From an uncultured Chloroflexia bacterium (GTDB lineage Bacteria; Chloroflexota; Limnocylindria; QHBO01), in NCBI GenBank assembly GCA_963699235.1, contig OY969424.1, positions 784,884 through 848,883 of the forward strand: a DNA stretch of 64,000 bases, read 5' to 3'. How positions within the stretch are numbered: position 1 is the stretch's first letter; every line of letters begins with the position of its first letter. Below the pieces are notes generated by a model. That model was not told the DNA's origin and ran no database searches. It saw only the letters and a list, made by a program, of their open reading frames with translations. The position numbers and the translations under genes were made by a program. Of this stretch, positions 1 to 64,000 are shown piece after piece.

Positions 1-102
1 CCCCGACCGAGGTCGCAGCCGGCGACCTGACCGTCACTCGCCGGGTTCGGGCCTGGTTCGCGATCGACTAGACCGCACACGCCGGCCGAGCCGGCTCATC
101 GG

Positions 103-1014
103 TCAGGGGGCCGGCGGCGACGTGAGCTCGTCGAAGATGGGGCCTAGCGTATCCACGGCCAGGGTCAGGTGGCCGTGCTCGGGGTGGAGGTGGCGGCAGG
201 CAGAGGGGATGTGATCACACAGCCACGCTCCGTGGTTGAAGGGCACCATCTTGTCGTGCCCGCCCTGCCAGACGTGAACGGGCACCGTGATCGCGCCCAG
301 GTCGAAGCCCCAGTCCTTGGTGAATGCCCAGTCGTCATCCACCCAGCCCCAGTAGCCCTCGCGCAGCCCCTCACGGCTGCCGGCAGCCACGAACTCGGCG
401 AACTCTCCGGTCAACGAGCCCCGATCCACGTCGTCGATGAGGCCGCCGAATGCCTCGGCCACCTCCGGGCCGGTGACGTCTCGCCACTTCGGCCAGTCCC
501 GTTCCGCGGAGCGGATGCTGTTCTCCCGGTCGGCGAGGGTCGCCCGGAACTCCTCGACGTTTTCCGGGCCCATCCCCTCGAACCAGTCGATGCCCTCGGC
601 CGGGTACGGCGCCACGCCGCCGATCAGCGCGGCGCCGGGGAAGCGGTCCGGGGCGAGCGCCACGCAGGCGAGGGCGTGAGGACCGCCGCCTGACCAGCCA
701 AGGACCCAGGCCTGATCGAGATCCAGGGCGTCGAGGAGGTCGGTGGCGTCTTCTACCACGTCGGCGACGGATCGGCCCGGACGGCGGTCGCTGCTGCCGT
801 ATCCCGCCCGGCTGAAGCTGACCAGGCGCAGGCCCAGGTCGGCGCAGGCAGCAACCATCGTTGGGCCCTGGATTCCGGAGGCCGGGCTGCCGTGGTGGTA
901 TAGGACCGTGCCGCGCGCGCCGCCATCGGCCCCGCCCTTCGCCCCGTCGAGGTAGACATCCAGGCTCCGCCCATCTCGTACCCGGACCGTGGTAGTTGCC
1001 AGCGGCGATCCCAT
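103..1014 (-). CDS. alpha/beta-fold hydrolase
   Basis: Lower 303 codons of ORF 103..2124, starting at ATG 1014..1012 (MGSPLATTTVRV). Has a GWSGGG nucleophile elbow and a C-terminal His region typical of alpha/beta hydrolases. ATGA overlap with the stop of the upstream LLM gene. Confidence 0.8.
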   Translation of the reverse strand: MGSPLATTTVRVRDGRSLDVYLDGAKGGADGGARGTVLYHHGSPASGIQGPTMVAACADLGLRLVSFSRAGYGSSDRRPGRSVADVVEDATDLLDALDLDQAWVLGWSGGGPHALACVALAPDRFPGAALIGGVAPYPAEGIDWFEGMGPENVEEFRATLADRENSIRSAERDWPKWRDVTGPEVAEAFGGLIDDVDRGSLTGEFAEFVAAGSREGLREGYWGWVDDDWAFTKDWGFDLGAITVPVHVWQGGHDKMVPFNHGAWLCDHIPSACRHLHPEHGHLTLAVDTLGPIFDELTSPPAP

Positions 1015-2003
1015 CAGCCGAGCGTGAGCTTGGGCAGGACCTGCTTCTCGTAGGCGCGGATGAACTCGGACTGGTTGCGCCCGACGTTGTGGACGTGGAC
1101 CTCCCAGAAGCCCATGTCCACGAACTGCTGGATGTGGGCAGCGTGCTCGTCCAGGTCGGCACTGATGAGCATTCGGTTCTTGAAGTTCTCGATGCCGACC
1201 AGCTTGGCCATGTTCGCGAAGTCCTCGGGGTTGCGGATGTCCTGCTTCGGGAAGGGCATGCCGCCGTTCGGCCACTCCTTCACGGCCTGCTCCTCGGCCG
1301 CTGCCTGGGTCTCGGCCCACGAGACGTGGATCTGGAGCAGCTTGGGCATGGCGTCGGGGTCCTTGCCGGACTCGCGGGCGCCGTCGGCGAACTTGCCCCA
1401 CAGCATCTCGAGCTTCTCGTCTGCGGCGCCGACGGTGATGATCCCGTCCGCGAACTTGCCGGTGCGCTTGGCGTTGAACGGCCCGGCGGTGGCGACATAG
1501 ATGGGGACCGGCTGCTCGGGCCGCGTGTAGAGGCGCGCCGACTCGAGGGTGAAGTACTCCCCGTCGTGCTTGACCACGTCCCCGGTGAACAGCTTGCTGA
1601 TGACCTCGATGGCCTCGAACAGCATGCTGCTCCGGACGCCGATCTCCGGCCATTCCCCGCCGATGATGTGCTCGTTCAGCGCTTCCCCGGCACCCAGGCC
1701 CAGGTAGAAGCGGCCGGGGTACATGGCGCCAAGGGTCGCCGCCGCGTGGGCGATGACCGCGGGGTGGTAGCGGAAGCCCGGCGTCGTCACCGCCGTCCCG
1801 AAGGGGAGAGTCGTCCGCTGCCCCAGGGCGCCCATGAATGCCCACGCGAACGCGGACTGACCCTGGTCCGGGGTCCACGGGTGGAAGTGCTCGCTGACCA
1901 TGAAACCGGCTGAAAATCCGGCGGCCTCCGCCTCCTGGGCCCAGCCCAGCAGGTCGTTCGGATGGAACTGTTCGAGCATGGCCGCGTAGCCGATCTTGGT
2001 CAC
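1014..2003 (-). CDS. LLM-class F420-dependent oxidoreductase (F420-dependent glucose-6-phosphate dehydrogenase family-like)
   Basis: ORF 1014..2003, 329 aa. Luciferase-like monooxygenase fold signatures (SEHFHPW, YLGLGAGEALNEH). I recognise the family from memory; no search was run. Confidence 0.8.
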   Translation of the reverse strand: MTKIGYAAMLEQFHPNDLLGWAQEAEAAGFSAGFMVSEHFHPWTPDQGQSAFAWAFMGALGQRTTLPFGTAVTTPGFRYHPAVIAHAAATLGAMYPGRFYLGLGAGEALNEHIIGGEWPEIGVRSSMLFEAIEVISKLFTGDVVKHDGEYFTLESARLYTRPEQPVPIYVATAGPFNAKRTGKFADGIITVGAADEKLEMLWGKFADGARESGKDPDAMPKLLQIHVSWAETQAAAEEQAVKEWPNGGMPFPKQDIRNPEDFANMAKLVGIENFKNRMLISADLDEHAAHIQQFVDMGFWEVHVHNVGRNQSEFIRAYEKQVLPKLTLG

Positions 2004-2026
2004 GCTCGTAGCCTACCCTCTGGTTC

Positions 2027-2878
2027 ATGCACCTGGACCGATACGGGAGCGCCGCCGAGTTCCTCGTCGCCGCCGGTCCGTGGCTCGTAGAACGCGAAGG
2101 GGAGCACAACCTCATCCTGGGCATCGCATCTACGTTGCGCGACCATCCCGAGCTCTATCCCGAGCCGCCGTTCCTCGCCGCCGTGGTCGACGACGGTGTG
2201 CCCGTGGCGGCGGCCCTCCGCACCCCACCCTGGAAGCTCGTCCTGTCCGAGGTGGACGACGAGGGGGCATTGGACCTCCTCGTGGCCAACCTCGCCGGTG
2301 ACGCCCTGTCGGGCGTCGTGGGAGCACCGGACGTCGCAACCGGGTTCTCGAACCGATGGGTGGCCGCCCAGGGCGGCCGGTGGGAGATCGGAATGGAAGA
2401 GCGGGTGTACCAGCTCACCACCGTCATTCCCCCACAGTCGGTCCGGGGCGGCATGCGAGCACCCACCGTCCCTGAGCGGCCGCTCCTCATCGAGTGGATC
2501 CTTGCGTTCGAGCGCGAAGCGCTCGGCGACGATGATGCCGATGACGCGGTGCGAGTCGCCGCATCGGTCGAGCATTGGCTTGCCGGGAAGGGGAAGCGGG
2601 TGTGGCTGTGGGACGACGACGGGCCGAGATCGCTTACCGCGGTCGGTGGCGAGACGCCGAACGGCACCCGTATCGGTCCGGTCTATACCCCGCCCGCCGA
2701 ACGCGGACGGGGATACGCATCCGCCCTGGTGGCGGCGGTCAGCCAGGCCCAGCTCGACGCCGGCCGACGGTTCTGCTTCCTCTACGCGGACCTGGCCAAC
2801 CCGACGTCGAACAAGATCTACCAGGCAATCGGGTACCGCCCCGTTACCGACGCCTTGCGCATCGATTTCCACGCCTGA
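2027..2878 (+). CDS. GNAT family N-acetyltransferase
   Basis: ORF 2027..2878, 283 aa. C-terminal acetyl-CoA binding core (ERGRGYASALVAAV ... NKIYQAIGY). Confidence 0.7.
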   Translation: MHLDRYGSAAEFLVAAGPWLVEREGEHNLILGIASTLRDHPELYPEPPFLAAVVDDGVPVAAALRTPPWKLVLSEVDDEGALDLLVANLAGDALSGVVGAPDVATGFSNRWVAAQGGRWEIGMEERVYQLTTVIPPQSVRGGMRAPTVPERPLLIEWILAFEREALGDDDADDAVRVAASVEHWLAGKGKRVWLWDDDGPRSLTAVGGETPNGTRIGPVYTPPAERGRGYASALVAAVSQAQLDAGRRFCFLYADLANPTSNKIYQAIGYRPVTDALRIDFHA

Positions 2879-2900
2879 CGGAATCTGGCAGGCTGTACCG

Positions 2901-3995
2901 ATGGCGCAGGTCCTGACCCAGATCACCGAGCTGCCGGACGAGTCCCGGGGAGCAGGTGTCGGGACGGCGCACCGGCATGGGGAAGGGCCGCTGGTCGACG
3001 GCTTCGGTCGCACCCTGCGCGCGCTCCGCGTCTCGGTCACCGACGCATGCCAGTTCCGGTGCCTGTACTGCATGCCCAGCGAGGACATGACGTTCCTGCC
3101 CCACGGGGAGCTACTCACTCCCGACGAAATCGAGCGCCTGGTCGGGCTCATGGTCGGGATGGGGATCACGAACGTCCGCCTCACCGGTGGCGAGCCGCTC
3201 GTCCGCCGCGAGCTGCCGGACATCGTCGCCCGCCTTTCCGCGATGGAACCGGACGGCCTCTCAGATCTGTCGCTCACGACAAACGGCTTCCTCCTTGAGC
3301 GGCATCTTCCCGCCCTGGCCGCCGCGGGGCTCCAGCGGCTGAACGTCAGCGTGGACTCCCTCGTCGCCGAGACGTTCCGTGAGATCACTCGCCGCGACGC
3401 GTTGAACCAGGTGCTCGACGGCCTCAAGGCCGCCGAGGCCTACCCCCAGCTCCGCCCGATCAAGGTCAACGCCGTCGCCCTCCGTGACATCACCGACCGC
3501 GAGATCCGGGCATTCGCCGACCTCGCGCGCCAGCGCGGCTACGTCGTCCGCTTCATCGAGTTCATGCCGCTCGACGGCGGCGGTCGCTGGACGGCGGACG
3601 AGGTCCTGACCGGCGCCGAGCTGAAGGCCGCCCTCGAGAACGCCGTCCCATCGGGCTGGCTGCCGCTGGAGCCAATGCCGATGGCCGACCCGGCCCAGAC
3701 CTCGCGCGTGTATCGGTTCGCCGATGGGGTGGGGGAGATCGGCTTCATCAACCCGGTCAGCGAGCCGTTCTGCGACGCCTGCGACCGGCTTCGGCTCACC
3801 GCCGAGGGGACGCTGCGCACCTGCCTGTTCAGCATCGACGAGACGGACCTCCGCGGACCGATGCGCGCCGGTGCCTCCGACCCCGACCTGGCCGAGCTCA
3901 TTCGTGAGGCGGCATGGAACAAGGAGCTGAAGCACCACATCGGCGACCCGGGCTTCCGGCCCCCGCCGCGCAATATGTCCCGCATCGGCGGCTAG
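2901..3995 (+). CDS. moaA: GTP 3',8-cyclase (molybdenum cofactor biosynthesis protein A)
   Basis: In-frame ATG at 2901 inside ORF 2196..3995. Radical-SAM CxxxCxxC (CQFRCLYC), a GGEPL motif and the C-terminal second cluster CDACDRLRLTAEGTLRTC. Confidence 0.9.
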   Translation: MAQVLTQITELPDESRGAGVGTAHRHGEGPLVDGFGRTLRALRVSVTDACQFRCLYCMPSEDMTFLPHGELLTPDEIERLVGLMVGMGITNVRLTGGEPLVRRELPDIVARLSAMEPDGLSDLSLTTNGFLLERHLPALAAAGLQRLNVSVDSLVAETFREITRRDALNQVLDGLKAAEAYPQLRPIKVNAVALRDITDREIRAFADLARQRGYVVRFIEFMPLDGGGRWTADEVLTGAELKAALENAVPSGWLPLEPMPMADPAQTSRVYRFADGVGEIGFINPVSEPFCDACDRLRLTAEGTLRTCLFSIDETDLRGPMRAGASDPDLAELIREAAWNKELKHHIGDPGFRPPPRNMSRIGG

Positions 3996-4051
3996 ACCGT
4001 GGCGCCGGCGAAAATCCGCCGGCAGGCCCATCCAGGCGGCATCCATCGGTA

Positions 4052-4115
4052 TTGCACGCGTTTGTGGTAACAAGCGTGATTGAGCTCGTTACCGCGATAC
4101 CACAAATGCGTGCAA
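4052..4115. repeat. long-stem hairpin element, copy 1 (related copy at 22257..22326)
   Basis: 18-bp inverted repeat TTGCACGCGTTTGTGGTA (4052..4069) / TACCACAAATGCGTGCAA (4098..4115) with one G-U pair, around a 28-nt loop. The core TTTGTGGTA..AGCGTGAYTGAGC..GTTACCGCG.TACC.CAAA is shared with the second copy. Confidence 0.6.
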
Positions 4116-4166
4116 CGCTCTGAACCCCCGCCCCCAGTGCCCTCGACTCTGCACCACCGGCAAAGA

Positions 4167-4214
4167 TTGAGTCACAGCGACCCCATGCCCGCCCGTACCA
4201 GATGAGTGCGCCGG
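4167..4214 (+). promoter_or_regulatory. class-A conserved upstream motif of sigma 1
   Basis: TTGAGT (4167) followed 18 nt later by GCCCGT, then the box GTACCAGATGAGTGCGCCGG (4195..4214). Homologous to the boxes at 9106..9125 and 12919..12938. Ends 29 nt before ATG 4244. Confidence 0.45.
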
Positions 4215-4243
4215 ATCCACCGGTGCTCCACAGCGGAAGACGC

Positions 4244-4798
4244 ATGGACATCGATCTGGTGAAACGGGCGCAGGACGGAGACGAAGAGGCATTCGCGAGC
4301 CTTGCCGTGTCCGCCGGCGACCGCCTCCATGCCGTGGCGCACAGGATCCTGCGCGACACGCACCTCGCCGAGGACGCCACGCAGCAGGCGCTGCTGACCA
4401 TCTGGCGAGACCTTCCGCAGCTGCGCGACCCGGCACGCTTTGATGCCTGGTCGTATCGGCTCCTCGTGCGCGCCTGCTACGCCGAGGGACGCCGATCCGG
4501 ACGCTGGTCGCCTGGCCTGCGCCTGGTGCTGCACGAACGAGATGAACCGATGTCGGTGGACGGCACGGGCTCGGTCGCTGACCGCGACCAGCTCGAGCGC
4601 GGCTTCCGACGGCTTTCCATCGATCACCGTGCGGTGGTGGTCCTGCACCACTACCTCGACATGCCGCTCGACCAGATCGCCGACACGCTCGGCGTTCCGA
4701 TCGGGACGGTCCGATCTCGACTTCATTACGCGATGCGCGGGCTGCGGGCGGCACTCGATGCCGATGCGCGACCCACGCCGCGGGAGGCTGCGAAGTGA
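4244..4798 (+). CDS. ECF-type RNA polymerase sigma-70 factor, paralog 1 (subfamily A)
   Basis: ORF 4202..4798. I chose ATG 4244 (MDIDLVKRAQ) because paralogs 2 and 4 start MDTDL/MDTET at the homologous position. Region 2 (EDATQQALLTIWRDLPQLRDPARFDAWSYRLLVRACY) and region 4 HTH (VVVLHHYLDMPLDQIADTLGVPIGTVRSRLHYA) are present. Confidence 0.9.
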   Translation: MDIDLVKRAQDGDEEAFASLAVSAGDRLHAVAHRILRDTHLAEDATQQALLTIWRDLPQLRDPARFDAWSYRLLVRACYAEGRRSGRWSPGLRLVLHERDEPMSVDGTGSVADRDQLERGFRRLSIDHRAVVVLHHYLDMPLDQIADTLGVPIGTVRSRLHYAMRGLRAALDADARPTPREAAK

Positions 4799-5682
4799 GC
4801 ACCGAACGCGACGTCAACCGCATCGTCCGGTCGTGGATGGAGGAGGGCGTGACGGCGCTCCCGGATCACATCCTGGATGCCGTGCTCGACCAGCTCCCCG
4901 CGACCCCACAGCGCCGCGCCACCTGGTGGCGGGTGCAGAGGTACATCGAAATGAACAAGCCACTTGCCATTGGGCTCGTGACCGCGGCGGCCATCCTGGT
5001 CGTGGCCCTCATCGGCCTGAATCTCGGTCCGGGTTCCGGGCCACCGCCAGGGGGAGAGCCCAGCACGACGCCGGCTCCCTCGTCGACACCGGCGCCGACA
5101 CCGGCGGCAATGGTCCAGGGACCCATGGATCCGGGAACCTACGTCTCGCCAGCAAGTGTGGGGGGCGCGGCGTTCGACTTCACGGTGCCCGCCGGTTGGA
5201 CGACTGATTCGGACCTCTTCGTCCAGAAGAACACGGACGCCGACCAGCTCGTCGAGATCACGACCGGGGTGATGTTCTCCGCATGGCAGGTGGATCACGT
5301 TTTCGCCGACGCCTGCGAGGGCGATGGAACGGAAGAACCCATCGACGACGCCGTCGCATCGCTGGCCACCGCACTCGCCAACCAGGCAGGACGGGAGTCG
5401 TCCGCTCCGGCGGAGATCGAAGTCGATGGGTATACCGGCCAGCTCGTCGAACTGACCGCCCCGGCCGACCTCACCAGTTGTGGAGGAAGGCTCCGAACAT
5501 GGCCGGCCTTGAACGGTGATCTGAACAGCGGCTGGCCCGCCGGCCCGGGCCAGATCGACGACGTCTACATCGTTGACGCGGACGGCACCCGGCTCGTGGT
5601 CGTCGCAACCCATTGGGCAGGCACGAGCGCCGCGGACCTGGCCGAGCTCGAGGAGATCGTTGTCTCCATCCAGATCCGGTAG
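4795..5682 (+). CDS. sigma-coupled single-pass membrane protein (putative anti-sigma factor), partner 1
   Basis: ORF 4795..5682. Its GTG start overlaps the sigma stop (GTGA). N-domain RDVNRIVRSWMEEG..TPQRRATWW, one TM helix (PLAIGLVTAAAILVVALIGL), a Pro/Ser/Thr linker and an ectodomain of about 190 aa. Confidence 0.8.
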   Translation: MSTERDVNRIVRSWMEEGVTALPDHILDAVLDQLPATPQRRATWWRVQRYIEMNKPLAIGLVTAAAILVVALIGLNLGPGSGPPPGGEPSTTPAPSSTPAPTPAAMVQGPMDPGTYVSPASVGGAAFDFTVPAGWTTDSDLFVQKNTDADQLVEITTGVMFSAWQVDHVFADACEGDGTEEPIDDAVASLATALANQAGRESSAPAEIEVDGYTGQLVELTAPADLTSCGGRLRTWPALNGDLNSGWPAGPGQIDDVYIVDADGTRLVVVATHWAGTSAADLAELEEIVVSIQIR

Positions 5683-5772
5683 CCCCACGCTGATCACCTG
5701 ATCGGTGGCCCTTGGCGGCCGTGGAGCAATCCGCGGTCGCCTTTCGTTGATCCGCTGCGTCAGACTGCAGGC

Positions 5773-6174
5773 ATGACGGATACCCGAGCGGCGGCCCAGA
5801 ACTGGGCCCGGACCTGGCAGGCGGCGTGGGAGGCCCGGGACGTGGAGCGGGTGCTCACCCTCTACGCCCCGGAGATCGAGTACTGGACCGAGCCTTTCCG
5901 TGAGCCGTACCGCGGGCTTGCCGGCGCGCGCGAGTACGTGAGCCAGTCGTTTGCCTCCGAGCACACCGTCACGGCCTGGTTTGGGGAGCCGGTGGTTGAT
6001 GGCGACCGCGCTGCCATCCCCTGGTGGGCGACCCAGATCGAGGACGACAAGCCGGTGACCCTGGCCGGCATCTCCCTCCTCCGCTTCAACGCGGACGGCT
6101 TGGTGGTCGAGGAGTGGGACACCTGGAATGCCTCCGAGCCGATGCACGACCGCCCGCCGACCTGGGGTGGCTGA
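5773..6174 (+). CDS. SnoaL-like / NTF2-fold protein
   Basis: ORF 5773..6174, 133 aa. Pattern of small NTF2-like proteins (W..AW.ARD...VL.LYAP...). Confidence 0.7.
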   Translation: MTDTRAAAQNWARTWQAAWEARDVERVLTLYAPEIEYWTEPFREPYRGLAGAREYVSQSFASEHTVTAWFGEPVVDGDRAAIPWWATQIEDDKPVTLAGISLLRFNADGLVVEEWDTWNASEPMHDRPPTWGG

Positions 6175-6541
6175 CCAACCCGCCCCTGACGGCCTGAGCC
6201 CCGCCGCGGTCGCGTACCGGGCGGCGCATGCGGCGTTCGCGCTGGCCCAGCTGACGAGCCTGGCCTACGTGTGGGGCTGTGTCTTGAGCGGACGCCGTGA
6301 CCGCCCCCTGGGCGCGGCGGTCGGCTTCCTCGGCCTCGAGGGTATAGCCCTCGTCATCGGCCGCGGGAACTGCCCGCTCGGTCCGTTCCAGGCACGGCTC
6401 GGTGACCCGGTCCCGCTCTTCGAGCTCGTCCTTCCGCCGAGGGCGGCCAAGGCCGCGGTTCCGGTCCTTGCCGCGGTCGCCGTCGCCGGCATTGCCGCGG
6501 TCGCGATCCTGCCCGCGGCGGATCGGGCCAACCGTCCATGA
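6167..6541 (+). CDS. small membrane protein (DUF2784-like, GNCPLG motif)
   Basis: Frame of ORF 6128..6541. GTG at 6167 overlaps the stop of the SnoaL gene. Hydrophobic helices and a CPL motif. The start is uncertain. Confidence 0.5.
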   Translation: MADQPAPDGLSPAAVAYRAAHAAFALAQLTSLAYVWGCVLSGRRDRPLGAAVGFLGLEGIALVIGRGNCPLGPFQARLGDPVPLFELVLPPRAAKAAVPVLAAVAVAGIAAVAILPAADRANRP

Positions 6542-7323
6542 CCGCCCGGCCGGCAGCGCCGGTGCCGCAGGGGGTCATCGGCCGGGTCGCCGCTGCCTAT
6601 CGGGTCAACTCATCGGCGATTGCCGTCGCCCTGCTGATCATCACCAACCTGATCCCGCTGGTGGGCGTCCTGTGGCTGGGCTGGAGCCTGCTGCTCATTT
6701 TGGCCCTGTACTGGGCCGAGAACGGCGTGGTGGGCGTGATCAACGTCCTGAAGATCATGACCGCTCGGGGCGAAAACTCGACCGCGACCGTTCGCTGGCG
6801 AATGAACGGGAAGCCGATCGACCAGGTTTCGCGGCTCGGGATGGCCGGATTCTTCGCCCTTCATTACGGCATCTTCTGGGTCGTCCACGGCGTGTTCGTG
6901 TTCACCTTCATCCCGGTCATGACCGGGATGACCATGTCGGGCGGCTTTGGCCCCGGCTTCGTGTTCATCACCGGTCCCGTTGGCCCGCCCGGTCTGCCGG
7001 GAGTGGACGCATCGGTCTTCGCGTTCGGGGTGGTGGGGCTGGCCATCAGCCACGCGGTGTCGTTCTGGATGAACTACCTGGGGCGGGGCGAGTACCGGAT
7101 CCTCTCGCCGGCGGTGGTGATGATGCAGCCGTACGGGCGGCTGGTGATCATGCACCTGACCATCCTGGTCGGCGCATTCGTCAGCATCTCGATCGGCACG
7201 CCTTTCGGATCGCTCCTGGTGCTGGTCGTCCTGAAGACGGCGCTCGACCTCGCGTTCCACCTTCGCCAGCACCGCGACGTGCCGGCCGCCTCACCTGGGA
7301 GCGTGCTCGCGAACTCTGCCTAA
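6538..7323 (+). CDS. polytopic membrane protein (DUF6498-like)
   Basis: ORF 6538..7323, 261 aa. ATGA overlap with the upstream gene. At least six hydrophobic helices. The family name is from memory. Confidence 0.7.
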   Translation: MTARPAAPVPQGVIGRVAAAYRVNSSAIAVALLIITNLIPLVGVLWLGWSLLLILALYWAENGVVGVINVLKIMTARGENSTATVRWRMNGKPIDQVSRLGMAGFFALHYGIFWVVHGVFVFTFIPVMTGMTMSGGFGPGFVFITGPVGPPGLPGVDASVFAFGVVGLAISHAVSFWMNYLGRGEYRILSPAVVMMQPYGRLVIMHLTILVGAFVSISIGTPFGSLLVLVVLKTALDLAFHLRQHRDVPAASPGSVLANSA

Positions 7324-7335
7324 GACCGGACTGCC

Positions 7336-8034
7336 CTAGGCCGGAGGAGTTTCCTTGGTCTGGGTCGTGCCTCGCGCCCGAGCCCGCTTGGCTCGCGATC
7401 GCGACGGCGGGGGCGAGGCCATCGCCGCTGCACCGCCCAGGACTCGGATGCGGTGCGGGGCGGTGATGTGGTCCACGACCAGCCCGACGACGGCGCCCAG
7501 CCAGGTCCCAATGGCGATCGCCGCCACGGCCATTGCCGGTTCGGCCGTCAGTGGCCCGGTCAGCGACGCGCCCAGGGCGACAGCGGCTCCGGCCGCCACG
7601 GTCCAGAAGAAGGCAACCGCTCGCGGGCTCCCCAAACCGACCGCGAACCCGGCGCCCATCCCCACCAGCGCCACCAGCTCACCGTGGAACTGCCACGCGC
7701 CGACCGTCCACCCCGCGGCCGCCAACACGCCGATCCCACCGGTCCACGCCACGAGGTTCAGGTTGGAGCCGAGCTCCGCGGACACCGGACGGCGCAGCCA
7801 GGCAAGGAACAGGTCCACCGCGAGGTACAGCGAGGCCGCGCCGGCGAGCGTGAAGAGCAGGGACGGCGTGCCCATCCCGAGGACGGCGCCCAGCAGCGGG
7901 ACGACGAGGAAGAGCGCCGTCACCGGGCGCGCCATGAACCGGCGCAGCACCCATCGGGGATGCGCACGCACGGAGCGGATGCGCTCGCGGATCGCCGACC
8001 GGTCGGAAGCCCTTCGGGATTGGCTGACAGCCAT
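7336..8034 (-). CDS. hypothetical polytopic membrane protein
   Basis: ORF 7336..8034, 232 aa, with five clear TM helices and a basic C-terminal tail. The overlapping + strand ORFs are low-complexity shadows. Confidence 0.55.
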   Translation of the reverse strand: MAVSQSRRASDRSAIRERIRSVRAHPRWVLRRFMARPVTALFLVVPLLGAVLGMGTPSLLFTLAGAASLYLAVDLFLAWLRRPVSAELGSNLNLVAWTGGIGVLAAAGWTVGAWQFHGELVALVGMGAGFAVGLGSPRAVAFFWTVAAGAAVALGASLTGPLTAEPAMAVAAIAIGTWLGAVVGLVVDHITAPHRIRVLGGAAAMASPPPSRSRAKRARARGTTQTKETPPA

Positions 8035-8105
8035 GGACGGATGCTAGGCAGACCCTCCGCCCGAGCCGATCCCCCAAAGGTACCCGCGGCATTCACCGGG
8101 CAACG

Positions 8106-8134
8106 AAAAAGGCCGCCCCACAGCCTGGGCGGCC
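8106..8134 (-). terminator. intrinsic terminator downstream of 8223..8960
   Basis: GGCCGCCC (8111..8118) pairs with GGGCGGCC (8127..8134). On the minus strand the hairpin is followed by TTTTT (complement of 8106..8110). Confidence 0.6.
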
Positions 8135-8222
8135 CTTTCGCCTAACTAGACGGCGCCGATGGCGCCGGGGTTCCTGCGATTCAGGTTCTCTGCATCACAT
8201 CGCGTTGCAGCGCGGTGGACGG

Positions 8223-8960
8223 CTAGCTCGCCGAAGGCTCGGGGGACGTATCCGGATTGGTGGAGGGACCGTGGAACCAACCACGTCGCGAACCCCAGTC
8301 CCCGATGTTCCCGTCGTTCAGCGTGGCCTCCACCCGCTCGATGATGGCATCGGCCTTCTCCTGTGTGATGGTGCCGGCCTCGACAGCGGCATCTACATCG
8401 GCCTGGGCCGATGCCAGGGCGGCGGCGACGACATCGGCGTAGGGGACACCCTCAGCCGTGGCGACCTCCTCGAGCGTGCTGTCGGTCAGCGCCTCGCGGA
8501 GCTCGGCCGTCGTCATGTCCAGCGAGGTCGCGGCGGCCTCCCACATCCCTGTCAGGAAGTCCACCCGGGCGGCGTGTTGGCCCCAGTGGCCCAGCTTGAA
8601 GCCGATCCATCGGCAACCGTCGCCGTCCCACTCGTTGACGCGCTCGATCATTCGGTCGGCCGCGGCCTGGGTCAGGTCACCGGCCTCGACCGCAGCGTTG
8701 ATGGCGGCGATGGCCGCGGCCTTCGCCGCGGGCGCCAGCTCATCGGTCGAGACGCCCAGCTCCGAGGCGAAGGTGTCGAGGAAGGTCTGGCAGTACGCGC
8801 TGGCGTCCCCGGTCGTCTCCTCGTCCCCGAAGACGGCGGATGGCTCGCTGGACCCACTCCCGCCCGGAGCGGCCAGGACCGAACCGATCAGTGTTCCGCC
8901 CACCAGGGCGGCGGTGATGAGGACGGCTGCAGCGCCGAGGATCTTCAGTGGCTGCGACAT
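8223..8960 (-). CDS. secreted protein with two G-x-(L/I)-T-Q-x-x-A-D-x-(M/I)-I-E-R-V helical repeats (DUF2680-like)
   Basis: In-frame ATG 8960..8958 (MSQPLKILGAAAVLITAALVGG, signal/TM) inside ORF 8223..9293. Repeats AVEAGDLTQAAADRMIERV and AVEAGTITQEKADAIIERV. Divergent from sigma 2. Confidence 0.65.
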   Translation of the reverse strand: MSQPLKILGAAAVLITAALVGGTLIGSVLAAPGGSGSSEPSAVFGDEETTGDASAYCQTFLDTFASELGVSTDELAPAAKAAAIAAINAAVEAGDLTQAAADRMIERVNEWDGDGCRWIGFKLGHWGQHAARVDFLTGMWEAAATSLDMTTAELREALTDSTLEEVATAEGVPYADVVAAALASAQADVDAAVEAGTITQEKADAIIERVEATLNDGNIGDWGSRRGWFHGPSTNPDTSPEPSAS

Positions 8961-9078
8961 GATTCCGTGACTACCTCGTGTGTGGGCTCGCGTGGTCGTG
9001 GGTGCCCTCCAACGCCGCCGATCTTCGACCGGCGCGGTGAAGATCGCATCAAGAACGGCGACCTCCCTGGCCGACGCT

Positions 9079-9125
9079 TTGAAGAAAGCAGCCCGTTCCA
9101 CGCCCATACCGGATGTAGCGTCGGG
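9079..9125 (+). promoter_or_regulatory. class-A conserved upstream motif of sigma 2
   Basis: TTGAAG (9079) followed 17 nt later by GCCCAT, then the box ATACCGGATGTAGCGTCGGG (9106..9125), identical to 12919..12938. Ends 31 nt before ATG 9157. Confidence 0.5.
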
Positions 9126-9156
9126 CTGAACTGACGCAACAAACGTTGGAAGGGGC

Positions 9157-9705
9157 ATGGATACCGATCTCGTGATACGGGCGCAACGCGGAGACCGAGA
9201 GGCATTCGCGGATCTCGCTGCCACGATCGCAGATCGGTTCCTGGCGACGTCGCACAGGATCCTGAGCGACATCGACCTTGCCGAGGACGCCACCCAGCAG
9301 GCGCTGGTCAGCGTCTGGCAGGACCTTCCGCAGCTCCGCGACCCGGCCCGCTTCGAGGCCTGGTCGTATCGGCTTCTCGTGCGCGCCTGCTACGCCGAGG
9401 GCCGGAAATCCCGCCGCTGGGCGCCAAACCTGAGGCTGCTGACGGTTGACGAACCGATGGCTGCCGACGGTATGAGCGCGGTTGTCGATCGCGACCAGCT
9501 CGAACGCGCCTTTCGGCGACTCTCTCTGAACCATCGAACGGTGGTGGTGCTGCACCACTACCTGGACCTGCCGCTCGATCAGGTCGCCGAGCTTGTCGGT
9601 GCCCCGGTCGGGACGGTGGGATCAAGACTGCATTACGCGATGCGGGCCATGCGCGCGGCGATCGACGCCGACGCTGGCACGACGCCCCGGGAGGCCGCGC
9701 AATGA
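9157..9705 (+). CDS. ECF-type sigma-70 factor, paralog 2 (subfamily A)
   Basis: ORF 9157..9705, 182 aa. Regions 2 and 4 are as in paralog 1. By manual alignment it is roughly four-fifths identical to paralog 4. Confidence 0.9.
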   Translation: MDTDLVIRAQRGDREAFADLAATIADRFLATSHRILSDIDLAEDATQQALVSVWQDLPQLRDPARFEAWSYRLLVRACYAEGRKSRRWAPNLRLLTVDEPMAADGMSAVVDRDQLERAFRRLSLNHRTVVVLHHYLDLPLDQVAELVGAPVGTVGSRLHYAMRAMRAAIDADAGTTPREAAQ

Positions 9706-10644
9706 GTGACGAGCGAGACCTTTCCGGCGACGTCAACCGCGTCGTCCGGTCGTGGCTGCGCGAGGACCGACACGAGGATGCCGACCGCGTCCTGGTGACG
9801 GCCCTGAACACGGTGGACACGACCCCACAGCGCCGATCCACTCGGTGGTCGGCGTGGAGGGATCTTCTTCATGGACAACAACGTCGTCCGCGTCGGCCTG
9901 GTGGCCGCCGCGGTCGCGATCATCGCGGTGATCGCCTTCAATCTTCTGCCGGGATCGCAGGCTCCGGGCGGTGAGCCGAGCGCGACGCCGGAACCGTCCG
10001 TCACCGAACCCTCGGAGTCGGCGGCGGCTGGCCTCCCCGTGGGCAGCTCATATACGCTCTCGGAGGACGAACTACCGATCGCTGTGACGATCCCGGCCCC
10101 CGGCTGGTCCGCAGAGGACTCCAGCTTCCTCGTCAAGGACGGGAACTGCTGCGCGCCGGATGGAGCCAGCATTCTCGGGGCGTGGGCGGGCGATCCGATC
10201 GTCCCGAGCGACCCGTGCCACTGGGCGACCACCATGCCCGACACCCCGGCCACCACGCTCGAGGAGATCGGCGCCGCGCTTGCCAGCCAGGCGACGCGAG
10301 ATGCCTCGGAGCCGGTGGACGTCACCCTGGACGGGCATCCCGGCATCTCGATCACGCTCCATGTGCCGGCTGACATTGCCTACGACGGCGGTGAGTTCAC
10401 CGGCTGTGACGTGGGCGACCCGGGGCCGGGTCAAAATGTCGGCCCCAAGTTCTGCACCTTTGCCCTCGAGGACCCGGCGCTGTGCCACATGTGGTACCAC
10501 GGGCCGGACGAGTTCAGCGAGCTGTGGATCGTGGACGTGGACGGACAGTTCGTGATCGTGACCGGAAACTACCTGCCGGAGACCCCGGCCGAAGATGTCG
10601 ATGAAGTCCAGGCCATCCTCGGCTCCATGACGTTCAGCCAGTAG
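9702..10644 (+). pseudogene. sigma-coupled membrane partner 2, reading frame broken near 9861 (may be an assembly indel)
   Basis: The N-domain lies in ORF 9702..9974 (DVNRVVRSWLRED..TPQRRSTRWSAWR). The TM helix and ectodomain lie in ORF 9871..10644 (..IFFMDNNVVRVGLVAAAVAII..). One extra base at about 9861 separates the two frames. ATGA overlap with the sigma 2 stop. Confidence 0.7.
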
Positions 10645-10651
10645 ACCGATG

Positions 10652-10679
10652 CGTGGGCGGCCCCACCGGGCCGCCCACG
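10652..10679. terminator. bidirectional hairpin between convergent genes
   Basis: CGTGGGCGGCCC (10652..10663) pairs with GGGCCGCCCACG (10668..10679), with a 4-nt loop. It lies between stops at 10644 (+) and 10686 (-). Confidence 0.6.
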
Positions 10680-10685
10680 TCATGT

Positions 10686-11204
10686 CTACCAGGTCTCGCT
10701 GTGGACGACGTCGGCCAGGGACTTGCGGCCGCCGCGCTTGTTCGGGGCGGTGAGCTTCGACGGGTCCGCCGGGTAGCCGAACGAGAGGAGCCAGTCGCAG
10801 CGTTGGCCGACGGGGAGTCCCAGGAGCTCACCGGCCACCCGATGGTTGTGCGCGGTGGCCGGGGCACTCCCGATGCCCAGCTCCCAGGCGGCGAGCACCA
10901 TGCTCTGGGCGGCGCGCCCCAGGTCCCAGAGGATGGAGCGGCCGTGCGGTGTGTCCTGGTCCGGCGCGACGAGCGCCACCGCCACCGCGGCCCCCGCCAG
11001 GTGATCGGCATACCGCCCCACGGCGGTCAGCTGCCGAAGGCGCTCGCGATCGGTCACCACGACGAACGTCCAGACCTGCTCGTTCTTGCTGCTGCCGGTA
11101 CGCCGCCCCGCGTTGAGGATGCGCTCCAGGTGCTCGGGTTCCAGCGGCCGATCGGTGAACTCTCGAATCACTCGCACGGTGTTGATCGCCTTCCACGTTT
11201 CCAT
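10686..11204 (-). CDS. nitroreductase family protein
   Basis: In-frame ATG 11204..11202 (METWKAINTVRVIREFTDRPLEPEHLERILNAGRRTGSSKN) inside ORF 10686..11822. This is the classic nitroreductase N-terminal motif. Confidence 0.8.
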   Translation of the reverse strand: METWKAINTVRVIREFTDRPLEPEHLERILNAGRRTGSSKNEQVWTFVVVTDRERLRQLTAVGRYADHLAGAAVAVALVAPDQDTPHGRSILWDLGRAAQSMVLAAWELGIGSAPATAHNHRVAGELLGLPVGQRCDWLLSFGYPADPSKLTAPNKRGGRKSLADVVHSETW

Positions 11205-11258
11205 CGAGCCTAGTCTAGGCCGAACACCAGACGACCCGAAGGGAACCGCCCTGCGACG

Positions 11259-11308
11259 CAGATTGAACAGTTGGGGTGCTCCCAGGGCTCTCCCTTGTGA
11301 TCGAGTCC
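11259..11308 (+). promoter_or_regulatory. class-B conserved upstream motif of sigma 3
   Basis: CAGATTGAAC (11259..11268), then 30 nt, then GATCGAGTCC (11299..11308). The same two-box arrangement occurs before sigma 5 and sigma 6. Confidence 0.5.
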
Positions 11309-11342
11309 AGATCGGACCGACGTTCGAAGACCCGGAGGTCAG

Positions 11343-11897
11343 GTGCAGGAAGCACTGGTCGACCGAGCGAAGCAGGGTGATGAAGAAGCCTTCGAAGCCC
11401 TCGCTCGCCTGGTCGGGGACCGATGCCTGGCGATCGCGATTCGGATCCTGCGCGACGCCGACCTGGCGGAGGACGCATTCCAGGCCGCGTTCATCACGGC
11501 CTGGCGCGAGCTCCGCACCCTGCGTGACAACCGGCTCTTCGAGCCCTGGCTCCACCGGATCCTGACCCATGCCTGCTACGCCGAGGCCAGGCGTCGCACG
11601 CGATGGTCGGAAGGCATCCATCTCGTACCCGTCGAGCCCTCGTATGGCTCGAACGACTACCTGACCGTGGACGATCGCGACCAGCTCGAACGAGGCCTCC
11701 GGAGGCTCACCGTCGAGCAGCGCGCCGTCCTCGTCTTCCACCACTACCTCGGCCTCTCCATCGCGGAAGTGGCCGAACGGATCGGAATCCCCGTCGGGAC
11801 CGCGAAGTCCCGCCTCCACCACGCCACCAGTGCGCTGAGAGCCAGCCTCGAGGCTGACGCTCGGACGCCATCCACATCCCAGGAGCGATTGGCATGA
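11343..11897 (+). CDS. ECF-type sigma-70 factor, paralog 3 (subfamily B)
   Basis: ORF 11343..11897 with a GTG start preceded by GGAGG. Region 2 (TAWRELRTLRDNRLFEPWLHRILTHACY) and region 4 (VLVFHHYLGLSIAEVAERIGIPVGTAKSRLHHA) are present. Confidence 0.9.
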   Translation: MQEALVDRAKQGDEEAFEALARLVGDRCLAIAIRILRDADLAEDAFQAAFITAWRELRTLRDNRLFEPWLHRILTHACYAEARRRTRWSEGIHLVPVEPSYGSNDYLTVDDRDQLERGLRRLTVEQRAVLVFHHYLGLSIAEVAERIGIPVGTAKSRLHHATSALRASLEADARTPSTSQERLA

Positions 11898-12811
11898 AGA
11901 CGCCGCGAAACCCCGATCGACTCATTCGGACCTACCTCCAGGAGGACCAGGCCAACGAGTACCACGAGGTTCCCGAGCATCTCTTCAACGCCATCCGCGA
12001 CGGGATCGAACAGACACGTCAGCGGGCCGTCATCGGCTCCATGGGAGTACCCGTCATGAACAAGTTCCTGGCCGTGGGCCTCGGCGTCGCCGCCGTCGTG
12101 CTCGCGGGCTACATCGGCGTCCAGCTTCTCGGTGGCCCGGCGCCCGGCGGCCCGGCGCCGGTCGAGACACCACAACCGGTCGATTCCGCCGCGCCCGAAC
12201 CGTCGAGCCCGGCCGGCGCCGGCCTGCCGGACGGTCCCTTCTCCCTCTGGGCAGGACCACCTTCGATCACGGTCACCATCGCGGCCCCTGGCTGGGACGG
12301 CGAAGTGGACGGTGGCATGTTGGTCAAGGACGAGGATGCCGACTCGCCGGACTTCGCAGGGATGATCGTGTACACGGGCGATCTGTTCGTGTACGGCGAT
12401 CCCTGCCAGTGGGAGGGGACCGAGCCGGATTCTCCTGCCACCACCCCCGAGGAGCTCGTGGCCGCACTGTCGGCCCAGGCGCTGCGTGATGCCTCGGAGC
12501 CGATAGACATCACGCTCGACGGGCACGCCGGAAAGGCGATCACCCTCCATGTGCCGGACGACGCCGTGGTCAGCGGAGAAGATTTCCCCGATTGCGACCA
12601 GGACACCTTCGGCGTGTGGACGGACAGCATCGACGGCGCCCCCGGCCAGGCACCGTATCGGTACAACCAGGGCTCGGGCCAGATCGACGAGATCTGGGCG
12701 GTGGACGTGGACGGCGCCTTGACGGTCATCGACTGGACGTACTACCCCGCCACCCCGGCCGAAGACGTCGCGGAGGAACAGGCCATCGTCGAGTCGGCAA
12801 CCTTCGAGTAG
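11894..12811 (+). CDS. sigma-coupled single-pass membrane protein (putative anti-sigma factor), partner 3
   Basis: ORF 11894..12811. ATGA overlap with the sigma stop. N-domain DRLIRTYLQED..IEQTRQRAVIG, TM helix MNKFLAVGLGVAAVVLAGYIGV, and an ectodomain with the DPCQW and FPDCD motifs. Confidence 0.8.
   Translation: MKTPRNPDRLIRTYLQEDQANEYHEVPEHLFNAIRDGIEQTRQRAVIGSMGVPVMNKFLAVGLGVAAVVLAGYIGVQLLGGPAPGGPAPVETPQPVDSAAPEPSSPAGAGLPDGPFSLWAGPPSITVTIAAPGWDGEVDGGMLVKDEDADSPDFAGMIVYTGDLFVYGDPCQWEGTEPDSPATTPEELVAALSAQALRDASEPIDITLDGHAGKAITLHVPDDAVVSGEDFPDCDQDTFGVWTDSIDGAPGQAPYRYNQGSGQIDEIWAVDVDGALTVIDWTYYPATPAEDVAEEQAIVESATFE
12005..12187 (+). repeat. 183-nt near-identical tract shared with 16542..16724
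   Basis: Covers IEQTRQRAVIGSMGVP.MNKFLAVGLGVAAVVLAGYIGVQLLGGPAPGGPAPVETP. I counted about 15 mismatches over 183 nt by eye, far fewer than in the flanking parts of partners 3 and 5. Confidence 0.7.
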
Positions 12812-12847
12812 ACACGGCGCTCGAACGAGCGCGGCCACAGACCGATG

Positions 12848-12875
12848 CGCGGGCGGCCCAACCGGGCTGCCCGCG
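12848..12875 (+). terminator. hairpin downstream of partner 3
   Basis: CGCGGGCGGCCC (12848..12859) pairs with GGGCTGCCCGCG (12864..12875) with one G-U pair, followed by a T-rich stretch. Confidence 0.5.
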
Positions 12876-12891
12876 TGCTTCTACTCGCATT

Positions 12892-12938
12892 TTGAAAAAA
12901 CGGGCGCTCGGCATGCTCATACCGGATGTAGCGTCGGG
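12892..12938 (+). promoter_or_regulatory. class-A conserved upstream motif of sigma 4
   Basis: TTGAAA (12892) followed 17 nt later by GCTCAT, then the box ATACCGGATGTAGCGTCGGG (12919..12938). Ends 33 nt before ATG 12972. Confidence 0.5.
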
Positions 12939-12971
12939 ACCCAACCTGACGCCGATACCCCGGGGAGGGGC

Positions 12972-13520
12972 ATGGACACCGAGACCGTGAGACGTGCACA
13001 GGGTGGAGACCAGGAGGCGTTTGCCGACCTGGTCGATGCCATCGCGGGTCGGTTCCTGGCCGTGTCGCATCGAATCCTGGGCGACATCGACCTTGCCGAG
13101 GACGCCACGCAGCAAGCGCTGCTCAACGTCTGGCAGAACCTTCCTCAGCTCCGCGACCCGGCCCGCTTCGAGGCCTGGTCGTATCGGGCTCTCGTCCGTG
13201 CTAGCTACGCCGAGGGTCGGAAATCCCGCCGTTGGGCGCCGAACATGCGGCTGCTGTCGGTTGACGAACCGATGGTGGTCGATGGTCTGGGCTCGGTCGT
13301 CGATCGCGACCAGCTCGAACGCGCCTTCCGGCGACTCTCCCTGAACCATCGCACGGTGGTGGTCCTGCACCACTACCTGGACCTGCCGCTCGACCGGGTG
13401 GCCGAAATTGTCGGCGCGCCAGTCGGGACGGTGGGCTCGAGACTGCATTACGCAACGCGGACCCTGCGCTCGGCGCTTGTTGCCGACGCGCAGCCGACTT
13501 CCCGGGAGGCAGCGCAATGA
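12972..13520 (+). CDS. ECF-type sigma-70 factor, paralog 4 (subfamily A)
   Basis: ORF 12972..13520, 182 aa. Colinear with paralog 2. Confidence 0.9.
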   Translation: MDTETVRRAQGGDQEAFADLVDAIAGRFLAVSHRILGDIDLAEDATQQALLNVWQNLPQLRDPARFEAWSYRALVRASYAEGRKSRRWAPNMRLLSVDEPMVVDGLGSVVDRDQLERAFRRLSLNHRTVVVLHHYLDLPLDRVAEIVGAPVGTVGSRLHYATRTLRSALVADAQPTSREAAQ

Positions 13521-14329
13521 CCCAGTTCCATCCCTCCGATCGGGACGTCAACCGCGCCATCCGGTCGTGGCTCCACGAGGACCGGCAGGAGGACGTCTCC
13601 CGCATCGCGGGAGCCGTGCTGGACGAGCTGGGCGCGACCCCACAGCGTCGGACCACCACCTGGTGGCCGGCGCGGAGGACGCCTGAAATGAACAAGTTCC
13701 TTGCCATCGGTCTCGGCGCGGCAGCCGTGGTCGTGGCTCTCCTCATCGGTTCGAACCTCATGGGTCCGTCGAGCCAAGCGCCCGGCGGCGCACCACCGGC
13801 ATCGGTGGAACCATCGGTGGAGCCCTCCGAGGCAGCCCCGTCGTCGGCCCCATCCGCCCCGCCGCTGACCCAAAGCTTCACCTCGACGCGGCACGGGATT
13901 TCACTGTCGTACCCCGAGGGATGGACCGCTCAAGTGGCGACCGAGCCCTGGACGGAAAGCACGTTCCCCCTGTTCTTTGGTGGGCCTCATGCCGATTGGC
14001 TGTCCGACCCCGTCCTTGAGGCTGATCTGTTCCTGGCCATCGCCTCGCAGCCGATCGGCGATTCCACGCCCGAGGACTGGGCCGCCGAGCAGCTGGCCAG
14101 CGACGAGGGCTGTGGCACGACAACCGAGCCGATCGCCTTCGACGGCGGCACCGGACTGACCGGGCCCGGAAACTGCACGGTTGCAGTCATCACCGCCGAT
14201 GGCCGCGGCTACTGGATCCAGCTCTACACGGGTGGCGACGACCCAGATGCCGTGGCTCCCTACGACAGGGCGTGGTTCGAGGAGTTCCTGGCCACGGTGC
14301 AAGTGCATCCCGAGGACGCCGTGGACTGA
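13517..14329 (+). CDS. sigma-coupled single-pass membrane protein (putative anti-sigma factor), partner 4
   Basis: ORF 13517..14329 with ATGA overlap. N-domain RDVNRAIRSWLHEDR..TPQRRTTTWW, TM helix MNKFLAIGLGAAAVVVALLIG, and an ectodomain unrelated to those of partners 2, 3 and 5. Confidence 0.75.
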   Translation: MTQFHPSDRDVNRAIRSWLHEDRQEDVSRIAGAVLDELGATPQRRTTTWWPARRTPEMNKFLAIGLGAAAVVVALLIGSNLMGPSSQAPGGAPPASVEPSVEPSEAAPSSAPSAPPLTQSFTSTRHGISLSYPEGWTAQVATEPWTESTFPLFFGGPHADWLSDPVLEADLFLAIASQPIGDSTPEDWAAEQLASDEGCGTTTEPIAFDGGTGLTGPGNCTVAVITADGRGYWIQLYTGGDDPDAVAPYDRAWFEEFLATVQVHPEDAVD

Positions 14330-14343
14330 GGGCCGGAGCCCGA

Positions 14344-14378
14344 ACGTGGGCGGCCTGCACGGGGCCGCCCACGTTTTC
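14344..14378 (+). terminator. intrinsic terminator downstream of partner 4
   Basis: ACGTGGGCGGCC (14344..14355) pairs with GGCCGCCCACGT (14363..14374), followed by TTTT. Confidence 0.65.
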
Positions 14379-14386
14379 CTCGCCAG

Positions 14387-14399
14387 CCAGATTGAACCG
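14387..14399 (+). promoter_or_regulatory. CCAGATTGAACCG box upstream of the amidohydrolase gene (identical 13-mer at 15803..15815)
   Basis: This is the 5' box of the class-B motif, 69 nt before ATG 14468. It lacks the downstream GATCG box seen before the sigma genes. Confidence 0.45.
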
Positions 14400-14467
14400 C
14401 CTGGCGCCGTTCCCGCCCCTCTCAGGCGGAGCCTCGTGAGTTCGCGAGCGTTGGGAGTGAACTGGGC

Positions 14468-15811
14468 ATGACCAAACGAGCCCTGATCCTGGTCGCCGTC
14501 CTTTGGTTGGTGGCCTGCGCCCCGACTGAAACGGCTTCGCCCTCCCCGCCGGCAGACTCAGCCCCGGAGTCCGGGCGCATGATCCTCGTCGGCCAGATCG
14601 TGACCATGGACCACCCCGCCATCGCCGAGGCCCTCCTCATCGAGGACGGCCGCGTGGCCGCGGTCGGGACCCGGGACGAGGTGCTGGCACTCGCCGACGA
14701 CCAGACCCCGGTCATCGACATCGGTCCCAACGTCGCCTACCCCGGCTTCATCGACGCCCACGCGCACTGGATCGGTGACCGCCAGATCTACGACATCGAT
14801 TCGCCGGCGGCGGCGATGGACGCGGCCATCACCCGCGGCTGGACCTCGATCTCCGAGCAGTGGGTCAACGACGAACGGCTCGACGAGCTGGAGGCCCTGG
14901 CCGCGGACCACGCCCTCCCGCTCCGGGTGGACGCCTACCTGGCCCTGAACGCGCTGGAGCCCGGCGGCTACTACGGCGACTGGTATGCCGATCGCGAGCC
15001 AGGGCCGGTGGACGACTTCCTCCGTGTCCGGGGGCTGAAGATCCACCTCGATAGCGGCAGCGGCGCCATCCTGTACTGGGACGCCGCCACCCTGGACCAG
15101 ACCATCGAGGACGCCAACGCGGCGGGTTGGCAGCTCTCGGTCCACGCTGTCAGCACCGAGGCGCAGGAGATGGTCCTCGACGCGTTCGAGGCCGCGATCG
15201 GCCCGACCGGTCCCAACCCGCTCCATCACCGGATCGAGCATGCCCTTCAGGTGACCGATGCCCAGCTGGCCCGCATGGTCGCCATGGACCTGGCCACGGT
15301 CATCCAGCTCGACGGCGCCGCCTACGACTGGGTGGACTGGACGGCGACCCTCCCCGGAGAAGACGGTCGCGACTACCTGGGCGAGAACCCCGAATGGGTC
15401 GCCCGCTGGCGCGACCTGGTGGACGCCGGGCTCCACGTGGCCGGGTCATCCGACATGCCCTGGTTCCTCCCCGAGGTCCCGATGACCGATGACATCGGCC
15501 GACCGGTGGACGAGATCGCGGGCGGGATGGACGGCCGAGGTCGCGAGGTCCCGGAGACCCCGGAGTGGATGCTCGACCAGCTGCTGACCGCCGAGCAGGG
15601 CCTGCGGTCGGTGACCCTCGATGCGGCCTGGGCCCTGGGCGACGAGGCGAACCGCGGCCGCCTGGCGGTCGGGACCTATGGCGACGTCATCATCCTCAGC
15701 CGCGACGTGACGACCGGCACGCCGGACGAGATTCGCTCGACGGAGGTCATCGCCACCATCGTCGGCGGCAGGACCGCCTTCTGCGCGGACCCGGCCTACT
15801 GCCCAGATTGA
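14468..15811 (+). CDS. amidohydrolase-family metallo-hydrolase, lipoprotein
   Basis: ORF 14468..15811, 447 aa. Lipobox (LWLVAC), an HxH metal motif (FIDAHAHW) and the amidohydrolase_3-like layout. Confidence 0.85.
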   Translation: MTKRALILVAVLWLVACAPTETASPSPPADSAPESGRMILVGQIVTMDHPAIAEALLIEDGRVAAVGTRDEVLALADDQTPVIDIGPNVAYPGFIDAHAHWIGDRQIYDIDSPAAAMDAAITRGWTSISEQWVNDERLDELEALAADHALPLRVDAYLALNALEPGGYYGDWYADREPGPVDDFLRVRGLKIHLDSGSGAILYWDAATLDQTIEDANAAGWQLSVHAVSTEAQEMVLDAFEAAIGPTGPNPLHHRIEHALQVTDAQLARMVAMDLATVIQLDGAAYDWVDWTATLPGEDGRDYLGENPEWVARWRDLVDAGLHVAGSSDMPWFLPEVPMTDDIGRPVDEIAGGMDGRGREVPETPEWMLDQLLTAEQGLRSVTLDAAWALGDEANRGRLAVGTYGDVIILSRDVTTGTPDEIRSTEVIATIVGGRTAFCADPAYCPD

Positions 15812-15853
15812 ACCGATAGGCTGCCTCGGGCGCTCTTCAGTCCGATCGCGCCC
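15803..15853 (+). promoter_or_regulatory. class-B conserved upstream motif of sigma 5
   Basis: CCAGATTGAAC (15803..15813, overlapping the amidohydrolase stop codon), then 30 nt, then GATCGCGCCC (15844..15853). Confidence 0.5.
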
Positions 15854-15890
15854 AGACCGGGCGTGACACGGCCCCGACACGGAGGGATGG

Positions 15891-16446
15891 GTGCAGGCAG
15901 AGCTGGTCAACCAGGCGAAGCGAGGCGATCGAGAGGCCTTCGACGCTTTGGCTCGCCTGACCGGCGACCGATGCATGGCGATCGCGTTCAGGATCCTGCG
16001 CGATTTCGACCTTGCCGACGACGCCGTCCAGGCCGCGCTGCTGACCGCCTGGCGCGAGATTCGCGCCCTGCGGGATCCCGACCTCTTCGAGCCGTGGCTC
16101 CACCGGATCCTGACCCACGCCTGCTTCGCCGAGGCCAGGCGGCGCCGGCGATGGTCAGAGGGGATCCGGCTCCTCCCGGTCGAGCCCGTGCACGGGTCCG
16201 ACCCGTACCGCAATGTTGATGATCGCGACCAGCTCGAACGCGCCTTTCAGAAGGCTCACCGTCGAGCAGCGCGCTGTTCTCGTCTTCCACCACTACCTCG
16301 GGCTGCCGTTGCCCGAGGTAGCTCAACGAATCGGAATCCCACTCGGGACGGTGAAGTCCCGGATGCACCACGCCAAGCAGGCGCTCCGCGCGGCCCTCGA
16401 GGCCGATGCCCGGGCGTCCTCGACACCCCAGGAGCGAATCGTATGA
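15891..16446 (+). pseudogene. ECF-type sigma-70 factor, paralog 5 (subfamily B), frame broken at about 16248..16252 (may be an assembly indel)
   Basis: Region 2 lies in the frame of ORF 15891..17324. Region 4 (RRLTVEQRAVLVFHHYLGLPLPEVAQRIGIPLGTVKSRMHHA) lies in ORF 16213..16446. The sequence gcctttcagaaggctcacc has one base more than the paralog sequence gccttccgccgcctcacc. Confidence 0.75.
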
Positions 16447-17324
16447 CCGAGCGACACGACCTCGACCAGCAGCTGTCGGCCTTCCTGCGAGAAGGTCCGA
16501 CCGACCTGCCCGATCCGTCGTTCGACACGGTCCGCGATCGCATTGAACAGACACGACAGCGAGCCGTCATCGGCTCGATGGGAGTACCCGACATGAACAA
16601 GTTCCTGGCCGTGGGCCTCGGCGTCGCCGCCGTCGTGCTCGCGGGCTACATTGGAGTCCAGCTCCTCGGCGGGCCTGCGCCCGGCGGCCCGGCGCCGGTC
16701 GAGACACCATCGCCGGTCGAGTCCGTCGCGACCGAGCCGTCGGCCGCTGCCGCGGCGGACCTTCCCGAGGGTCCGTACCTGTTCTCAGACGAGGTCCCGA
16801 TCACGGTGACGATCGCGGCCCCCGGCTGGTCCGTGAATGACGACGGAGCCCTCGTCAAGGACGAAAACATCGAGTCTCCAGATGGGCTATTCGTGTTCGG
16901 GCCGTGGGTCGGCGAGTTCTCCGTCCCGGCGGACCCGTGCGAGTGGTCGTCGGCGATGTCCGATACCCCGGCCAACACGGTCGATGAGATCGTGGCTGCT
17001 TTGACCAGCCAGGCCTCGCGCGATGCCTCGGAGCCGATGGACGTCACGGTGGACGGGCATGCCGGGCAGACGATCACGCTCCACGTGCCCGAGGACGTCG
17101 GATACAACGCCGGCGAATTCGACTGCGACCAGGGCAACTTCTGCACCGTGGTGTCCGAAGCGGGTTGCGAGATTCACAACCCTGCCCCCGGCGCCATCAG
17201 TGACCTGTGGATCGGTGACTTCGATGGTGAGGTCCTGATCATGGCTGGCTACTACTACCCGGAGACCTCGGCCGATCACGTCGATGAGATGCGCGGCATC
17301 CTCGAGTCGATGACCTTCGAGTAG
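16443..17324 (+). CDS. sigma-coupled single-pass membrane protein (putative anti-sigma factor), partner 5
   Basis: ATG 16443 (MTERHDLDQQLSAFLREG) overlaps the stop of the sigma 5 C-terminal frame (ATGA). The TM helix is identical to that of partner 3. The ectodomain has the DPCEW and EFDCD motifs. Confidence 0.8.
   Translation: MTERHDLDQQLSAFLREGPTDLPDPSFDTVRDRIEQTRQRAVIGSMGVPDMNKFLAVGLGVAAVVLAGYIGVQLLGGPAPGGPAPVETPSPVESVATEPSAAAAADLPEGPYLFSDEVPITVTIAAPGWSVNDDGALVKDENIESPDGLFVFGPWVGEFSVPADPCEWSSAMSDTPANTVDEIVAALTSQASRDASEPMDVTVDGHAGQTITLHVPEDVGYNAGEFDCDQGNFCTVVSEAGCEIHNPAPGAISDLWIGDFDGEVLIMAGYYYPETSADHVDEMRGILESMTFE
16542..16724 (+). repeat. 183-nt near-identical tract shared with 12005..12187
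   Basis: See 12005..12187. Confidence 0.7.
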
Positions 17325-17362
17325 ACCGATAGGCGGGTCGCCCGCCGTCGCAGAACTCCCGG

Positions 17363-17388
17363 ACGCCCGGCGAGCAATCGCCGGGCGT
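17363..17388 (+). terminator. hairpin downstream of partner 5
   Basis: ACGCCCGGCGA (17363..17373) pairs with TCGCCGGGCGT (17378..17388), with a GCAA loop. Confidence 0.5.
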
Positions 17389-17438
17389 TCACCGTGCACG
17401 TCACCTTTTCGGCAATTCCGGGCCCCATCGCTCGGGGC

Positions 17439-17489
17439 CAGATTGAACGATTGGGCCACCGCCAACTACCTGTAGTGGTGATCGCGTCA
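17439..17489 (+). promoter_or_regulatory. class-B conserved upstream motif of sigma 6
   Basis: CAGATTGAAC (17439..17448), then 31 nt, then GATCGCGTCA (17480..17489). Confidence 0.5.
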
Positions 17490-17523
17490 AATCGGCCGAT
17501 CAGTCGTCAGACTTGAGGAACAC

Positions 17524-18096
17524 ATGCAGGCTGGCAACCAGGACCGAACGCGGGCAGCGCTCGTCGAGCGTGCCCAGGAGGGGGATCGTGATGCGTTCGA
17601 CGCCCTGGCTCGCACGGCAGGAGACCGATGCATGGCCATTGCCACCCGGATCCTCCGGGATACCGATGTCGCCCAGGACGCCGTCCAGGCCACCCTGATC
17701 ACCGCGTGGCGGGACCTCCCGTCACTCCGCGACCCGAATCGGTTCGAGCCGTGGCTCCATCGGATCCTGGTCAACGCCTGCTACGCCGAGGCCAAACGCC
17801 GTCGGCGGTGGACGTCATCCATCCGGATGCTCCCCGTGGACGTGGCCTCGAACGCGAATGACATCCTCACCGTCAACGACCGTGACCAGCTGGAACGGGC
17901 CTTCCGCCGCCTCACCGTTGAGCAGCGGGCGGTGATGGTCCTCCACCACTACATCGGTCTTCCGGTCCCGGAAGTCGCCGATCGACTGGGCATCCCGCTC
18001 GGGACCGCCAAGTCGCGGATCCACCACGCCACCACCGCGCTCCGGGCCAGCGTTGAAGCCGATGCCCGGACGCCCTCACAGGAGCGATCGGCATGA
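17524..18096 (+). CDS. ECF-type sigma-70 factor, paralog 6 (subfamily B)
   Basis: ORF 17524..18096, 190 aa. Region 2 (TAWRDLPSLRDPNRFEPWLHRILVNACY) and region 4 (VMVLHHYIGLPVPEVADRLGIPLGTAKSRIHHA) are present. Confidence 0.9.
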   Translation: MQAGNQDRTRAALVERAQEGDRDAFDALARTAGDRCMAIATRILRDTDVAQDAVQATLITAWRDLPSLRDPNRFEPWLHRILVNACYAEAKRRRRWTSSIRMLPVDVASNANDILTVNDRDQLERAFRRLTVEQRAVMVLHHYIGLPVPEVADRLGIPLGTAKSRIHHATTALRASVEADARTPSQERSA

Positions 18097-18941
18097 CCAC
18101 GCCACGCGATTCCACTCCCGGCGGGTCCGCTCCACGCGACGCCGACCGACTCATCTCTGCCTTCCTGGCCGAGGGCCAGGCCGATCTTCCCGACCAGGTG
18201 TACGACGAGGTGCGGGCCGAGATCGATCACACCAGCCAACGCACCGGTATCGGTCCCTGGAGGACGTCATTCATGAATCGTTTCGCATCCGTCGTCGCCG
18301 TGGCGGTGGTGATGGTGATCGCCGTCATCGTCGGCCTGCAGCTGGCCGGCGGCGGTCCGCTCATCGGCGGTGACCCGTCCGTCTCCCCGTCGCCGTCCGC
18401 CGAACCGTCGGCATCGGACAAGCCGACGCCCAAGCCGACCGGCCCGGCCGAGCCCTCGGCCAAGCCATCCGCGGAGCCGTCCGGTCCCGAGCCGGCCTTC
18501 ACCTGCGGCCAGCCCATCCACCTCGACGCGGTGGGGAGCGACTTCCATCCGCTGATCGTGGCGGACATCCGGCTCGGCACCCATGACGGCTACGACCGGA
18601 TCGTGTTCGAGTACGTGGACGAGGGCTCGCCCTACCTCGACATCGAGGCCGACGAGCCGCCGTTCGTCAAGGATCCCAGCGGCCTGCCGTTGGAGGTGGC
18701 CGGCGACCCGCATTTCCGCCTCATCTTCGGCGGGGCCGCGAAGTACGACAGCGAGACCGGCGAGCAGCCGTACAGCGGGCCCGTGGACTTCGAACCCGGC
18801 TATCCGCAGATCGCACAGTTCGTCGAGGCCGGCGACTTCGAGGCGAGCCATAGCTGGTACCTCGGGACGAACGGCAGTGACTGCCTCCGCGCCTTCTACC
18901 TGACCGAGCCTGGACGGATCGTGATCGACGTCCAGCACTGA
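18093..18941 (+). CDS. sigma-coupled single-pass membrane protein (putative anti-sigma factor), partner 6
   Basis: ORF 18093..18941 with ATGA overlap. N-domain DRLISAFLAEGQADLPDQVYDEVRAEIDHTSQRTGIG, one TM helix, a long Pro/Ser/Ala/Glu/Lys linker, and a distinct ectodomain (IRLGTHDGYDRIVFEY...). Confidence 0.75.
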   Translation: MTTPRDSTPGGSAPRDADRLISAFLAEGQADLPDQVYDEVRAEIDHTSQRTGIGPWRTSFMNRFASVVAVAVVMVIAVIVGLQLAGGGPLIGGDPSVSPSPSAEPSASDKPTPKPTGPAEPSAKPSAEPSGPEPAFTCGQPIHLDAVGSDFHPLIVADIRLGTHDGYDRIVFEYVDEGSPYLDIEADEPPFVKDPSGLPLEVAGDPHFRLIFGGAAKYDSETGEQPYSGPVDFEPGYPQIAQFVEAGDFEASHSWYLGTNGSDCLRAFYLTEPGRIVIDVQH

Positions 18942-19140
18942 GCCGCGGGGACCCGCAGCCCCGCCGCAGCTCCCCGGCGAGCCCTTCACGGGGCGGACCG
19001 GGGAGCTTCTCGTTCGGCGCATCGGCTCGTCATCCGCGCGCCCGTGGCGGCCCATCGGCGACCCTCGCTCGGGCGGGCGGGGGAGCCTCGGTGGTAATCT
19101 TGAGGTCATTTCTGGCTGACGCCGAACCGATGCCGAACAC

Positions 19141-19554
19141 ATGACGGCTGAGCGCGCAGCCGCCCGTTCAAGGAGTCGAACTTCGGTGCCGATTCGGCCG
19201 CCCAATACCCGCCTCGGCCGGCGCGAGCCGGATGTCCTGCTGCTCCAGCAGGCGCCAGAAAGGATCGCCGAGTACACCCGGATCCTGGACCGGCGTCTCG
19301 CCGACGAGCAGCGCCCGTCCGAGCGGACCCGCATGCTCCGCGAGACGACGAACCAGATCACGCGGACTGCGAACGACGCGATCCAGGCGTATCACCGGGC
19401 CCGCGCATCGGTCTCTGCCGAGCTTGAGATGCCGGACGGGGACCACGCTCATGCCAAGCGGATGGGCGTCCAGCTCGAGGCGGCGCGCAAGGATGTGCTC
19501 GCTGCGCTGGAGCTCACGAAGCACCGCTACCCGACGGAGGAGGCGGAGGCCTGA
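19141..19554 (+). CDS. hypothetical helical protein
   Basis: ORF 19141..19554, 137 aa. The charged, helix-like composition is more plausible than the antisense ORF 19168..19608. I recognise no homology. Confidence 0.35.
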   Translation: MTAERAAARSRSRTSVPIRPPNTRLGRREPDVLLLQQAPERIAEYTRILDRRLADEQRPSERTRMLRETTNQITRTANDAIQAYHRARASVSAELEMPDGDHAHAKRMGVQLEAARKDVLAALELTKHRYPTEEAEA

Positions 19555-19716
19555 CGGCTCCAGCGGTCTTCGCCGGGCCCCCAGACCGCTATCCCCCCTC
19601 GCGCTCACGCCCGATCAGGAGTACCGTGTTGACGTCCATCGGGCAGTTCCGATGGTCCGCGTAGTCGTTCGTCTTCGAATCGGCTGTGTGACATCCGATT
19701 CGAGTGAGGTCCAACT

Positions 19717-19923
19717 GTGGCCAACGGAACTGTTAAGCGTGTGATCTCGGAGCGTGGCTTCGGGTTCATCGGCGGCGAGGATGGCAAGGAGTACTTCTTC
19801 CATCGCAATGAGCTCGCCGGCTCCCTGGACTTCGACCGCCTGGTAGGCGGCGAGGCCGTATCCTTCGAGGTCGAGAACAGCCCCAAGGGGCCTCGCGCCG
19901 TGAAGGTGAACGCCGCCGCCTAG
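19717..19923 (+). CDS. cold-shock protein (CspA family)
   Basis: ORF 19717..19923. GTG start; RNP1-like motif RGFGFI and CSD-like sequence GKEYFFH. Preceded by a long structured 5' leader. Confidence 0.9.
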   Translation: MANGTVKRVISERGFGFIGGEDGKEYFFHRNELAGSLDFDRLVGGEAVSFEVENSPKGPRAVKVNAAA

Positions 19924-19943
19924 TCGGTAGCATTCAAGCCACT

Positions 19944-19978
19944 GGACGCCCGGTCATCGACCGGGCGTTCGGCTTTTC
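19944..19978 (+). terminator. intrinsic terminator of csp
   Basis: GGACGCCCGG (19944..19953) pairs with CCGGGCGTTC (19961..19970), followed by GGCTTTT. Confidence 0.65.
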
Positions 19979-20026
19979 CGGCCCCTTCATCACTCCTGAA
20001 TGGGCGGACCGATAGCATCTGCCCCG

Positions 20027-20794
20027 ATGGGACGAACGAACGGCCTCGCCCGGCCGCGGATCCTCGTCGTCGAGGACGAGCCGCAGCTCCGCGCCCTCCT
20101 CCGGCTCTACCTTGAGCGTGACGGGTACGCCGTGGTGGAGGCCGGGGACGGCGCCGCGGCCCTGGCCGCGTACGACGCCGAGTCGCCGGACCTCGTGATC
20201 CTCGACCTCATGCTGCCGCGGATGCAGGGCGAGACGGTGCTCGAGGAGCTCCGCGACCGCGGGTCGGTGCCCATCCTCATCACCTCGGCCAAGCGGACCG
20301 ATGCGGACCGCATCGCCGGCCTCCGCCTGGGCGCCGATGACTACCTGGGCAAGCCGTTCAACCCGCACGAGGTCACCGCCCGGGTGGCGGCCATCCTCCG
20401 CCGGGCCGGCCAGCCGCCCGGCAACGGCGCCGTAAGCGGGGTGGACCTCACCCAGGAGCCGATCCTGTCGCTGAACGGCGGACGGCTGACGCTCGACCCG
20501 GCCACCCGCCGGTTCACCCTGGCCACCGCCGGCAGCGGCGAGCAGACCGGCCGCCTCACGCCCGGCGAGGCTCGGCTCCTCCTGGCCCTGGCCCGCCGAC
20601 CGGGGATGGTCATGACCCGCGAGCAGCTGCTCGACACCGTGGCGCGGCGACCCGACGACGTCTTCGAGCGGGTCGTGGACGTCCACGTCGCGAACCTCCG
20701 CCGGAAGCTCGGCGACTCCGCCGCCGACCCGTGGCTCATCGAGACGGTGCCGCAGGCCGGCTATCGGCTCGTTGCCGAGCGCGACTCGGCATGA
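20027..20794 (+). CDS. OmpR-family response regulator
   Basis: In-frame ATG 20027 (MGRTNGLARPRILVVEDE) of ORF 20000..20794. Receiver domain (DLVILDLMLP) and a winged-helix C-terminus (VDVHVANLRRKL...GYRL). Confidence 0.9.
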   Translation: MGRTNGLARPRILVVEDEPQLRALLRLYLERDGYAVVEAGDGAAALAAYDAESPDLVILDLMLPRMQGETVLEELRDRGSVPILITSAKRTDADRIAGLRLGADDYLGKPFNPHEVTARVAAILRRAGQPPGNGAVSGVDLTQEPILSLNGGRLTLDPATRRFTLATAGSGEQTGRLTPGEARLLLALARRPGMVMTREQLLDTVARRPDDVFERVVDVHVANLRRKLGDSAADPWLIETVPQAGYRLVAERDSA

Positions 20795-22203
20795 CAACCG
20801 AGCAGCCCGCGCCTCCGGCCGCCGCAGCTGCCGCCGGCGGCATGCCGCTGGCTCTTCGATTGGCGCTCGTATTGTCCGCGGCCGTCCTTATCGTCCTGTT
20901 ACTGGCCGGTGCCGTCGTGAACCGGGTCGTCACCCGGTCCTTCGAGGACGTGGTCACCACCCAGCAGCAGGAGCAGGTCGAAGCGGCCGCGGAGGCGCTG
21001 AGCGGACTGATCACCCAGGGCGGGAACCTGCGTGAGGCGCGCGGTGTCCTGGAACGCCTGGGCCGGAGCCTCGGTGGTCCGGTGACGGTGCTCGGACCGG
21101 AGGGAACTGAGATCGCCCAGTTCGGGCCGCGCGAACTGCCGAGCGGCGAAACGACCGCGGTCACCGCCGACGTGATCGTGAATGACCAGCAGGTGGCGAC
21201 CATCGCGGTCGTCGTCCCGGTCGGGACCGATGACCGGCCGTTCCTGCGCCTGTTCAACGTGGCGCTGCTCGTCGCCGGGCTGGCCTCGGTGGCGGTCATC
21301 GCCGGCGTATCGGTCTGGATGGCGCGACGCCAGACCCGGCCGCTGCAGGACGTGACCGCGGCCGCAAACCGCCTGGGCGCTGGCGACCTCTCGGCGCGGG
21401 CCACCGGTGGGGGAGACCGCGAGTCGCAGGAGCTGGCCGGCGCGTTCAACACCATGGCCGGACGGCTGGAGCAGTCCGAGATGCTGCGGCGCCGAGCGGC
21501 CACCGACATGGCCCACGACCTGGCCACCCCGGCCACGGTCCTCCAGACCCAGCTCCAGGCCATGATCGACGGCGTCGTCCCCAAGTCGAAGCCCAACCTC
21601 GAGGTCGCGGCGGCGTCCGCGGCGGCGCTCGGCTCAGTGATCGTGCAGATGGGGGAGCTGGCGAGCGCCGAGGCCGCTCCCCTCCAGGCCCGCCCCGAAC
21701 GGGTGGAGATCGCCGGCCTCCTGGCCGAGGCCGCGGCCGCGCTGGACGGCCTCTACCGCGAGCGGGGCGTGACGCTTGAGGTCCAGCCCGCGGCGCCGGA
21801 GCTCGCGGCGTGGGCCGATCCCGCGCACCTGGGCCGGGCGCTGCGCAACGTCATGACCAACGCCGCCCAGCACACCCCGAGCGGGAAATCGGTCCGCGTC
21901 ACCGCCACCCAGGCCACCCAGATGATCGAGGCAGCACCAAGCCACCGCGTGCAGATTCGGGTGACCGATGAGGGTCCTGGCATCCCACCCGGGGACCTGC
22001 CCCACATCTTCGAGCGCTTCTACCGATCGGACCCCGCCCGGACCAGTGGGGCAAGCACCGGAACGGGCACCCCCGGCGCCGGTGGCGCCGGCATCGGTCT
22101 GACCATTGCCCGCGAGCTGTTGGCTCCCAGCGGCGGCGTCATCTCGGTCGAGCAGACCGGCACCGATGGCACCACCCTGCTGATCTCCCTGGCACCGGCC
22201 TAG
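20791..22203 (+). CDS. sensor histidine kinase (TM-HAMP-HisKA-HATPase)
   Basis: ATG 20791 overlaps the regulator stop (ATGA), in the frame of ORF 20731..22203. H-box MAHDLATPATVL and the N/G boxes (NAAQHTP, GAGIGLTIAREL) are present. Confidence 0.9.
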   Translation: MTTEQPAPPAAAAAAGGMPLALRLALVLSAAVLIVLLLAGAVVNRVVTRSFEDVVTTQQQEQVEAAAEALSGLITQGGNLREARGVLERLGRSLGGPVTVLGPEGTEIAQFGPRELPSGETTAVTADVIVNDQQVATIAVVVPVGTDDRPFLRLFNVALLVAGLASVAVIAGVSVWMARRQTRPLQDVTAAANRLGAGDLSARATGGGDRESQELAGAFNTMAGRLEQSEMLRRRAATDMAHDLATPATVLQTQLQAMIDGVVPKSKPNLEVAAASAAALGSVIVQMGELASAEAAPLQARPERVEIAGLLAEAAAALDGLYRERGVTLEVQPAAPELAAWADPAHLGRALRNVMTNAAQHTPSGKSVRVTATQATQMIEAAPSHRVQIRVTDEGPGIPPGDLPHIFERFYRSDPARTSGASTGTGTPGAGGAGIGLTIARELLAPSGGVISVEQTGTDGTTLLISLAPA

Positions 22204-22256
22204 GGTCGGTCGGCCGGCGCTCGACGCCCTTTCCGCGGCCCTGCCGACTCGTGCCT

Positions 22257-22326
22257 GCGTTGCCTGCATTTGTGGTAGTGAGCGTGACTGAGCGTGTTAC
22301 CGCGTTACCGCAAACGGTGGCAACGC
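22257..22326. repeat. long-stem hairpin element, copy 2 (related to 4052..4115)
   Basis: Outer stem GCGTTGCC (22257..22264) / GGCAACGC (22319..22326) plus an inner stem TTTGTGGTA / TACCGCAAA. The loop AGCGTGACTGAGC..GTTACCGCG is conserved with copy 1. It lies between convergent stops at 22203 and 22378. Confidence 0.6.
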
Positions 22327-22377
22327 AGCAGCAACCCCGTGATGGGAGGCTCCCGGCGACACCGGATTGTCCGGCCG

Positions 22378-23772
22378 TTACAACCCGCGAATCGCCTCTA
22401 CCCGACCGGACTCCACGGCTGCTCCAAACGCGAAGTAGTCGAGCTCGGTCTGGTCCGCATAGGCCGCGGCGTAGTCCGCAATCGCATTCTCGAATCGGTT
22501 CGACGACCCCAGGTACGCGGCGATCGCGAACCGGTCCCCGGTCCGCGCATGGGCCCGCGCCAGGGTCCAGGCGCAGAGCAGGCCATAGATCGTCATGTTC
22601 GTCGGATTCAGCGACTCGATCGCCGCCGATAACTTCCAGTCGCGCAGCTGACGGACGTAGTAGTCGGTCTCCCCGGTCCGTTGCCACCCGAGGAAGATGT
22701 CGCTCACAGCCTGGATGAGGAGCTGACCCTCCACCACCCGGCGTCCATGGTTGCCGAATTTGCTCTCGCCCAGGTACGGGGAGAGCACCGATGACTGCGC
22801 CTCCTTGTACTGGAGAAAGAGGACGCTGTCATCGTCGCTCTGGAAGAGCAAGATCCAGGTCCGCGTCCCCACGCTCCCCACGCCGACCACCTTCCGCGCG
22901 ACATGGACGAGCTGGTAGCGATCGAGCAGGACCCGCCGATCCTCCCGCAGGCTCTGCCGATACTTCCGCTCCTCGCCCTGGAGGAACCGCCCCTCGCTGT
23001 CCTGTTCGTCCATGTCCTCGACGGGGACCACGAGCGGTGGGTTCGGAATGATCTGCCGCACGCCGTTCACCACCCGGGTCATCTTCTTGGATACCTGGAG
23101 GCTGTCACGCGTCCTGGCTTTGGCCATGGCTGCCCTGATCCGCTTGGCGCCCTTCTTTGTGATCTCGGCCTGGAATTGGGCGAACAGCGTCTCCAGGTCC
23201 AGGCGGGCGTACCAGACGTCGAGGATGGGCATGGCTGTGAACTCGGTCATGGCAGACCGATACCGGGCGATGGCGGTCAGGACCACCTGCCGCTGCTCCT
23301 GGGCCGAGAAGCCGTTCTCCCGGGAAGCGACCACCAGGCTGGCGGCCAACCGCTTTACGTCCCAGTCGAACGGTCCCGGGTGGGTTTCGTCGAAGTCGTT
23401 CATCCCGAACAACAGGTGCCGCTCGGGGGAGGCAAAGGCCCCGAAGTTCGCGATGTGGGCGTCGCCGCCGAGCTGGACCCAGAGGCCCGAGTTGGGCATG
23501 GCGGCGAGGTCCGCGGCCATGGGCAGCGCGGCACCTCGGTAGAACGCGAACGGCGAGACGAGCATTCGCCCATGGCGGACCGGGACGAGCTCCGGAATCC
23601 GGGACTCTGACTGCCCCAACAGCAGACCGATGGGATCGCGATCCGGGGCCGGCTGGAAGTCCCGCTGGCTGTCAATCGGCGCCTGGGCGAGGGCCGCTGC
23701 GACCGCCGCCGCGCGCTGCTCCGCGGTCGGCCGTCCGGGGAGTGGCGTGTGGGCAGCGGAAGGACTCGGCAT
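22378..23772 (-). CDS. DUF2252 domain-containing protein
   Basis: ORF 22378..23772, 464 aa. Diagnostic stretch RHGRMLVSPFAFYRGAALPMAADLA...GDAHIANFG. The family name is from memory. Confidence 0.8.
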   Translation of the reverse strand: MPSPSAAHTPLPGRPTAEQRAAAVAAALAQAPIDSQRDFQPAPDRDPIGLLLGQSESRIPELVPVRHGRMLVSPFAFYRGAALPMAADLAAMPNSGLWVQLGGDAHIANFGAFASPERHLLFGMNDFDETHPGPFDWDVKRLAASLVVASRENGFSAQEQRQVVLTAIARYRSAMTEFTAMPILDVWYARLDLETLFAQFQAEITKKGAKRIRAAMAKARTRDSLQVSKKMTRVVNGVRQIIPNPPLVVPVEDMDEQDSEGRFLQGEERKYRQSLREDRRVLLDRYQLVHVARKVVGVGSVGTRTWILLFQSDDDSVLFLQYKEAQSSVLSPYLGESKFGNHGRRVVEGQLLIQAVSDIFLGWQRTGETDYYVRQLRDWKLSAAIESLNPTNMTIYGLLCAWTLARAHARTGDRFAIAAYLGSSNRFENAIADYAAAYADQTELDYFAFGAAVESGRVEAIRGL

Positions 23773-23932
23773 GAGCGAAGCCTACCGCCGGGCGCTGGCC
23801 TCCATACAGTCGCGTCAACTGCACCGGACCGTACCCAGGTACCCCCGAATCTCCTATTGCTGGCAGGGCCGCGCGGCCGCCACTCTCGGGTCCACTGATC
23901 CCCGCGATCCATCGCGTCCCGCAGGAGACTTC

Positions 23933-24511
23933 ATGACCACCCACGTCGTTCGCCCCGCCTCGGTCACCATCCTCGCCGCCGGCTTTCTGGCCGCGACCGC
24001 GCTGCTGCTCGCCACCAGCGCCATGTCGGTCCGCGCCGGAACCCCGGTGGCCTGCTCCATCCTCATCAGCTCCACCTCGTCGCCGGTCCCGGCCGAGACG
24101 GCCACGATCATCGCCCTGGAAGATGTCCAGGTCGATGGCACCGGCTTCACGCCCGACACCGAGCTGGCGATCACGGTCGTCTTCAACGGCGTGCCGCAGG
24201 CCACCTTCCCGCAGATGACCGATGGCTCCGGCAACTTCGTCCTGCAGGGTCAGCTGCTGGAGGAGCAGGTTGGCGCCTGGACCCTGACCGCGGCCGATGG
24301 CCAGATCTGCAGCGACACGGTGACCTTCACGGTCGTGCTCGCGGCGGTCGCCACGCCGGCCCCCACTCCGGCGGGCCTGCCGGACGCCGCCATGATCCCG
24401 GCTTCGACCTCGACCGGTGGGGGAGCGGCCCTGGCCTTCGCCCTCCTGGGCCTGGCATCCATCGGCCTGGCCGCCGCCATGCGCTGGAGCATGCGCACCC
24501 GCCGAGCCTGA
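23933..24511 (+). CDS. exported protein with C-terminal membrane anchor
   Basis: ATG 23933 preceded by AGGAG, inside ORF 23630..24511. N-terminal signal (ILAAGFLAATALLLATSAMSVRA), a beta-rich middle, then a Pro-rich spacer, a TM helix and a basic tail (AMRWSMRTRRA). Confidence 0.6.
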   Translation: MTTHVVRPASVTILAAGFLAATALLLATSAMSVRAGTPVACSILISSTSSPVPAETATIIALEDVQVDGTGFTPDTELAITVVFNGVPQATFPQMTDGSGNFVLQGQLLEEQVGAWTLTAADGQICSDTVTFTVVLAAVATPAPTPAGLPDAAMIPASTSTGGGAALAFALLGLASIGLAAAMRWSMRTRRA

Positions 24512-24537
24512 GCTCAAGCCCCGATCGGCGCCTCGGG

Positions 24538-24552
24538 TAGGATCAGCCGGTG
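24538..24552 (+). promoter_or_regulatory. possible leaderless promoter: TAGGAT -10 hexamer 6 nt upstream of GTG 24550
   Basis: TAGGAT (24538..24543) matches the TANNNT form of actinobacterial -10 elements. The spacing would place the transcription start at the start codon. Confidence 0.35.
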
Positions 24553-24852
24553 ACCGATCCCGAAGAGCGACCAATCGAGGACGCGGCTGAGGACCCTGGT
24601 GCTGGGCACGAGGCTGACGGCGACCCTGGGAGCGGGCGACTGCCGTCGTTCGACGACGTGAACCTGTCCGTCGGCCAGTTCATGGCCGGCCTCGAGCAGA
24701 AGATCCTCCACAACCGGCCGCCGGCGGTGGTCGTGGTCGAACAGGAAGGGCGCGGCGAGTCGGTCGAGACCAGCGGCCTGTTGATCGATGACCTGCCGAC
24801 CGAACCGCTGGACCGCCCCGAGCCCCCCGACACGTCAGGCGCGAAGCTCTAG
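24550..24852 (+). CDS. hypothetical acidic protein
   Basis: ORF 24550..24852, 100 aa. The -10-like hexamer at leaderless distance supports it. I recognise no homology. Confidence 0.4.
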   Translation: MTDPEERPIEDAAEDPGAGHEADGDPGSGRLPSFDDVNLSVGQFMAGLEQKILHNRPPAVVVVEQEGRGESVETSGLLIDDLPTEPLDRPEPPDTSGAKL

Positions 24853-24865
24853 CGGCCCCGAAGGA

Positions 24866-25239
24866 TCAGGTCCCGGCGAAGAACTCGTTGATGGCGCCGG
24901 TGTCATTCGAGAAGGCCCAGCGCGCGGTGACCTTGCCGTCCTTCACGTGATAGATCTCGGCTGTGCGGTACGTAAGCGACTTGCCGCCCATCGTGGCGGT
25001 GGCGGTCACCAGGGCGATGGCGTGCTCCTCGTTGGCCAGCATGTCATGAAGATCGGTCGTGATCTGCCAGTCGGGTAGGCCCCGGCGAATCGCTCCGCCA
25101 GCGCAGCTTTCCCTCGGATCGGCTCGTCGCGACCGATCTCGTGCCATTCGACGTCGTCGGCGATCAGGGCCGCCGCGGCCTCGGTGTCCAGCGCGTTGAA
25201 TGCATCCAGGCAGCTGACGAAGCACCTTGAGCGATGCAT
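24866..25239 (-). pseudogene. SnoaL-like protein, tandem copy 2, one frame break near 25078..25084
   Basis: The N-part MHRSRCFVSCLDAFNALDTEAAAALIADDVEWHEIGRDEPIRGKAALAERFAG is in the frame of ORF 25006..25749. The C-part LPDWQITTDLHDML...YHVKDGKVTARWAFSNDTGAINEFFAGT is in ORF 24866..25315. The 374-nt length fits a 1-nt loss. Confidence 0.65.
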
Positions 25240-25357
25240 CAGACGCTCGATTGTCGTGGTCGCCTTCGTGGTGGGACATGGATGTGGATCCTCTGGGCGA
25301 TGGGTGGACGGCCATCGTACGCCTCGGACCCAGTTCTCAGGCCCTACGCGGCCGTGA

Positions 25358-25749
25358 TCAGGTCCCGGCGAAGAACTCTGTTGATGGCCTCGGTGTCGTC
25401 GGACATCGCCCATCGGCCGGTGATCTTGCCGTCCTTGATGTGATAGACCTCGGCGACCTTGTAGTCGATCGTCTTGTCGCCCCAGACCGCATGCGCGCTG
25501 AGCAGGGCCACCGCGTGGTCGTCGCCACCGACGATGTCGTGGGTCTCGCCGCCGGTGATCTCCCACTCGGGCTTGCCGGATCCCATCATCCGCTCCCGCA
25601 GGGCGGCCTTGCCGTGGATGGGCTCGCTCGCGGCCGATCTCGTGCCACTCGACGTCATCGGCCAGGAAATTCCCGGCGGCTTCGGGGTCGTTCGAGGTGA
25701 AGGTTTCGAGGTACTGGCGCACGAGCGCCGCGTTCGGATGGTCTGCCAT
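25358..25749 (-). pseudogene. SnoaL-like protein, tandem copy 1, two frame breaks (about 25623..25629 and 25377..25380)
   Basis: MADHPNAALVRQYLETFTSNDPEAAGNFLADDVEWHEIGR is in one frame and EPIHGKAALRERMMGSGKPEWEITGG...YHIKDGKITGRWAMSDDTEAIN in another. An extra t in gaactcTgttgatgg, relative to copy 2, shifts the last codons. Confidence 0.65.
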
Positions 25750-25794
25750 GAGCTTCTCCTCAGTGTTGGGACGGGGACGCCAAGCCTACGCCGC

Positions 25795-26817
25795 TCAGAC
25801 GGTGATGACGACCTTGCCCTGCGCCTTCCCGGATTCCAGGTAGCCCATGGCCTCGGCAGCCTGCGCCAGCGGGTACGTCCGATCGACGGCCGGCCGGATC
25901 TTGCCGGCCTCGATGAGCTCCTTCAGCGCCAGGAAGTCCTCCTTGCGGTCCTCCGCGACGTACACCCGGATCCTCTGGCCCAGCAACTTCGAGCGGAGCG
26001 CGCCCGCCATGGGGTGGAATAGCGGGGCGATCCACCGCCCACGCGTCGCGCCGCACAGGACCAGCGTCCCTCCCGGGCGAAGGATCCGCCTCAGGTCGGA
26101 GATGGAGCGGCTGGCCCCGCCGATGTCGAAGACCATGTCATAGCGATCCGCGCCGGTGGTGAAGTCCTCCCGGGAGTAGTCGATGACCCGGTCGGCGCCC
26201 AGCGATCGCACGAACTCCACGTTCTCGGTCCGGGTGACCGCCGTCACCTTCGCTCCGAACGCCTTGGCGATCTGCACCGCGAATGACCCGACCCCACCAC
26301 CGGCTCCGAACACGAGAACCGTCTGCCCGGCCTGCACCTGGCCGTGGTCCCGCAGCCCCTGGAGCGCGGTCACGCCCGCGGTCGGGATGGCGGCGGCCTC
26401 CTCGAAGTTCAGGCCCGCCGGCATCGGGGCGAAGTCCGTCTCGCGCCCGGCCACGTACTCGGCGAACGTCGCGGGGCGCGTGCCGAAGACCTCGTCCCCC
26501 GGCTGGAAGGTGGTGACGCTCGTTCCGACCGCCTCCACCACGCCGGCCAGGTCTACACCGCGAACGGCCTGCTTCGGACGGCGCCACCCCGACGACGGGC
26601 GCAGGAAGAGGATCGGCTCGCCCCGCATCCCCCGCCAGTCCAGCGAGTTGGCTGAAGCCGCCCGGACGCGAACGAGGATCCCGTCCTCGCCGATCTCCGG
26701 CTTGGGGATGTCGGTCAGCTCCAGGACGGCGGGGGAGCCATACCGATGCTGGGCCACGGCCTGCATCGTCCTCTCCGAGATCTGGGTCTTCTCCTGGGTC
26801 AGGGCGTCGGCGGTCAT
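25795..26817 (-). CDS. NAD(P)H-dependent quinone oxidoreductase / zinc-type alcohol dehydrogenase family (MDR)
   Basis: ORF 25795..26817, 340 aa. ATG preceded by AAGGAGAGG. Rossmann motif VFGAGGGVGSFAVQIAK and the ending GKVVITV. Confidence 0.85.
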   Translation of the reverse strand: MTADALTQEKTQISERTMQAVAQHRYGSPAVLELTDIPKPEIGEDGILVRVRAASANSLDWRGMRGEPILFLRPSSGWRRPKQAVRGVDLAGVVEAVGTSVTTFQPGDEVFGTRPATFAEYVAGRETDFAPMPAGLNFEEAAAIPTAGVTALQGLRDHGQVQAGQTVLVFGAGGGVGSFAVQIAKAFGAKVTAVTRTENVEFVRSLGADRVIDYSREDFTTGADRYDMVFDIGGASRSISDLRRILRPGGTLVLCGATRGRWIAPLFHPMAGALRSKLLGQRIRVYVAEDRKEDFLALKELIEAGKIRPAVDRTYPLAQAAEAMGYLESGKAQGKVVITV

Positions 26818-26858
26818 TGTCCTCTCCTTGCCTCCAGCCGTTCATCGGCTTGGAGTAG

Positions 26859-26896
26859 TCTTACGTCGTAAGATAGATTGCTCTTACGCTGTAAGA
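26859..26896. promoter_or_regulatory. two palindromic candidate TetR operators in the divergent intergenic region
   Basis: TCTTACGTCGTAAGA (26859..26873, 7-1-7 palindrome) and TCTTACGCTGTAAGA (26882..26896, 6-3-6 palindrome). They lie between the oxidoreductase start (26817) and the TetR start (26959). Confidence 0.55.
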
Positions 26897-26958
26897 TTGT
26901 CAAGCCCGAATTGTCGGGAATCCGATGCGTTCGTAGAACCCGTGAAAGGAGGCAGCCC

Positions 26959-27666
26959 GTGGCCAGGCCGGTCCAGTCGAAACAGCGCGAGCCCATGAGC
27001 CGTGACCGCGTGCTGCGCACGGCCATCGGTCTGGCCGACACGGAGGGGATCGGCGCCCTGACCATGCGCCGCCTGGCGCAGGAGCTGGGCGTGGAGGCCA
27101 TGACCCTGTACCACTACGTCGCGAACAAGGACGAGATGCTGGACGGGATGGTGGACCTCGTCGCGGGCGAGGTGGAGCTGCCCGATGGGGGAGGGGACTG
27201 GAAGCGCGCCACCCGGCGGCGGGCCCTCGCCGCCCGTGAGGTCTTCGTCCGCCATCCGTGGGTCGTCGCCCTGTGGATCCGGTTGCGGGTGGGTCCCAGG
27301 CGCATCGGCTACATGGACTCCGCCCTGCGCACGTACCGGGAGGCCGGCCTGTCGCCGGAGATCACCGAGCGGGTGTTTCACGCGGTGGAGAACCACATCA
27401 TCGGCTACACCCTTCAGGCCGAGGCCTTCCCCCTCGAAGACGAGGACCTCGCCGCGGCGGGCCAGGCATTCCTGCGGACCCTCTCGACCGAGGACTACCC
27501 GCACCTGGCCGAGCACATCGGTCAGCACCTGGAGAAGGGGACCCTGGACGAGGGCGACTTCGAGTTCGGCCTGGACCTCATCCTGGACGGCGTCGAGCGA
27601 CTCGCCGATGAGGAGGCACCAGCCGGAGTGAATCCAAAGCGCAGGTCGAAGAAGCGGCTGCGCTAG
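26959..27666 (+). CDS. TetR/AcrR family transcriptional regulator
   Basis: Frame of ORF 26878..27666. GTG 26959 lies 6 nt after GAAAGGAGG; an alternative ATG is at 26995. HTH sequence GIGALTMRRLAQELGVEAMTLYHYVANKDE. Confidence 0.85.
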   Translation: MARPVQSKQREPMSRDRVLRTAIGLADTEGIGALTMRRLAQELGVEAMTLYHYVANKDEMLDGMVDLVAGEVELPDGGGDWKRATRRRALAAREVFVRHPWVVALWIRLRVGPRRIGYMDSALRTYREAGLSPEITERVFHAVENHIIGYTLQAEAFPLEDEDLAAAGQAFLRTLSTEDYPHLAEHIGQHLEKGTLDEGDFEFGLDLILDGVERLADEEAPAGVNPKRRSKKRLR

Positions 27667-28003
27667 GGCCTGTTGCCGCCGACCTGGGCGCTATCGGCCG
27701 CGCCGAACGCGGCCCGCTCCCGCGATCCCGAATTACGGCGCGGCGATGCACATGCTGCAGGTCGCGCGCCACGACGTGGACGCGTTCGCGCGTCGGAGGA
27801 GCCATCCAGTGCCGTCAACCGCCCCTACGCACCGCTACTTCCTCTGGGTGCCGCCAACGGTCAAGACAGCTCGTGAAGGAGTCGCCTGGACCTTCGGTCT
27901 GACGGCCGACCAGTACGCGCCGAAGAGCCAGTCGTGAACCAATCCGAAGCTCTCCGGGCCTGCGGCCGGTCGATTCCGCTGCGCTCACCAGCGACTTGGG
28001 AGA

Positions 28004-28204
28004 TCAGTGACGGCGACGGCGGTGGCCCACGTGCCAGCCGGGGCAGAACTCGCATCGGTATGGTTTGAGACTGCCGTCTTGGCGTCGCCCGTGGCGAAGC
28101 ATGGACTTCGCTTCGCCGCGGCTGACGAACATCGTCTTCGAGGTGCAGCTGCGCTCGATGCGGGGCAGGTTTCGGTTGATGAACTGGTGGTAGTCGACGC
28201 TCAT
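28004..28204 (-). CDS. small zinc-ribbon protein (C..K..F.S..EA...YRC..C.GWH family)
   Basis: Lower part of ORF 28004..28282, starting at MSVDYHQF. CTSKTMFVSRGEAKSML....YRCEFCPGWHVGH resembles small actinobacterial and phage-associated proteins ending in ..C.GWHLTS. The start is uncertain. Confidence 0.45.
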   Translation of the reverse strand: MSVDYHQFINRNLPRIERSCTSKTMFVSRGEAKSMLRHGRRQDGSLKPYRCEFCPGWHVGHRRRRH

Positions 28205-28280
28205 GCCGGCATCGTCGATGGGCGTCGTGACACCTAGCGTGTCGCCTTTGTCCGGCGCGATTCCGTACTCTGGACATCGC

Positions 28281-28877
28281 ATGCCAGGTCAACCCAAGCC
28301 CGTCCTCGGGGAGCGCTTCATCGACGCCGTCGCGTACGCGGTGGAGCTGCACGCCAAACAGGCGCGGAAGGGCACGACCTTCCCGTATCTGACCCACCTG
28401 CTCGCCGTCTGCAGCCTCGTGCTCGAGGATGGCGGGACCGAGGACGAGGCAATCGCTGCCCTCCTCCACGACGGTCCCGAGGACCAGGGCGGCGAGCCGA
28501 TCCTGGCCGAAATCCAGACGCGATTCGGCGAAGACGTAGCGGCGATGGTCGAAGGCTTGAGCGACTCGCTGAAGGCCGTGGGCGAGGACAAAGAGCCCTG
28601 GCGACCGCGGAAGGAGCGCTACCTCGAGCGGCTCGCTTCGGAACCTGAATCGGTCCTCCGCGTGGCCCTGGCTGACAAGATCCACAACGCTCGATCGATG
28701 GCAGTGGATGACGCGACGCATGGGGCGAGTCCCTCTGGGATCGGTTCCACGTCGGTCATGAAGATCAGGCGTGGTACTTCGGCGAACTTCTCGCGCACCT
28801 TCAAGAAGCGGATTCCGGAATCAAGGAATCTGCCGGAGTTCGAGTCATCTGGTTCATCGACTGTTCGGCTCGATTGA
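28281..28877 (+). CDS. RelA/SpoT-type HD-domain hydrolase (small alarmone hydrolase-like), with an internal out-of-frame segment
   Basis: MPGQPKPVLGERFIDAVAYAVELHAKQARKG..PYLTHLLAV...AALLHDGPED lies in ORF 28203..28877. The conserved ESLWDRFHVGHEDQAWYFGELLA block (28727..28795) is readable only in another frame, bracketed by a -1 change at about 28725 and a +1 change at about 28796. Confidence 0.65.
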   Translation: MPGQPKPVLGERFIDAVAYAVELHAKQARKGTTFPYLTHLLAVCSLVLEDGGTEDEAIAALLHDGPEDQGGEPILAEIQTRFGEDVAAMVEGLSDSLKAVGEDKEPWRPRKERYLERLASEPESVLRVALADKIHNARSMAVDDATHGASPSGIGSTSVMKIRRGTSANFSRTFKKRIPESRNLPEFESSGSSTVRLD

Positions 28878-28880
28878 CCA

Positions 28881-29112
28881 ATGAAGAGGCAGTGGCGGGT
28901 CTACGTACTTGAACTCGAGGATGCTGCACGGTCCGGGGAGGCTGCCGGACAAGCCGAATCTCTACGTGGGCGCAGACTGCGACGGACAGTCCTCGAGCGA
29001 CTGCGGCGCTCATCTGACTGACTCGATGATCGGGAGCAGCAAGGTACGAAAGCACTTTCGCGCGATTCGGTTCGACCTCTTCGAAGACCTCGCGGCCCTA
29101 CGAGTCGAAGGA
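28881..29112 (+). pseudogene. GIY-YIG-like (Uri-superfamily-like) small protein, copy A, frame break about 28935..28939, stop lost
   Basis: MKRQWRVYVLELEDAARSG (frame of ATG 28881) continues as RLPDKPNLYVG....HL....GSSKVRKHFRAIRFDLFEDL in ORF 28909..29241. It resembles a family I recall as VYV.EL....KP..YVG.T....R...H..G. It runs into the HD fragment without a stop. Confidence 0.45.
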
Positions 29113-29409
29113 AGACGCGCGCAGCGCTACCCGAGCGTCTCGATGCGGAGTCCAAGATCGGTCCTGCGCGTGTCCCTCGCCGACAAGCTGCACAACGCGC
29201 GATCGATCGAGACAGACCTTGCGGATCCGATCTGTCGGTGAGGGCGGTCTGGGAGCGGTTCAATGTTGGGATCGAGGACCAGGAGTGGTACTACCAGAAG
29301 CCTGCTCGCCATCTTCGAGCGGCGCCTCGGAAAGTCGCGAAACCTCCCAGCATTTCGAGAGATCGTCCTGACGTTCTTCCCGGTGGCTTCAGAGGTGCGC
29401 CTCGACTCG
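29113..29409 (+). pseudogene. duplicated 3' fragment of the HD-domain gene, at least two frame breaks
   Basis: RYPSVSMRSPRSVLRVSLADKLHNARS, then AVWERFNVGIEDQEWYYQ (other frame), then SLLAIFERRLGKSRNLPAFREIV..EVRLD. Colinear with 28612..28877 of the intact-length copy. Breaks at about 29230..29243 and about 29298. Confidence 0.55.
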
Positions 29410-29683
29410 GACTTCCGCGCCAGACTCCGACGCGGTGTCCGGTCCGTCCCCTCGAACACTGACCCGCGGGGGAGTTACGCCGTCTACGTTGCCCTGCTTC
29501 ATAACGTGCCCAAGGACCCCGGCGAGTACAGCCTGTACGTCGGATCCACTGGAAAGCACTCCGAAGTGCGATACATCGAGCACTTGCTCGGCTACCACTG
29601 CCCGAAACGACTGGATCGAAGAACATGGAGCCGGACTTCTACCTGCGAGTTTCGCGCAGGTTGAACCCGATGAGGTCGAGTAA
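29410..29683 (+). pseudogene. GIY-YIG-like small protein, copy B, no own start codon, frame break about 29599
   Basis: GSYAVYVALLHNVPKDPGEYSLYVGSTGKHSEVRYIEHLLGYH (frame of ORF 29263..29664) continues as ARNDWIEEHGAGLLPASFAQVEPDEVE* in ORF 29435..29683. Confidence 0.45.
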
Positions 29684-29772
29684 CGATGCGCGGGCCACCG
29701 AGGAATCGTTGATAGCGGTCACTCAAGGCTGAAGGCCTCGACGGTTCACGGGAAGAGCCTGACTGCCGCGAG

Positions 29773-30276
29773 TTACTTCGGGAAGTCCTTCGGCTTGAAG
29801 GCGTACGACCACATCGAGGTCGGCGCCACGCGGAAGAAGATGACGTTGCCCCAGCTGTAGGGGTCCGAGCCGTACTGGGCCACCCAGGCGCCGTGGATCT
29901 CGTCGTGGTCGGGGTGGTCGCGGGTGATCCACTCGACCGTGCCGTTGGCGACGACCGCCATCTGATCGGTCTCCATGTAGACCACCGAGCAGGCCGGGTT
30001 GGCCCGGAGGTGACCGATGCGGGTGGCCGTCTCATCGGTCGACAGGGTGAATCGGCCGTGAATGAAGAGCGAGTCGAGCGGCGAGACGCGGGGCTCGCCC
30101 CTGGCGTTGACCGTGGAGAAGGCCACGATCCGGGTGCCCTGGAGATGGGTGACGACCTGCTGCGCGGTCAGCCGCCGCTTGGGCGTGACGATGGCCGCGA
30201 AGTGGGGGTTGATGTTCGCCATCGTCGCGTCGATCAGCCGCTGGAGCTCCGCGATCTCCTCCGGCGTCTCGCGCAT
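29773..30276 (-). CDS. pyridoxamine 5'-phosphate oxidase family protein (possibly F420/FMN-binding)
   Basis: ORF 29773..30276, 167 aa. PPOX-like split-barrel pattern (TAQQVVTHLQGTRIVAFSTVNARGEPRVSPLDSLFIHGRF). Confidence 0.75.
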   Translation of the reverse strand: MRETPEEIAELQRLIDATMANINPHFAAIVTPKRRLTAQQVVTHLQGTRIVAFSTVNARGEPRVSPLDSLFIHGRFTLSTDETATRIGHLRANPACSVVYMETDQMAVVANGTVEWITRDHPDHDEIHGAWVAQYGSDPYSWGNVIFFRVAPTSMWSYAFKPKDFPK

Positions 30277-30341
30277 GGCCCGAGTCTAGGCGTCCCGAAG
30301 CGACGCGGGGCCCGCGCGTCGAATGTGCTACCATGTGCGTC

Positions 30342-30632
30342 ATGGCAGACCTGCCCAGGGTGGGGATCCGCGAGCTGCGCCAGAACCTATCGGTCTACAT
30401 CAAGCGCATCCGGGAGGAAGGCCGCTCGTACGAGGTGACCGAGCATGGTCGCCCCGTCGCCCGCCTGACCCCGCTGACCGATGAACCCATGTCCGTGCTG
30501 GACCGGCTGATCGCCGACGGCAAGGTCACCCCCGCCACGGGTGACCTATTGGATCTCGAACCGCTGCCCGCCCTGCCCGGCAAGCAGCTGTCGGAGATCC
30601 TGCAGGAGATGCGCGACGAAGAGCCGTGGTGA
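30342..30632 (+). CDS. type II antitoxin, Phd/YefM family
   Basis: ATG 30342 in ORF 30333..30632 (MADLPRVGIRELRQNLSVYIKRIREEGRSYEVTEHGRPVARLTP). TACCAT (30329..30334) lies 7 nt upstream, which fits a leaderless -10. Confidence 0.85.
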   Translation: MADLPRVGIRELRQNLSVYIKRIREEGRSYEVTEHGRPVARLTPLTDEPMSVLDRLIADGKVTPATGDLLDLEPLPALPGKQLSEILQEMRDEEPW

Positions 30633-31027
30633 ACGGCGCAGTCTGCTACCTCGACGCCTCGGCGCTGGTGAAGCTGGTGATCACCGAGGCTGAGACGCCG
30701 GCGCTGCGAGGGTTCCTCCGCGGTCATCCGCGTCGAGCGTCGAGCCGCCTGGCTGGGGTCGAGGTCGCCCGTGCTCTCGCTCGCCTGGAAGTCGGCGCCG
30801 AGGATGCGCTCGGGAGGCTGTTGCCCGACCTGCACCTGGTCGACATCAGCGACGAGATTCTCGATGAGGCTGCGCGGCTTGCGCCGACCACGCTGCGAAC
30901 GCTGGACGCCATCCACCTGGCCACCGCGCTTCGGCTGCGGCCCGACCTGGCCGCCCTCGTCACCTATGACCGGCGCCTCGCGGAGGCGGCGGAGGACGCG
31001 GGTCTGCCCGTCGTCGCGCCGAGCTAG
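30626..31027 (+). CDS. type II toxin, PIN-domain VapC ribonuclease
   Basis: ORF 30626..31027. The start overlaps the antitoxin stop. PIN acidic residues in context (YLDASALV ... LRTLDAIHLATA ... LVTYDRRL). Confidence 0.85.
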   Translation: MVNGAVCYLDASALVKLVITEAETPALRGFLRGHPRRASSRLAGVEVARALARLEVGAEDALGRLLPDLHLVDISDEILDEAARLAPTTLRTLDAIHLATALRLRPDLAALVTYDRRLAEAAEDAGLPVVAPS

Positions 31028-31038
31028 GTCGGCTCTGC

Positions 31039-31095
31039 GGTACGTGCGGGAGGGCGTATCGGTACGTGCGAGGGCGTATCGGTAAGCGGGTAGGC
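31039..31095 (+). repeat. tandem 20-22 bp direct repeat (2.5 units) upstream of the cyclase gene
   Basis: GGTACGTGCGGGAGGGCGTATC (31039..31060), GGTACGTGCGAGGGCGTATC (31061..31080) and GGTAAGCGGGTAGGC (31081..31095). The array ends 7 nt before ATG 31103. Confidence 0.65.
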
Positions 31096-31102
31096 TTGCG
31101 GC

Positions 31103-32306
31103 ATGACTGACTTCTCGCGCCAGGAGACCGCCGATCGGGCCGGGGTGCCGCTCGACGAGGTCACCCGCCTGGTGGACCTCGGGATCCTGGCCCCGACCGA
31201 GGGCGACCGGTTCACGGCGGGCGACGCCCGGCGCATCGGCCTCGTCCAGACCCTCGAGCGGGCCGGGATGCCGGTGGACGGGCTGGGCACGCTCATGCGC
31301 AGCCGGGACGTGTCGCTGGACTTCATGGACAGCCCGCTGTTCGAGCGCTTCGCGACGCTCAGCCCGATCACCTTCGCGCAGCTGAGCGAGAAGACCGGGA
31401 TCCCGGTCGACATGCTCATGACCATCCGCGAGGCGACCGGCGCCCCCACGCCGCAGTCGGACGACCTGGTCCGCGAGGACGAGCTCGACGTCGTCCCGCT
31501 CCTCGAGGCACACGTCGCCCGGGGCATGGACGCGCAGGCCACCGAGCGGCTGCTCCGGGTCCTGGGCGACAACCTCCGCCGGGTGGCGGAGTCGCAGGCC
31601 GAGTGGTGGCAAACCCAGATCGTCCTGCCGCTCGTCCGGGACGGGCTGAATGCCGGCGCCATCGGTGACGCGACCGCGGCCTTCGGTCTCGAGCTCAACG
31701 AGCGGTACCAGCGCGCGTTCCTCGCCATCCAGCATGCCCAGGAGGCGCGAACCTGGACGGGGAACATTCTCGCCCAGATCGAGTGGAGCATGACCCAGGC
31801 CGGGCTCTACGCCCGCCAGGATCGGCCGCCGGCGATGTGCTTCTTCGACATCACCGGCTACACCCGCCTGACCCAGGAGCGCGGCGACCAGGCAGCCGCC
31901 GCCCTGGCGACCTCGTTCTCGCGGATGGTGCAGCGCACCTCGTCGCAGTACGACGGGCGGGCCGTGAAATGGCTGGGCGACGGGGTGATGTTCTACTTCG
32001 CCGATCCCGGCCCGGGAGTGGTGGCCGCGCTGGACATGATGGAAGGCGCCGCCGAGGCGGGGCTACCGCCAGCCCACGTGGGGCTCCACGCCGGCCCGGT
32101 CCTGTTCCAGGAGGGCGACTACTACGGCCAGACGGTCAACCTGGCGGCCCGGATCGCGGACTACGCCCGGCCCGGCGAGGTGCTCGTCAGCCAGGCGGTG
32201 GTCGAGGCCGCGACGGATGCGCCGGCCTGCATTCACCGAGATCGGTCCGGTGGAGCTCAAGGGCGTCCAGGGGCCGACCCAGCTCCACGTCGCGCGCCGA
32301 GGCTGA
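31103..32306 (+). pseudogene. HTH (MerR-like N-terminus) - class III adenylate/guanylate cyclase, single frame break about 32229..32232 (may be an assembly indel)
   Basis: ORF 31103..32482 holds the cyclase core (CFFDITGYTRLTQERGD ... VKWLGDGVMFYF ... HAGPVLFQEGDYYGQTVNLAARI). The expected end FTEIGPVELKGVQGPTQLHVARRG* is in the next frame, with its stop at 32304..32306. Confidence 0.75.
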
Positions 32307-33513
32307 CCCTCGCCGCTTTCGGGTCCGCCGATAGAGGCTCGTCCCAGGCCACCCGGTGGTCGTACATCCAGGCCGTCGATCGCTCGGTGACGAGGTACCG
32401 GAAGACCAGGCGCAGCATGAGGTCACGGATGGTCCGGCCGATGCCGCCGGGGATCTTGGCGCTGCTCCCTCGCGCGCCGTAGGCGACGATCTTCTCGACC
32501 CGCTCGCGGCGCAGGGCCTCGTAGGCGGCGAGCGCCTCGGGGATCGATGAGCGGTCGCGGAGGGCCTTGGCCAGGATCACCCCGTCCTCGGCGGCCATCG
32601 CCGCGCCCTGGCCGGAGGTGGGCGCCGGGGCGTGGGCCGCGTCGCCGATGATCACCATCGGGCCGCGGGACCACACCGGGACGTGCCCCAGGTCGAGGGT
32701 GTTGTCGCCCGCCAGCTCGAGCACGCCGCCCGTGATGAGGTCCACGGCGGGGCCGCGGTCATCCGTGAACAGCCCAGTCAGCTGCTCCTTCCAGCCGGCC
32801 TCGGTGGTCGCGGCCCGCTCGGCGGCGGTGATCCGGTGGCGCGGCCAGTTGACGAACCACACCACGTCGCCGTTCACGGCGGGGTAGTAGCCGAAGAAGG
32901 CCCGCCGTCCGAAGATCATGTGCCACGCCTCCGGCTCCGCGTCGAGCCCCGCGCCACGGCTGAAGCCGCCGAAGTTCGTGAGTCCCACGTACCGGCCCTC
33001 GGGCGCACCAGGGTCGATCAGGCGACGCACCACCGAGTGGATGCCATCGGCGCCCACCAGCAGGTCGCCCGTCGCCCAGCTGCCATCGCCGAACGTGGCC
33101 GTCACCCGGCCGTCCGGGTTCACGGTGGCATCGGTCAGCCGCCGGTCGAACTCGACCCGGATCCCGCGCTGGATGGCCTCGTCGAGCAGCAGCCGGCTCA
33201 GGCGGGCGCGCTTCAGGGTCTGGGCCACGGTGCCGTCCGACAGCGGCGCGCCCAGCCCGGGCACTCCCAGGCGAGCGCCCTCGGCGCTCCACAGGTAGTT
33301 GCGGTTGGTGGGGAGGCCGATCGCCTTCACCGCCGGCAGGACTCCTACCGCATCGAGCGCATCGAGCCCGTTGGGGGAAAGGGTGAGGTAGGAGCCGATG
33401 TCGGCATCGGTCTGTCCGTGGCCCTCGAAGATCGTTGACTCGATCCCGGCCTGGCGCAGGGCCAGCGCCGTCACTGATCCGGCGACGCCACCCCCGGCAA
33501 TGAGCACCTCCAT
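32257..33513 (-). CDS. FAD-dependent monooxygenase
   Basis: In-frame ATG 33513 (MEVLIAGGGVAGSVTALAL, GxGxxG motif) of ORF 32257..33585. DG..S..R and GDAAH motifs are present. The 3' end overlaps the convergent cyclase gene. Confidence 0.85.
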   Translation of the reverse strand: MEVLIAGGGVAGSVTALALRQAGIESTIFEGHGQTDADIGSYLTLSPNGLDALDAVGVLPAVKAIGLPTNRNYLWSAEGARLGVPGLGAPLSDGTVAQTLKRARLSRLLLDEAIQRGIRVEFDRRLTDATVNPDGRVTATFGDGSWATGDLLVGADGIHSVVRRLIDPGAPEGRYVGLTNFGGFSRGAGLDAEPEAWHMIFGRRAFFGYYPAVNGDVVWFVNWPRHRITAAERAATTEAGWKEQLTGLFTDDRGPAVDLITGGVLELAGDNTLDLGHVPVWSRGPMVIIGDAAHAPAPTSGQGAAMAAEDGVILAKALRDRSSIPEALAAYEALRRERVEKIVAYGARGSSAKIPGGIGRTIRDLMLRLVFRYLVTERSTAWMYDHRVAWDEPLSADPKAARVSLGARRGAGSAPGRP

Positions 33514-33558
33514 GGCGGTATCCTTTCTTCGAACCTCTGCTATCGTGATTTCGGTATA

Positions 33559-33573
33559 TCTCGTATATCGAGA
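33559..33573. promoter_or_regulatory. candidate MarR operator
   Basis: Palindrome TCTCGTATATCGAGA, with GTATATC repeated at 33554 and 33563. It lies in the 70-nt divergent region between the monooxygenase (33513) and marR (33584) starts. Confidence 0.4.
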
Positions 33574-33583
33574 GGATAGAGGC

Positions 33584-34048
33584 ATGCCACGCGGGCGTCA
33601 AGCGGCCATCACCCGAGCGGGCAACGCCATGCAGGCGTACCAGCGCAGCACCCAGGCGTTCGACGACGCGGTGGGTCGGGCGCTGGGTCTGAACCCGACC
33701 GACCTGCGCGGCCTGGACTGGCTGGCCGATGGACCCAAGTCGGCGGGGGAGCTGAGTGCGGGCACCGGCCTTTCGACCGCGGCGACGACGACCCTGATCG
33801 ACCGGCTCGTGGCCAAGGGCTTCGTGGAGCGGGTGCCGGATCCGTCGGACCGGCGGCGGGTCCTGGTCCGGATGACGGCCGATGGTGGCCGGCGGGTGGC
33901 CCCCTTCTACGGGCCGCTCGTGGCCGCGGGGGCGAAGCTGCTGGAAGGCGTCTCGGCCGCCGAGATCGAGCGGATGGCGGCCTGGCTGGACGACGCTCGC
34001 GACCTCACCGATCGCCAGCGCGACCGGATCGAGGCTGAGCACCGATGA
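33584..34048 (+). CDS. MarR family transcriptional regulator
   Basis: ATG 33584 in ORF 33398..34048. Winged-helix region (AGELSAGTGLSTAATTTLIDRLVAKGFVERVPDPSDRRRVLVRMT). Confidence 0.85.
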   Translation: MPRGRQAAITRAGNAMQAYQRSTQAFDDAVGRALGLNPTDLRGLDWLADGPKSAGELSAGTGLSTAATTTLIDRLVAKGFVERVPDPSDRRRVLVRMTADGGRRVAPFYGPLVAAGAKLLEGVSAAEIERMAAWLDDARDLTDRQRDRIEAEHR

Positions 34049-34446
34049 CCTACGAGAAAGACCCGCGGGTGGACGCCTACATCGACCCGCTCCCGCCGTG
34101 GCAGCAGGCGATCTGCCAGGAGGTCCGCGACCTGGTCCACGAGGCCGATCCGGAGGTGGTCGAGACCATCAAGCGCACGGTCCAGCCGTACTTCGTGCTG
34201 GAGGGCAATATCTGCGCCCTGCAGGCGACGAAGGACCACGTCAATGTCTTCCTCTACGACCCGCTCGTCACCGACCCGGAGGGGATCATCACCCGCGGCT
34301 TCGAGGCCACGACCGGGCGCCAGATCAAGATCTACGAGGGCGAGCCCATCAACCGCCCGGCGCTCCTCGCCATGTTCCGCGAGATCGTCGGCCCACAACC
34401 GGGCCGGTGGCTGGCGCAAGCTCCAGGCCAGGCCCTGACCGCCTAG
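34045..34446 (+). CDS. DUF1801 (YdhG-like) domain protein
   Basis: ORF 34045..34446 with ATGA overlap with marR. Pattern DAYIDPLPPWQQAICQEVRDLVHEADPEVVETIKR. The family name is from memory. Confidence 0.7.
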   Translation: MTYEKDPRVDAYIDPLPPWQQAICQEVRDLVHEADPEVVETIKRTVQPYFVLEGNICALQATKDHVNVFLYDPLVTDPEGIITRGFEATTGRQIKIYEGEPINRPALLAMFREIVGPQPGRWLAQAPGQALTA

Positions 34447-35154
34447 ACCTCCAGGTCGCCGGCGATCTCCGCTGCCCGGCGCAGCTCGTCGCTGATGGCA
34501 CGCCGTTCGGCCGTCGCCAACGGGATACCCGATGCCTCCGGCGAGCCGTCTGCGAGCGTCGTCGCGGTCACCCAGGCGCATGGCCAGGTCGGCGCGGAGG
34601 ATCAGACCGCGAGCCGCGACCGGTCCAGCGATGGGCGGGTCGGCAGCGAACGCCGAGTCGAGCACCTGGGCAGCCGCCTGGGCGTCGTCGCGGGAGTCGG
34701 CGAGGGTGGTGGCTGCCACGACCGCGCGCTCGAGCCGGCCGGCATCGCTGGCTCGTGGCGCGGGCTGCTCAGCGATGGGCTGACCGATGCGGATGTAGTT
34801 GCCACCGGGGTCGACGACGATGAACTGCCGGACGCCATAGGTCATGTCGCGCAGGGCGCCGAGGCGCGGGATCCCACGCATCGGCACCCGGCCGAGCGCG
34901 GTCCGGAGTCCGGTCGAGAAGGCCTCGTACAGTGCGTCGACGTCGGACACAAGGACGTAGCAGGTGCTGTACGAGTTCGCCGGATCGAGGCCCTTGAGGA
35001 CGAAGAACTGGAGCTCGATGCCGCCCCGCACGACGATGGCAAACGTGTTCGGCCGCTCCTGGCGGTACGTGACCTCGAACCCGAGCGCCTCGTAGAAGGC
35101 GAGCGTGTCATCGATGGATCGGGTGGGCAGGATGGGAATCGTGCGTTCGGTCAT
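34443..35154 (-). pseudogene. VOC (glyoxalase/bleomycin-resistance) family protein with helical C-terminal extension, frame break about 34535..34541 (may be an assembly indel)
   Basis: ORF 33907..35154 starts MTERTIPILPTRSIDDTLAFYEALGFEV. After ..DDARRRLAG the natural end ASGIPLATAERRAISDELRRAAEIAGDLEV* is in the next frame, with its stop at 34443..34445. Confidence 0.7.
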
Positions 35155-35222
35155 CGGTCGTCGCTCATCGGCTCACGAACCTTCCCACCAGTCGCGGCCA
35201 ATGGTCTAGTGTCGGGCGCACC

Positions 35223-36296
35223 ATGCAAGCTTGGACTCGAGACCGATACGGACCGCCGGACGTCCTCGAGTTGACCGAGGTCGAGCCGCCGGAGCTGGGC
35301 GCCGGCGACGTCCGGGTCCGGGTCGCGTTCTCATCGGTCAACCAGGCCGATCTCGACTACCTGTATGGCAAGCCGTGGATGACGCGCATCGCGACCGGGT
35401 TGCGCCGGCCCAGCATTCCGGGGGTCGGGCTGGACGTGGCTGGGGTGGTCGATGCGGTCGGCCCCGACGTCACCACCTTCAAGCCCGGCGACGAGGTGTT
35501 CGGGGACATGACCGAGTTCAGGCACAGCGCCTACGCCGAGCTGGTCACGGCCCCGGCCCTCGCCTTCGCCCCGGTTCCGGCCAGCGTCTCGCTGGAAGAC
35601 GCCGCCTCAACCCCGCAGGCCGCCATCCTGGCCATCCAGGGCCTGAACGCCCAGGGCGGGATCAAGGCAGGCGACAAGGTCCTGATCAATGGCGCGTCGG
35701 GCAGTGTGGGCCCGTTCGCGATCCAGATCGCGAAGTCACGCGGGGCGGAGGTGACCGGTGTGGCCAGCACCGGAAAGCTGGAGTTCGTCCGCTCGCTGGG
35801 CGCCGACCACGTCCTGGACTACACCCGCGACGACTACACCGAGCTGGGCACGCGATACGACCGGATTCTGGACATGGCGGCGTTCCACTCCATCGCCGAC
35901 ATCCGCCACGCCCTGACTCCGACCGGGGGCTACACCGCCATCGGCGGGCCCCTGACGAACGTTTTCGGGGCCATGATCGTGGGGGTGCCGATGCGGCTGG
36001 CGGGCAAGCAGCGGGCCGGGCTTCCGCTGTGGAAGCCGTTCCGCGCCGAGGACGTGGCGGACCTGTCGAAGATGCTGGAGGACGGGACGATCAAGCCGGT
36101 CATCGACAAGCGGTACTCGTTGGCGGAGGTCCCCGATGCGCTCCGCTACGCGGACGACGGCCATGCCCGCGGCAAGGTGGTCATCACCGTTCGTCTGCCC
36201 CGTCACCGCAGCCCGAGCCGAGCCGCGCTACCCGGGCGACGTCGCCATCCCCGCCGGCCACGCGGGTCAGACCCGGGACGGGGTGATCGTCTGTAG
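35223..36296 (+). CDS. NAD(P)-dependent oxidoreductase, MDR/zinc-type alcohol dehydrogenase family; 3' end abnormal
   Basis: ORF 35223..36296. Paralog of 25795..26817. The family normally ends at GKVVITV (here about 36190), but this ORF reads on for about 35 more codons into a MazF-like remnant. Confidence 0.8.
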   Translation: MQAWTRDRYGPPDVLELTEVEPPELGAGDVRVRVAFSSVNQADLDYLYGKPWMTRIATGLRRPSIPGVGLDVAGVVDAVGPDVTTFKPGDEVFGDMTEFRHSAYAELVTAPALAFAPVPASVSLEDAASTPQAAILAIQGLNAQGGIKAGDKVLINGASGSVGPFAIQIAKSRGAEVTGVASTGKLEFVRSLGADHVLDYTRDDYTELGTRYDRILDMAAFHSIADIRHALTPTGGYTAIGGPLTNVFGAMIVGVPMRLAGKQRAGLPLWKPFRAEDVADLSKMLEDGTIKPVIDKRYSLAEVPDALRYADDGHARGKVVITVRLPRHRSPSRAALPGRRRHPRRPRGSDPGRGDRL

Positions 36297-36471
36297 CCAA
36301 GTCCGAACCATTTCCGCGGAGCGGGTGCGCCTTCCTCCGCTGGGCCACTTGACCGATGCCGCTGCGCGGCGACAGGTGCGCCACGCGCTGGCCCATCACC
36401 TGGGGCTGGATGTTCCCGCTGTGGCGGACGGAGCCGGAGGCCCTGCAGGCGCCTCCGGCGATCGGTCCTAG
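36193..36471 (+). pseudogene. 5'-truncated MazF/PemK-like toxin remnant
   Basis: Frame of ORF 36136..36471. VCPVTAARAEPRYPGDVAIPAGHAGQTRDGVIVCSQVRTISAERV..LGHLTDAAARRQVRHALAHHLGLD matches the C-terminal two thirds of PemK/MazF (P.T......P..V.I......DS.V.C.Q.RT....R). There is no N-terminal part and no antitoxin. Confidence 0.5.
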
Positions 36472-36517
36472 ACTGCGCCGCACCGAACGTCCGCGATCAT
36501 CCAGCGGGAGCCGTCAC

Positions 36518-36960
36518 GTGACGTCCACGAGTCGCCACCACTTCGCCGCCACCAGCCCAGGCCAGCCGCGACTGACACGGTTCCCGGCCGAGTACGAGGC
36601 CGGCGTCTGCAACATTGGTCCCGACGAGATCGCCAGCCGGCGACGAGCCGGCCACTTCGGGGCCGCGGTCACGGTCGGCATGTTCATCGGCCTGGTGCTC
36701 CTCGGAGCGCCGCCGCTCTTCCGTCTGGTCCTGTTCATTCCCGCGGCGGTGGCGGCGTCGGGCTACCTCCAGGCGTACCTGAAGTTCTGCGCCGGGTTCG
36801 GCGGCTGGGCGTGTACAACTTCGGTCGACTGGGGACGACGACCAAGATCGCCGATGACGCCGCGCGGGCCGCGGACCGACGGAAGGCCAACCAGATCGGC
36901 CTGGCGTCGGGGCTCATCGGCCTGGCGGTGGCCGTCGTCGCGGTGCTGCTCCCGGTCTGA
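36518..36960 (+). pseudogene. Cys-motif membrane protein, frame break about 36800..36806 (may be an assembly indel)
   Basis: GTG 36518 follows GGGAG. The sequence ..GVCNIGPDEIASRRRAGH.., two TM helices and LQAYLKFCAGFG lie in ORF 36356..37519. It continues as LGVYNFGRLGTTTKIADDAARAADRRKANQIGLASGLIGLAVAVVAVLLPV* in the next frame. Confidence 0.55.
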
Positions 36961-36967
36961 CCCGGCC

Positions 36968-37740
36968 TCAGCCCGCGGTCGCCGGTCGGACGACCGCACC
37001 GTTCGGGGTGACCTCGACCAGGGTCGGCACCAGCGCGATCCCGTACTTGCGCGCCAGGTCGGGGCGCTCGCGGACGTCGATCCGGACGAACGGCCGATGC
37101 TCCGCCCGGAGGGTGGACTCGAGCTCACGGCACTCGGTGCAGAGCGGGTGGCTGAAGGCGACCACCAGGTTGGCGGTGCCGTCGCCGCTGCTCCCGCTCG
37201 GGCTCGCGTGGCCCGCGACGTCCATCGGTTCCAGGTCAGCAGGTCGATCCGTTCCAGCTGGTGGCTCCGGATGCCGCGGAGGCGGGCGCCGATCCGGTAC
37301 AGCTGGCAGCCGGCGCAGAAGCCGGTGACTGCGGCGAGCAGCGCCAGGAATGCGACCAGCACCCCGAGCGCCACGCCCAACCCGGTCCAGCCGACGGCGT
37401 ACGCCACCGAGGCGGTGGTCAGGACGGTCAGGCCGATCCAGTTCGCGAAGCGCGGCGGACGCGAGTCCTCGATCGGGCCTTCACCGATCCGGGGCTGGAC
37501 CCACTCGAAGTACGCGTAGCACGGCAGGCAGTAGCGTCGCCCGAAACGGAGACCGATGCCCAGCTGGGCGGCCAGCAGGGCGAGGATCGGCCAGATGCCG
37601 GTCACGACGGCCAGCACGGCGCCGATGCCGACGGTGGCCTGGAGGAAGCGGGGAGCGCGGGCGTCGACGACGTCGAGGTCGCAGTAGGGATCGGCGGTCC
37701 GGAGAAGAGCGGGATGAGCGACCGAGGAGGGCTGAGCCAT
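36968..37740 (-). pseudogene. DUF4395 membrane domain followed by thioredoxin/glutaredoxin-like domain, frame break about 37226..37232 (or two genes)
   Basis: ORF 36763..37740 N-part (RRYCLPCYAYF ... GFCAGCQLYRIG) fits DUF4395 as I recall it. ORF 36968..37225 (NLVVAFSHPLCTECRELESTL...ALVPTLVEV) is thioredoxin-fold-like with a CxxC motif. There is no stop between them in the first frame. Confidence 0.55.
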
Positions 37741-37839
37741 GAATCCACCTGCAATGGGGCGCCGGTGAGGCGCGGAGGGTGCCGGGCGGGTCGGCGGGTG
37801 CGAGCGCGGGAGCGGACGGAAGGGCTCAGGCCCTCCCGT

Positions 37840-38076
37840 CTAGCGACAGATGCAGGTGGTGGTGTTGCGGCGCTCAAGCACTACAGCGGCAGCGTAGCAG
37901 GTCAGCCTGAGCATGTCCCTTCCCTCGTCTCCAATCAGGTGATCGATCAGCTCAAGGCGCATTGCTGCTGATCGGTTCCTGACCGGCAACCCCATGCCCG
38001 CGTTCAGTTTCGGCGCGGCGAGCCAAGGGTCCCGGCCGGTCCTGAGGTGGTTCTTGACGCGAGCCATGTCGCTCAT
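37840..38076 (-). CDS. hypothetical small protein ending in CxC
   Basis: ORF 37840..38076, 78 aa. The ATGA overlap with the stop of 38073..38528 suggests translational coupling. I recognise no homology. Confidence 0.35.
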   Translation of the reverse strand: MSDMARVKNHLRTGRDPWLAAPKLNAGMGLPVRNRSAAMRLELIDHLIGDEGRDMLRLTCYAAAVVLERRNTTTCICR

Positions 38077-38528
38077 CTCGTAGCCGGTGTCGAATCTCCG
38101 GCTCTCGGCGACGACGCCGCGCTGGAAGCTGGGCGCATGCGGAGGAACTCGGTGACCCGGGCGAAGCCGAGGAAGAATCGAACCGGCTGTGGCATGAGGT
38201 GGCGGGTCGGGTCGATGAACAGTGCGGGCTCGACGAGACGGACGACGCGACGTCGCACCTCGAGCTCAGCCTCACCCGCGGCCAGGACGTTCTTCACCCA
38301 CTGGACGTCCGAGCCATAGGTCAGGGCGAAGACGTACGACTCCCCGTCGCGGAACACGTTCATCGGTGTGCGGTATGCCTTGCCGGATTTCCGACCCCGG
38401 TAGCGGATGATCGCGAACCCTGGCAGCCAGCGGACGAACAGCCGCGAGAAGCGGTTGAAGACGCGCGTCGTGAACGGACGCATGAACTCGAACCGTGTCC
38501 GCTGTCGCGCTGACATCGGTCTGTTCAT
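38073..38528 (-). CDS. nitroreductase-family deazaflavin(F420)-dependent oxidoreductase (DUF385/Ddn-like)
   Basis: In-frame ATG 38528 (MNRPMSARQ) of ORF 38073..39038. Has the motif YRGRKSGKAYRTPMNVF ... SDVQWVKNVLAAGEAELEV. Paralog at 48613..48990. Confidence 0.7.
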   Translation of the reverse strand: MNRPMSARQRTRFEFMRPFTTRVFNRFSRLFVRWLPGFAIIRYRGRKSGKAYRTPMNVFRDGESYVFALTYGSDVQWVKNVLAAGEAELEVRRRVVRLVEPALFIDPTRHLMPQPVRFFLGFARVTEFLRMRPASSAASSPRAGDSTPATR

Positions 38529-38569
38529 ACACCCCTCACGCCGGTGACGCTCGCGCTGGTCCTTGACCC

Positions 38570-38971
38570 CTACGGGTCGAGGACGGGGATGGAAGCGAAC
38601 GAGGAGCGGTAGAAGCCGCGGTCCCGGGTGAGCAGCCGTTCGGCCCGAGCCGCCGCGTGGGCGCCAACCAGGAAGTCCGGCAGGATCCGGCGCCGGGTGC
38701 CGCCACCCGAGCGGTACGCGCGCCACGCTCGGCCGGCCGCCAGGGAGATGTCCCGGTCGATCGCATCGAACGCGATCTCGAGCCCGTCGAGGGCGTTGAC
38801 CGCCGCAGCCGCGCCGCCAAACGCGCCACTTACCTCCGCCCAGACGATCTCGCACGCGATCAGGCTTCCCTCGGCTCGACATCGGCGCAGTGCGTCTCGG
38901 GACCGTGCACCAAAGGTGGGATCGGCCGTGAACAGGTCGAGCAGGACGCTGGTGTCGACGGCCGTGATCAC
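38570..38971 (-). CDS. type II toxin, PIN-domain VapC ribonuclease
   Basis: ORF 38570..38971 (MITAVDTSVLLDLF ... ILPDFLVGAHA ... LLTRDRGFY). Confidence 0.85.
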   Translation of the reverse strand: MITAVDTSVLLDLFTADPTFGARSRDALRRCRAEGSLIACEIVWAEVSGAFGGAAAAVNALDGLEIAFDAIDRDISLAAGRAWRAYRSGGGTRRRILPDFLVGAHAAARAERLLTRDRGFYRSSFASIPVLDP

Positions 38972-39186
38972 CGCCCGCGTGTCCGCTCCAGGTAGCGGTC
39001 AACCGGTTCACCAAGCTTGAGGACGCCCCATGCGGCATCGACGGGGTCGGTGATCTGCGCCTTGCGGGCCACGAGACGGCCGGCTTCCGCCTCGAACTCC
39101 AGCACGACGCCGGGATTCAGACCCAGCCGCGCACGGAGCGGCTTGGGAATGGTGACCTGCCCCTTCTCCGAGACGATCGCTTTCAT
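38968..39186 (-). CDS. type II antitoxin, AbrB/MazE/SpoVT family
   Basis: In-frame ATG 39186 (MKAIVSEKGQVTIPKPLRARLGLNPGVVLEFEAEAGRLV) of ORF 38968..40092. 4-nt overlap with the vapC start. Confidence 0.85.
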   Translation of the reverse strand: MKAIVSEKGQVTIPKPLRARLGLNPGVVLEFEAEAGRLVARKAQITDPVDAAWGVLKLGEPVDRYLERTRGR

Positions 39187-39276
39187 ACCGACACGGTAGG
39201 GATTCCTACTCTTCATGTCAAGGATCGCCGCGGAGCGCCTTGTTGGGTAGGCTAGGGGAGACACGTCAGGGAGCGC

Positions 39277-40290
39277 ATGGTGACCGCACAGACCGACTCG
39301 CCCATCATCGAAGTCCGTGACCTGGTCAAGGTCTACGGCAAGGACACCCGCGCGGTGGACGGCATCACCTTCGGCGTCGCGCCCGGCGAGCTGTTCGGCT
39401 TCCTGGGACCCAACGGCGCCGGCAAGACGACGACCATCCGCATCCTGGCCACCCTGCTCGAGCCGACCGAGGGGACGGCGACGGTGGCTGGTTTCGACGT
39501 CACGAAGGACTCCGCCGAGGTGCGCAAGCGCCTGGGTCTCGCCCTGCAGACGCCGGCGCTGGACCCGTTCTCCACCGGTCGCGAGACGCTCGAGCTGGCC
39601 GGCATCCTGCAGCGCATGCCACGGGCCGAGATCAAGCGCCGCGCCGACGAGCTGCTCGAGCTGATGGGTCTCGCCGAGGTGGGCAAGAAGCTCACCGGTC
39701 AGTACTCCGGCGGTATGAAGCGGCGGCTGGACCTCGCCAGCGCGCTCATGCACAAGCCACCGGTGCTCATCCTCGACGAGCCGACGGAAGGGCTCGATCC
39801 CCAGAGCCGAACCGCGCTCTGGGAGGAGCTGGAACGGATCAGCCAGTCGGGAACGACCATGCTGCTGACCACCCACTACATGGAGGAGGCCGATCGGCTC
39901 TGCTCCCGGCTCGCGATCATCGACGACGGCAAGATCGTGGTCGACGGCTCGCCGGCCGAGCTCAAGGCCTCCATCGGCGCCGACACCGTCGTCCTCGAGC
40001 TGGCCTCGACGAATGGTGACCTCGAGAGCCTGCGGGCATCGGTCCGCCGCCTGCTGGAGGACATGGTCCAGGCCGATGGGGTCAATCCCCATCCCAAGGG
40101 CGTGGAGCTATCGGTCCCGAATGCCAGCGCGGCGATGCCGGCCATGCTCCGTCGGCTGGACAGCGAGGGAATCCCCATCGAAGGGCTCCAGATGAGCCAG
40201 CCCAGCCTGGACACCGTGTTCCTGAAGTACACCGGTCGCCACATCCGCGAGGAAGCAGCCGACGAGCCGCTGCCGATCATGGGGGTCTGA
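39277..40290 (+). CDS. ABC transporter ATP-binding protein (DrrA/ABC-2 exporter type)
   Basis: ORF 39277..40290. Walker A (GPNGAGKTT), signature (YSGGMKRRL) and Walker B (ILDEPT) motifs. Confidence 0.9.
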   Translation: MVTAQTDSPIIEVRDLVKVYGKDTRAVDGITFGVAPGELFGFLGPNGAGKTTTIRILATLLEPTEGTATVAGFDVTKDSAEVRKRLGLALQTPALDPFSTGRETLELAGILQRMPRAEIKRRADELLELMGLAEVGKKLTGQYSGGMKRRLDLASALMHKPPVLILDEPTEGLDPQSRTALWEELERISQSGTTMLLTTHYMEEADRLCSRLAIIDDGKIVVDGSPAELKASIGADTVVLELASTNGDLESLRASVRRLLEDMVQADGVNPHPKGVELSVPNASAAMPAMLRRLDSEGIPIEGLQMSQPSLDTVFLKYTGRHIREEAADEPLPIMGV

Positions 40291-40293
40291 CCG

Positions 40294-41064
40294 ATGACCG
40301 CACTTGCCTACGAGACCTACTACCTGGGCGTCCGGACCACCCGACGGTTCATCCGGGTGCCCGCCAACTTCATCAGCATCCTCTTCTTCCCGCTCGTCCA
40401 GCTGCTGGTGTTCAGCCAGCTGTACGAGGACATCATCCAGCTGCCGGGGTTCGGCGGCGACGTGAGCTACCTCGCCTACCTGGCGCCGGGGCAGATCGTG
40501 TCGACCGCCTTCTTCGCGGTGGCATGGGCCGGCTTCGGGCTGCTGATGGAGATCCGCAGCGGCTACATCGACAAGCTGCGGGCGAGCCCCATCCGTCGCT
40601 GGTCGATCCTGCTCGGCGAGATGGTGCCGCTCTTCTTCCAGGCGGCCGGCATGGGCGCGATCATCCTGATCATCTGCGTCGTCCTCGGAACCCCGATCGT
40701 GACCGGCATCCCCGGCGTGATCCTCATCCTGTCGCTGGCCGGCCTGTTCGGGCTCGCCATCTCGGGGGCGAGCTTCATCCCGGCCCTGGTGACCAAGAGC
40801 GAGCAGGCGACGAGCACGTTCTCGCTGCTCCTGTTCCCGCTGGTGTTCGCCTCCACCGCGTTCGTGCCGGTGGACCTCATGCCGGAGTGGATGCAGGTGG
40901 TCAACACCTTCAACCCGATCAGCTACGTCATCGAGGCCATCCGGGCGCTCATGATCACCGGGTACGACTGGGACGTGATCGGCCAGGCGCTGCTCTCGAT
41001 CGCGATCATGGGAGCCATCCTGCAGGCGGGCACCCTGTGGGCCTTCAACCGGGTCTCGCGCTGA
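40294..41064 (+). CDS. ABC-2 type transporter permease
   Basis: ORF 40294..41064, 256 aa, with six TM helices. Lies 3 nt after the ATPase gene. Confidence 0.85.
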   Translation: MTALAYETYYLGVRTTRRFIRVPANFISILFFPLVQLLVFSQLYEDIIQLPGFGGDVSYLAYLAPGQIVSTAFFAVAWAGFGLLMEIRSGYIDKLRASPIRRWSILLGEMVPLFFQAAGMGAIILIICVVLGTPIVTGIPGVILILSLAGLFGLAISGASFIPALVTKSEQATSTFSLLLFPLVFASTAFVPVDLMPEWMQVVNTFNPISYVIEAIRALMITGYDWDVIGQALLSIAIMGAILQAGTLWAFNRVSR

Positions 41065-41080
41065 CCGCGGAGGCATATCG

Positions 41081-41596
41081 ATGGAAACCGACCCGCTTCC
41101 CGTCGTTCCCGAGGGCTACAGCTCGGTCAGCCCCTGGGTCATCTCCCGCGATACCGATGCGCTCATCCGCTTCGCGACGGCCGCCTTCGGCGCCGAGGAG
41201 ATCTCACGGTTGGCCGATGAGAACGGGGTCATCGGCCATGCTGAGTTTCGCATCGGCGATTCGGTCGTGCTGGCCTTTGATGCCAAGCCGCACTGGCCCG
41301 ACACCCCGGCGTTCCTCCGCCTGTACGTCGAGAGTGCCGATGCGACATTCGCCCGTGCCCTGGAGGCCGGCGGGACCGCCGTCACCGATGTGACCCATCT
41401 GTTCTGGGGCGACCGGGTGGGTCGGGTGCGAGACCCGCTGGGCAACCTGTGGTGGATCCAGGCCCGGGTCGAGGTGGTGGACGAGGACGAGATGGGGCGA
41501 CGGATGGGCGATCCGATCTGGCTGGAACGGATGAACTACGTCCAGAGCGTGAGCTGGCCGTTCAACAACCCACCGGACGACAGCCCGACGGACTAA
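41081..41596 (+). CDS. VOC family protein (PhnB/glyoxalase-like)
   Basis: ORF 41081..41596. Pattern VIGHAEFRIGDSVVLAFD ... FWGDRVGRVRDPLGNLWWI. Confidence 0.8.
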   Translation: METDPLPVVPEGYSSVSPWVISRDTDALIRFATAAFGAEEISRLADENGVIGHAEFRIGDSVVLAFDAKPHWPDTPAFLRLYVESADATFARALEAGGTAVTDVTHLFWGDRVGRVRDPLGNLWWIQARVEVVDEDEMGRRMGDPIWLERMNYVQSVSWPFNNPPDDSPTD

Positions 41597-42580
41597 TTCG
41601 GGTTGGGGGTCCCCAGGTGCTCCGCCAGCCAGAGGTCGCGCTCGACGCGGGCGTCGTCGTTCATCGCGTGGCCGGTGTCGTACGTGCGGGTCTCGGCTGA
41701 CGTGCCGGCCGCGGCGCTGATCTCGTCAGCCACTTCTTGAGGGACGTACTCGTCGTTCGAGGCGAACTGGAGCAGGACCGGCCGGGGAGCAGCGAGCGGG
41801 AGCCAGGTCACCGGATCAAGGCCGGCCAGGGCGGCGGTGTATTCAGCCTCGGGATCCTTGATCTCCCAGTACCGATAGAACCAGTCCGCCCAGCGGGCGG
41901 TGGCCGCCATAACGACGAGTGCCTGGAGCCGCTCATCGGCCCCGAACAGGAGCGACGAGTACATGCCGCCGAAGTCGTGGCCCACTGCCGCCAGCCGCGC
42001 CGGGTCCACTTCCGGCCGGGCTGCCAGCAGGTCCAGGCCGCTGCGGAGCATGCGGACATCGGCCTCAACCGCGGGAACGTCATGGGCGATGGAGGTCGGG
42101 GAGTCGTTCCACGGCAGGTTGCCCTGGACCAGGAGCGAGGTCACGCCCAGGGCGGCGAGGGAGCTGGCCTCGGGGAGGAACTCGGTGCGGTTGGAGGTTG
42201 GGTTGCCGTACTCCACCCAGTGGAACCAGATGACGGCTGGACCCGGCGCCTGGGCCGTGGGCGCGTTCGGGGAGCTGGACTCCGCGGCGACCAGGTAGGC
42301 CTCGGTGGTCTCGACGCCATCGGCCTCGAAGGTCAAGTCGGTGGTGGTCACGCCGTTGATCGTTTCGCTACTGACCACGGTCACGGTGGGTGCTTCGGGC
42401 GCGAAGGCAAAGCGAGCGGGGTCCGCGACGGCCGGCTCGGTGGAGGGTCTGCTCGACATGGCGGGACTCGCCTCCTCGCTGGGAGCCGGGGGTTGACGGG
42501 CTGGCGGACTCCTCGCCAGCCGGGTTCGTACAACCCGCGAGGAGCGACACCGCGACCAGGGTCGCGGCCGCCCCCCGCAT
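41593..42580 (-). pseudogene. lipoprotein alpha/beta hydrolase, frame break in G/C run about 42488..42492 (may be an assembly indel)
   Basis: Lipoprotein signal MRGAAATLVAVSLLAGC (ATG 42580, frame of ORF 42368..42739). The mature enzyme lies in ORF 41593..42459 (VGHDFGG nucleophile elbow). The frames differ by one base within the linker. Confidence 0.7.
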
Positions 42581-42632
42581 CCTCACACTCAACCTACCCC
42601 TCTTCGCCCCGGGATGGTTCATCCCGCCGAGG

Positions 42633-44307
42633 CTACATGCTGATGGAGGGGACCACCTCGGCACCAGGCTCGGCGGATTCGGCGCGCTGGCCCATCCGGC
42701 CGCCCGGCATGACGAACAGGATGACGGCCGCGGCGGCAAGCGCGGTGAAGATGCCCACGGTGAACGTCGCGGCGGTCGCGATCGAGAACGCGTTGTGGAT
42801 GGCGCTCACGATGCCCGGGATGAGCGGTTCGACCATCGCCTGGAACTCGGGCGGGACCTGGGCCAGGATGGCGGCCCCGAGGTCACCGACGCCACCCAGG
42901 TTGTTCAGGGCGTCGCCGCCTGCCAGCGCCCCAGTGAACTCGGGCGGGACGCCGGCCGCTTCGAGCTGCTTCGGGACCTCCTCCAGCAGCACGGAGCCGA
43001 AGATCGGACCCGGTGATGGCCAGGCCCATCGACCCGCCCACCTGCTGGAACAGGGTCACGCTCGACGTGCCGGTTCCCAGCTCCTGGACGGGAACGTTGT
43101 TCTGGACAACGAGCGTGAAGATGGCGAACGCCGGACCGATGCCCAGGCCGGTGATGAACATCCAGAGCGCGAGCAGGGCGATGGGGGTCTCGGGCGTGAT
43201 CTGGGTCATGAGGAACAGGCCGCCGGCCATGACCAGCATGGCGCCGAAAATGATCGGCTTGTAGCGGCCGGTGCGGGACACGATCTGGCCCGAGGTGATG
43301 GCCGCCACGATGAGCCCGCCGACCAGTGGCAGGATCTGGTAGCCGGACTCGGTGGCTGACGAGCCCTGCACCACCTGGAACCAGCGCGGCATGAAGATGA
43401 CCGCCGCGAAGAAGCCCATCGCGGACAGGAACATGGCGAGCACGCTGGCGGTGAAGGCCCGGATCCGGAACAGGTGGAGCGGCAGGATGGGCTCCTTCGC
43501 CCGCGACTCGGCCCACAGGAAGACCAGTGTCATGACCACCCCGACCAGGATGAGACCCCCAACGTCCGGATCGGTCCATTCGCCGAACTGCTTCTGGGTC
43601 AGACCGATGAGGATCGGCACCAAAGCGGCCACCAGCAGCGCAGCGCCCAGGTAGTCGATGTTGCTGGTGGCGTTCTCGAGGCGCCGGGTCGGGAGCGTGC
43701 GCCAGATGACGACCAGCACGATGAGCCCGAGCGGGATGTTCACGAAGAAGATCCAGTGCCATCCGAAGTTGTCGGTGATCAGCCCACCGATAGCCGGACC
43801 GATGAGGAACGCGATCCCGAACACGGCCCCGAAGAATCCCTGGTACTTGCCGCGCTCCGACGGCGCGAAGATGTCGCCGATGATGGCGAGCGAGACCGGG
43901 AACAGGGCACCGGCGCCGAGACCCTGGAGGCCACGGAACAGGATCAGCTGCCACATCTCCTGGGACAGACCGCACAGCAGGGAGCCGATCAGGAAGATGC
44001 TGACGCCGAACAGGAAGATCGGGCGGCGGCCGAACATGTCGGAGAGCTTGCCGTAGATCGGGCCGCTGACGGTGGCCGTCAGCAGGTAGGCGGTGATGGG
44101 CCAGATGTAGATGTCGTTGCCGTTGAGGTCGGTGATGATCGTGGGCATCGCGGTGCCGACGATCGTGTTGTCGAGCGCCGACAGGAAGATCCCGAGCAGG
44201 ACGACGAGCAGGATCTCCATCCGCTCGCGATGCGGCAGCTCGATGGGCGCCTTGTCCCAATCGGCGGGGGCGTGGTTGGCGGTCGAGTGCGCGGAGGCAG
44301 CGGTCAT
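42633..44307 (-). pseudogene. DHA2-type (14-TMS, EmrB/QacA-like) MFS transporter, frame break about 43002..43010 (may be an assembly indel)
   Basis: ORF 42883..44307 (LDNTIVGTAMPTI, GKLSDMFGRRP). The last helices continue in ORF 42633..42992 (..IFGSVLLEEVPKQLEAAGVPPEF..). Confidence 0.8.
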
Positions 44308-44466
44308 GTGCGGTGGGTTCTCCCGTGAGTCGTCCGTGGACGGTCAGTGGTCGCCCGGATCGGACCGGGGGAGTCTACGCTTTTCGCCGAGCCGCCGCTT
44401 TGCCCCGCAGAGTGCCCTCGTGGGCGCCTTCGACACCGCGCTTGACACGCGGCTGACCATCGGTCC

Positions 44467-45150
44467 ATGGCCCCCGGCGACCCGACCGGCCCGCGCGGCG
44501 GATTCTGCTGCGTCGAGGATCTCGACCAGATCGGGTGTGACGGGCTCGGCTGGGAATCGGACCTGGCGAGGTTCCGCGAGCGGGGACCGCGCGATGAGAC
44601 CGCCGAGCTCCTCAGGACCGTGCTTCGCGAGGACATGTCCGGCGTGACCGTGATCGACGTCGGGGCCGGGATCGGAGTCGTGCACCTCGCCCTGCTGGAG
44701 GCGGGTGCCGCTCGGGCGGTGGACGTGGACGCGTCGAAGGACTACCTCGCCGCCGCCCGAGCCGAGGCCGGCAGGCGCGGCCTCGCGGACCGGGTCGAGT
44801 ACCGATACGGGGACGTCGTGGAGCTGGCGGCGGACCTGCCACCGGCGGAGGTGGTGGTGGCCGACTCGGTGGTCTGCTGCTATCCGTTCCTCGACCGCCT
44901 GGTGGCGGCTGTCGTGTCGCCGCAGCCCCGGGTGGTGGGCCTCACCTACGTCCAGGACCGATGGTGGATGCGCACCGGCATGCATGTGATGAACGGGCTG
45001 TGGGCCCTCTCACGCCGCCCGGATCGCTGGTACACCCACCGAAACGCCACCCTCGACCGACTGATGGCCGGGGCTGGGTACGAGGTCATCCACGACGGCG
45101 GGCCGTGGTACTGGCGGGTCGTGGTCTACCGCCGCGCGTCAGCCAGCTGA
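44467..45150 (+). CDS. class I SAM-dependent methyltransferase
   Basis: ORF 44467..45150. Motif I (VIDVGAGIGVVHLALLEAG). The start is uncertain. Confidence 0.7.
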   Translation: MAPGDPTGPRGGFCCVEDLDQIGCDGLGWESDLARFRERGPRDETAELLRTVLREDMSGVTVIDVGAGIGVVHLALLEAGAARAVDVDASKDYLAAARAEAGRRGLADRVEYRYGDVVELAADLPPAEVVVADSVVCCYPFLDRLVAAVVSPQPRVVGLTYVQDRWWMRTGMHVMNGLWALSRRPDRWYTHRNATLDRLMAGAGYEVIHDGGPWYWRVVVYRRASAS

Positions 45151-45918
45151 AGCGTGGAGCGGCGCCGAGGCTTCGAGGTCGAGGAGGGCACGCTTGCGCC
45201 AGAGACCACCGCCGTAGCCGGTGAGGTCGCCGTCGGAGCCGATGACGCGGTGACAGGGCACGACGATGGCGACCGGGTTGCGGCCGTTGGCTCGACCGAT
45301 GGCCCGGACCGCGCGCGGCCGCCCCACTTCGGCGGCGCCCTCGGCATAGGTGCGGGTCTCGCCGGACGGGATGGTCTGGAGCCAGGACCAGACCGATTCC
45401 TCGAACGCGGTGCCGCGGCGAGCGAGCGGCAGATCGAACGTCGTCCTGCGGCTGCCGGCGAAGTAGTCGGTGAGCTGGGTCTCGAGCTCGTCCAGGTGAT
45501 CGTTGCGGCCGATGGTCGGCGTGGCGCGGAGCCGCTGCGAGGCGTTTCGCAGCGCCGTGCGAGTCGCCCGCCGGTCGGCGAAGTCGAGGACGGCGATGCC
45601 CTCGTCCACCGCGGCCGCGACCATGGCCCCGATCGGGGTCTCGATCCGGGTGACCAGCAGCTGGCGCTCGGGAGCCGGGTCGCGTGACGGTCGGGGCGCG
45701 CCGGGTGGGTGCATCGGTCGACAACGCTTGCAAGGCCGGAAGCCGGCGACCAGCCCGTCCCAGGTCGTGGCGTGGAACTCTACGTTCTGGGGGAGTGGCG
45801 TTCGCGACGGGCACGTCGGTCGGCAGAAGATGCCGGTCGTCCGCACCGCGACCACGAACACGCCCTCGGCACCTGGGTCCCGGTCCGCCATCAATCGGTA
45901 CATCTCGGTGTCGTCCAT
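45139..45918 (-). CDS. Ada-type zinc-binding domain fused to methylated-DNA--protein-cysteine methyltransferase
   Basis: In-frame ATG 45918 (MDDTEMYRLM) of ORF 45139..46068. Ada Cys cluster (FCRPTCPSR...FRPCKRCRP) and the MGMT active site (IVVPCHRVIGSDG). Confidence 0.85.
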   Translation of the reverse strand: MDDTEMYRLMADRDPGAEGVFVVAVRTTGIFCRPTCPSRTPLPQNVEFHATTWDGLVAGFRPCKRCRPMHPPGAPRPSRDPAPERQLLVTRIETPIGAMVAAAVDEGIAVLDFADRRATRTALRNASQRLRATPTIGRNDHLDELETQLTDYFAGSRRTTFDLPLARRGTAFEESVWSWLQTIPSGETRTYAEGAAEVGRPRAVRAIGRANGRNPVAIVVPCHRVIGSDGDLTGYGGGLWRKRALLDLEASAPLHASAG

Positions 45919-45953
45919 GTCAGTGAAACGCCGCGGGGCGTGGCCGTGTGAGG

Positions 45954-46451
45954 TCAGCTGCGCTCGAGCTCGTCGCGCAGCGCGGACAGGACCTCGAGGT
46001 GGGCGAGGTCGCGCAGCCGGCCCGAGGCGCGCTTCATGGCGATGAGGTCCTCGATGCCGGCCACCCACACCCTGACCTCGCCGAGATCGAGCTCGGTCGC
46101 GTTGCGGCGCAGGGCCTCGTAGCCACCGGATCCGGACGGCATCCCGAGGATGTCGAGATCGCCGGCATCGGTCACGAAGGTGAACGTGTCGCCCTTGCGG
46201 AGGGTGCGCGCGTCGAGTCGAAACGGGAGGCCCTCATCGGCGCCGCGGAGCTTGGCATGCAGCTCGCGCAGGGCGGCCGCGAGCCGCTCGAGGTTCTTCG
46301 GATCGCGGGAGTAGCAGACGTCGATGTCGACGGTCAGGATCGTCGACCCCAGCAGCTTCCCGGCGAAGCCGCCGATGACGACGTACTGGACGCCATGCCG
46401 GTTCAGGGTCTGGAATGAGCGAATCGGGTCGAACTGGCGGTCGGTGGTCAT
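45954..46451 (-). CDS. nucleotidyltransferase-fold protein (candidate toxin partner of XRE regulator)
   Basis: ORF 45954..46451, 165 aa. Pattern VQYVVIGGFAGKLLGS...TVDIDVCY, typical of minimal NTase-fold proteins. Its start overlaps the stop of the upstream HTH gene by 4 nt. Confidence 0.65.
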   Translation of the reverse strand: MTTDRQFDPIRSFQTLNRHGVQYVVIGGFAGKLLGSTILTVDIDVCYSRDPKNLERLAAALRELHAKLRGADEGLPFRLDARTLRKGDTFTFVTDAGDLDILGMPSGSGGYEALRRNATELDLGEVRVWVAGIEDLIAMKRASGRLRDLAHLEVLSALRDELERS

Positions 46452-46759
46452 GCGCGAGGCGCCCGGAGCCGAGCCTCGAACCGCGCTTCCTGGATGGCGA
46501 GTCGGGCCCGCGCTGCCGGGGTCAGCTCCAGACGATCGCGGATGAGGCTCCGGTCCTCCTCCCGTCCGGCCAGCGGTGAGAGCTCGAGCTCCTGCCCGGC
46601 GGCATTGAGGAGGAGGCGCAGCGTACCCATGGTCGGGTTGATCCGGTCCGTCTCGATTCGGCCGACGGTGGACTGCGGGACACCGGCGAGTGCCGCCAGC
46701 TCGACCTGGGTCAGGCCGGCGCGGCGTCGCGCGTGTCGGAGAAGGTTCGCCGTTCGCAT
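46448..46759 (-). CDS. XRE-family helix-turn-helix protein (candidate antitoxin)
   Basis: In-frame ATG 46759 (MRTANLLRHARRRAGLTQVELAALAGVPQSTVGRIETDRINP) of ORF 46448..47848. Confidence 0.8.
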   Translation of the reverse strand: MRTANLLRHARRRAGLTQVELAALAGVPQSTVGRIETDRINPTMGTLRLLLNAAGQELELSPLAGREEDRSLIRDRLELTPAARARLAIQEARFEARLRAPRA

Positions 46760-46870
46760 CGGGCTGCAGTCTAGCATGTCTATAGCGTAGATGCTATAGC
46801 CTAGGCGTTTGCAGTCGACGGTGGCATGCCTCGACCGCTGATCGCGGACAATCGCCCCGTGAAACGACCG

Positions 46871-47800
46871 ATGAAGGTGGGCGTGCAGCTCCCCGAGGTG
46901 GAGTGGGTGCCGCGCTGGACGGACATCCGGGAGATGGCCCTCGCGGCGGAGGAGATCGGACTCGACTCGATCTGGGTGGGCGACCACCTCCTGTATCGGT
47001 ACCTCGACGACGCCGGCACCGAGACAGAGCCCGCTCGGGGCCCGTGGGAGGCGTGGACCACCCTGGCCGCGGTGGCGGCGGTGACCGAGCGAATCCAGCT
47101 CGGGCCGCTGGTCGCGGCAACGTCTTTCCACAACCCGGCGATGTTGGCCAAGAAGGCCGCGACGCTGGACGAGATCAGCGGCGGCCGCCTCATCCTGGGC
47201 CTGGGTGCGGGCTGGAATGAGACCGAATACACCGCCTACGGCTATCCATTCGATCACCGCGTCAGCCGATTCGAGGAGGCATTCACCATCATTCGGACCC
47301 TCCTCCATGATGGCCGGATCGACTTTGCGGGCGATTACTACCGCCTTACCAATGCGGAGCTCATCCCCCGAGGGCCGCAGCCGAACGGCCCGCCGCTGAT
47401 GGTGGGCTCGATGGGGGAGCGGATGCTCTCGATCACCCTCCCCCATGTGCAGTCGTGGAACGCGTGGTTCACCTGGTTCGGGAACTCGCCCGAGGGGTAC
47501 CCGGCGCTCCGTGACCAGATCGACGCCGCCTGCCGGGCCGCTGGTCGCGACCCCGCCACCCTGGAGCGGACGCTGGCCGTGCTCGTGACCCTGCCCGGCG
47601 GCGAAGGCCGTCCGCAGGGGAGCCACGACCGTGACCCGGTCGAGCCCATATCCGGCGACCCGGAGGTGCTGGCCGCCGCTCTCCGCGGATTCGCGGCCGA
47701 GGGGGTGGGCCACATCCAGCTGGTCATCGACCCGATCACCGCCGACGGCATCCGCGCCCTGGCCCCGGCCCTCGCCCTCCTCGACCGCAGCCATGGCTGA
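46871..47800 (+). CDS. LLM-class F420-dependent oxidoreductase
   Basis: Frame of ORF 46826..47800. Start at MKVGVQLP (46871), with an alternative ATG at 46826. Pattern GLDSIWVGDHLL ... LGLGAGWNETEY. Confidence 0.85.
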   Translation: MKVGVQLPEVEWVPRWTDIREMALAAEEIGLDSIWVGDHLLYRYLDDAGTETEPARGPWEAWTTLAAVAAVTERIQLGPLVAATSFHNPAMLAKKAATLDEISGGRLILGLGAGWNETEYTAYGYPFDHRVSRFEEAFTIIRTLLHDGRIDFAGDYYRLTNAELIPRGPQPNGPPLMVGSMGERMLSITLPHVQSWNAWFTWFGNSPEGYPALRDQIDAACRAAGRDPATLERTLAVLVTLPGGEGRPQGSHDRDPVEPISGDPEVLAAALRGFAAEGVGHIQLVIDPITADGIRALAPALALLDRSHG

Positions 47801-48635
47801 CGGCGTCGCCCCCGAAGCGCCCGCCGTAGATTCGGCCGATCGGCTCACCGAGCGGCACTACTGGGACGACTACTGGGACCACGTTCAGCTGCCGCTGGCG
47901 CGGGAGCATCGGCCCGGGCAGCTGTACATCAACGAGATCCTCGACGTCTTCGATCGGTACCTGCCCCGCGATCCCACGATGACCGCCATCGAGATTGGCG
48001 GAACTCCCGGCGCGTACCTCTCGTACGTGCACCGCACCTTCGGCTACCACGTCACCTGCCTCGACTATTCCGAGCGTGGATGCGCCGCCACCCGCGAGAA
48101 CTTCGCCCTGCTGGGCATTCCCGGTGTCGTCCGTCACGCGGACCTGTTCGCCGACCACCTCGAGCTGCCGAGGTTCGACCTCGTCTACTCGCTCGGGCTG
48201 ATCGAGCACTTCACCGACCTGGCCGGCGTCGTCGAGCGGCACGTGCGCCTGGTCAAGCCGGGCGGGTGGCTGCTCCTTGGCGTGCCGGACTTCCTGGGCA
48301 TCAACGGCTGGTTCCTGAGGCGGCTCGGCCCCCGCGTCTACGCCCAGCACCAGATGGAGACGATGAAGCTGGAGAACTGGGAGCCGCTCGAGCGCCGGTT
48401 CGGGTTCACGACCCTGTTCAAGGGCTATGTCGGGGGGTTCGAGCCGAGCATCTTCCTGCGGCGCGAGGATGAGACGCCGGCGAACCGCGTGCCGTACGCC
48501 GTCGCCAAGGGGCTCAGCCGCGCGCTGAGCACCCACGCCCGGCCGCTGCGCCGAATGAACGCGTCGTGGCTCAGTGGCTATGCGATGGCCGTGTACCGCG
48601 TGCCGTCGGGGGTCAGCCCGCCCGGTTCAAGCTGA
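47793..48635 (+). CDS. class I SAM-dependent methyltransferase
   Basis: ATG 47793 in ORF 47631..48635, overlapping the LLM stop. Motif I-like IEIGGTPGAY and post-I LDYSE. Confidence 0.7.
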   Translation: MADGVAPEAPAVDSADRLTERHYWDDYWDHVQLPLAREHRPGQLYINEILDVFDRYLPRDPTMTAIEIGGTPGAYLSYVHRTFGYHVTCLDYSERGCAATRENFALLGIPGVVRHADLFADHLELPRFDLVYSLGLIEHFTDLAGVVERHVRLVKPGGWLLLGVPDFLGINGWFLRRLGPRVYAQHQMETMKLENWEPLERRFGFTTLFKGYVGGFEPSIFLRREDETPANRVPYAVAKGLSRALSTHARPLRRMNASWLSGYAMAVYRVPSGVSPPGSS

Positions 48636-48990
48636 GAAAGCGGTCCACGCCGCCGAGCCGGAGCAACCGGCGCTGTACCCGGTTGAACGCCAGCAGACCT
48701 TCCTCTGGACCGACGATCCGAGGCGTCGTGACCGAGACGTCGCCGCCGCGCCAGCGCAGCGTCGCGCCCCCGGCAGCGAGCACGTTGTGGACCCACTGCG
48801 AGCCGTCAAACGGTAGCGGGACGATAAATCCGTCGTCTGTCGTCCGGACAACGATGGGCACCTGGTACGTGCGACCGGACTTCCGCCCGGTGTAGTTGAC
48901 GATCGCCCACAGCGCGAACCAGCGGTGGCCGGCCATCGGTCTGCTGAACGGCCGAGTGATGCGGGCAAGGGTTCGGAGAAGATCGTTCAC
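48613..48990 (-). CDS. nitroreductase-family deazaflavin(F420)-dependent oxidoreductase (DUF385/Ddn-like), paralog
   Basis: Frame of ORF 48613..49125. Candidate GTG start at 48990 (VNDLLRTLARI). Pattern YTGRKSGRTYQVPIVV ... SQWVHNVLAAGGATLRW. Confidence 0.65.
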   Translation of the reverse strand: MNDLLRTLARITRPFSRPMAGHRWFALWAIVNYTGRKSGRTYQVPIVVRTTDDGFIVPLPFDGSQWVHNVLAAGGATLRWRGGDVSVTTPRIVGPEEGLLAFNRVQRRLLRLGGVDRFLSLNRAG

Positions 48991-49069
48991 GGTCGGCAGC
49001 GTAGGGACGCCTGATCGGCCTGACCTCACGGGATACCGTGAGAGGCGGTCATTCGGCCTCGCGTGCGGC

Positions 49070-50104
49070 TCAGGCCAGTCCCCGGCGAACGGCCCACGCC
49101 GTGGCATCGGCTCGGCCGCGGGCATCGATCCGTCGGTAGACGTCGGCGACGTGACGCTCGACGGTGTTGATCGTGATCCCGAGGTGCTCGGCGATCTCGT
49201 CGTTCGTCTCGCCCGCGGCGATCAGGCGGAGGACGTCGAGCTGTCGGGCGGTGAGGGGTCTGGCAGCCGGCCGATCGGTGACCGGGTCGCGGACCGTCCC
49301 GTCCCTGGCGTAGGCAGCCAAAAGGTCCACGACCACATCGGTATCGGTGAAAAGCAGACCCGCCGATGGCCCGGGCAGGATCCGGAGCACGGCGCCGGGC
49401 ACGGCTGCCGCCAGCTCCTCGGACATGGCCAGCGGGATGACCGATCCTTCGGCTCGGTGGAGGACCAGGGTCGGACAGGCGATCCGGGCGGCCGCATCGG
49501 TCACGTCGATCACGCTCGCCGCGTCCAGGGTGGCCCGGGCGATGGCCGGCGTCGTGGCGGTGCGGACCCAGTCCGCCGCGAGGCGGCCTTCCTCGCCGGC
49601 GGTCCACCCCAGCCAGGCGTGGGCGATGGCGTCGGCGAACGTGTCCCAGTCGCGCTCGATGAGCGACAGGAGGGCCTGGGTCGCCGGGTCGCTCATGGGA
49701 TTCCAGCCGCGGGTCGAGCCACCGAACAGGACGAGGCGCGCGACGCGCTTGGGGTTTGCGGCTGCGAAGGCGATGGCGTGCGTGCACGAGTTGTAGAAGC
49801 CGAGCAGAGTGGCCGGCCGCTGTCCGACGGTCGTCCGCAGGACCGCGTCGAGGTCGGCGACCATGGCGTCCAGCGACAAGTCCTTCACCTCGCGCTCCGA
49901 GCCCCCGGTACCGCGGCCGTCGTACTGGACCAGGTGGAGCTCGGCCGCCAGCGTCTCGTAGGCGTGTCGGAGGACGGGGATGCGCCACTCCGCTTCGAGG
50001 TTGCTGAAGGGAACGCCGGGGAGGAAGACGAGGGGTGGGCCATGGCTGCGCGCGGCGTAGGCGATCTCGGAGCCATCGGCGGACGTCACGAACGCGGTCG
50101 TCAT
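49070..50104 (-). CDS. alpha/beta-hydrolase-fold domain fused to LuxR-type HTH domain
   Basis: ORF 49070..50104, 344 aa. The N-terminal ~270 aa have hydrolase-fold features. The C-terminus LTARQLDVLRLIAAGETNDEIAEHLGITINTVERHVADVYRRIDA is a LuxR/GerE HTH. Confidence 0.8.
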   Translation of the reverse strand: MTTAFVTSADGSEIAYAARSHGPPLVFLPGVPFSNLEAEWRIPVLRHAYETLAAELHLVQYDGRGTGGSEREVKDLSLDAMVADLDAVLRTTVGQRPATLLGFYNSCTHAIAFAAANPKRVARLVLFGGSTRGWNPMSDPATQALLSLIERDWDTFADAIAHAWLGWTAGEEGRLAADWVRTATTPAIARATLDAASVIDVTDAAARIACPTLVLHRAEGSVIPLAMSEELAAAVPGAVLRILPGPSAGLLFTDTDVVVDLLAAYARDGTVRDPVTDRPAARPLTARQLDVLRLIAAGETNDEIAEHLGITINTVERHVADVYRRIDARGRADATAWAVRRGLA

Positions 50105-50137
50105 CGGCTTCGCCAGTCTATTCGGGGCGGAGTGGGG

Positions 50138-51430
50138 CTAGAGGGCCGCCAGCTCCGCCGAGCGTCGGTCGAGGAACGCCCGTTCGGCCTCGTTCGAGGT
50201 CAGGGCTGCGGCCCGGAGGTACGCCTCGCGCGCCTCCTCGCGGCGGTCGAGCCGGCGGAGGAGATCGGCGCGGGCGGAGTGAAGGTAGGAGTAATCGGCC
50301 AATGAGCCCTCCTGTGCAAGCTCATCCATGATGGACAGACCAGCCGCAGGCCCGGCCACCATGGCCACCGCAACCGCCCGGTTGAGGGCGACCACCGGCG
50401 TCGGGTGGACGGCCGCCAGCTCGTCGTACAGCTCGAGGATGTGGGGCCAGTCGGTGGCTTCGGGCTCCGTCGCGGCGTCGTGGGTGGCGGCGATCCCTGC
50501 CTGGAGGAGGTACGGCCCCGGGGCTCCGGCGCGGCCTGCTTGGTCCACGAGGTCCTGCCCCTCCCCGATCTTGAGGCGATCCCACTTCGTCCGATCCTGG
50601 GCGGCGAGCAGGACGAGGGTCCCATCGGCCTGGACCCGTGCCGGGCGCCGCGCGTCGTGGAGCAGCATGAGGGCAAGGAGACCGATGGCTTCGGGCTCGT
50701 CGGGCATCAGGGCGGCCAGGACGCGCGCGAGACGGATCGCCTCGGCACACAGCTCGCGGCGGATCAGGGCCTCGCCCGACGAGGCGTCGTAGCCCTCGTT
50801 GAAGATGAGGTAGAGCACGGCGAGCACGCCGTCGAGCCGCTCGGGCAGCACCTCGGTGGGTGGCACGCGATACGGGATCCCGGCATCGCGGATCTTCCGT
50901 TTGGCGCGGACGAGACGCTGGGCGAGCGTGGGCTCCGGCACGAGGAACGCCCGAGCGATCTCGGCGGTGGTGAGGCCGCCCAGGGTGCGGAGGGTCAGCG
51001 CCACGCGCGCCTCGGGCGCGAGCGCCGGGTGGCAGCAGGTGAAGATCAGCCGGAGCCGATCGTCTGGTATGGCCATCTGGTTGCCGTCGGCATCGGTCTG
51101 TGGGGAGCCGGTTGCATCGGTCAGACCACCCGTCAGGCTGTCCGTCAGCTCAGCCTCCTGCTGGAGGAGGGCGACCTTTTCGGCGTGGCGCTTCGTTCGC
51201 CGGAGCCGGTCGATGGCCCGGTTGCGAGCGGTGGTGATGATCCAGGCCGCCGGGTTGGCGGGCAGACCCTGGACCGGCCACTTCTCGAGCGCGACGACGT
51301 AGGCGTCCTGGATGGACTCCTCGGCCAGGTCGAAATCGCCGAGGACGCGGATGAGGGTCGCGACCGCCCGTCCGTGCTCATCGCGGAACAGGCGGTCGAC
51401 GACCTGGCTGGGGGTGGTCCCGATCGACAC
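50138..51430 (-). CDS. ECF-like sigma-70 factor with long C-terminal extension (DUF6596 type)
   Basis: ORF 50138..51430, 430 aa. Region 2 ([40 protein letters not shown]) and region 4 ([31 protein letters not shown]), followed by a helical-repeat domain of about 230 aa. Confidence 0.85.
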
Positions 51431-51468
51431 CGCCGATCAGGTACCGATGGTCATGGCCGACCCGTTGG

Positions 51469-51882
51469 TCAGGCCGATGCCGCGGCCGCGCCCTCGCCGA
51501 CCGGCACCGCGTCCGCATCCGGCGCGGGGAAGTCGATGACCGGACGGACCTCGATCGAGCCCCACTTCGCGCCGGGGCAGGCCGCGCCCAGCTGGAGGGC
51601 GTGGTCCAGGTCGCGGGCCTCGACCAGGTAGAAGCCACCGAGGGCTTCCTTGGTCTCGGCGAACGGGCCGTCGGTGGTCAGGGTCTGGCCGTCGCGAATC
51701 CGGATGGTGGTCGCGGTCGGGTTCGGCTGGAGCGCCTCGCCGCCGAGGTACACGCCGGTGTCGCGCAGCATGGAGGTGAACTTGTTGTACTCCTCCATGA
51801 CCTGGCCCCACTCGGCCGGATCGGGCGGGTTGGGCGACGGGTTGGCGGTCTCCTCGTCGTAGATCAGGATGACGTAGCGCAT
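51469..51882 (-). CDS. YciI family protein
   Basis: In-frame ATG 51882 (MRYVILIYDEE...GPFAETKEALGGFYLVEARDLDHAL) of ORF 51469..52281. Confidence 0.85.
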   Translation of the reverse strand: MRYVILIYDEETANPSPNPPDPAEWGQVMEEYNKFTSMLRDTGVYLGGEALQPNPTATTIRIRDGQTLTTDGPFAETKEALGGFYLVEARDLDHALQLGAACPGAKWGSIEVRPVIDFPAPDADAVPVGEGAAAASA

Positions 51883-51987
51883 GGGTTCCTCCTGTGATGG
51901 ATGGAGCAGCGTGACATTCCTGCTGCTGTCTCTACGACGAACGGGATGGCAGGAGTTCGACAGTAGCAGGGCGTGGAAATTTCGGGC

Positions 51988-52025
51988 GCAAAGGAAGGAC
52001 CCCCGCCGGGCGAGGGCGGGGGTCC
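51988..52025 (-). terminator. intrinsic terminator downstream of 52049..52537
   Basis: GGACCCCCGCC (51997..52007) pairs with GGCGGGGGTCC (52015..52025). On the minus strand a T-rich tract (TTCCTTT) follows. Confidence 0.55.
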
Positions 52026-52048
52026 AACGGGTCAGGCGTCGTGCGAGG

Positions 52049-52537
52049 TCAGCCCTCGTTGCCGCCCCCCTCGCCCCCGTCGCCACCTTCGTCGCCTTCG
52101 CCACCGCAGCCGGACTCGACCCAGAACGTCTTGTGCTTGACGTTCTTGTCGTTCCGGCCCTGCCAGTACAGCTTGTAGTGGCCGGCTTCGAGCTGGATGG
52201 TCGCCGTGGTGAAGCTCGTGTCGGCGCCCGTGTCATACGAGCCCGACTCGCCGAAGTTGTCCTTGGTCGGCGCATGGCCAAGGATCCACCAGTCGCCGGA
52301 CTGGTAGGTGTCGGCGAAGAAGAAGTGGGCGTGGAACGGGCAGCTGACGTGCGGCTCGTTCTTGATCTCGGGCGATGGCTCCTCGCCGGCGAACGCGTCG
52401 CCGGAGTGGATCTTCACCGTCCCGTTGTTGCCGTTCGGGCCCGCGGCAACGACGGGCATGGCCGCGGTCAGCAGCATCGCGGCGGCAAGCCAGGCGAGCA
52501 GTGCGCGGTGAGGTCGGGAGTGGGAATGGCCGGGCAT
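52049..52537 (-). CDS. secreted protein of unknown function with acidic Gly/Glu tail
   Basis: In-frame ATG 52537 of ORF 52049..52606. Signal peptide (LLAWLAAAMLLTAAMPVVAA), the sequence NNGTVKIH..NEPHVSCPF, and a C-terminal GGEGDEGGDGGEGGGNEG tail. Confidence 0.6.
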   Translation of the reverse strand: MPGHSHSRPHRALLAWLAAAMLLTAAMPVVAAGPNGNNGTVKIHSGDAFAGEEPSPEIKNEPHVSCPFHAHFFFADTYQSGDWWILGHAPTKDNFGESGSYDTGADTSFTTATIQLEAGHYKLYWQGRNDKNVKHKTFWVESGCGGEGDEGGDGGEGGGNEG

Positions 52538-52732
52538 GGGTAGCCCCCCAGTGCGGATAAGGACAGGCTCATCCTGCGGTGGCCAACCGCCAAAGGTCCA
52601 TGGCAAAGTCAGTACTTTCGGTGTCGCCGGTCACCGCAATTCGCTGAGCCGGGAGGCGGTTCAGAACGGTCTGGTCGGGACAGGTACTGTGAAGGACGGT
52701 TCGACCGATCCGTCACCGGCGGGCGCCAACGC

Positions 52733-53176
52733 GTGGTGATCCATGGGCTGGAGCCCATCCCGCGGGCCGCTATGCTCGACACCGTGAAGTCCGAGCCCGG
52801 CACGCCACTCCCGGTCGGGCGTGGCACGCTCGAAGCCGAGCCACTCACCAACACCACCGGCGACCACGCCCTGCTCCTCCGCCAGGCTGAAACGCCACGG
52901 GTCCTTCTGTTGTCCGAGCCCGGATCGGTGGCCGAGACCGGCCGGGAGCGGGTCATCGTGGTGCCCTTCGACGCCGACGTCGAAACGCGGGTCGATGGGG
53001 ACGCCCTGGCCACCTGGATCGCCGCTCCCCTGGATACAGCCTTCGAGAAGACCGATGCCCGGGTGCCGGCCTGGGCCAGCGCATTCGGGTTCGTGCTGAT
53101 CATTCTCGTGGTGGTGCTCACGGTCGTCGGCGGGGCAGCCGTGTTCTCATGGATCCTCGACACGGTGGGGGCGTGA
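52733..53176 (+). CDS. hypothetical protein with C-terminal TM helix
   Basis: ORF 52733..53176. C-terminal helix FGFVLIILVVVLTVVGGAAVF. I recognise no homology. Confidence 0.4.
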   Translation: MVIHGLEPIPRAAMLDTVKSEPGTPLPVGRGTLEAEPLTNTTGDHALLLRQAETPRVLLLSEPGSVAETGRERVIVVPFDADVETRVDGDALATWIAAPLDTAFEKTDARVPAWASAFGFVLIILVVVLTVVGGAAVFSWILDTVGA

Positions 53177-53529
53177 CCATCGGTCCGGAGGATCCGAGCG
53201 TTCCGGTCGAGCCCAGCGAGCCCACCGACCAGCGCCTGTCGGTGCCCGATGTCGGACTGCTGCCCAGCCGGATCGGCCTGGAGTTCGGTGGAGCCGAGGC
53301 GTTCGTGGACAGCCTGGTGCGGGCCGTGATCGACGGCGGAACGCTCGGAGGCGGGGCGACCCTGGTGGCGCTGCTCGATCGCGGCGACCTCTCAATCCAC
53401 ATCCCGCGCCGCGACGGGCCCGCCTGGAACGTGGTGCCGCTCCTCCACCTGCACCCCGGGGAGCAGCCGACCGACGCCGACTGGGCATCGGCCAACGCCA
53501 TACTCGAGCGCCTCGAACGGTACCGCTAG
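53173..53529 (+). CDS. hypothetical protein
   Basis: Frame of ORF 53149..53529. GTG 53173 overlaps the upstream stop (GTGA), suggesting coupling. I recognise no homology. Confidence 0.4.
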   Translation: MTIGPEDPSVPVEPSEPTDQRLSVPDVGLLPSRIGLEFGGAEAFVDSLVRAVIDGGTLGGGATLVALLDRGDLSIHIPRRDGPAWNVVPLLHLHPGEQPTDADWASANAILERLERYR

Positions 53530-53558
53530 GTCAGTTGCGACTCGCCGAGCCGCGGAGC

Positions 53559-54920
53559 TCAGGGGCGGGCGGTGTCGATGGCGGCGGCGATGATCGTGAC
53601 CGCCTGGTCCACCTCCGCTTCGGTGGTCACGAGTGGCGGGATGACGCGGACGACCTGGCCCCAGGTCCCGCAGGACAGGAGCAGGAGCCGATGCATGAGG
53701 GCGTCGGTGATGACCGCCTTGGCGAGGTCCGGGCGCGGGGTCAGGGTCTCGGGGTCCGCGAACTCGATGCCGACCATGAGGCCGCGACCGCGGACCTCGG
53801 CCACGTACGGGTTGCCCGCCGCGGCCCGACGAAGGCCGTCGAGGAGCCGCGTGCCGAGGGTCTCGGCCCGGGCGGTCAGACCCTCCTCCTCGAACACGTC
53901 GAGGGTCGCGAGGCCGGCCGCGCACGACACCGCGTTGCCGCCGTACGTGCCGCCGTGGCCGCCGGGCGGGAACTTCGCCAGCAGCTCGCGCGAGGCGAGG
54001 ATGCCCGAGAGCGGCATGCCCGAGGCGATGCCCTTGGCCATGACCACGATGTCGGGCCGGGCGCCACTCCATTCGGACGCGAAGAAGCGGCCGGTGCGCC
54101 CGTAGCCGGACTGCACCTCGTCGGCGATGAGGAGGATCCCGTGGCGGTCGGCCACTTCCCGCAGCGCGGGGAGGAACCCGTCCGGCGGCACGACGTACCC
54201 GCCCTCGCCGAGCACCGGCTCGACCAGGAACGCGGCCACGTCCTCGGGGAACACGAGCGTCGCGAACAGCTCGTCGAGCTGCGACATCGTCCACTCGAGG
54301 GCGGCTTCGGGCGTTCGCGACTCGGCGCTCGTCGCGGTCGGGGTGCGCAGCGTGTACGGGAACGGCGCGAAGTAGACCGATGCGAGGAGCGGCTCGTAGT
54401 GACCGCGGTTCTTGATCGCGGACGAGGTGAGGGACATCGTCCCGTGGGTCCGGCCGTGGAACCCACCGCGGAACGCGACGATCGCCGGCCGATGGGTCGC
54501 GATCTTGGCCAGCTTGACGGCGGCCTCGATCGCCTCCGCACCGGAGTTCGACAGGAACAGGCCGATCTCCTCGCCCTCGGCGGCATTGGGGAAGTAGCGG
54601 GGAAGCCGTTCGTGGAGCTCGAGACCGGGCTTGTGATAGAGGATGTTCTGCTGGGCGTGGATGATTTTGGCCGCCTGCTCGGCGATGGCCGCGGCCACCC
54701 GCGGATGGGCGTGGCCGGTATTCGTGACCCCGATGCCGCAGGTGTAGTCGAGGTATCGGTCGCCGTCCTGGGTGACGATCCAGGATCCCTCCCCGTGGTC
54801 CACGACGAGGTCCGTGTAGCGGGCCCATACGGCAGGAACGCCGGCACGGCGCGCGAGCCATACGGCCGAGTCGTCGGCGCGGGGATCGACGATGGGTTCG
54901 GTCTCGAGCTGGGTGGTCAT
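53559..54920 (-). CDS. class III (acetylornithine/4-aminobutyrate type) pyridoxal-phosphate aminotransferase
   Basis: In-frame ATG 54920 (MTTQLETEP) of the 1087-aa run-on ORF 53559..56822. Motifs FLSNSGAEAIEAAVKLA, LIADEVQSGYGRTG and the PLP lysine context VMAKGIASG. Confidence 0.9.
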   Translation of the reverse strand: MTTQLETEPIVDPRADDSAVWLARRAGVPAVWARYTDLVVDHGEGSWIVTQDGDRYLDYTCGIGVTNTGHAHPRVAAAIAEQAAKIIHAQQNILYHKPGLELHERLPRYFPNAAEGEEIGLFLSNSGAEAIEAAVKLAKIATHRPAIVAFRGGFHGRTHGTMSLTSSAIKNRGHYEPLLASVYFAPFPYTLRTPTATSAESRTPEAALEWTMSQLDELFATLVFPEDVAAFLVEPVLGEGGYVVPPDGFLPALREVADRHGILLIADEVQSGYGRTGRFFASEWSGARPDIVVMAKGIASGMPLSGILASRELLAKFPPGGHGGTYGGNAVSCAAGLATLDVFEEEGLTARAETLGTRLLDGLRRAAAGNPYVAEVRGRGLMVGIEFADPETLTPRPDLAKAVITDALMHRLLLLSCGTWGQVVRVIPPLVTTEAEVDQAVTIIAAAIDTARP

Positions 54921-54976
54921 GGGTTCAAGGGTAGACCCCGAACGGCCGTGGAGGAAGGGGGCCGTTCTGCGACGCG

Positions 54977-55801
54977 CTAGCGCCCGTGGACGGTGACCGG
55001 GCCCGCCTCGCCGCGCTTCCCAGCCCGCCGCCCGGCCCACGCCTGGACCGCGAGGAAGACGAACGCGACCATGAAGATCAGCGTGCCCAGGACGTTGACC
55101 TCCGGCGGGATGCCGAGCCGGCTGACGCCGAACACCCAGAGCGGGAAGGTGACCGTCCGGCCGGCGTTGAACAGGGTGATGACGTAGTCGTCGATCGAGA
55201 GGGCAAAGGCCAGCAGGGCGGCGGCCAGGATGCCGGGAAAGATGATCGGGAAGGTCACCTTGCGGAAGGTCGTCCAGCCGTCCGCGTAGAGGTCCTGGCC
55301 GGCTTCTTCGAGCGAGCGGTTGAACCCTGCGAGCCGGGCGCGGACCGTGACCACCACGAACGAGATGTTGAACATGATGTGGCTGATCAGGATCGTCGGC
55401 GCCCCACGTTCCAGCCCCATCGACACCCAGAGGGTGAGGAGCGAGGCGCCCAGGATGATCTCGGGCGCCGTCATCGGGATGAAGATCAGGATGTTGCTCG
55501 GACCTTCGCCGCGGAAGTCGTAGCGGGTCAGGGCCAACCCCATCATCGTGCCCACCGTCGTCGCCACGATGGTCGAGACGATGGCGATGACGAGGCTCAA
55601 GAGCAGCGGACCGGTGATGTCGGGCCGTGACCAGACGGTGATGTAGTTCTGGAGCGTGAATCCCTGCCAGGTGATGTTCTGCCGGCCGGCGGGATCGTTG
55701 AAGCTGAAGATGATCATCACCGCGATCGGCGCGAAGAGGAAGATCACGACCAGCGCGGTGAACACCGGCAGGGCGACGCGGGAGAAGCGGCCTCCGGTCA
55801 T
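54977..55801 (-). CDS. ABC transporter permease (PotC/PotI-like)
   Basis: ORF 54977..55801, 274 aa, with six TM helices and an EAA-loop (LEEAGQDLYADGWTTFRKVTFP). Confidence 0.9.
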   Translation of the reverse strand: MTGGRFSRVALPVFTALVVIFLFAPIAVMIIFSFNDPAGRQNITWQGFTLQNYITVWSRPDITGPLLLSLVIAIVSTIVATTVGTMMGLALTRYDFRGEGPSNILIFIPMTAPEIILGASLLTLWVSMGLERGAPTILISHIMFNISFVVVTVRARLAGFNRSLEEAGQDLYADGWTTFRKVTFPIIFPGILAAALLAFALSIDDYVITLFNAGRTVTFPLWVFGVSRLGIPPEVNVLGTLIFMVAFVFLAVQAWAGRRAGKRGEAGPVTVHGR

Positions 55802-55825
55802 TGGTCCAATCCTCTGCGCATCGGC

Positions 55826-56687
55826 TCAGCCCTCGGTCAGCCGCTCGGACCCGACGGCCCGGATGTAGAACCCGACGAGGACCATGACCCCGATCACGAG
55901 GACGAACCCGAGGGCTGCGGCGGTGGGGTAGTTGTTCGCGTTCAGGAACTGGAACTGGATGACGTTGCCGATCATGATCACGTCCCGGTTGCCGCCTCCG
56001 ATGACCTCGGCGTTGATGAAGTCGCCGATGACCGGGATGAAGGTCAGCAATGACCCGGCGATGACGCCGGGCAGGGACAGGACGAACGTGATCCGCCAGA
56101 ACGCCTGCATGCGGCTGGCATACAGGTCGTTCGCCGCCTCGATCAGCCGCCGGTCGATCTTCTCGAGGGCCACGTACAGCGGCAGGATCATGAACGGCAG
56201 GAAGTTGTACGTCAGCCCGAAGATGACCGATGCGGGGGTGGCGAGGAACTGGAACGAGGGATCCAGCAGGCCGATGTCCTTGAGCGTCCCGAACAGGATC
56301 CCGTTGTCGGCCAGGATCATCTTCCAGTTCAGGGTCCGGATGATGAAGCTCACGAAGAACGGCATGACCACGATGAGCAGCAACGCGTTCTTGAAGCGCC
56401 CCCCGCGGAAGGCGATGGTGTAGGCCATCGGGTAGCCGATGAGCAGGGTGATGATCGTCGTCAGGAGGGCGAAGACGATCGACCGAACGAATGAGCTCCC
56501 AGTACTCGCCGATAACCTCGGGGTAGATCGCGAAGTTCCAGGTGAGCTCAAAACCCTGGCTCAGCGACCCTTCCTGCAGCGAGACGACGAACATGAAGGC
56601 CATGGGGATGGCGAAGAAGATCAGGAGCCAGATCACACCCGGCCCGAGCAGGGCGTAGGGGACCCACCAGCGGCGATCGGTGGTCAT
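55826..56687 (-). pseudogene. ABC transporter permease (PotB/PotH-like), frame break about 56489..56496 (may be an assembly indel)
   Basis: N-terminus MTTDRRWWVPYALLGPGVIWLLIFFAIPM...EYWE is in the frame of ORF 53559..56822. The remainder FVRSIVFALLTTIITLLIGYPMAY... is in ORF 55826..56551. An EAA-loop (LIEAANDLYASRMQAFWRITF) is present. Confidence 0.8.
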
Positions 56688-56703
56688 CGGTCTAGTCCCG
56701 TCA

Positions 56704-57957
56704 TCAGGCGCCCAGCAGCTCAAGGAAGAGGTCGTTCCATTGCGCCTCTTCCTCCTCGTCGAGGGGCTTGTCCTCGTACGTCGTGGCCAGCTGCTCGTCG
56801 GTGGGGGCGACCGTCGGCGCAATGGCGTCCAGGATGTCGGCCGTCTCCGTATCTCCCGCGTCGCGGGCCGCGGCCGCGTCGTCCCGGATGCGGTCGGGCA
56901 CCCCGGCCACCGGCGTGAAGTAGCCGATGTACTCCGACAGGACGGTGGCGGGAACCGGGTCGTACCAGTAGTTCATCAGGGCGTGGGCGCCGGTCGTGTT
57001 CGCCGCCATGTTCGGAATGACGAGGTTGTCGTTCCAACGGATGCCGCCGGTGTCGGGGATCGCGAACTGGATGGCGTCGTTGTCGTAGAGCTGCATCTGG
57101 CTGATGTCGCCGGACCAGGCCATGGACGCCGCCAGGTTGCCGGCGGCCAGCTCGTCGTAGTACTCGTTGCCGTAGAACCCGCGGAACTGCCCGGCCTCCG
57201 CCGGCGCCAGGAGCTTTTGCTGGGCCGCGGTCACGTCCTCGATCGTGGCCTCTGCCGGGATGACGCCCATCGAAAGCAGTGCGAGCGGGAACGTGTCCCG
57301 CATCTCGGAGAACATCCCAACCTGGCCCGCGAACTCAGGGTCGAGGAGGTCGTCGAAGCTGGTCAGCTCCCGCCCGGTCAGGTTCGGGTCGTAGGCGATC
57401 CCGGTGATACCGCCCTGCCACCACACGCTATGGGCATTGTCCGGGTCGAACGAGAGACCCCGCGCGTAGTCCGCCGCGTTGGCCTCGAGGTTCGGAATCA
57501 GGTCCAGCTCCAGGGGCTCGAGATACTCGAGGCTGGTCATGCGCGCGACCATCCAGTCGCTCGGCGTGATCAGGTCCCAGCCGGTCGGCGTCCCGTTGGC
57601 CAGATCGGGCTGAATGGTGCCGAAGAACTCCTCGTTGTCGTTGATGGCCTCCTGGTAATTGACCGTGATGCCGGTCTGCTCGGTGAAGGCCAGGATCGTC
57701 GGGTACTCCCCGGTCTCGTCGTCGATGTCGATGTACGCCGGCCAGTTGGCCCATTCCACCGTGCCGCCTTCGGCCCCGCTGGGGGAACAGGCGGCAATCA
57801 GCCCGGGCAGGGTCATCATCGCCCCCAGCGCCACACCGCCTCGGCCCGCCCGGCCCAGGAAGGCGCGGCGACTGACCTGCTCCCGGCGCATGGCGCGCTC
57901 GATGGCCGCCTCGATCCGGCTCGGAGGCCCCAGCCCGCGGCGAGAAGGCTCAGCCAT
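56704..57957 (-). CDS. polyamine-type (PotD/PotF-like) ABC substrate-binding lipoprotein, copy 1
   Basis: ORF 56704..57957. Twin-arginine signal (SRRAFLGRAG) plus lipobox (LIAAC). Family-1 solute-binding pattern. Confidence 0.85.
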   Translation of the reverse strand: MAEPSRRGLGPPSRIEAAIERAMRREQVSRRAFLGRAGRGGVALGAMMTLPGLIAACSPSGAEGGTVEWANWPAYIDIDDETGEYPTILAFTEQTGITVNYQEAINDNEEFFGTIQPDLANGTPTGWDLITPSDWMVARMTSLEYLEPLELDLIPNLEANAADYARGLSFDPDNAHSVWWQGGITGIAYDPNLTGRELTSFDDLLDPEFAGQVGMFSEMRDTFPLALLSMGVIPAEATIEDVTAAQQKLLAPAEAGQFRGFYGNEYYDELAAGNLAASMAWSGDISQMQLYDNDAIQFAIPDTGGIRWNDNLVIPNMAANTTGAHALMNYWYDPVPATVLSEYIGYFTPVAGVPDRIRDDAAAARDAGDTETADILDAIAPTVAPTDEQLATTYEDKPLDEEEEAQWNDLFLELLGA

Positions 57958-57986
57958 CCGCCGTCACGCAACCCCGTCGATCCGGC

Positions 57987-59249
57987 TCAGCCGCCGAGCA
58001 GCTCCAGGAAGAGGTCGTTCCACTGGGCCTCTTCCTCCTCGTCCAGCTGCTTGTAGGGGTACGTGTTCGCCAGCTGGTCCTCGGTTGGCGACACCGTGGG
58101 CACGATCGCCTCGTAGAGGTCGGCGGTCTCGGTGTCGCCGTCCTCGCGAGCGGCATCCGCATCGGCCTGGATGAGCTCGCCCACACCCGTCACCGGGGTG
58201 AAGTAGCCGATGTACTCCGACAGCAGCGTCGCCGGGGTCGGGTCGTACCAGTAGTTGATCAGGGCATGGGCCGCCTCGATGTTGGCCGCCCCCTTGGGAA
58301 TGAGGAGGTTGTCGTTCCAGCGCATGGCGCCGGACTCCGGCACGACGAATCGGACCTGGTCGTTGTCGTACAGCTGCATCTGGGTCACGTCGCCGGACCA
58401 GGCCATGGTGGCCACCAGGTTCCCGGCGGCCAGCTCGTCGTAGTACTCGTTGCCGTAAAAGCCGCGGAACTGGCCGCGCTCGGCGGCCTCCAGCAGCTTC
58501 TGCTGGGCGGCGGTCACGTCGTCGATGGTGGCGTTTTCGGGCACGATGCCCATCGACAGCAGGGACAGGCTGAACGTGTCTCGCATGTCCGAGTACAGGC
58601 CGACCTGTCCCTCGAACGCCGGGTCGAGCAGGTCGTCGAAGGTCGTGATCTCGCGGCCGGTCAGGTTCGGGTCGTAGCCGATGCCGGTGATCCCGCCCTG
58701 CCACCACACGCTGTGCGTATTGTCCGGGTCGAAGTACAGGCCCTTGGCGTAGTCGGCACAGTTGTCGGCCCAGTTCGGAAGGAGGCTGTGGTCGAGCTCC
58801 TCGACATAGCCGAGGCGGATCATCTTCTCGACCATCCAGTCGCTGGGGGAGACGATGTCCCAGCCGGTCGCGTTGCCGGCAGCAAGATCCGGCTGGATGG
58901 TCCCGAAGAACTCCTCGTTGTCGTTGATGGCCTCGACGTAGTTGACGTTGAAGCCGGTCTGCTCGATGAAGGCGTTGATGGTCGGGTACTGGGTCGGGTT
59001 GGCCTCGATCGTCTCGTCGATGTCGATGTACGCCGGCCAGTTGGCCCACTCGATGGTGGTTCCGCTCCCCCCGCCGCTCTCACTGGGCATGCACGCCGCG
59101 ATCAGCGCGGGCAGCGACATCATGGCGCCCAGCGCAATCCCGCCCCGTCCGGCTCGCCCCAGGAAGGCTCGTCGGTTGATCCGGTCCTGTCGCATGGCCT
59201 GCTGAATGGCCAGCTCGATCCGGGACAGCGGGGGGCGCGGGTCAGACAT
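57987..59249 (-). CDS. polyamine-type (PotD/PotF-like) ABC substrate-binding lipoprotein, copy 2
   Basis: In-frame ATG 59249 ([19 protein letters not shown]) of ORF 57987..59321. Same signal type (NRRAFLGRAG ... LIAAC). Colinear with copy 1. Confidence 0.85.
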   Translation of the reverse strand: MSDPRPPLSRIELAIQQAMRQDRINRRAFLGRAGRGGIALGAMMSLPALIAACMPSESGGGSGTTIEWANWPAYIDIDETIEANPTQYPTINAFIEQTGFNVNYVEAINDNEEFFGTIQPDLAAGNATGWDIVSPSDWMVEKMIRLGYVEELDHSLLPNWADNCADYAKGLYFDPDNTHSVWWQGGITGIGYDPNLTGREITTFDDLLDPAFEGQVGLYSDMRDTFSLSLLSMGIVPENATIDDVTAAQQKLLEAAERGQFRGFYGNEYYDELAAGNLVATMAWSGDVTQMQLYDNDQVRFVVPESGAMRWNDNLLIPKGAANIEAAHALINYWYDPTPATLLSEYIGYFTPVTGVGELIQADADAAREDGDTETADLYEAIVPTVSPTEDQLANTYPYKQLDEEEEAQWNDLFLELLGG

Positions 59250-60399
59250 CGAGGTCTCCTTCTTCCTCCGGGGCATGGGGATCGGCGGCGACATGCTCGT
59301 CGGCCGATCCGGCAACGACAAAGGTGTGACGCGGCTGCCACGTCAGCCGCACGGTCTCGCCACGGGCGATGGCCTCGGCCGCGCCCGCGGTTTCCAGGTT
59401 CTGTGAATAGGCGGTCATCCGGTGACCGTCGCGCGTCTCGACCAGGTACTGGGTGCTGACCCCCAGGTAGCTGGCGTCCAGGACGGTTCCTTCGAGGGCG
59501 TTCAGCTCGTTGCCGGCCTGGCCGTCGGCACCGGTCACGACCCGGAGCTTCTCGGGGCGGACGCCCAGCCGGACCGATTTCTGGCCGTTCTTGCCGGCCG
59601 GAGCCTTGATCACGGTGCCGTCCTTGAGGCGGATGGCGATCATCCCGCCCTCGTGGCCGGCGACCTCTCCCTCGAGCAGGTTCGAGACGCCCAGGAAGCC
59701 GGCCACGAATGCCGTCTCCGGCCGCTCGTACAGGCTCTCGGGATCACCCAGCTGCTCGATCTTGCCGGCCCGCATGACGGCGATCCGGTCTGACATGGTC
59801 ATGGCCTCTTCCTGGTCATGGGTCACGTAGATGAACGTGATCCCGACCTCGGTCTGGATGCTCTTCAGCTCGATCTGCATCTGCTTGCGGAGCTTCAGGT
59901 CCAGGGCGCCGAGTGGCTCGTCCAGGAGGAGGACCTGGGGATGGTTGATCAGGGCCCGGGCGAGGGCGATCCGCTGCTGCTGGCCGCCGGACAGCATCGT
60001 CGGCTTGCGCTCCTCGTAGCCGGGCAGCTCGACGAGCTTGAGCATGGCCTCGACCTGGCTCTTGACCTGGGCGTTCGAGACCTTGCGGCGGCGGAGGCCG
60101 AACGCGACGTTCTCGAAGATCGTCAGGTGCGGGAAGAGGGCGTAGTTCTGGAAGACGGTGTTGACGTTGCGCTTGAACGGGGGAAGGCCGGTCACGTCCT
60201 GGTCGCCGAGGTAGACCGTCCCGCTGGTGGTGGCCTCGAAGCCGCCGATCATGCGCAGGGTCGTGGTCTTGCCACAGCCGGACGGGCCGAGCAGGGAGAA
60301 GAACTCCCCGCGCCAGACATCAAGCGACAGGTCGTCCACCGCGACCATCTCGCCGAATGATTTCGTGACGTGTTCCAGGCGGACGTCGACGTCGGGCAA
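59242..60399 (-). CDS. ABC transporter ATP-binding protein (PotA-like)
   Basis: ORF 59242..60399. Walker A (GPSGCGKTT), signature (LSGGQQQR), Walker B (LLLDEPL) and a TOBE-like C-terminus. Confidence 0.9.
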
Positions 60400-60467
60400 C
60401 CGCGCACCCTCCCAGCGTCCCGGCAGTATAGGTCCGGGGACAAGCCGCTGATAGACTCGGCGGACCG

Positions 60468-61619
60468 ATGGATTTTGCCCTCTCGTCTGCCCACGAGGAC
60501 ATCCGCCGCACGGTCCGCGACTTCGCCGATCGGCGCATCGCGCCGGAGGCCGATGAGATGGAGGTCCGGGGCGAGTTCCCCCACGATCTCGTCCGCGAGG
60601 CGGCCTCCCTGGGCCTGCTGGGGGTGCCCTATCCGACCGAGCTGGGCGGCACCGGGCTGGACAACCTGGCCTACGCCATCACGGTCGAGGAGCTGTCGCG
60701 GGTCTCGGGCTCGATGGGGATCATTGTCTCCGCCCACACCTCGTTGGGCGCGGGCCCGCTCTACCTGGCCGGCACCCCGGAGCAGCAGGAGCGGTTCCTT
60801 CGTCCGCTGGCCAGCGGGGAGAAGCTCGGTGCCTACGGCCTGACCGAGCCCGGAGCGGGGAGCGACTCGCGGGGGACGAAGACGCGGGCGAGGCGCGACG
60901 GGGACGAGTGGGTCATCGACGGCGCCAAACAGTTCATCACCAACGCCGGGGTGGCGGACATCTACATCGTGGTGGCCCGGACCGGCGAGGCGGAGGACGA
61001 CTCCCAGATCACGGCCTTCATCGTCGAGAAGGGGACGCCCGGGTTCACGTTCGGGCGGCTCGAGGAGAAGATGGGGCTCCACGCCTCGGCCACCGGGGAG
61101 CTGCTGTTCAGCGGCTGCCGGGTCCCGGCAGCCAACCTGCTGGGCGACGAGGGAGAGGGCGACAAGCTGTTCCTCCGCACCCTGGACGGCGGCCGGGTCG
61201 GAATCGGCGCCATGGCCCTCGGGCTGGCCCAGGCCGCCTACGAGGCGGCATCGGCCTATGCGAAGGAGCGCAAGCAGTTCGGGCGGGCGATTGCGTCGTT
61301 CCAGGGGGTGGCCTTCCAGATCGCGGACATGGCGACCGAGATCGACGCCGCGCGTCTCCTCGTCTACCGCGCGGCATGGCTCAAGGACCAGGGCAAGCCG
61401 TTCACCACCGAGGCGGCGATGGCCAAGCTCTACGCCTCCGAGGTCGCGGCGCGGGCCACGAACGCAGCGATCCAGGTCCACGGCGGGTACGGATACGTGC
61501 GCGAGTACAAGGTCGAGCGCTACCTGCGCGACGCGAAGCTGACCGAGATCGGGGAGGGGACGAGCGAGATCCAGCGCCTGGTGATCGCCCGCAACCTGCT
61601 CGGCATCCGGGCGATGTAG
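60468..61619 (+). CDS. acyl-CoA dehydrogenase
   Basis: ORF 60468..61619, 383 aa. Pattern [11 protein letters not shown] ... [34 protein letters not shown]. Confidence 0.9.
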
Positions 61620-61653
61620 GTCGTCGGCGATCGACGAGGGCGGGACCAGACAC

Positions 61654-63639
61654 ATGGCGGTTCGCGCGCGAGGCCCGATGTTCGGGACCGACTCGGCCGC
61701 GGCGGCCTGGCGACCATCGGCGGACTACCTCGAGCGGAGCCGGCTGCGCCGGTTTCTGACCGATGTCGGCTGCGCCGACCTGGAGGCGCTCCAGGCGCGG
61801 GCGGAGGCCGATCCGGCCTGGTTCTGGTCGGCGGCGGTGGCAGATCTCGGGGTCCGATTCGATAACGAGCCGGAGACGGTGCTGGATGTGTCGCGGGGGC
61901 CGGAGTGGGCCCGCTGGTGGGTCGGGGCCGGGTTCAACTACGTCGCAACTGGCGTGGACCTGCCGGCCGACGTCGCGCCCGCCGACGAGGCGCTGGTCTG
62001 GGAGGGCGAGGACGGCGCGGTCCGCCGCTTCTCACGGGCGCGGCTGCGGGCGGAGGTGGATCGGGCGGCGCGGGCGATGGCTGCGCTGGGAGTGGGCCGC
62101 GGAGACCGGGTGGGGATCTTCATGCCGATGATTCCCGAGACAGTGGTCGCGATCCTGGCGGTCGCGAAGCTGGGGGCCGTCTACACCCCGATCTTCTCCG
62201 GCTACGGCGCGCCGGCGGTGGCCAGCCGGCTGGCCGACTGCGATGCGAAGCTCCTCGTCACCGCCGACGGGTTCTGGCGTCGCGGGAAGGTTGTGGACAT
62301 GAAGGCCGTGGCCGACGCGGCGCTGGCGGAGGCGCCGACCGTGGAGAGATGTCTGGTCGTCCGCCGCTTCGGGATGGCCTCGCGGGACGTGCCGTGGTCT
62401 TCAGGGCGTGACGTGGAGTGGGGGCCGGCGCTCGAGGCGGCGGGGAACGAGCCGCTGGCATCGGTCAAGACCGACGCGAACGACCCCTACATGCTGATCT
62501 ACACCAGTGGCACGACCGGCCGGCCGAAGGGCGCGGTCCATGTCCACGGCGGCTTCCCGCTGAAGAGCGCGGTGGACCTCGCCCACTGCTTTGACCTCCA
62601 GCGCGGCGACGTCCTGTTCTGGTTCACGGACATGGGCTGGATGATGGGTCCGTGGGCGGTGGCCGGCGCCCTGCTGCTGGGTGCTTCGCTGGTCATCTAC
62701 GAGGGCACGCCCGACTTCCCCGGCCCAGACCGACTCTGGGACCTCGTCGAGCGGCACCGGATCACGCATCTCGGGATCAGCCCCACCGCCGTCCGGGCGC
62801 TGATGACCCATGGATCGGAGCCGGTGCAGGCACACGACCGATCCTCCCTGCGCGTCCTGGGGTCAACCGGGGAGCCGTGGAACCCCGACCCGTGGTGGTG
62901 GCTCTTCCGCGAGGTCGGCGAGGAACGGGTGCCGATCATCAACTACTCGGGCGGGACCGAGATCAGCGGCGGGATCGTGGGCTGCACCACGATCACGCCC
63001 ATCGCTCCCTGCTCGTTCGCCGGCCCATGCCCTGGCATGGCAGCCGACGTGGTGGACGCCGAGGGCAACCCGGTCCGAGGGGAAGTGGGGGAGCTGGCCA
63101 TTCGCCAGCCGTGGCCGGGGATGACCCAGGGCTTCTGGCGCGACCCTGATCGGTACCTCGAAGCGTACTGGTCGCGGCTTCCGGGTACCTGGGTCCACGG
63201 CGACTGGGCCCGGATCGACGCCGACGGCTTCTGGTACATCAGCGGCCGCTCCGACGACACGATCAAGGTGGCGGGAAAGCGGATCGGCCCGGCCGAGGTG
63301 GAGTCCGCCGCGGTAGCCCATCCGGCAGTGGTCGAAGCCCTGGCGGTGGGCGTCCCTGACGAGGTGAAGGGGGAGTCCATCGTCCTCTTCGCTGTGGCCC
63401 AGGCAGGGGCCGAAGACGAGGGGGGTCTGGCCGCAGACATCGGCCAGGCGGTGGTGGAGGGCCTGGGCAAGTCGTTCAAGCCGGCCGCGGTCCACCTCGT
63501 GCCGGCGTTGCCCAAAACGCGGAATGGGAAGATCCTGCGCCGCGTGGCCCGCGCGGCATACCTCGATCTCGATCCCGGCGACGTCTCCGCCCTCGAGGAT
63601 CCGACGACCCTCGAGCCCATTCGTGCGGCCCATCGGTGA
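61654..63639 (+). CDS. AMP-forming acyl-CoA synthetase (acetyl/acetoacetyl-CoA synthetase-like)
   Basis: ORF 61654..63639, 661 aa. AMP-binding motif (YTSGTTGRPKG), GWMMGPW, YISGRSDDTIKVAGKRIGPAEVE and the terminal PKTRNGKILRR. Confidence 0.85.
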   Translation: MAVRARGPMFGTDSAAAAWRPSADYLERSRLRRFLTDVGCADLEALQARAEADPAWFWSAAVADLGVRFDNEPETVLDVSRGPEWARWWVGAGFNYVATGVDLPADVAPADEALVWEGEDGAVRRFSRARLRAEVDRAARAMAALGVGRGDRVGIFMPMIPETVVAILAVAKLGAVYTPIFSGYGAPAVASRLADCDAKLLVTADGFWRRGKVVDMKAVADAALAEAPTVERCLVVRRFGMASRDVPWSSGRDVEWGPALEAAGNEPLASVKTDANDPYMLIYTSGTTGRPKGAVHVHGGFPLKSAVDLAHCFDLQRGDVLFWFTDMGWMMGPWAVAGALLLGASLVIYEGTPDFPGPDRLWDLVERHRITHLGISPTAVRALMTHGSEPVQAHDRSSLRVLGSTGEPWNPDPWWWLFREVGEERVPIINYSGGTEISGGIVGCTTITPIAPCSFAGPCPGMAADVVDAEGNPVRGEVGELAIRQPWPGMTQGFWRDPDRYLEAYWSRLPGTWVHGDWARIDADGFWYISGRSDDTIKVAGKRIGPAEVESAAVAHPAVVEALAVGVPDEVKGESIVLFAVAQAGAEDEGGLAADIGQAVVEGLGKSFKPAAVHLVPALPKTRNGKILRRVARAAYLDLDPGDVSALEDPTTLEPIRAAHR

Positions 63640-63646
63640 TCGTGCC

Positions 63647-64000
63647 GTGAGCGCTCGCCGTATCCGCCTGCTCATCGGCTCCGTGGCGGTCGCGCTCATG
63701 TCCGCCTTCCCCGCACGGGTCGCGGCGGTGGATCCGATCATCGGGACGCCGCTGCCGGAGGAGCCGCCTGCGCGAGAGCTCGCCGAGGTGTCCACCGAGG
63801 CGACGTCCTTCGACCTGGACGGCGACGGCGTCGAGGAGCTGGTGGCCGTCGTGGCCCGTGACGGTGCGAGGGGGTTGGCGGCGATCCAGGCATGGTCGGT
63901 CGAGGCTGACGGCACGGTGACACCAACCGAGCCGGGTGGACCTCCGTCGCTCGGCCAGCGTGGACGAGCTCCTGAGCGGCCGGGGCCGGCTCGGTATCGA
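63647..64000 (+). CDS. secreted protein, 5' partial (runs off the window), FG-GAP/VCBS-like DLDGDG motif
   Basis: GTG 63647 opens a frame with a signal peptide (RRIRLLIGSVAVALMSAFPARVAA) and FDLDGDGVEELVAVV. The ORF track does not list it because it has no stop. The frame after about 63925 is uncertain. Confidence 0.45.
   Translation, partial: MSARRIRLLIGSVAVALMSAFPARVAAVDPIIGTPLPEEPPARELAEVSTEATSFDLDGDGVEELVAVVARDGARGLAAIQAWSVEADGTVTPTEPGGPPSLGQRGRAPERPGPARYR

Follow-up and report, generated by a model that had tools for sequence, protein, structure and literature searches.

Six paralogous ECF sigma/membrane partner modules in a local array of a Limnocylindria genome

Six related ECF sigma genes, each with a membrane partner, lie within 15 kb of a soil Chloroflexota (Limnocylindria) genome. 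They are probably six paralogous ECF sigma/membrane anti-sigma signalling modules whose partners carry a class-II-like N-terminal domain (N-domain) and whose number grew by local duplication and recombination. The best reading is that the signalling design is ordinary and that the partners form an undescribed, class-II-like anti-sigma family. The usual ECF anti-sigma is a single-pass protein encoded right after the sigma gene, and most of these proteins have no Pfam match (PMC7826278). Because this gene order, with a single-pass partner outside Pfam, is the commonest ECF layout, the design is ordinary. A point against the explanation is that the searches detected no resemblance between the N-domain and any anti-sigma that has been solved or curated.

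The window, which is the whole 64-kb stretch of DNA that was analysed, contains exactly six copies of the sigma gene according to tblastn. All six are on the plus strand, as are the features below unless noted: sigma 1 (4244..4798, 184 aa; the public gene call agrees on the start), sigma 2 (9157..9705, 182 aa), sigma 3 (11343..11897, 184 aa, GTG start), sigma 4 (12972..13520, 182 aa), sigma 5 (15891..16446, frame broken near 16245) and sigma 6 (17524..18096, 190 aa). Only sigma 1 and sigma 3, one representative per subfamily, were scanned with Pfam, and both match Sigma70_r2 and Sigma70_r4_2. Solved ECF sigmas, SigW, SigE and SigL among them, match the same two proteins (E ~1e-16 to 1e-13), and sigmas 2, 4, 5 and 6 are each 67–81% identical to one or the other. 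Subfamily A is composed of sigmas 1, 2 and 4 (mutual identity 69–81%, with 81% between sigmas 2 and 4) and subfamily B of sigmas 3, 5 and 6 (68–75%), while identity between A and B is 46–55%. The partner N-domains divide by identity into the same two groups. Each sigma stop codon overlaps the partner start by 4 nt, as ATGA at five junctions and as GTGA at one (4795). Family-wide, this overlap is present in 121 of 142 sigma genes from 81 loci (85% of pairs).

The sequence-only reading had claimed the six sigma ORFs, the five ATGA and one GTGA junctions, and a 3+3 sigma split mirrored by the partner N-domains, and all of these were recovered (within-group sigma identity 68–81%). The co-orientation of the six modules stands, but three of the genes between them are on the minus strand (7336–8034, 8223–8963 and a nitroreductase at 10686–11222). 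Directly 3' of the array are genes for a response regulator and a histidine kinase (20000–22203).

The partners combine an A- or B-type N-domain with an ectodomain. Partner 1 (4795..5682) has an A-type two-helix N-domain, a TM helix and a PsbP-like ectodomain; it is a divergent member of the partner-3 family (hhalign, full length, E = 3e-40) and is followed by a terminator-like hairpin at 5714..5741, seen by consensus scan only. Partner 2 (9702..10644, frame broken near 9866) pairs an A-type N-domain with a PsbP-like ectodomain (51–56% identical to partners 3 and 5). Partner 3 (11894..12811) consists of a B-type N-domain, TM helix, linker and PsbP/Mog1-like ectodomain, and partner 5 (16443..17324) of a B-type N-domain and PsbP-like ectodomain. 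Partner 4 (13517..14329), with an A-type N-domain and a TM helix, has a PsbP-like ectodomain of a second sequence family; its hhalign match to the partner-3 family stops short of the ectodomain and covers just the N-domain, TM helix and linker. Partner 6 (18093..18941) has a B-type N-domain, a TM helix and an ectodomain that matches Pfam PF24837 AMIN-like at 91 bits (cut-off 27). In total, five ectodomains are PsbP/Mog1-like and one is AMIN-like.

In the AlphaFold2 models built for partners 3 and 4, a pair of helices at the N-terminus is followed by a TM helix, a Pro/Ser/Ala-rich linker modelled as disordered and a β-rich ectodomain of ~150–190 aa predicted with confidence; the sequence-only reading had proposed the same order of N-domain, TM helix, linker and ectodomain. 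In partner 3 the helices span residues 7–18 and 28–44, the TM helix 58–79 and the disordered linker 80–113; in partner 4 the helices span 8–21 and 27–39 and the TM helix 60–80. The N-domain is predicted to be a two-helix unit of ~45 aa, modelled in both proteins at a pLDDT of only 60–75, which counts against the explanation. An N-in topology fits the basic residues ahead of the TM helix. Foldseek, run against the PDB for partner 3, assigned a PsbP/Mog1 fold to both modelled ectodomains, with that of partner 4 matching CyanoP (E = 2e-6).

The absence of the zinc motif HxxxCxxC, also claimed earlier, extends to all 107 N-domains checked, none of which contains a cysteine. The partner family had not been recognised from sequence, and searches of Pfam, NCBIfam and PDB sequences likewise returned no significant match to the N-domain; with an N-domain profile as query, no anti-sigma appeared among PDB sequences at E ≤ 10. 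At E ≤ 1e-3 the same profile recovered the representatives of 2,789 clusters (~2,800 at 50% identity), and of the 150 matches listed all but two carry the domain N-terminally.

A matching split of sigmas and N-domains is what cognate pairs would be expected to show, and it holds over 107 sigma/partner pairs taken from relatives. In these pairs, the more alike two sigmas are, the more alike are their N-domains (r = 0.90 between the identities, Mantel p = 0.001; r = 0.78 within subfamily B and 0.81 within A), as compared to r = 0.23 for sigma versus ectodomain identity. Since the N-domain coding region adjoins the sigma gene, linkage alone could yield this co-divergence. Each partner is inferred to bind its sigma.

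Promoter-like motifs are found 5' of the sigma genes, with ~45–50 nt between motif end and start codon. The A motif (GATTGA-N22/23-CCCATAC) precedes sigma 1 (4167..4199, TTGAGT-N22-CGTACC), sigma 2 (9079..9110) and sigma 4 (12892..12923, also repeat family D12). The B motif (GATTGAAC-N19-CTCT) precedes sigma 3 (11263..11291, TTGAAC-N19-CTCT), sigma 5 (15808..15836) and sigma 6 (17443..17471, –10 = ACCT). The two share a –35 element and differ in the –10 element. Among relatives, the A motif was located 5' of 13/20 A-type and 0/74 B-type sigma genes, and the B motif 5' of 44/74 B-type and 0/20 A-type genes (background per 150 nt: 0.0015 for A, 0.005 for B). With the simple patterns used, only ~60–65% of sigma genes show a motif, and its conservation may be due in part to orthology among the loci. 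The motifs fit a putative autoregulation of the sigma genes. A B-type motif (14392..14420, –10 = CCCT) also precedes a lipoprotein amidohydrolase (14468..15811; Pfam Amidohydro_3, signal peptide ending LVAC). Homologs of this enzyme occur in 18 related loci, mostly just 3' of a B-type module, and in four relatives (L009, L015, L019 and L048) the ortholog is preceded by the canonical B motif. The amidohydrolase is a likely member of the B-type regulon.

Of the known systems, the class I pairs RpoE-RseA, SigW-RsiW and SigK-RskA resemble the array in having a sigma-2/sigma-4-only factor, a putative autoregulated promoter with a GAAC-type –35 element, and a next gene for a single-pass protein whose N-terminus lies in the cytoplasm and whose C-terminal domain lies outside it. 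However, class I anti-sigma domains have four helices and average ~100 aa (PMC7406223), whereas the array N-domain has ~45 aa, two predicted helices, no zinc motif and no cysteine. The class II proteins, CnrY of Cupriavidus metallidurans and NepR, have a short two-helix inhibitory domain such as is predicted here, and in CnrY, as in the array partners, a TM helix follows. CnrY contacts sigma-4 through helix 1 and sigma-2 through helix 2 (PMC7406223). The array N-domain, however, has no detectable sequence similarity to these proteins, and the partners add large folded ectodomains.

The closest analog of a battery of sensors is the SigI/RsgI set of Clostridium thermocellum, with eight or nine paralogous, partner-specific pairs per genome; each RsgI begins with an inhibitory domain of 50–60 aa, which differs widely in sequence between paralogs, and continues with a single TM helix and extracellular sensor domains that vary within the set (PMC6582324). 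SigI is not an ECF factor, however, and RsgI-N is a β-barrel that binds the SigI C-terminal domain only (PMC6582324), whereas the array has ECF sigmas, a helical N-domain, PsbP-like or AMIN-like sensors and tightly clustered modules. The best-scoring curated models are those of the actinobacterial SigE family (NCBIfam TIGR02983) and its CU044_5270-family neighbors (NF038083). TIGR02983 scores sigmas 1 and 3 at 104–105 bits, well under its curated cut-off of 141.55. NF038083 gives weak matches, well under its cut-off of 100 bits, in 33 of 106 partner-4 family members; these run from the second helix through the TM helix into the linker and mostly cover TM and low-complexity linker sequence.

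The proposal of a locally amplified battery is supported by the relatives. Close relatives (L067 and L066) have 3–4 modules in place of six, and arrays of 3–6 modules are found in 13 of 81 related loci and recur in Limnocylindria MAGs. The module family has so far been found almost only in Limnocylindria, and a literature search identified no paper on tandem arrays of this sigma/partner family. Two module pairs, 2/4 and 3/5, have the appearance of local duplications. A tract of partner 5 (16545–16724) that is 88–97% identical to partner 3 (12008–12187) is sequence evidence of probable gene conversion. Two of the 12 module genes are frameshifted: sigma 5, noted in the sequence-only reading, by one extra T in the T run GCCTTTCAG, and partner 2, which that reading overlooked, by one extra base relative to the intact L066 ortholog. 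With these two genes in mind, some modules may be non-functional.

It is rather unlikely that the array is partly a graveyard in which modules 2 and 5 are pseudogenes from recent duplications and four modules function. While redundancy within the duplicate pairs could relax selection on the two frameshifted genes, both retain full-length frames apart from single-base indels, along with conserved motifs, the overlap and promoter motifs. The sigma 5 indel is a T-run length change, taken as a typical long-read sequencing error, and frameshifts are common at the related loci of long-contig MAGs, for example in the amidohydrolase genes of L001, L009, L023 and L062 and a partner gene of L067. That the six copies are mis-assembled or inflated repeats is hardly credible. 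The DNA evidently comes from an assembly of an uncultured organism, with the proteins on a single 2.09-Mb contig (NCBI, ENA), but the copies are just 46–81% identical as proteins, each has distinct partners and flanks, and independent assemblies of relatives contain comparable arrays with partial synteny.

The partners might instead be sigma-dependent, membrane-anchored PsbP-like surface proteins, either regulon members or positive co-factors, with sigma activity controlled in another way, such as solely at the level of transcription or through the two-component system next to the array. The lack of a match to known anti-sigma families is consistent with this, as are the neighboring kinase/regulator pair (20000–22203), the possible origin of co-divergence in linkage, and the PsbP/Mog1-like LpqN, Mtc28 and Apa of M. 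tuberculosis, which are envelope proteins and not known sensors. Such a role is nevertheless decidedly improbable. A conserved, cysteine-free, two-helix cytoplasmic domain of ~45 aa retained across ~2,800 clusters with many ectodomains would be needless for a plain anchor. It also tracks the sigma subfamily even where A and B share an ectodomain family (partner 2 versus 3 and 5), and the tight 4-nt overlap seen in 85% of pairs would suit production of the two proteins in matched amounts.

In the favored anti-sigma explanation, one transcript and translational coupling would yield each sigma with its own partner. The cytoplasmic two-helix N-domain, in a layout resembling a class II domain, would keep that sigma at the membrane until the PsbP/Mog1-like (five modules) or AMIN-like (one) ectodomain detects an extracellular signal. 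The sigma, presumably freed by proteolysis or a conformational change, would direct RNA polymerase to its own promoter, GATTGA-N22/23-CCCATAC for subfamily A or GATTGAAC-N19-CTCT for subfamily B, as well as to a small number of neighboring genes, the lipoprotein amidohydrolase among them. Counting against this scheme, neither a site-1 nor a site-2 protease was found. Local duplication would extend the array, and recombination near the TM segment would re-sort sensor domains onto sigma/N-domain pairs. The array is genuine and belongs to an expansion seen across the lineage, in which a common signalling design is built with an undescribed family of partner proteins.

The array recognized in the sequence-only reading is real, and its interpretation as a set of ECF sigma / anti-sigma-like modules that is lineage-specific and has been amplified locally was judged sound. 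Within the window, which has a G+C content of approximately 69%, six sigma ORFs of 182–190 amino acids (sigma 1 to sigma 6) start at 4244, 9157, 11343, 12972, 15891 and 17524 of the plus strand, all of them correctly placed by that reading between 4.2 and 18.9 kb. A tblastn search with sigma 1 and sigma 3 as queries found exactly six copies of the family in the 64 kb. At all six junctions between a sigma gene and the gene of its single-pass membrane partner (partner 1 to partner 6), the stop and start codons overlap by 4 nt as first described, once as GTGA and five times as ATGA. The orientation on a single strand that had been claimed for the modules holds, but does not extend to the genes between them. 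Three of these lie on the minus strand, encoding a membrane protein (7336–8034), a DUF2680 secreted protein (8223–8963) and a nitroreductase (10686–11222), and three on the plus strand, encoding a SnoaL-like protein, a DUF6498 membrane protein and an amidohydrolase. The possibility that the locus is a mobile element or defence island was rejected in view of its neighbors (SnoaL, DUF6498, the nitroreductase and the amidohydrolase) and its synteny with relatives.

Other features of the window were recorded alongside the array. Immediately 3' of it are an OmpR-type response regulator (20000–20794, plus strand) and a HAMP histidine kinase (20731–22203, plus strand), a pair that is syntenic with the related loci L066 and L067. 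A seventh ECF sigma of another type, with a C-terminal DUF6596 extension, is encoded at 50138–51436 on the minus strand and adjoins a LuxR-family protein fused to an alpha/beta-hydrolase domain (49070–50137, minus strand); the related locus L001 also has a DUF6596 protein, with YCII neighbors. In a MoaA-like radical-SAM ORF of 599 amino acids (2196–3995, plus strand), the domains start only at residue 279, owing either to a wrongly placed start or to fusion of an upstream gene through a frameshift. ARAGORN calls two unusually long tRNAs, one of 96 nt at 19159–19254 (minus strand) and one of 92 nt at 44091–44182 (plus strand). The first overlaps a conserved plus-strand ORF (19141–19554), and an Rfam scan of the window found nothing, with no tRNA anywhere in it; both calls are probably false positives.

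Two of the array genes are interrupted. Sigma 5 had been read as frame-broken and does carry one additional T within a T run near 16245, which is a homopolymer length change. Partner 2, whose break had not been noted, is frameshifted too, with one surplus base near 9866 when compared to its intact L066 orthologue. Real pseudogenes are a possible explanation for both. However, single-base indels split many genes, including amidohydrolases and partners, in the related loci from long-contig MAGs (L001, L009, L023, L062, L067 and others), which suggests homopolymer errors at the level of assembly. Given how many such breaks there are, the frameshifts in partner 2 and sigma 5 may likewise be sequencing errors.

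Sigma 1 and sigma 3, scanned as representatives, match the Pfam families Sigma70_r2, Sigma70_r4_2 and Sigma70_ECF and score 62–64 bits against TIGR02937 (sigma70-ECF), above its cut-off of 42.9. A phmmer search against PDB sequences returned SigW (1.5e-16), the sigma-H factor of 6in7 (6e-16), M. tuberculosis SigE (9e-14) and SigL (2e-13). Both the domain content and the similarity to solved ECF sigmas place the proteins in group 4 (ECF) of the sigma-70 family. The best NCBIfam models were generic ECF families, and the scores against the SigE-family of the Streptomyces type (TIGR02983; 103.9 and 105.5 bits) fell under the curated cut-off of 141.55. The proposed division of the sigmas into two subfamilies is borne out in the window, with identities of 69–81% inside subfamily A (modules 1, 2 and 4), 68–75% inside subfamily B (modules 3, 5 and 6) and 46–55% across.

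The same division is seen in the DNA upstream. A motif precedes all six sigma genes of the window and ends approximately 45–50 nt 5' of the start codon. It takes the form GATTGA-N22/23-CCCATAC before the A genes (4167, 9079 and 12892) and GATTGAAC-N19-(C/A)(T/C)CT before the B genes (11263, 15808 and 17443); the latter resembles the RpoE-type GAAC-N-TCT pattern. Among related loci, the B pattern precedes 44 of the 74 B-type sigma genes and none of the 20 A-type ones; the A pattern precedes 13 of the 20 A-type genes and none of the 74 B-type ones. The background rates per 150 nt are 0.005 for B and 0.0015 for A. The -35 element is common to both motifs and the -10 elements differ. This fits the sigma proteins, in which the sigma-4 helix is conserved and region 2 is specific to the subfamily (AWSYRLLVRA in A, PWLHRILTNA in B). 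As a pattern read from sequence, the arrangement argues for autoregulation with two putative promoter specificities. A fourth B-type site at 14392 lies 5' of the lipoprotein amidohydrolase, homologues of which are present in 18 related loci; the orthologues in L009, L015, L019 and L048 have a canonical B motif. A scan for sigma-70-type promoters across the array found nothing.

AlphaFold2 models of partners 3 and 4, each calculated with more than 100 homologues, present two N-terminal helices, a transmembrane helix, a disordered linker rich in Pro, Ser and Ala, and a β-rich ectodomain. The ectodomains were predicted with a pLDDT above 90 and the N-terminal helices with a pLDDT of 60–75 (residues 7–18 and 28–44 in partner 3; residues 8–21 and 27–39 in partner 4). 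This architecture is the standard one for ECF anti-sigmas: their genes typically follow that of the sigma directly, the proteins usually have one transmembrane helix (82 groups), and most of them match no Pfam domain of any studied anti-sigma (PMC7826278).

The short cytoplasmic N-domain was then compared with the known anti-sigma classes. The absence of the HxxxCxxC zinc motif noted at the outset extends to 107 N-domains, none of which has this motif, any cysteine, or a Cys or His motif, and the N-domain is thus not of the zinc-binding (ZAS) kind. Class I was defined as a four-helix domain of approximately 50–130 amino acids recognized by zf-HC2, RseA_N or RskA-type profiles; the partners fall outside this definition, with two predicted helices ahead of the transmembrane helix in a cytoplasmic region of 53–62 amino acids. 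Published class I domains average 101 ± 33 amino acids with four helices, and anti-sigma domains of less than 50 amino acids are considered potential class II members (PMC7406223). The predicted short two-helix domain does have the shape of class II (CnrY/NepR type). The likeness to CnrY-like class II domains is one of topology only, in structures predicted at the pLDDT of the N-terminal helices, and neither Pfam nor a profile of 46 N-domains searched against PDB sequences gave homology to CnrY or NepR. Among all PDB chain sequences, this profile identified no anti-sigma at E <= 10; its only matches were a designed repeat protein and two chance matches.

That the partner family was not recognizable in the sequence-only reading also stands, since 0 of 46 N-domains match a Pfam anti-sigma family, even at E <= 10. 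Pfam and NCBIfam searches of the full partners and of the 46 isolated N-domains to E = 10 gave no consistent family. Weak matches to TIGR03931 and NF038083 were rejected as they cover transmembrane and linker sequence; in the case of NF038083 (CU044_5270 family), 16.9–19.2 bits were obtained where 100 are required, over the second helix, transmembrane helix and linker only. The N-domain is widespread, its profile finding 2,789 representatives at 50% identity, 979 of them at E <= 1e-10, and in all but two of the 150 representatives listed the N-domain is at the N-terminus. Recognizable C-terminal domains were rare among 74 long members scanned (PD40 twice, PsbP_2 once and Big_3_5 once). Just outside the membrane, approximately 8–15 residues past the transmembrane helix (e.g., 12120–12150), many partners in subfamilies A and B alike have two glycines and then Pro, Glu or Asp, as in APGGEPS, NVGGP and LIGGDPS. 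The motif is loose, with the strict pattern in only 16 of 106 partners, and could be a processing site.

Foldseek assigned both modeled ectodomains to a PsbP/Mog1-like fold in the company of PsbP, CyanoP and M. tuberculosis Apa, LpqN and Mtc28. The partner 3 model matched Apa, PsbP, CyanoP and LpqN with E = 3.5e-4 to 2.5e-3, a probability of approximately 1.0 and target-normalized TM-scores of 0.43–0.51; the partner 4 model matched CyanoP and PsbP with E = 2.3e-6 and TM-scores of 0.50–0.57. At the sequence level, Pfam gave no PsbP match for partners 1–5, and among relatives PsbP models produced isolated weak matches only (PsbP_2 in 1 of 74, PSII_PsbP in 1 of 106). The partner 6 ectodomain is AMIN-like (PF24837), matching the whole model over residues 155–282 with 91.3 bits against a gathering threshold of 27.

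The partner N-domains of the window split in the same way as the sigmas, as had been observed. The ectodomains ignore this split: those of partners 2 (A), 3 and 5 (both B) form one family at 49–56% identity, by which partners 2 and 5 were also assigned the PsbP/Mog1-like fold; partner 1 was assigned it as a distant member of this family by hhalign (E = 3e-40), and partner 4 represents a separate sequence family. Over 107 complete pairs, pairwise sigma identity gives r = 0.90 when correlated with the identity of the N-domains, as expected of the cognate pairs that had been proposed, and r = 0.23 when correlated with the similarity of the ectodomains. Within the two subfamilies, the values are 0.78 and 0.81 for the N-domain, and 0.39 and 0.26 for the ectodomain. 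The co-divergence may alternatively be caused by linkage, as the N-domain coding sequence directly abuts the sigma gene. It is also what would be expected of cognate binding modules whose sensors have been shuffled. Domain shuffling is directly visible among metagenomic homologues: tandem double ectodomains occur in P0002, P0034 and P0272–P0280, with a partner-1-like domain followed by a partner-3-like domain in P0034, and P0100 joins an A-type N-domain to a partner-3-type ectodomain. P0002 (512 amino acids) and P0034 (495 amino acids) had been candidates for natural sigma-partner fusions and are really partners with duplicated ectodomains. When clustered at 90% identity, sigma 1 and sigma 3 fall in groups of 20–28 and partners 3, 4 and 6 are singletons, so the partners diverge much faster than the sigmas.

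A scan of the sigma alignment against one genome per species gave at least 543 confirmed relatives, and nearly all of the best 80 of these loci are Limnocylindria MAGs. The closest match among the loci returned is 79% identical, and the source genome of the window is thus absent from them. More than 800 homologues of partner 3 are all labeled hypothetical, none with a Pfam domain, and those that are named come from Candidatus Limnocylindria or Chloroflexota. Clustering of modules recurs: at least two family sigmas are present in 31 of 81 loci of up to 20 kb, at least three in 13 and at least five in 6, one of which (L072) has six, distributed over both strands. The 4-nt overlap was found in 121 of 142 cases in the related loci. 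Local amplification, as first suggested, is supported by the syntenic close relatives L067 and L066, which have 3–4 modules compared to six in the window. Modules 2 and 4 appear to be local duplicates, as do modules 3 and 5, and module 4 is placed between module 3 and the amidohydrolase, a gene that usually follows a B module. A 180-nt tract spanning the end of the N-domain, the transmembrane helix and the start of the linker is 88–97% identical between partner 3 (12008–12187) and partner 5 (16545–16724), while its flanks are 50–70% identical. From this difference, the tract points to gene conversion within the array, which would be a plausible route for swapping sensor domains.

Expansion of ECF sigma paralogues is known from soil bacteria such as Solibacter usitatus (PMC3174227). 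The closest functional analogue of a sensor battery is SigI/RsgI of C. thermocellum, where paralogous pairs have a common short inhibitory domain and varied sensors (PMC6582324); its sigmas are of another type than those of the window modules, and its inhibitory domain has another fold. The literature on Limnocylindria sigma factors, on PsbP with anti-sigma and on tandem ECF arrays yielded no description of the family or of the arrays. The partner family, a two-helix N-domain with a PsbP-like or AMIN-like sensor, is undescribed. The modules most likely operate by the ordinary ECF mechanism, itself textbook, in which we infer the sigma/partner binding, the signal and the release step.

A bolder proposal may be put forward tentatively, as one that we consider rather doubtful at present. 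The two-helix, cysteine-free N-domain (approximately 2,800 clusters at 50% identity), with its swappable PsbP-like, AMIN-like, β-propeller or other sensors, might be a previously undescribed class of ECF anti-sigma, and the Limnocylindria tandem arrays with at least two promoter specificities might be a fast-evolving battery of mutually orthogonal extracellular sensors. If true, the arrays would provide naturally occurring triplets of sigma, anti-sigma and promoter that are orthogonal to one another.

The Limnocylindria are abundant, uncultured and mostly found in soil, and to our knowledge their signaling is essentially unstudied. This locus indicates that they multiply one compact design instead of using many different types of regulator; the design combines an ECF sigma, a partner domain that is short and helical, and a PsbP-like sensor that can be exchanged. 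Closely related pairs with distinguishable promoters would be suited to studying the divergence of sigma/anti-sigma specificity that follows duplication, and synthetic biology could employ them as orthogonal switches. If the N-domain is confirmed as an anti-sigma domain, a sizeable unannotated family would join the anti-sigma catalogue and PsbP-like domains would gain a sensor role in bacteria.

Follow-up and report, generated by a model that had tools for sequence, protein, structure and literature searches.

Putative ECF sigma/partner modules with PsbP-like sensor domains probably shuffled between sigma lineages in a soil Limnocylindria genome

Organization of the locus

Six ECF sigma factor genes, each followed by a gene for a single-pass membrane partner, were located in tandem on the forward strand of a soil Chloroflexota (Limnocylindria) genome, within the 64,000-nucleotide stretch of DNA analysed here (the window). 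The positions assigned to the six pairs in the initial annotation were all correct. At every intact pair, the sigma stop codon and the partner start codon overlapped by 4 nt (ATGA or GTGA). Scores against the ECF superfamily model TIGR02937 (cutoff 42.9) were 54.6 bits for sigma 2 and 64.2 bits for sigma 3, which places both among the ECF (group 4) sigma factors; TIGR02983 (SigE-fam_strep) was the closest subfamily model for the tested sigmas, with a score under its cutoff. Class-specific upstream boxes were detected for the sigma lineages.

The first pair comprises sigma 1 (4202..4798; clade A), which aligned with the other five sigmas and matched the sigma HMM at E 1e-99, and partner 1 (P1; 4795..5682). 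In P1 an A-type N-domain (4795-4950) is followed by a transmembrane (TM) helix with a Pro/Ser/Thr linker, beyond which lies a divergent representative of a two-Cys PsbP-like ectodomain family (~5116-5676; Cys codons 5314-5316 and 5479-5481). Sigma 2 (9157..9705; clade A) is followed by P2, in which an A-type N-domain (9702..9860; N-domain HMM E 1e-16) precedes a TM helix, linker, and ectodomain of the type we call DPCxW (9871..10644, the ectodomain being 10018-10641); its conserved Cys codons lie at 10216-10218 and 10405-10407, and it carries four further Cys. Sigma 3 (11343..11897) was assigned to clade B by the sigma alignment and sigma tree. Its partner P3 (11894..12811) consists of a B-type N-domain (11894-12055), TM helix and linker (12056-12205), and DPCxW ectodomain (12206-12808), with conserved Cys codons at 12404-12406 and 12593-12595 (C67 and C130 of the ectodomain; residues 171 and 234 of P3).

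Sigma 4 (12972..13520) belongs to clade A by the sigma alignment and identity matrix; P4 (13517..14329) has an A-type N-domain, a TM helix and linker, and an ectodomain of a second PsbP-like family (13829-14326) with invariant Cys codons that start at 14111 and 14174. Sigma 5 (15891..16446; clade B) precedes P5 (16443..17324), which has a B-type N-domain, TM helix and linker, and a DPCxW ectodomain (16749-17321) with conserved Cys codons at 16938-16940 and 17124-17126 plus one extra Cys pair. The last pair is formed by sigma 6 (17524..18096), of clade B by the sigma alignment and sigma tree, and P6 (18093..18941), in which a B-type N-domain, TM helix, and long linker lead to an AMIN-like ectodomain (18555-18938).

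Two of these genes are interrupted as sequenced. P2 had been annotated at 9871..10644, and those coordinates do hold its TM helix and ectodomain; its N-domain, however, lies upstream in another frame, because the GGG run at 9859..9861, between N-domain and TM helix, contains one additional G. This extra base could reflect either an error in sequencing or a genuine lesion. The frame of sigma 5 is broken at ~16245, so that it was recovered as two sigma-HMM pieces in different frames. Frame breaks were also present in other genes of this genome and in related long-read MAGs; some modules may be pseudogenes, or the breaks may be indel errors of assembly.

Sigma clades and partner N-domains

Sigmas 1, 2, and 4 share 69-81% identity with one another, as compared to 46-54% with sigmas 3, 5, and 6, and the sigma tree supported clade A at 96/98 and clade B at 98/96. 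The partner N-domains divide as the sigmas do, in keeping with the subfamilies A and B originally proposed for them. Among readable genome pairs, sigma clade and N-domain type co-segregated in 22/22 (A with A in 11/11, B with B in 11/11). An N-domain that tracks the sigma clade, joined to an ectodomain that does not (see below), is the pattern expected of a binding interface.

The N-domain is short (~50 amino acids) and 40-50% conserved within each clade across hundreds of homologs. Searches of Pfam, NCBIfam, and the PDB returned no match between it and a known anti-sigma model or solved structure. Membership in class I (ASDI/ZAS) was considered and rejected: the N-domain has ~50 rather than ~100 residues, is Cys-free where class I domains often bear HxxxCxxC, and gave no zf-HC2/RskA-type match. 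Class II anti-sigma domains, of under 50 amino acids, wrap two helices around an ECF sigma (PMC7406223). The partners resemble class II (CnrY-like) proteins in length and position, with a short N-domain (50-60 amino acids) encoded by a gene that overlaps the sigma stop codon. By analogy, the N-domain would hold its cognate sigma in the class II manner, its helices around sigma-2 and sigma-4, a prediction drawn from gene order, translational coupling, and co-segregation.

Homology, cysteines, and fold of the ectodomains

The ectodomains of P2, P3, and P5 had been described as homologous, P1 as a distant relative, and P4 and P6 as unrelated. The first three are 49-56% identical over 185-188 aligned residues, and a tblastn search of the genome with the P3 ectodomain recovered P5 at E 9e-44 and P2 at E 2e-41. 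All of the sequence motifs listed for them were found, except that P5 reads EFDCD and thus carries F.CD where F..CD had been given. The kinship of P1 was borne out as well (E 4e-11; 30-36% identity), with both conserved Cys aligned.

These two Cys are nearly without exception in the family: C67 and C130 were kept in 96/96 close homologs, and across domain instances of representatives at 50% identity they were present in 159/159 and 158/159. Cys occur in even numbers in every ectodomain and are absent from the TM helix and the N-domain. An Arg-rich stretch precedes the TM helix and, by the positive-inside rule, places the ectodomains outside the membrane. A conserved pair of Cys on the outer side of the membrane fits the disulfide-stabilised exported fold suggested in the initial annotation; a disulfide between the two is plausible because both are invariant and the Cys count is even in every ectodomain.

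That annotation had assigned the domain to no named family, which holds at the level of sequence. Searches with 11 members found no match to the DPCxW domain in Pfam or NCBIfam at E <= 1, a sequence-profile search of the PDB gave 0 matches, and the domain did not qualify by sequence profile for any of the curated clan families (PsbP, PsbP_2, LpqN, DcrB/DUF1795, Mog1). Structure was more informative. The P3 ectodomain was modelled by AlphaFold with high confidence (pLDDT 92.8, pTM 0.90), and the top 42 Foldseek matches in the PDB were PsbP/Mog1p-like proteins with the sole exception of BT_1490 (3hlz). They included Apa (5zx9, E 3e-4), PsbP (2xb3, 2vu4, 1v2b), LpqN (6e5d), DcrB (6e8a), 3lyd (target-normalised TM-score 0.61), SciW/EagT6, Mog1p, Tsi3, and MTC28. 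By these model comparisons the DPCxW domain is a member of the PsbP/Mog1p-like alpha/beta fold class. Since TM-scores for this and the P4 model were moderate (0.4-0.6, at probabilities of 0.9-1.0), the assignment is to fold class rather than family, and it carries no ligand with it; nor did the domain map to a well-known family with known ligands.

The P4 ectodomain is indeed unrelated to DPCxW by sequence (hhalign probability 2.7%), but not by fold: its model (pLDDT 91.6) matched CyanoP (2lnj, E 3e-6), PsbP, and DcrB. Weak, sub-threshold PsbP_2 matches were seen in 6/83 members of the P4-type family (best E 0.023), with one PsbP match (E 0.06). The P6 ectodomain is of a different kind altogether, AMIN-like over residues 155-282 (PF24837; 91.3 bits against a cutoff of 27, E 7e-26).

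The DPCxW family is large, with 3,679 clusters at 50% identity, 2,205 of them at E <= 1e-10; in 301 sampled Chloroflexota genomes the domain was found only in the class Limnocylindria. It also occurs outside sigma contexts. A lipoprotein copy is present in the same genome as the window and lipoprotein forms were found in other MAGs, along with signal-anchored forms, tandem copies, fusions to PD40 propellers, and an esterase fusion.

Exchange of ectodomains between sigma lineages

The initial annotation proposed that ectodomain and cytoplasmic sigma-binding module had been recombined, a proposal strongly supported both within the window and family-wide. Separate phylogenies of the N-domains and ectodomains of 117 homologs were incongruent. 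The N-domain tree split A from B with 100% support and 1 label change; on the ectodomain tree the A/B labels changed 20-23 times, as compared to a mean of 23-29 when shuffled. Sigma labels behaved likewise: mapped onto the ectodomain tree, they changed 10-11 times, which equals the mean for shuffled labels. The AU test rejected monophyly of A on the ectodomain tree, both with long contigs only (p = 0.003) and with 30 sigma+partner pairs from genome contigs (p = 4.6e-6).

Individual modules are visibly mosaic. Sigmas 2 and 4 share 81% identity, but the ectodomains of their partners belong to different families (DPCxW and P4-type); DNA identity between the two modules is 83-93% over the sigma gene and collapses past the TM/linker segment. 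One genome (G046) joins a sigma 2-like module (86% identity) to a P3-like ectodomain, and another (G058) joins a sigma 1-like module (80% identity in the sigma, 81% in the N-domain) to a P4-type ectodomain 81% identical to that of P4. Both belong to close relatives and show recent swaps, in which sigmas orthologous to those of the window have partners with other ectodomains. In two pairs of homologs, P0026/P0093 and P0025/P0113, the ectodomains are ~90% identical and the N-domain, TM helix, and linker ~25-30%, the switch in identity falling at the linker/ectodomain boundary. Sliding DNA identity also revealed that the P3 tract encoding the TM helix and linker (12005..12187) is 91-98% identical to the corresponding P5 tract (16542-16724), with flanks at 50-80%; we read this 183-nt tract as a gene-conversion patch.

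Alternative explanations

The foremost alternative is concerted evolution: the two-Cys ectodomain would have been inherited vertically in both sigma lineages and homogenized by gene conversion within genomes, with no functional re-wiring. The ectodomain tree would then follow the genome of residence, not the sigma lineage. In parts it does; P2, P5, and the lipoprotein of their own genome cluster together (98/98), an A-type and a B-type protein of another genome (L044_344 and L044_2162) fall in one clade, and the P3/P5 patch attests that conversion does occur. Conversion, however, cannot yield near-identical modules with different ectodomain families (sigma 2 vs sigma 4; G058_d). The N-domain clade that contains P6, with its AMIN-like ectodomain, also includes P0009 and P0062, which have DPCxW ectodomains, and the P3 ectodomain sides with A-type proteins of other genomes (P0021, 99/98) and not with its own paralogs. 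We consider concerted evolution an unlikely account of the whole; swapping and conversion, both forms of recombination, probably coexist. That the mosaics are artefacts, of chimeric assembly among paralogs or of tree error from rate variation and long branches, seems to us so improbable as to be negligible. Many homologs do come from short metagenome contigs (1-3 kb) on which chimeric assembly is conceivable, the branches of P1 and L011_1551 are very long, and the assembly has frame breaks. Yet the incongruence survived restriction to contigs of 11 kb or more plus a 2.09-Mb single-contig genome, as it did restriction to the genome-derived sigma+partner pairs, and these subsets agree with the full set. 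Within the window, identity matrices show the mosaicism without any tree, and paralogs at just 50-80% DNA identity outside the patch are too divergent to be collapsed by an assembler.

A different objection concerns function: the partners may be not anti-sigma factors but co-transcribed envelope proteins, such as membrane-anchored PsbP-like carriers of lipid or protein. The short N-terminal segment would in that case be a topogenic or stabilising tail, with the sigma controlled by other means. The PsbP-like proteins LpqN and DcrB have roles in envelope biogenesis, this ectodomain often occurs on its own, as a lipoprotein or with a signal anchor, and the N-domain matched nothing in Pfam, NCBIfam, or the PDB. 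The N-domain type, however, matches the sigma clade in every one of the 22 pairs while the ectodomain does not track it, as would be seen at a binding interface. The N-domain is also conserved despite its place in the cytoplasm, and the two genes overlap at each intact pair. We judge this objection very unlikely to be right, and prefer to regard the partners as putative anti-sigma factors.

Comparison with known systems

Clostridium (Acetivibrio) thermocellum has multiple paralogous SigI/RsgI pairs with differing carbohydrate-binding sensor modules. RsgI is discussed in PMC9732909. Like the present system, SigI/RsgI has several paralogous pairs per genome and a single-pass anti-sigma with a conserved cytoplasmic part, disordered linker, and interchangeable sensor. 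The sigmas here are instead ECF (group 4), the N-domain has no RsgI_N match, and the sensors are PsbP-like or AMIN-like rather than CBMs or glycoside hydrolases; relative to SigI/RsgI, the present analysis adds a quantification of sensor exchange between sigma lineages. CnrY of Cupriavidus metallidurans shares a zinc-motif-free domain of ~45-55 amino acids, encoded directly 3' of an ECF sigma, and one TM helix, a likeness of length and gene position with no detectable sequence similarity. CnrY itself is almost devoid of an ectodomain and acts together with CnrX; the partners described here have sensors of their own of 160-200 amino acids.

Among proteins of the same fold class, a mycobacterial and actinobacterial group comprising LpqN (6e5d), Apa (5zx9), MTC28 (4pws, 4ol4), and 3lyd from Jonesia matched at Foldseek E 3e-4 to 4e-2 (probability 0.92-1.0). 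All are exported or lipid-anchored, and the lipoprotein forms of DPCxW resemble LpqN in architecture. Sequence identity to them is 10-16% with no profile match, none is fused to an anti-sigma module, and only the present family has the invariant Cys pair and the DPCxW motif. PsbP/CyanoP (2xb3, 2lnj, 2vu4) and DcrB (6e8a) were the best structural matches of the P4-type (E 3e-6) and good ones for DPCxW; unlike PsbP, the present domains occur in a non-photosynthetic organism, are membrane-tethered to a putative sigma-binding module, and reach no curated threshold. In Bacillus subtilis, lysozyme binding by the ectodomain of RsiV, the ECF anti-sigma of SigV, leads to regulated intramembrane proteolysis (PMC6066255). 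We propose such a mechanism for the present partners by analogy, the RsiV ectodomain being of another fold and family.

Proposed model and significance

We consider it likely that the locus encodes one-input sigma/partner modules with PsbP-like sensors that have been shuffled between sigma lineages. The proposed module is as follows: an ECF sigma factor is translationally coupled to a partner that spans the membrane once; the cytoplasmic N-domain of this partner, probably of two helices, would hold the cognate sigma. Beyond the TM helix, a disordered linker of ~35-45 residues rich in Pro, Ser, Thr, and Ala leads to the extracytoplasmic sensor, a PsbP/Mog1p-like domain of ~190 residues with two Cys that probably form a disulfide in P2, P3, P5, and more distantly P1, a second sequence family of the same fold in P4, and an AMIN-like domain in P6. 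Ligand binding or damage at the ectodomain would destabilise the partner, probably through regulated proteolysis, and free the sigma. The sensor domains would be the units of exchange, moved repeatedly between sigma/N-domain lineages A and B with crossovers either in the conserved segment that encodes TM helix and linker or where linker meets ectodomain. The simplest route would be gene conversion or unequal crossing-over among tandem modules of like orientation. Through such exchanges, domains would also have passed to and from lipoproteins or plain signal-anchored forms. The outcome would be inputs re-wired to sigma factors with different upstream motifs.

A bolder extension, which we offer as speculation with the odds well against it, is that the tandem arrays constitute a cassette system for diversifying signalling. 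The conserved TM/linker coding segment, in which the TM helix opens with an invariant Met-Asn, would be the joint for recombination and might double as an internal start site. With it, Limnocylindria would distribute a pool of PsbP-like sensors anew over the ECF sigma lineages, and the sensors would alternate between tethering to an anti-sigma module and a free state as lipoproteins or anchored proteins. The invariant Cys pair might in addition act as an extracytoplasmic thiol-disulfide switch, coupling envelope redox state to partner stability.

Bacterial signal transduction has its third major mode in ECF sigma/anti-sigma pairs, and the input of most is unknown. The DPCxW family is a large sensor-domain family outside curated databases, from an abundant, uncultured soil lineage, and merits consideration as a Pfam entry of its own; by fold it is set in the PsbP/Mog1p class alongside the lipid- and protein-binding LpqN and DcrB. 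The PsbP-like fold emerges as a recurrent type of putative anti-sigma sensor, worth screening for ligands. Chimeric anti-sigma sensors could be designed around the natural junctions, those at the TM helix and those where linker meets ectodomain. For the lineage itself, these modules offer a clean natural case in which inputs are re-assorted freely against outputs, with the putative sigma-binding module locked to its sigma.

Organization of the sigma/partner array

Six co-oriented gene pairs were located between 4.2 and 18.9 kb of the window (C1:784884–848883), within a 2.09 Mb, single-contig genome of 69% GC. In each, a gene for a membrane protein (partners P1 to P6, numbered along the window) follows an ECF sigma gene; in all intact pairs, the sigma stop codon falls within an overlap with the second gene. 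Alignment of the six partners showed that their first ~110 residues are alignable throughout and comprise, in order, a cytoplasmic N-domain of ~50 aa, an invariant Met-Asn, a transmembrane (TM) helix, and a Pro-, Ser-, Thr-, and Ala-rich linker. The sigma factors form two groups: group A (sigmas 1, 2, and 4; mutual identity 69–81%) and group B (sigmas 3, 5, and 6; 64–75%), with 46–54% identity between groups. The N-domains divide identically, with DVNRxxRSWL...TPQRR in P1, P2, and P4 and ...FLxEG..LPD...TRQRxxIG in P3, P5, and P6; the initial annotation had correctly placed P2 in subfamily A and P3 and P5 in subfamily B. Homologs of these proteins were found almost only in metagenome-assembled genomes (MAGs) labelled Candidatus Limnocylindria, Limnocylindrales, or Chloroflexota.

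In the six-partner alignment, the Met-Asn/Asp that opens the TM helix is encoded at 4951–4956, 9871–9876, 12056–12061, 13688–13693, 16593–16598, and 18273–18278; P2 reads MDNN at this otherwise invariant site. The same Met is the exact first residue of several database homologs and of a lipoprotein encoded in the same genome. It could be an internal start giving forms that lack the N-domain, or a gene-calling artefact. Genes for a SnoaL-like protein (5773–6174), a DUF6498 membrane protein (6538–7323), a secreted DUF2680-repeat protein (8223–8960, minus strand), and a nitroreductase (10686–11282, minus strand) lie between the modules; none of the four is an obvious pointer to a ligand.

Ectodomain families and predicted folds

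The ectodomains of P2, P3, and P5 are homologous, as first proposed from their shared motifs, all of which are present; identity is 49–56% over ~185 residues. P1 proved to be a distant relative, aligning end to end at 30–36% identity with both cysteines kept. This DPCxW domain had no family match in Pfam and NCBIfam when all partners and 11 ectodomain pieces were scanned, and the family alignment, used as a sequence profile against the PDB, returned no matches. An AlphaFold2 model of P3 residues 105–305, built from an alignment of 96 homologs, had a pLDDT of 92.8 and a pTM of 0.90. Nearly all of the top ~40 Foldseek matches of this model in the PDB have a PsbP/Mog1p-like fold. Among them were Apa (5zx9, E 3e-4), cyanobacterial and plant PsbP, LpqN (6e5d), a Jonesia protein (3lyd; target-normalised TM-score 0.61, rmsd 3.9 Å), DcrB, SciW/EagT6 (DUF1795), Mog1p, Tsi3, and MTC28. 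For LpqN, ligands that had co-purified with the protein were visible in the density. Because TM-scores were moderate (0.4–0.6) and identities low (8–16%), we assign the domain to a fold class and not to a family. The domain that the initial annotation had left unassigned is a new two-cysteine family with a predicted PsbP/Mog1p-like fold.

Two cysteines of this domain never vary among 96 close homologs: C67 and C130 in ectodomain numbering, corresponding to residues 171 and 234 of P3. Among representatives at 50% identity they were found in 159/159 and 158/159 domain instances, respectively. Besides this pair, only ~10 positions were at least 85% conserved in the same set, the full list being W30, D65, C67, A87, L88, G106, G109, P117, C130, D167, G170, and S197. 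A metal site built on the His and Asp residues of TLHVPDD, CDQG, and YRYHQGPGQIDE was considered and rejected, since so few positions reach this level of conservation. The number of cysteines is even in each ectodomain of the array and zero in the N-domain and TM helix; the simplest reading is a putative structural disulfide between C67 and C130. The subclade comprising P2, P5, and the lipoprotein of the same genome carries an additional cysteine pair, 8–10 residues apart in a variable loop, likely forming a second, putative disulfide. The extra cysteines are encoded at 10147–10152 and 10453–10485 in P2, which also has a CC doublet, and at 17142–17168 in P5.

P4 and P6 had been described as carrying unrelated ectodomains. 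For P6 this was borne out, its ectodomain being AMIN-like (PF24837, E 7e-26). For P4 it holds at the level of sequence only: hhalign of the DPCxW and P4 ectodomain profiles gave a local probability of 2.7% and nothing globally, and full-length profiles aligned only over the N-domain, TM helix, and linker. The P4 ectodomain model (pLDDT 91.6, from 83 homologs) matched CyanoP (E 3e-6), PsbP, and DcrB in Foldseek, so that models of both the P3 and P4 types point to the PsbP/Mog1p-like fold; a few P4-family members also gave sub-threshold Pfam matches to PsbP_2 or PsbP. Given the negative hhalign result, the two families are linked by shared fold only and not by sequence homology. By these models, five of the six sensors would share one fold in at least two, arguably three, sequence families.

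Four further modules with partner ectodomains occur elsewhere in the genome, at C1:920.9–926.7 kb and 1448.8–1450.3 kb. One has a divergent DPCxW ectodomain; in the others, inspection of the sequence suggested tandem domains with a GYELxxPxxW strand, typical of the PsbP/Mog1p-like fold. The first of these two loci (G000:C1:920900–926750), a second cluster in the genome, holds three sigma/partner modules whose partners have two such ectodomains in tandem. Between two and four ectodomains stand in tandem in some database partners (P0035, 495 aa; P0245, 707 aa; P0333, 604 aa); in P0035, P1-type and DPCxW-type domains follow a single B-type N-domain.

Re-assortment of ectodomains between sigma lineages

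The initial annotation held that ectodomains had been shuffled relative to the sigma-binding module. When 117 full-length homologs were cut into N-domain and ectodomain, the N-domain tree parted A (26 proteins) from B (91) by one branch with 100% support. On the ectodomain tree (123 proteins) the A/B label required 20–23 changes, as compared to 23–29 for shuffled labels, and the starred branches alone forced 7–8 label changes. A single A clade was rejected by the AU test (delta lnL 58, p = 0.003), calculated on proteins from contigs ≥11 kb and from the genome of the window. A second data set, 30 sigma/partner pairs extracted from 53 genome-contig loci, gave a sigma tree with clades A (17 rows, support 96/98) and B (15 rows, support 98/96). 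In all 22 readable pairs the N-domain type agreed with the sigma clade. The sigma label on the ectodomain tree of the 30 pairs changed 10–11 times, equal to shuffled labels, and forcing A together cost 188 log-likelihood units (p-AU 4.6e-6). The two phylogenies are incongruent; the original observation was confirmed and its interpretation, recombination between ectodomain and cytoplasmic module, is supported.

Individual modules tell the same story. Modules 2 and 4 have sigma genes 83–93% identical in DNA (81% in protein), but identity declines along the TM/linker, beyond which lie ectodomains of different families; between P2 and P4, DNA identity is lost between about 9840 and 10005. In the database pairs P0026/P0093 and P0025/P0113 the ectodomains are ~90% identical and the N-domain, TM helix, and linker ~25–30%, with the switch at the linker/ectodomain boundary. 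A same-genus genome has a sigma 2-like module (sigma 86%, N-domain 73%) with an ectodomain nearer that of P3 (64%) than that of P2 (51%), and a same-family genome has a sigma 1-like module (sigma 80%, N-domain 81%) with a P4-type ectodomain 81% identical to that of P4. Ectodomain families are mixed within N-domain subclades: the N-domain of P6 clusters with those of P0009 and P0062, and that of P4 with those of P0075 and P0100, all four homologs bearing DPCxW ectodomains.

Tandem arrays of co-oriented modules are the rule in relatives, which makes unequal crossing-over and gene conversion obvious mechanisms that would drive the shuffling. Two observations bear on the process. P3 and P5 are 91–98% identical along the TM/linker tract, with flanks at 50–80%. 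In a related genome (L064 7633–8201), a sigma gene truncated at model position 126 leads directly into the C-terminal ~50 aa of a DPCxW domain, an apparent deletion remnant of a module.

Several of these genes are frame-broken as sequenced: P2 and sigma 5 in the window, and, elsewhere in the genome, the sigma gene at C1:924 kb and a propeller fusion. The range first given for P2 (9871–10644) does contain the TM helix and ectodomain, but the A-type N-domain lies outside it, at 9702–9860, shifted to another frame by one extra G in the assembled G3 run at about 9859–9861. The second-cluster sigma gene (G000:C1:924105–924621, minus strand) is split between two frames. Such breaks are either indel errors or signs of decaying paralogs. 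DPCxW copies are frame-split in many long-read MAGs, including MFD-series loci L041, L043, L050, L051, L054, L056, L059, and L060; this points to an indel error mode of such assemblies, which the genome of the window may share. No part of the evidence for shuffling depends on frame-broken genes alone.

The DPCxW domain outside sigma contexts

A search with the ectodomain profile recovered 3,679 clusters (50% identity) at E ≤ 1e-3 and 2,205 at E ≤ 1e-10. Among the best 149 of the 3,679 clusters, ~69 have the N-domain; ~22 lack it, bear a lipobox, and resemble lipoproteins; ~21 possess just a signal sequence or TM anchor; 22 have at least two tandem copies; and in a few the domain is joined to PD40 beta-propellers or an esterase. 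Of 301 sampled Chloroflexota genomes, those with the domain all belonged to the class of the window: 12 of 16 within its family and 3 of 17 elsewhere in the class, against 0 of ~268 outside it. A few lipoprotein forms occur in MAGs labelled Actinomycetota.

The same genome encodes a lipoprotein form (C1:166186–166947; L004 1309–2070) with the lipobox LLVGC and no N-domain, the closest relative of the P2 ectodomain at 65% identity. Directly downstream (C1:166984–167538; L004 2107–2661) is an ECF sigma gene of another type, so that gene order over C1:166186–167538 is the reverse of the usual sigma-partner order. The propeller fusion (G000:C1:~638.9–640.9 kb; L006 36–2078) comprises a TM segment, PD40 (TolB-like) repeats, and a terminal DPCxW domain, spans three frames as sequenced, and is followed by a gene for a P4-like lipoprotein (L006 1969–2832).

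Proposed signalling and output

We infer that each pair is a sensor/anti-sigma/sigma module. The N-domain had no match to known models (a Pfam scan was negative, and a PDB profile search returned only spurious designed repeat proteins); its likeness to class II anti-sigma domains (PMC7406223) lies in size and absence of cysteine. We read it as the putative sigma-binding part for three reasons: its type matches the sigma clade in every readable pair, it is cytoplasmic, as judged by the Arg-rich stretch ahead of the TM helix, and the two genes are translationally coupled. A ligand derived from the envelope, or a protein, is the probable binding target of the PsbP-like ectodomain. In RsiV, ectodomain occupancy governs proteolytic removal (PMC6066255); by analogy, occupancy here may control proteolytic removal of the partner.

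The upstream boxes of the two sigma classes differ. The class-B box, CAGATTGAAC, occurs four times in the window, as compared to 0.04 expected, and three of the four copies precede class-B sigma genes. The fourth (14388–14397) lies 71 nt upstream of a lipobox-bearing amidohydrolase gene (14468–15811), which may therefore be a class-B sigma target. Given the distinct boxes, an ectodomain transferred to the other class would connect its input to a different output.

Our literature search found nothing specific on PsbP-like anti-sigma ectodomains or on ECF systems in Limnocylindria. Modular anti-sigma sensors are already known from RsgI, and the present system is conceptually of the same kind. 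New here are the sensor family, a short, unrecognised domain that putatively binds sigma, and an unusually clear case in which inputs have been freely re-assorted relative to outputs.
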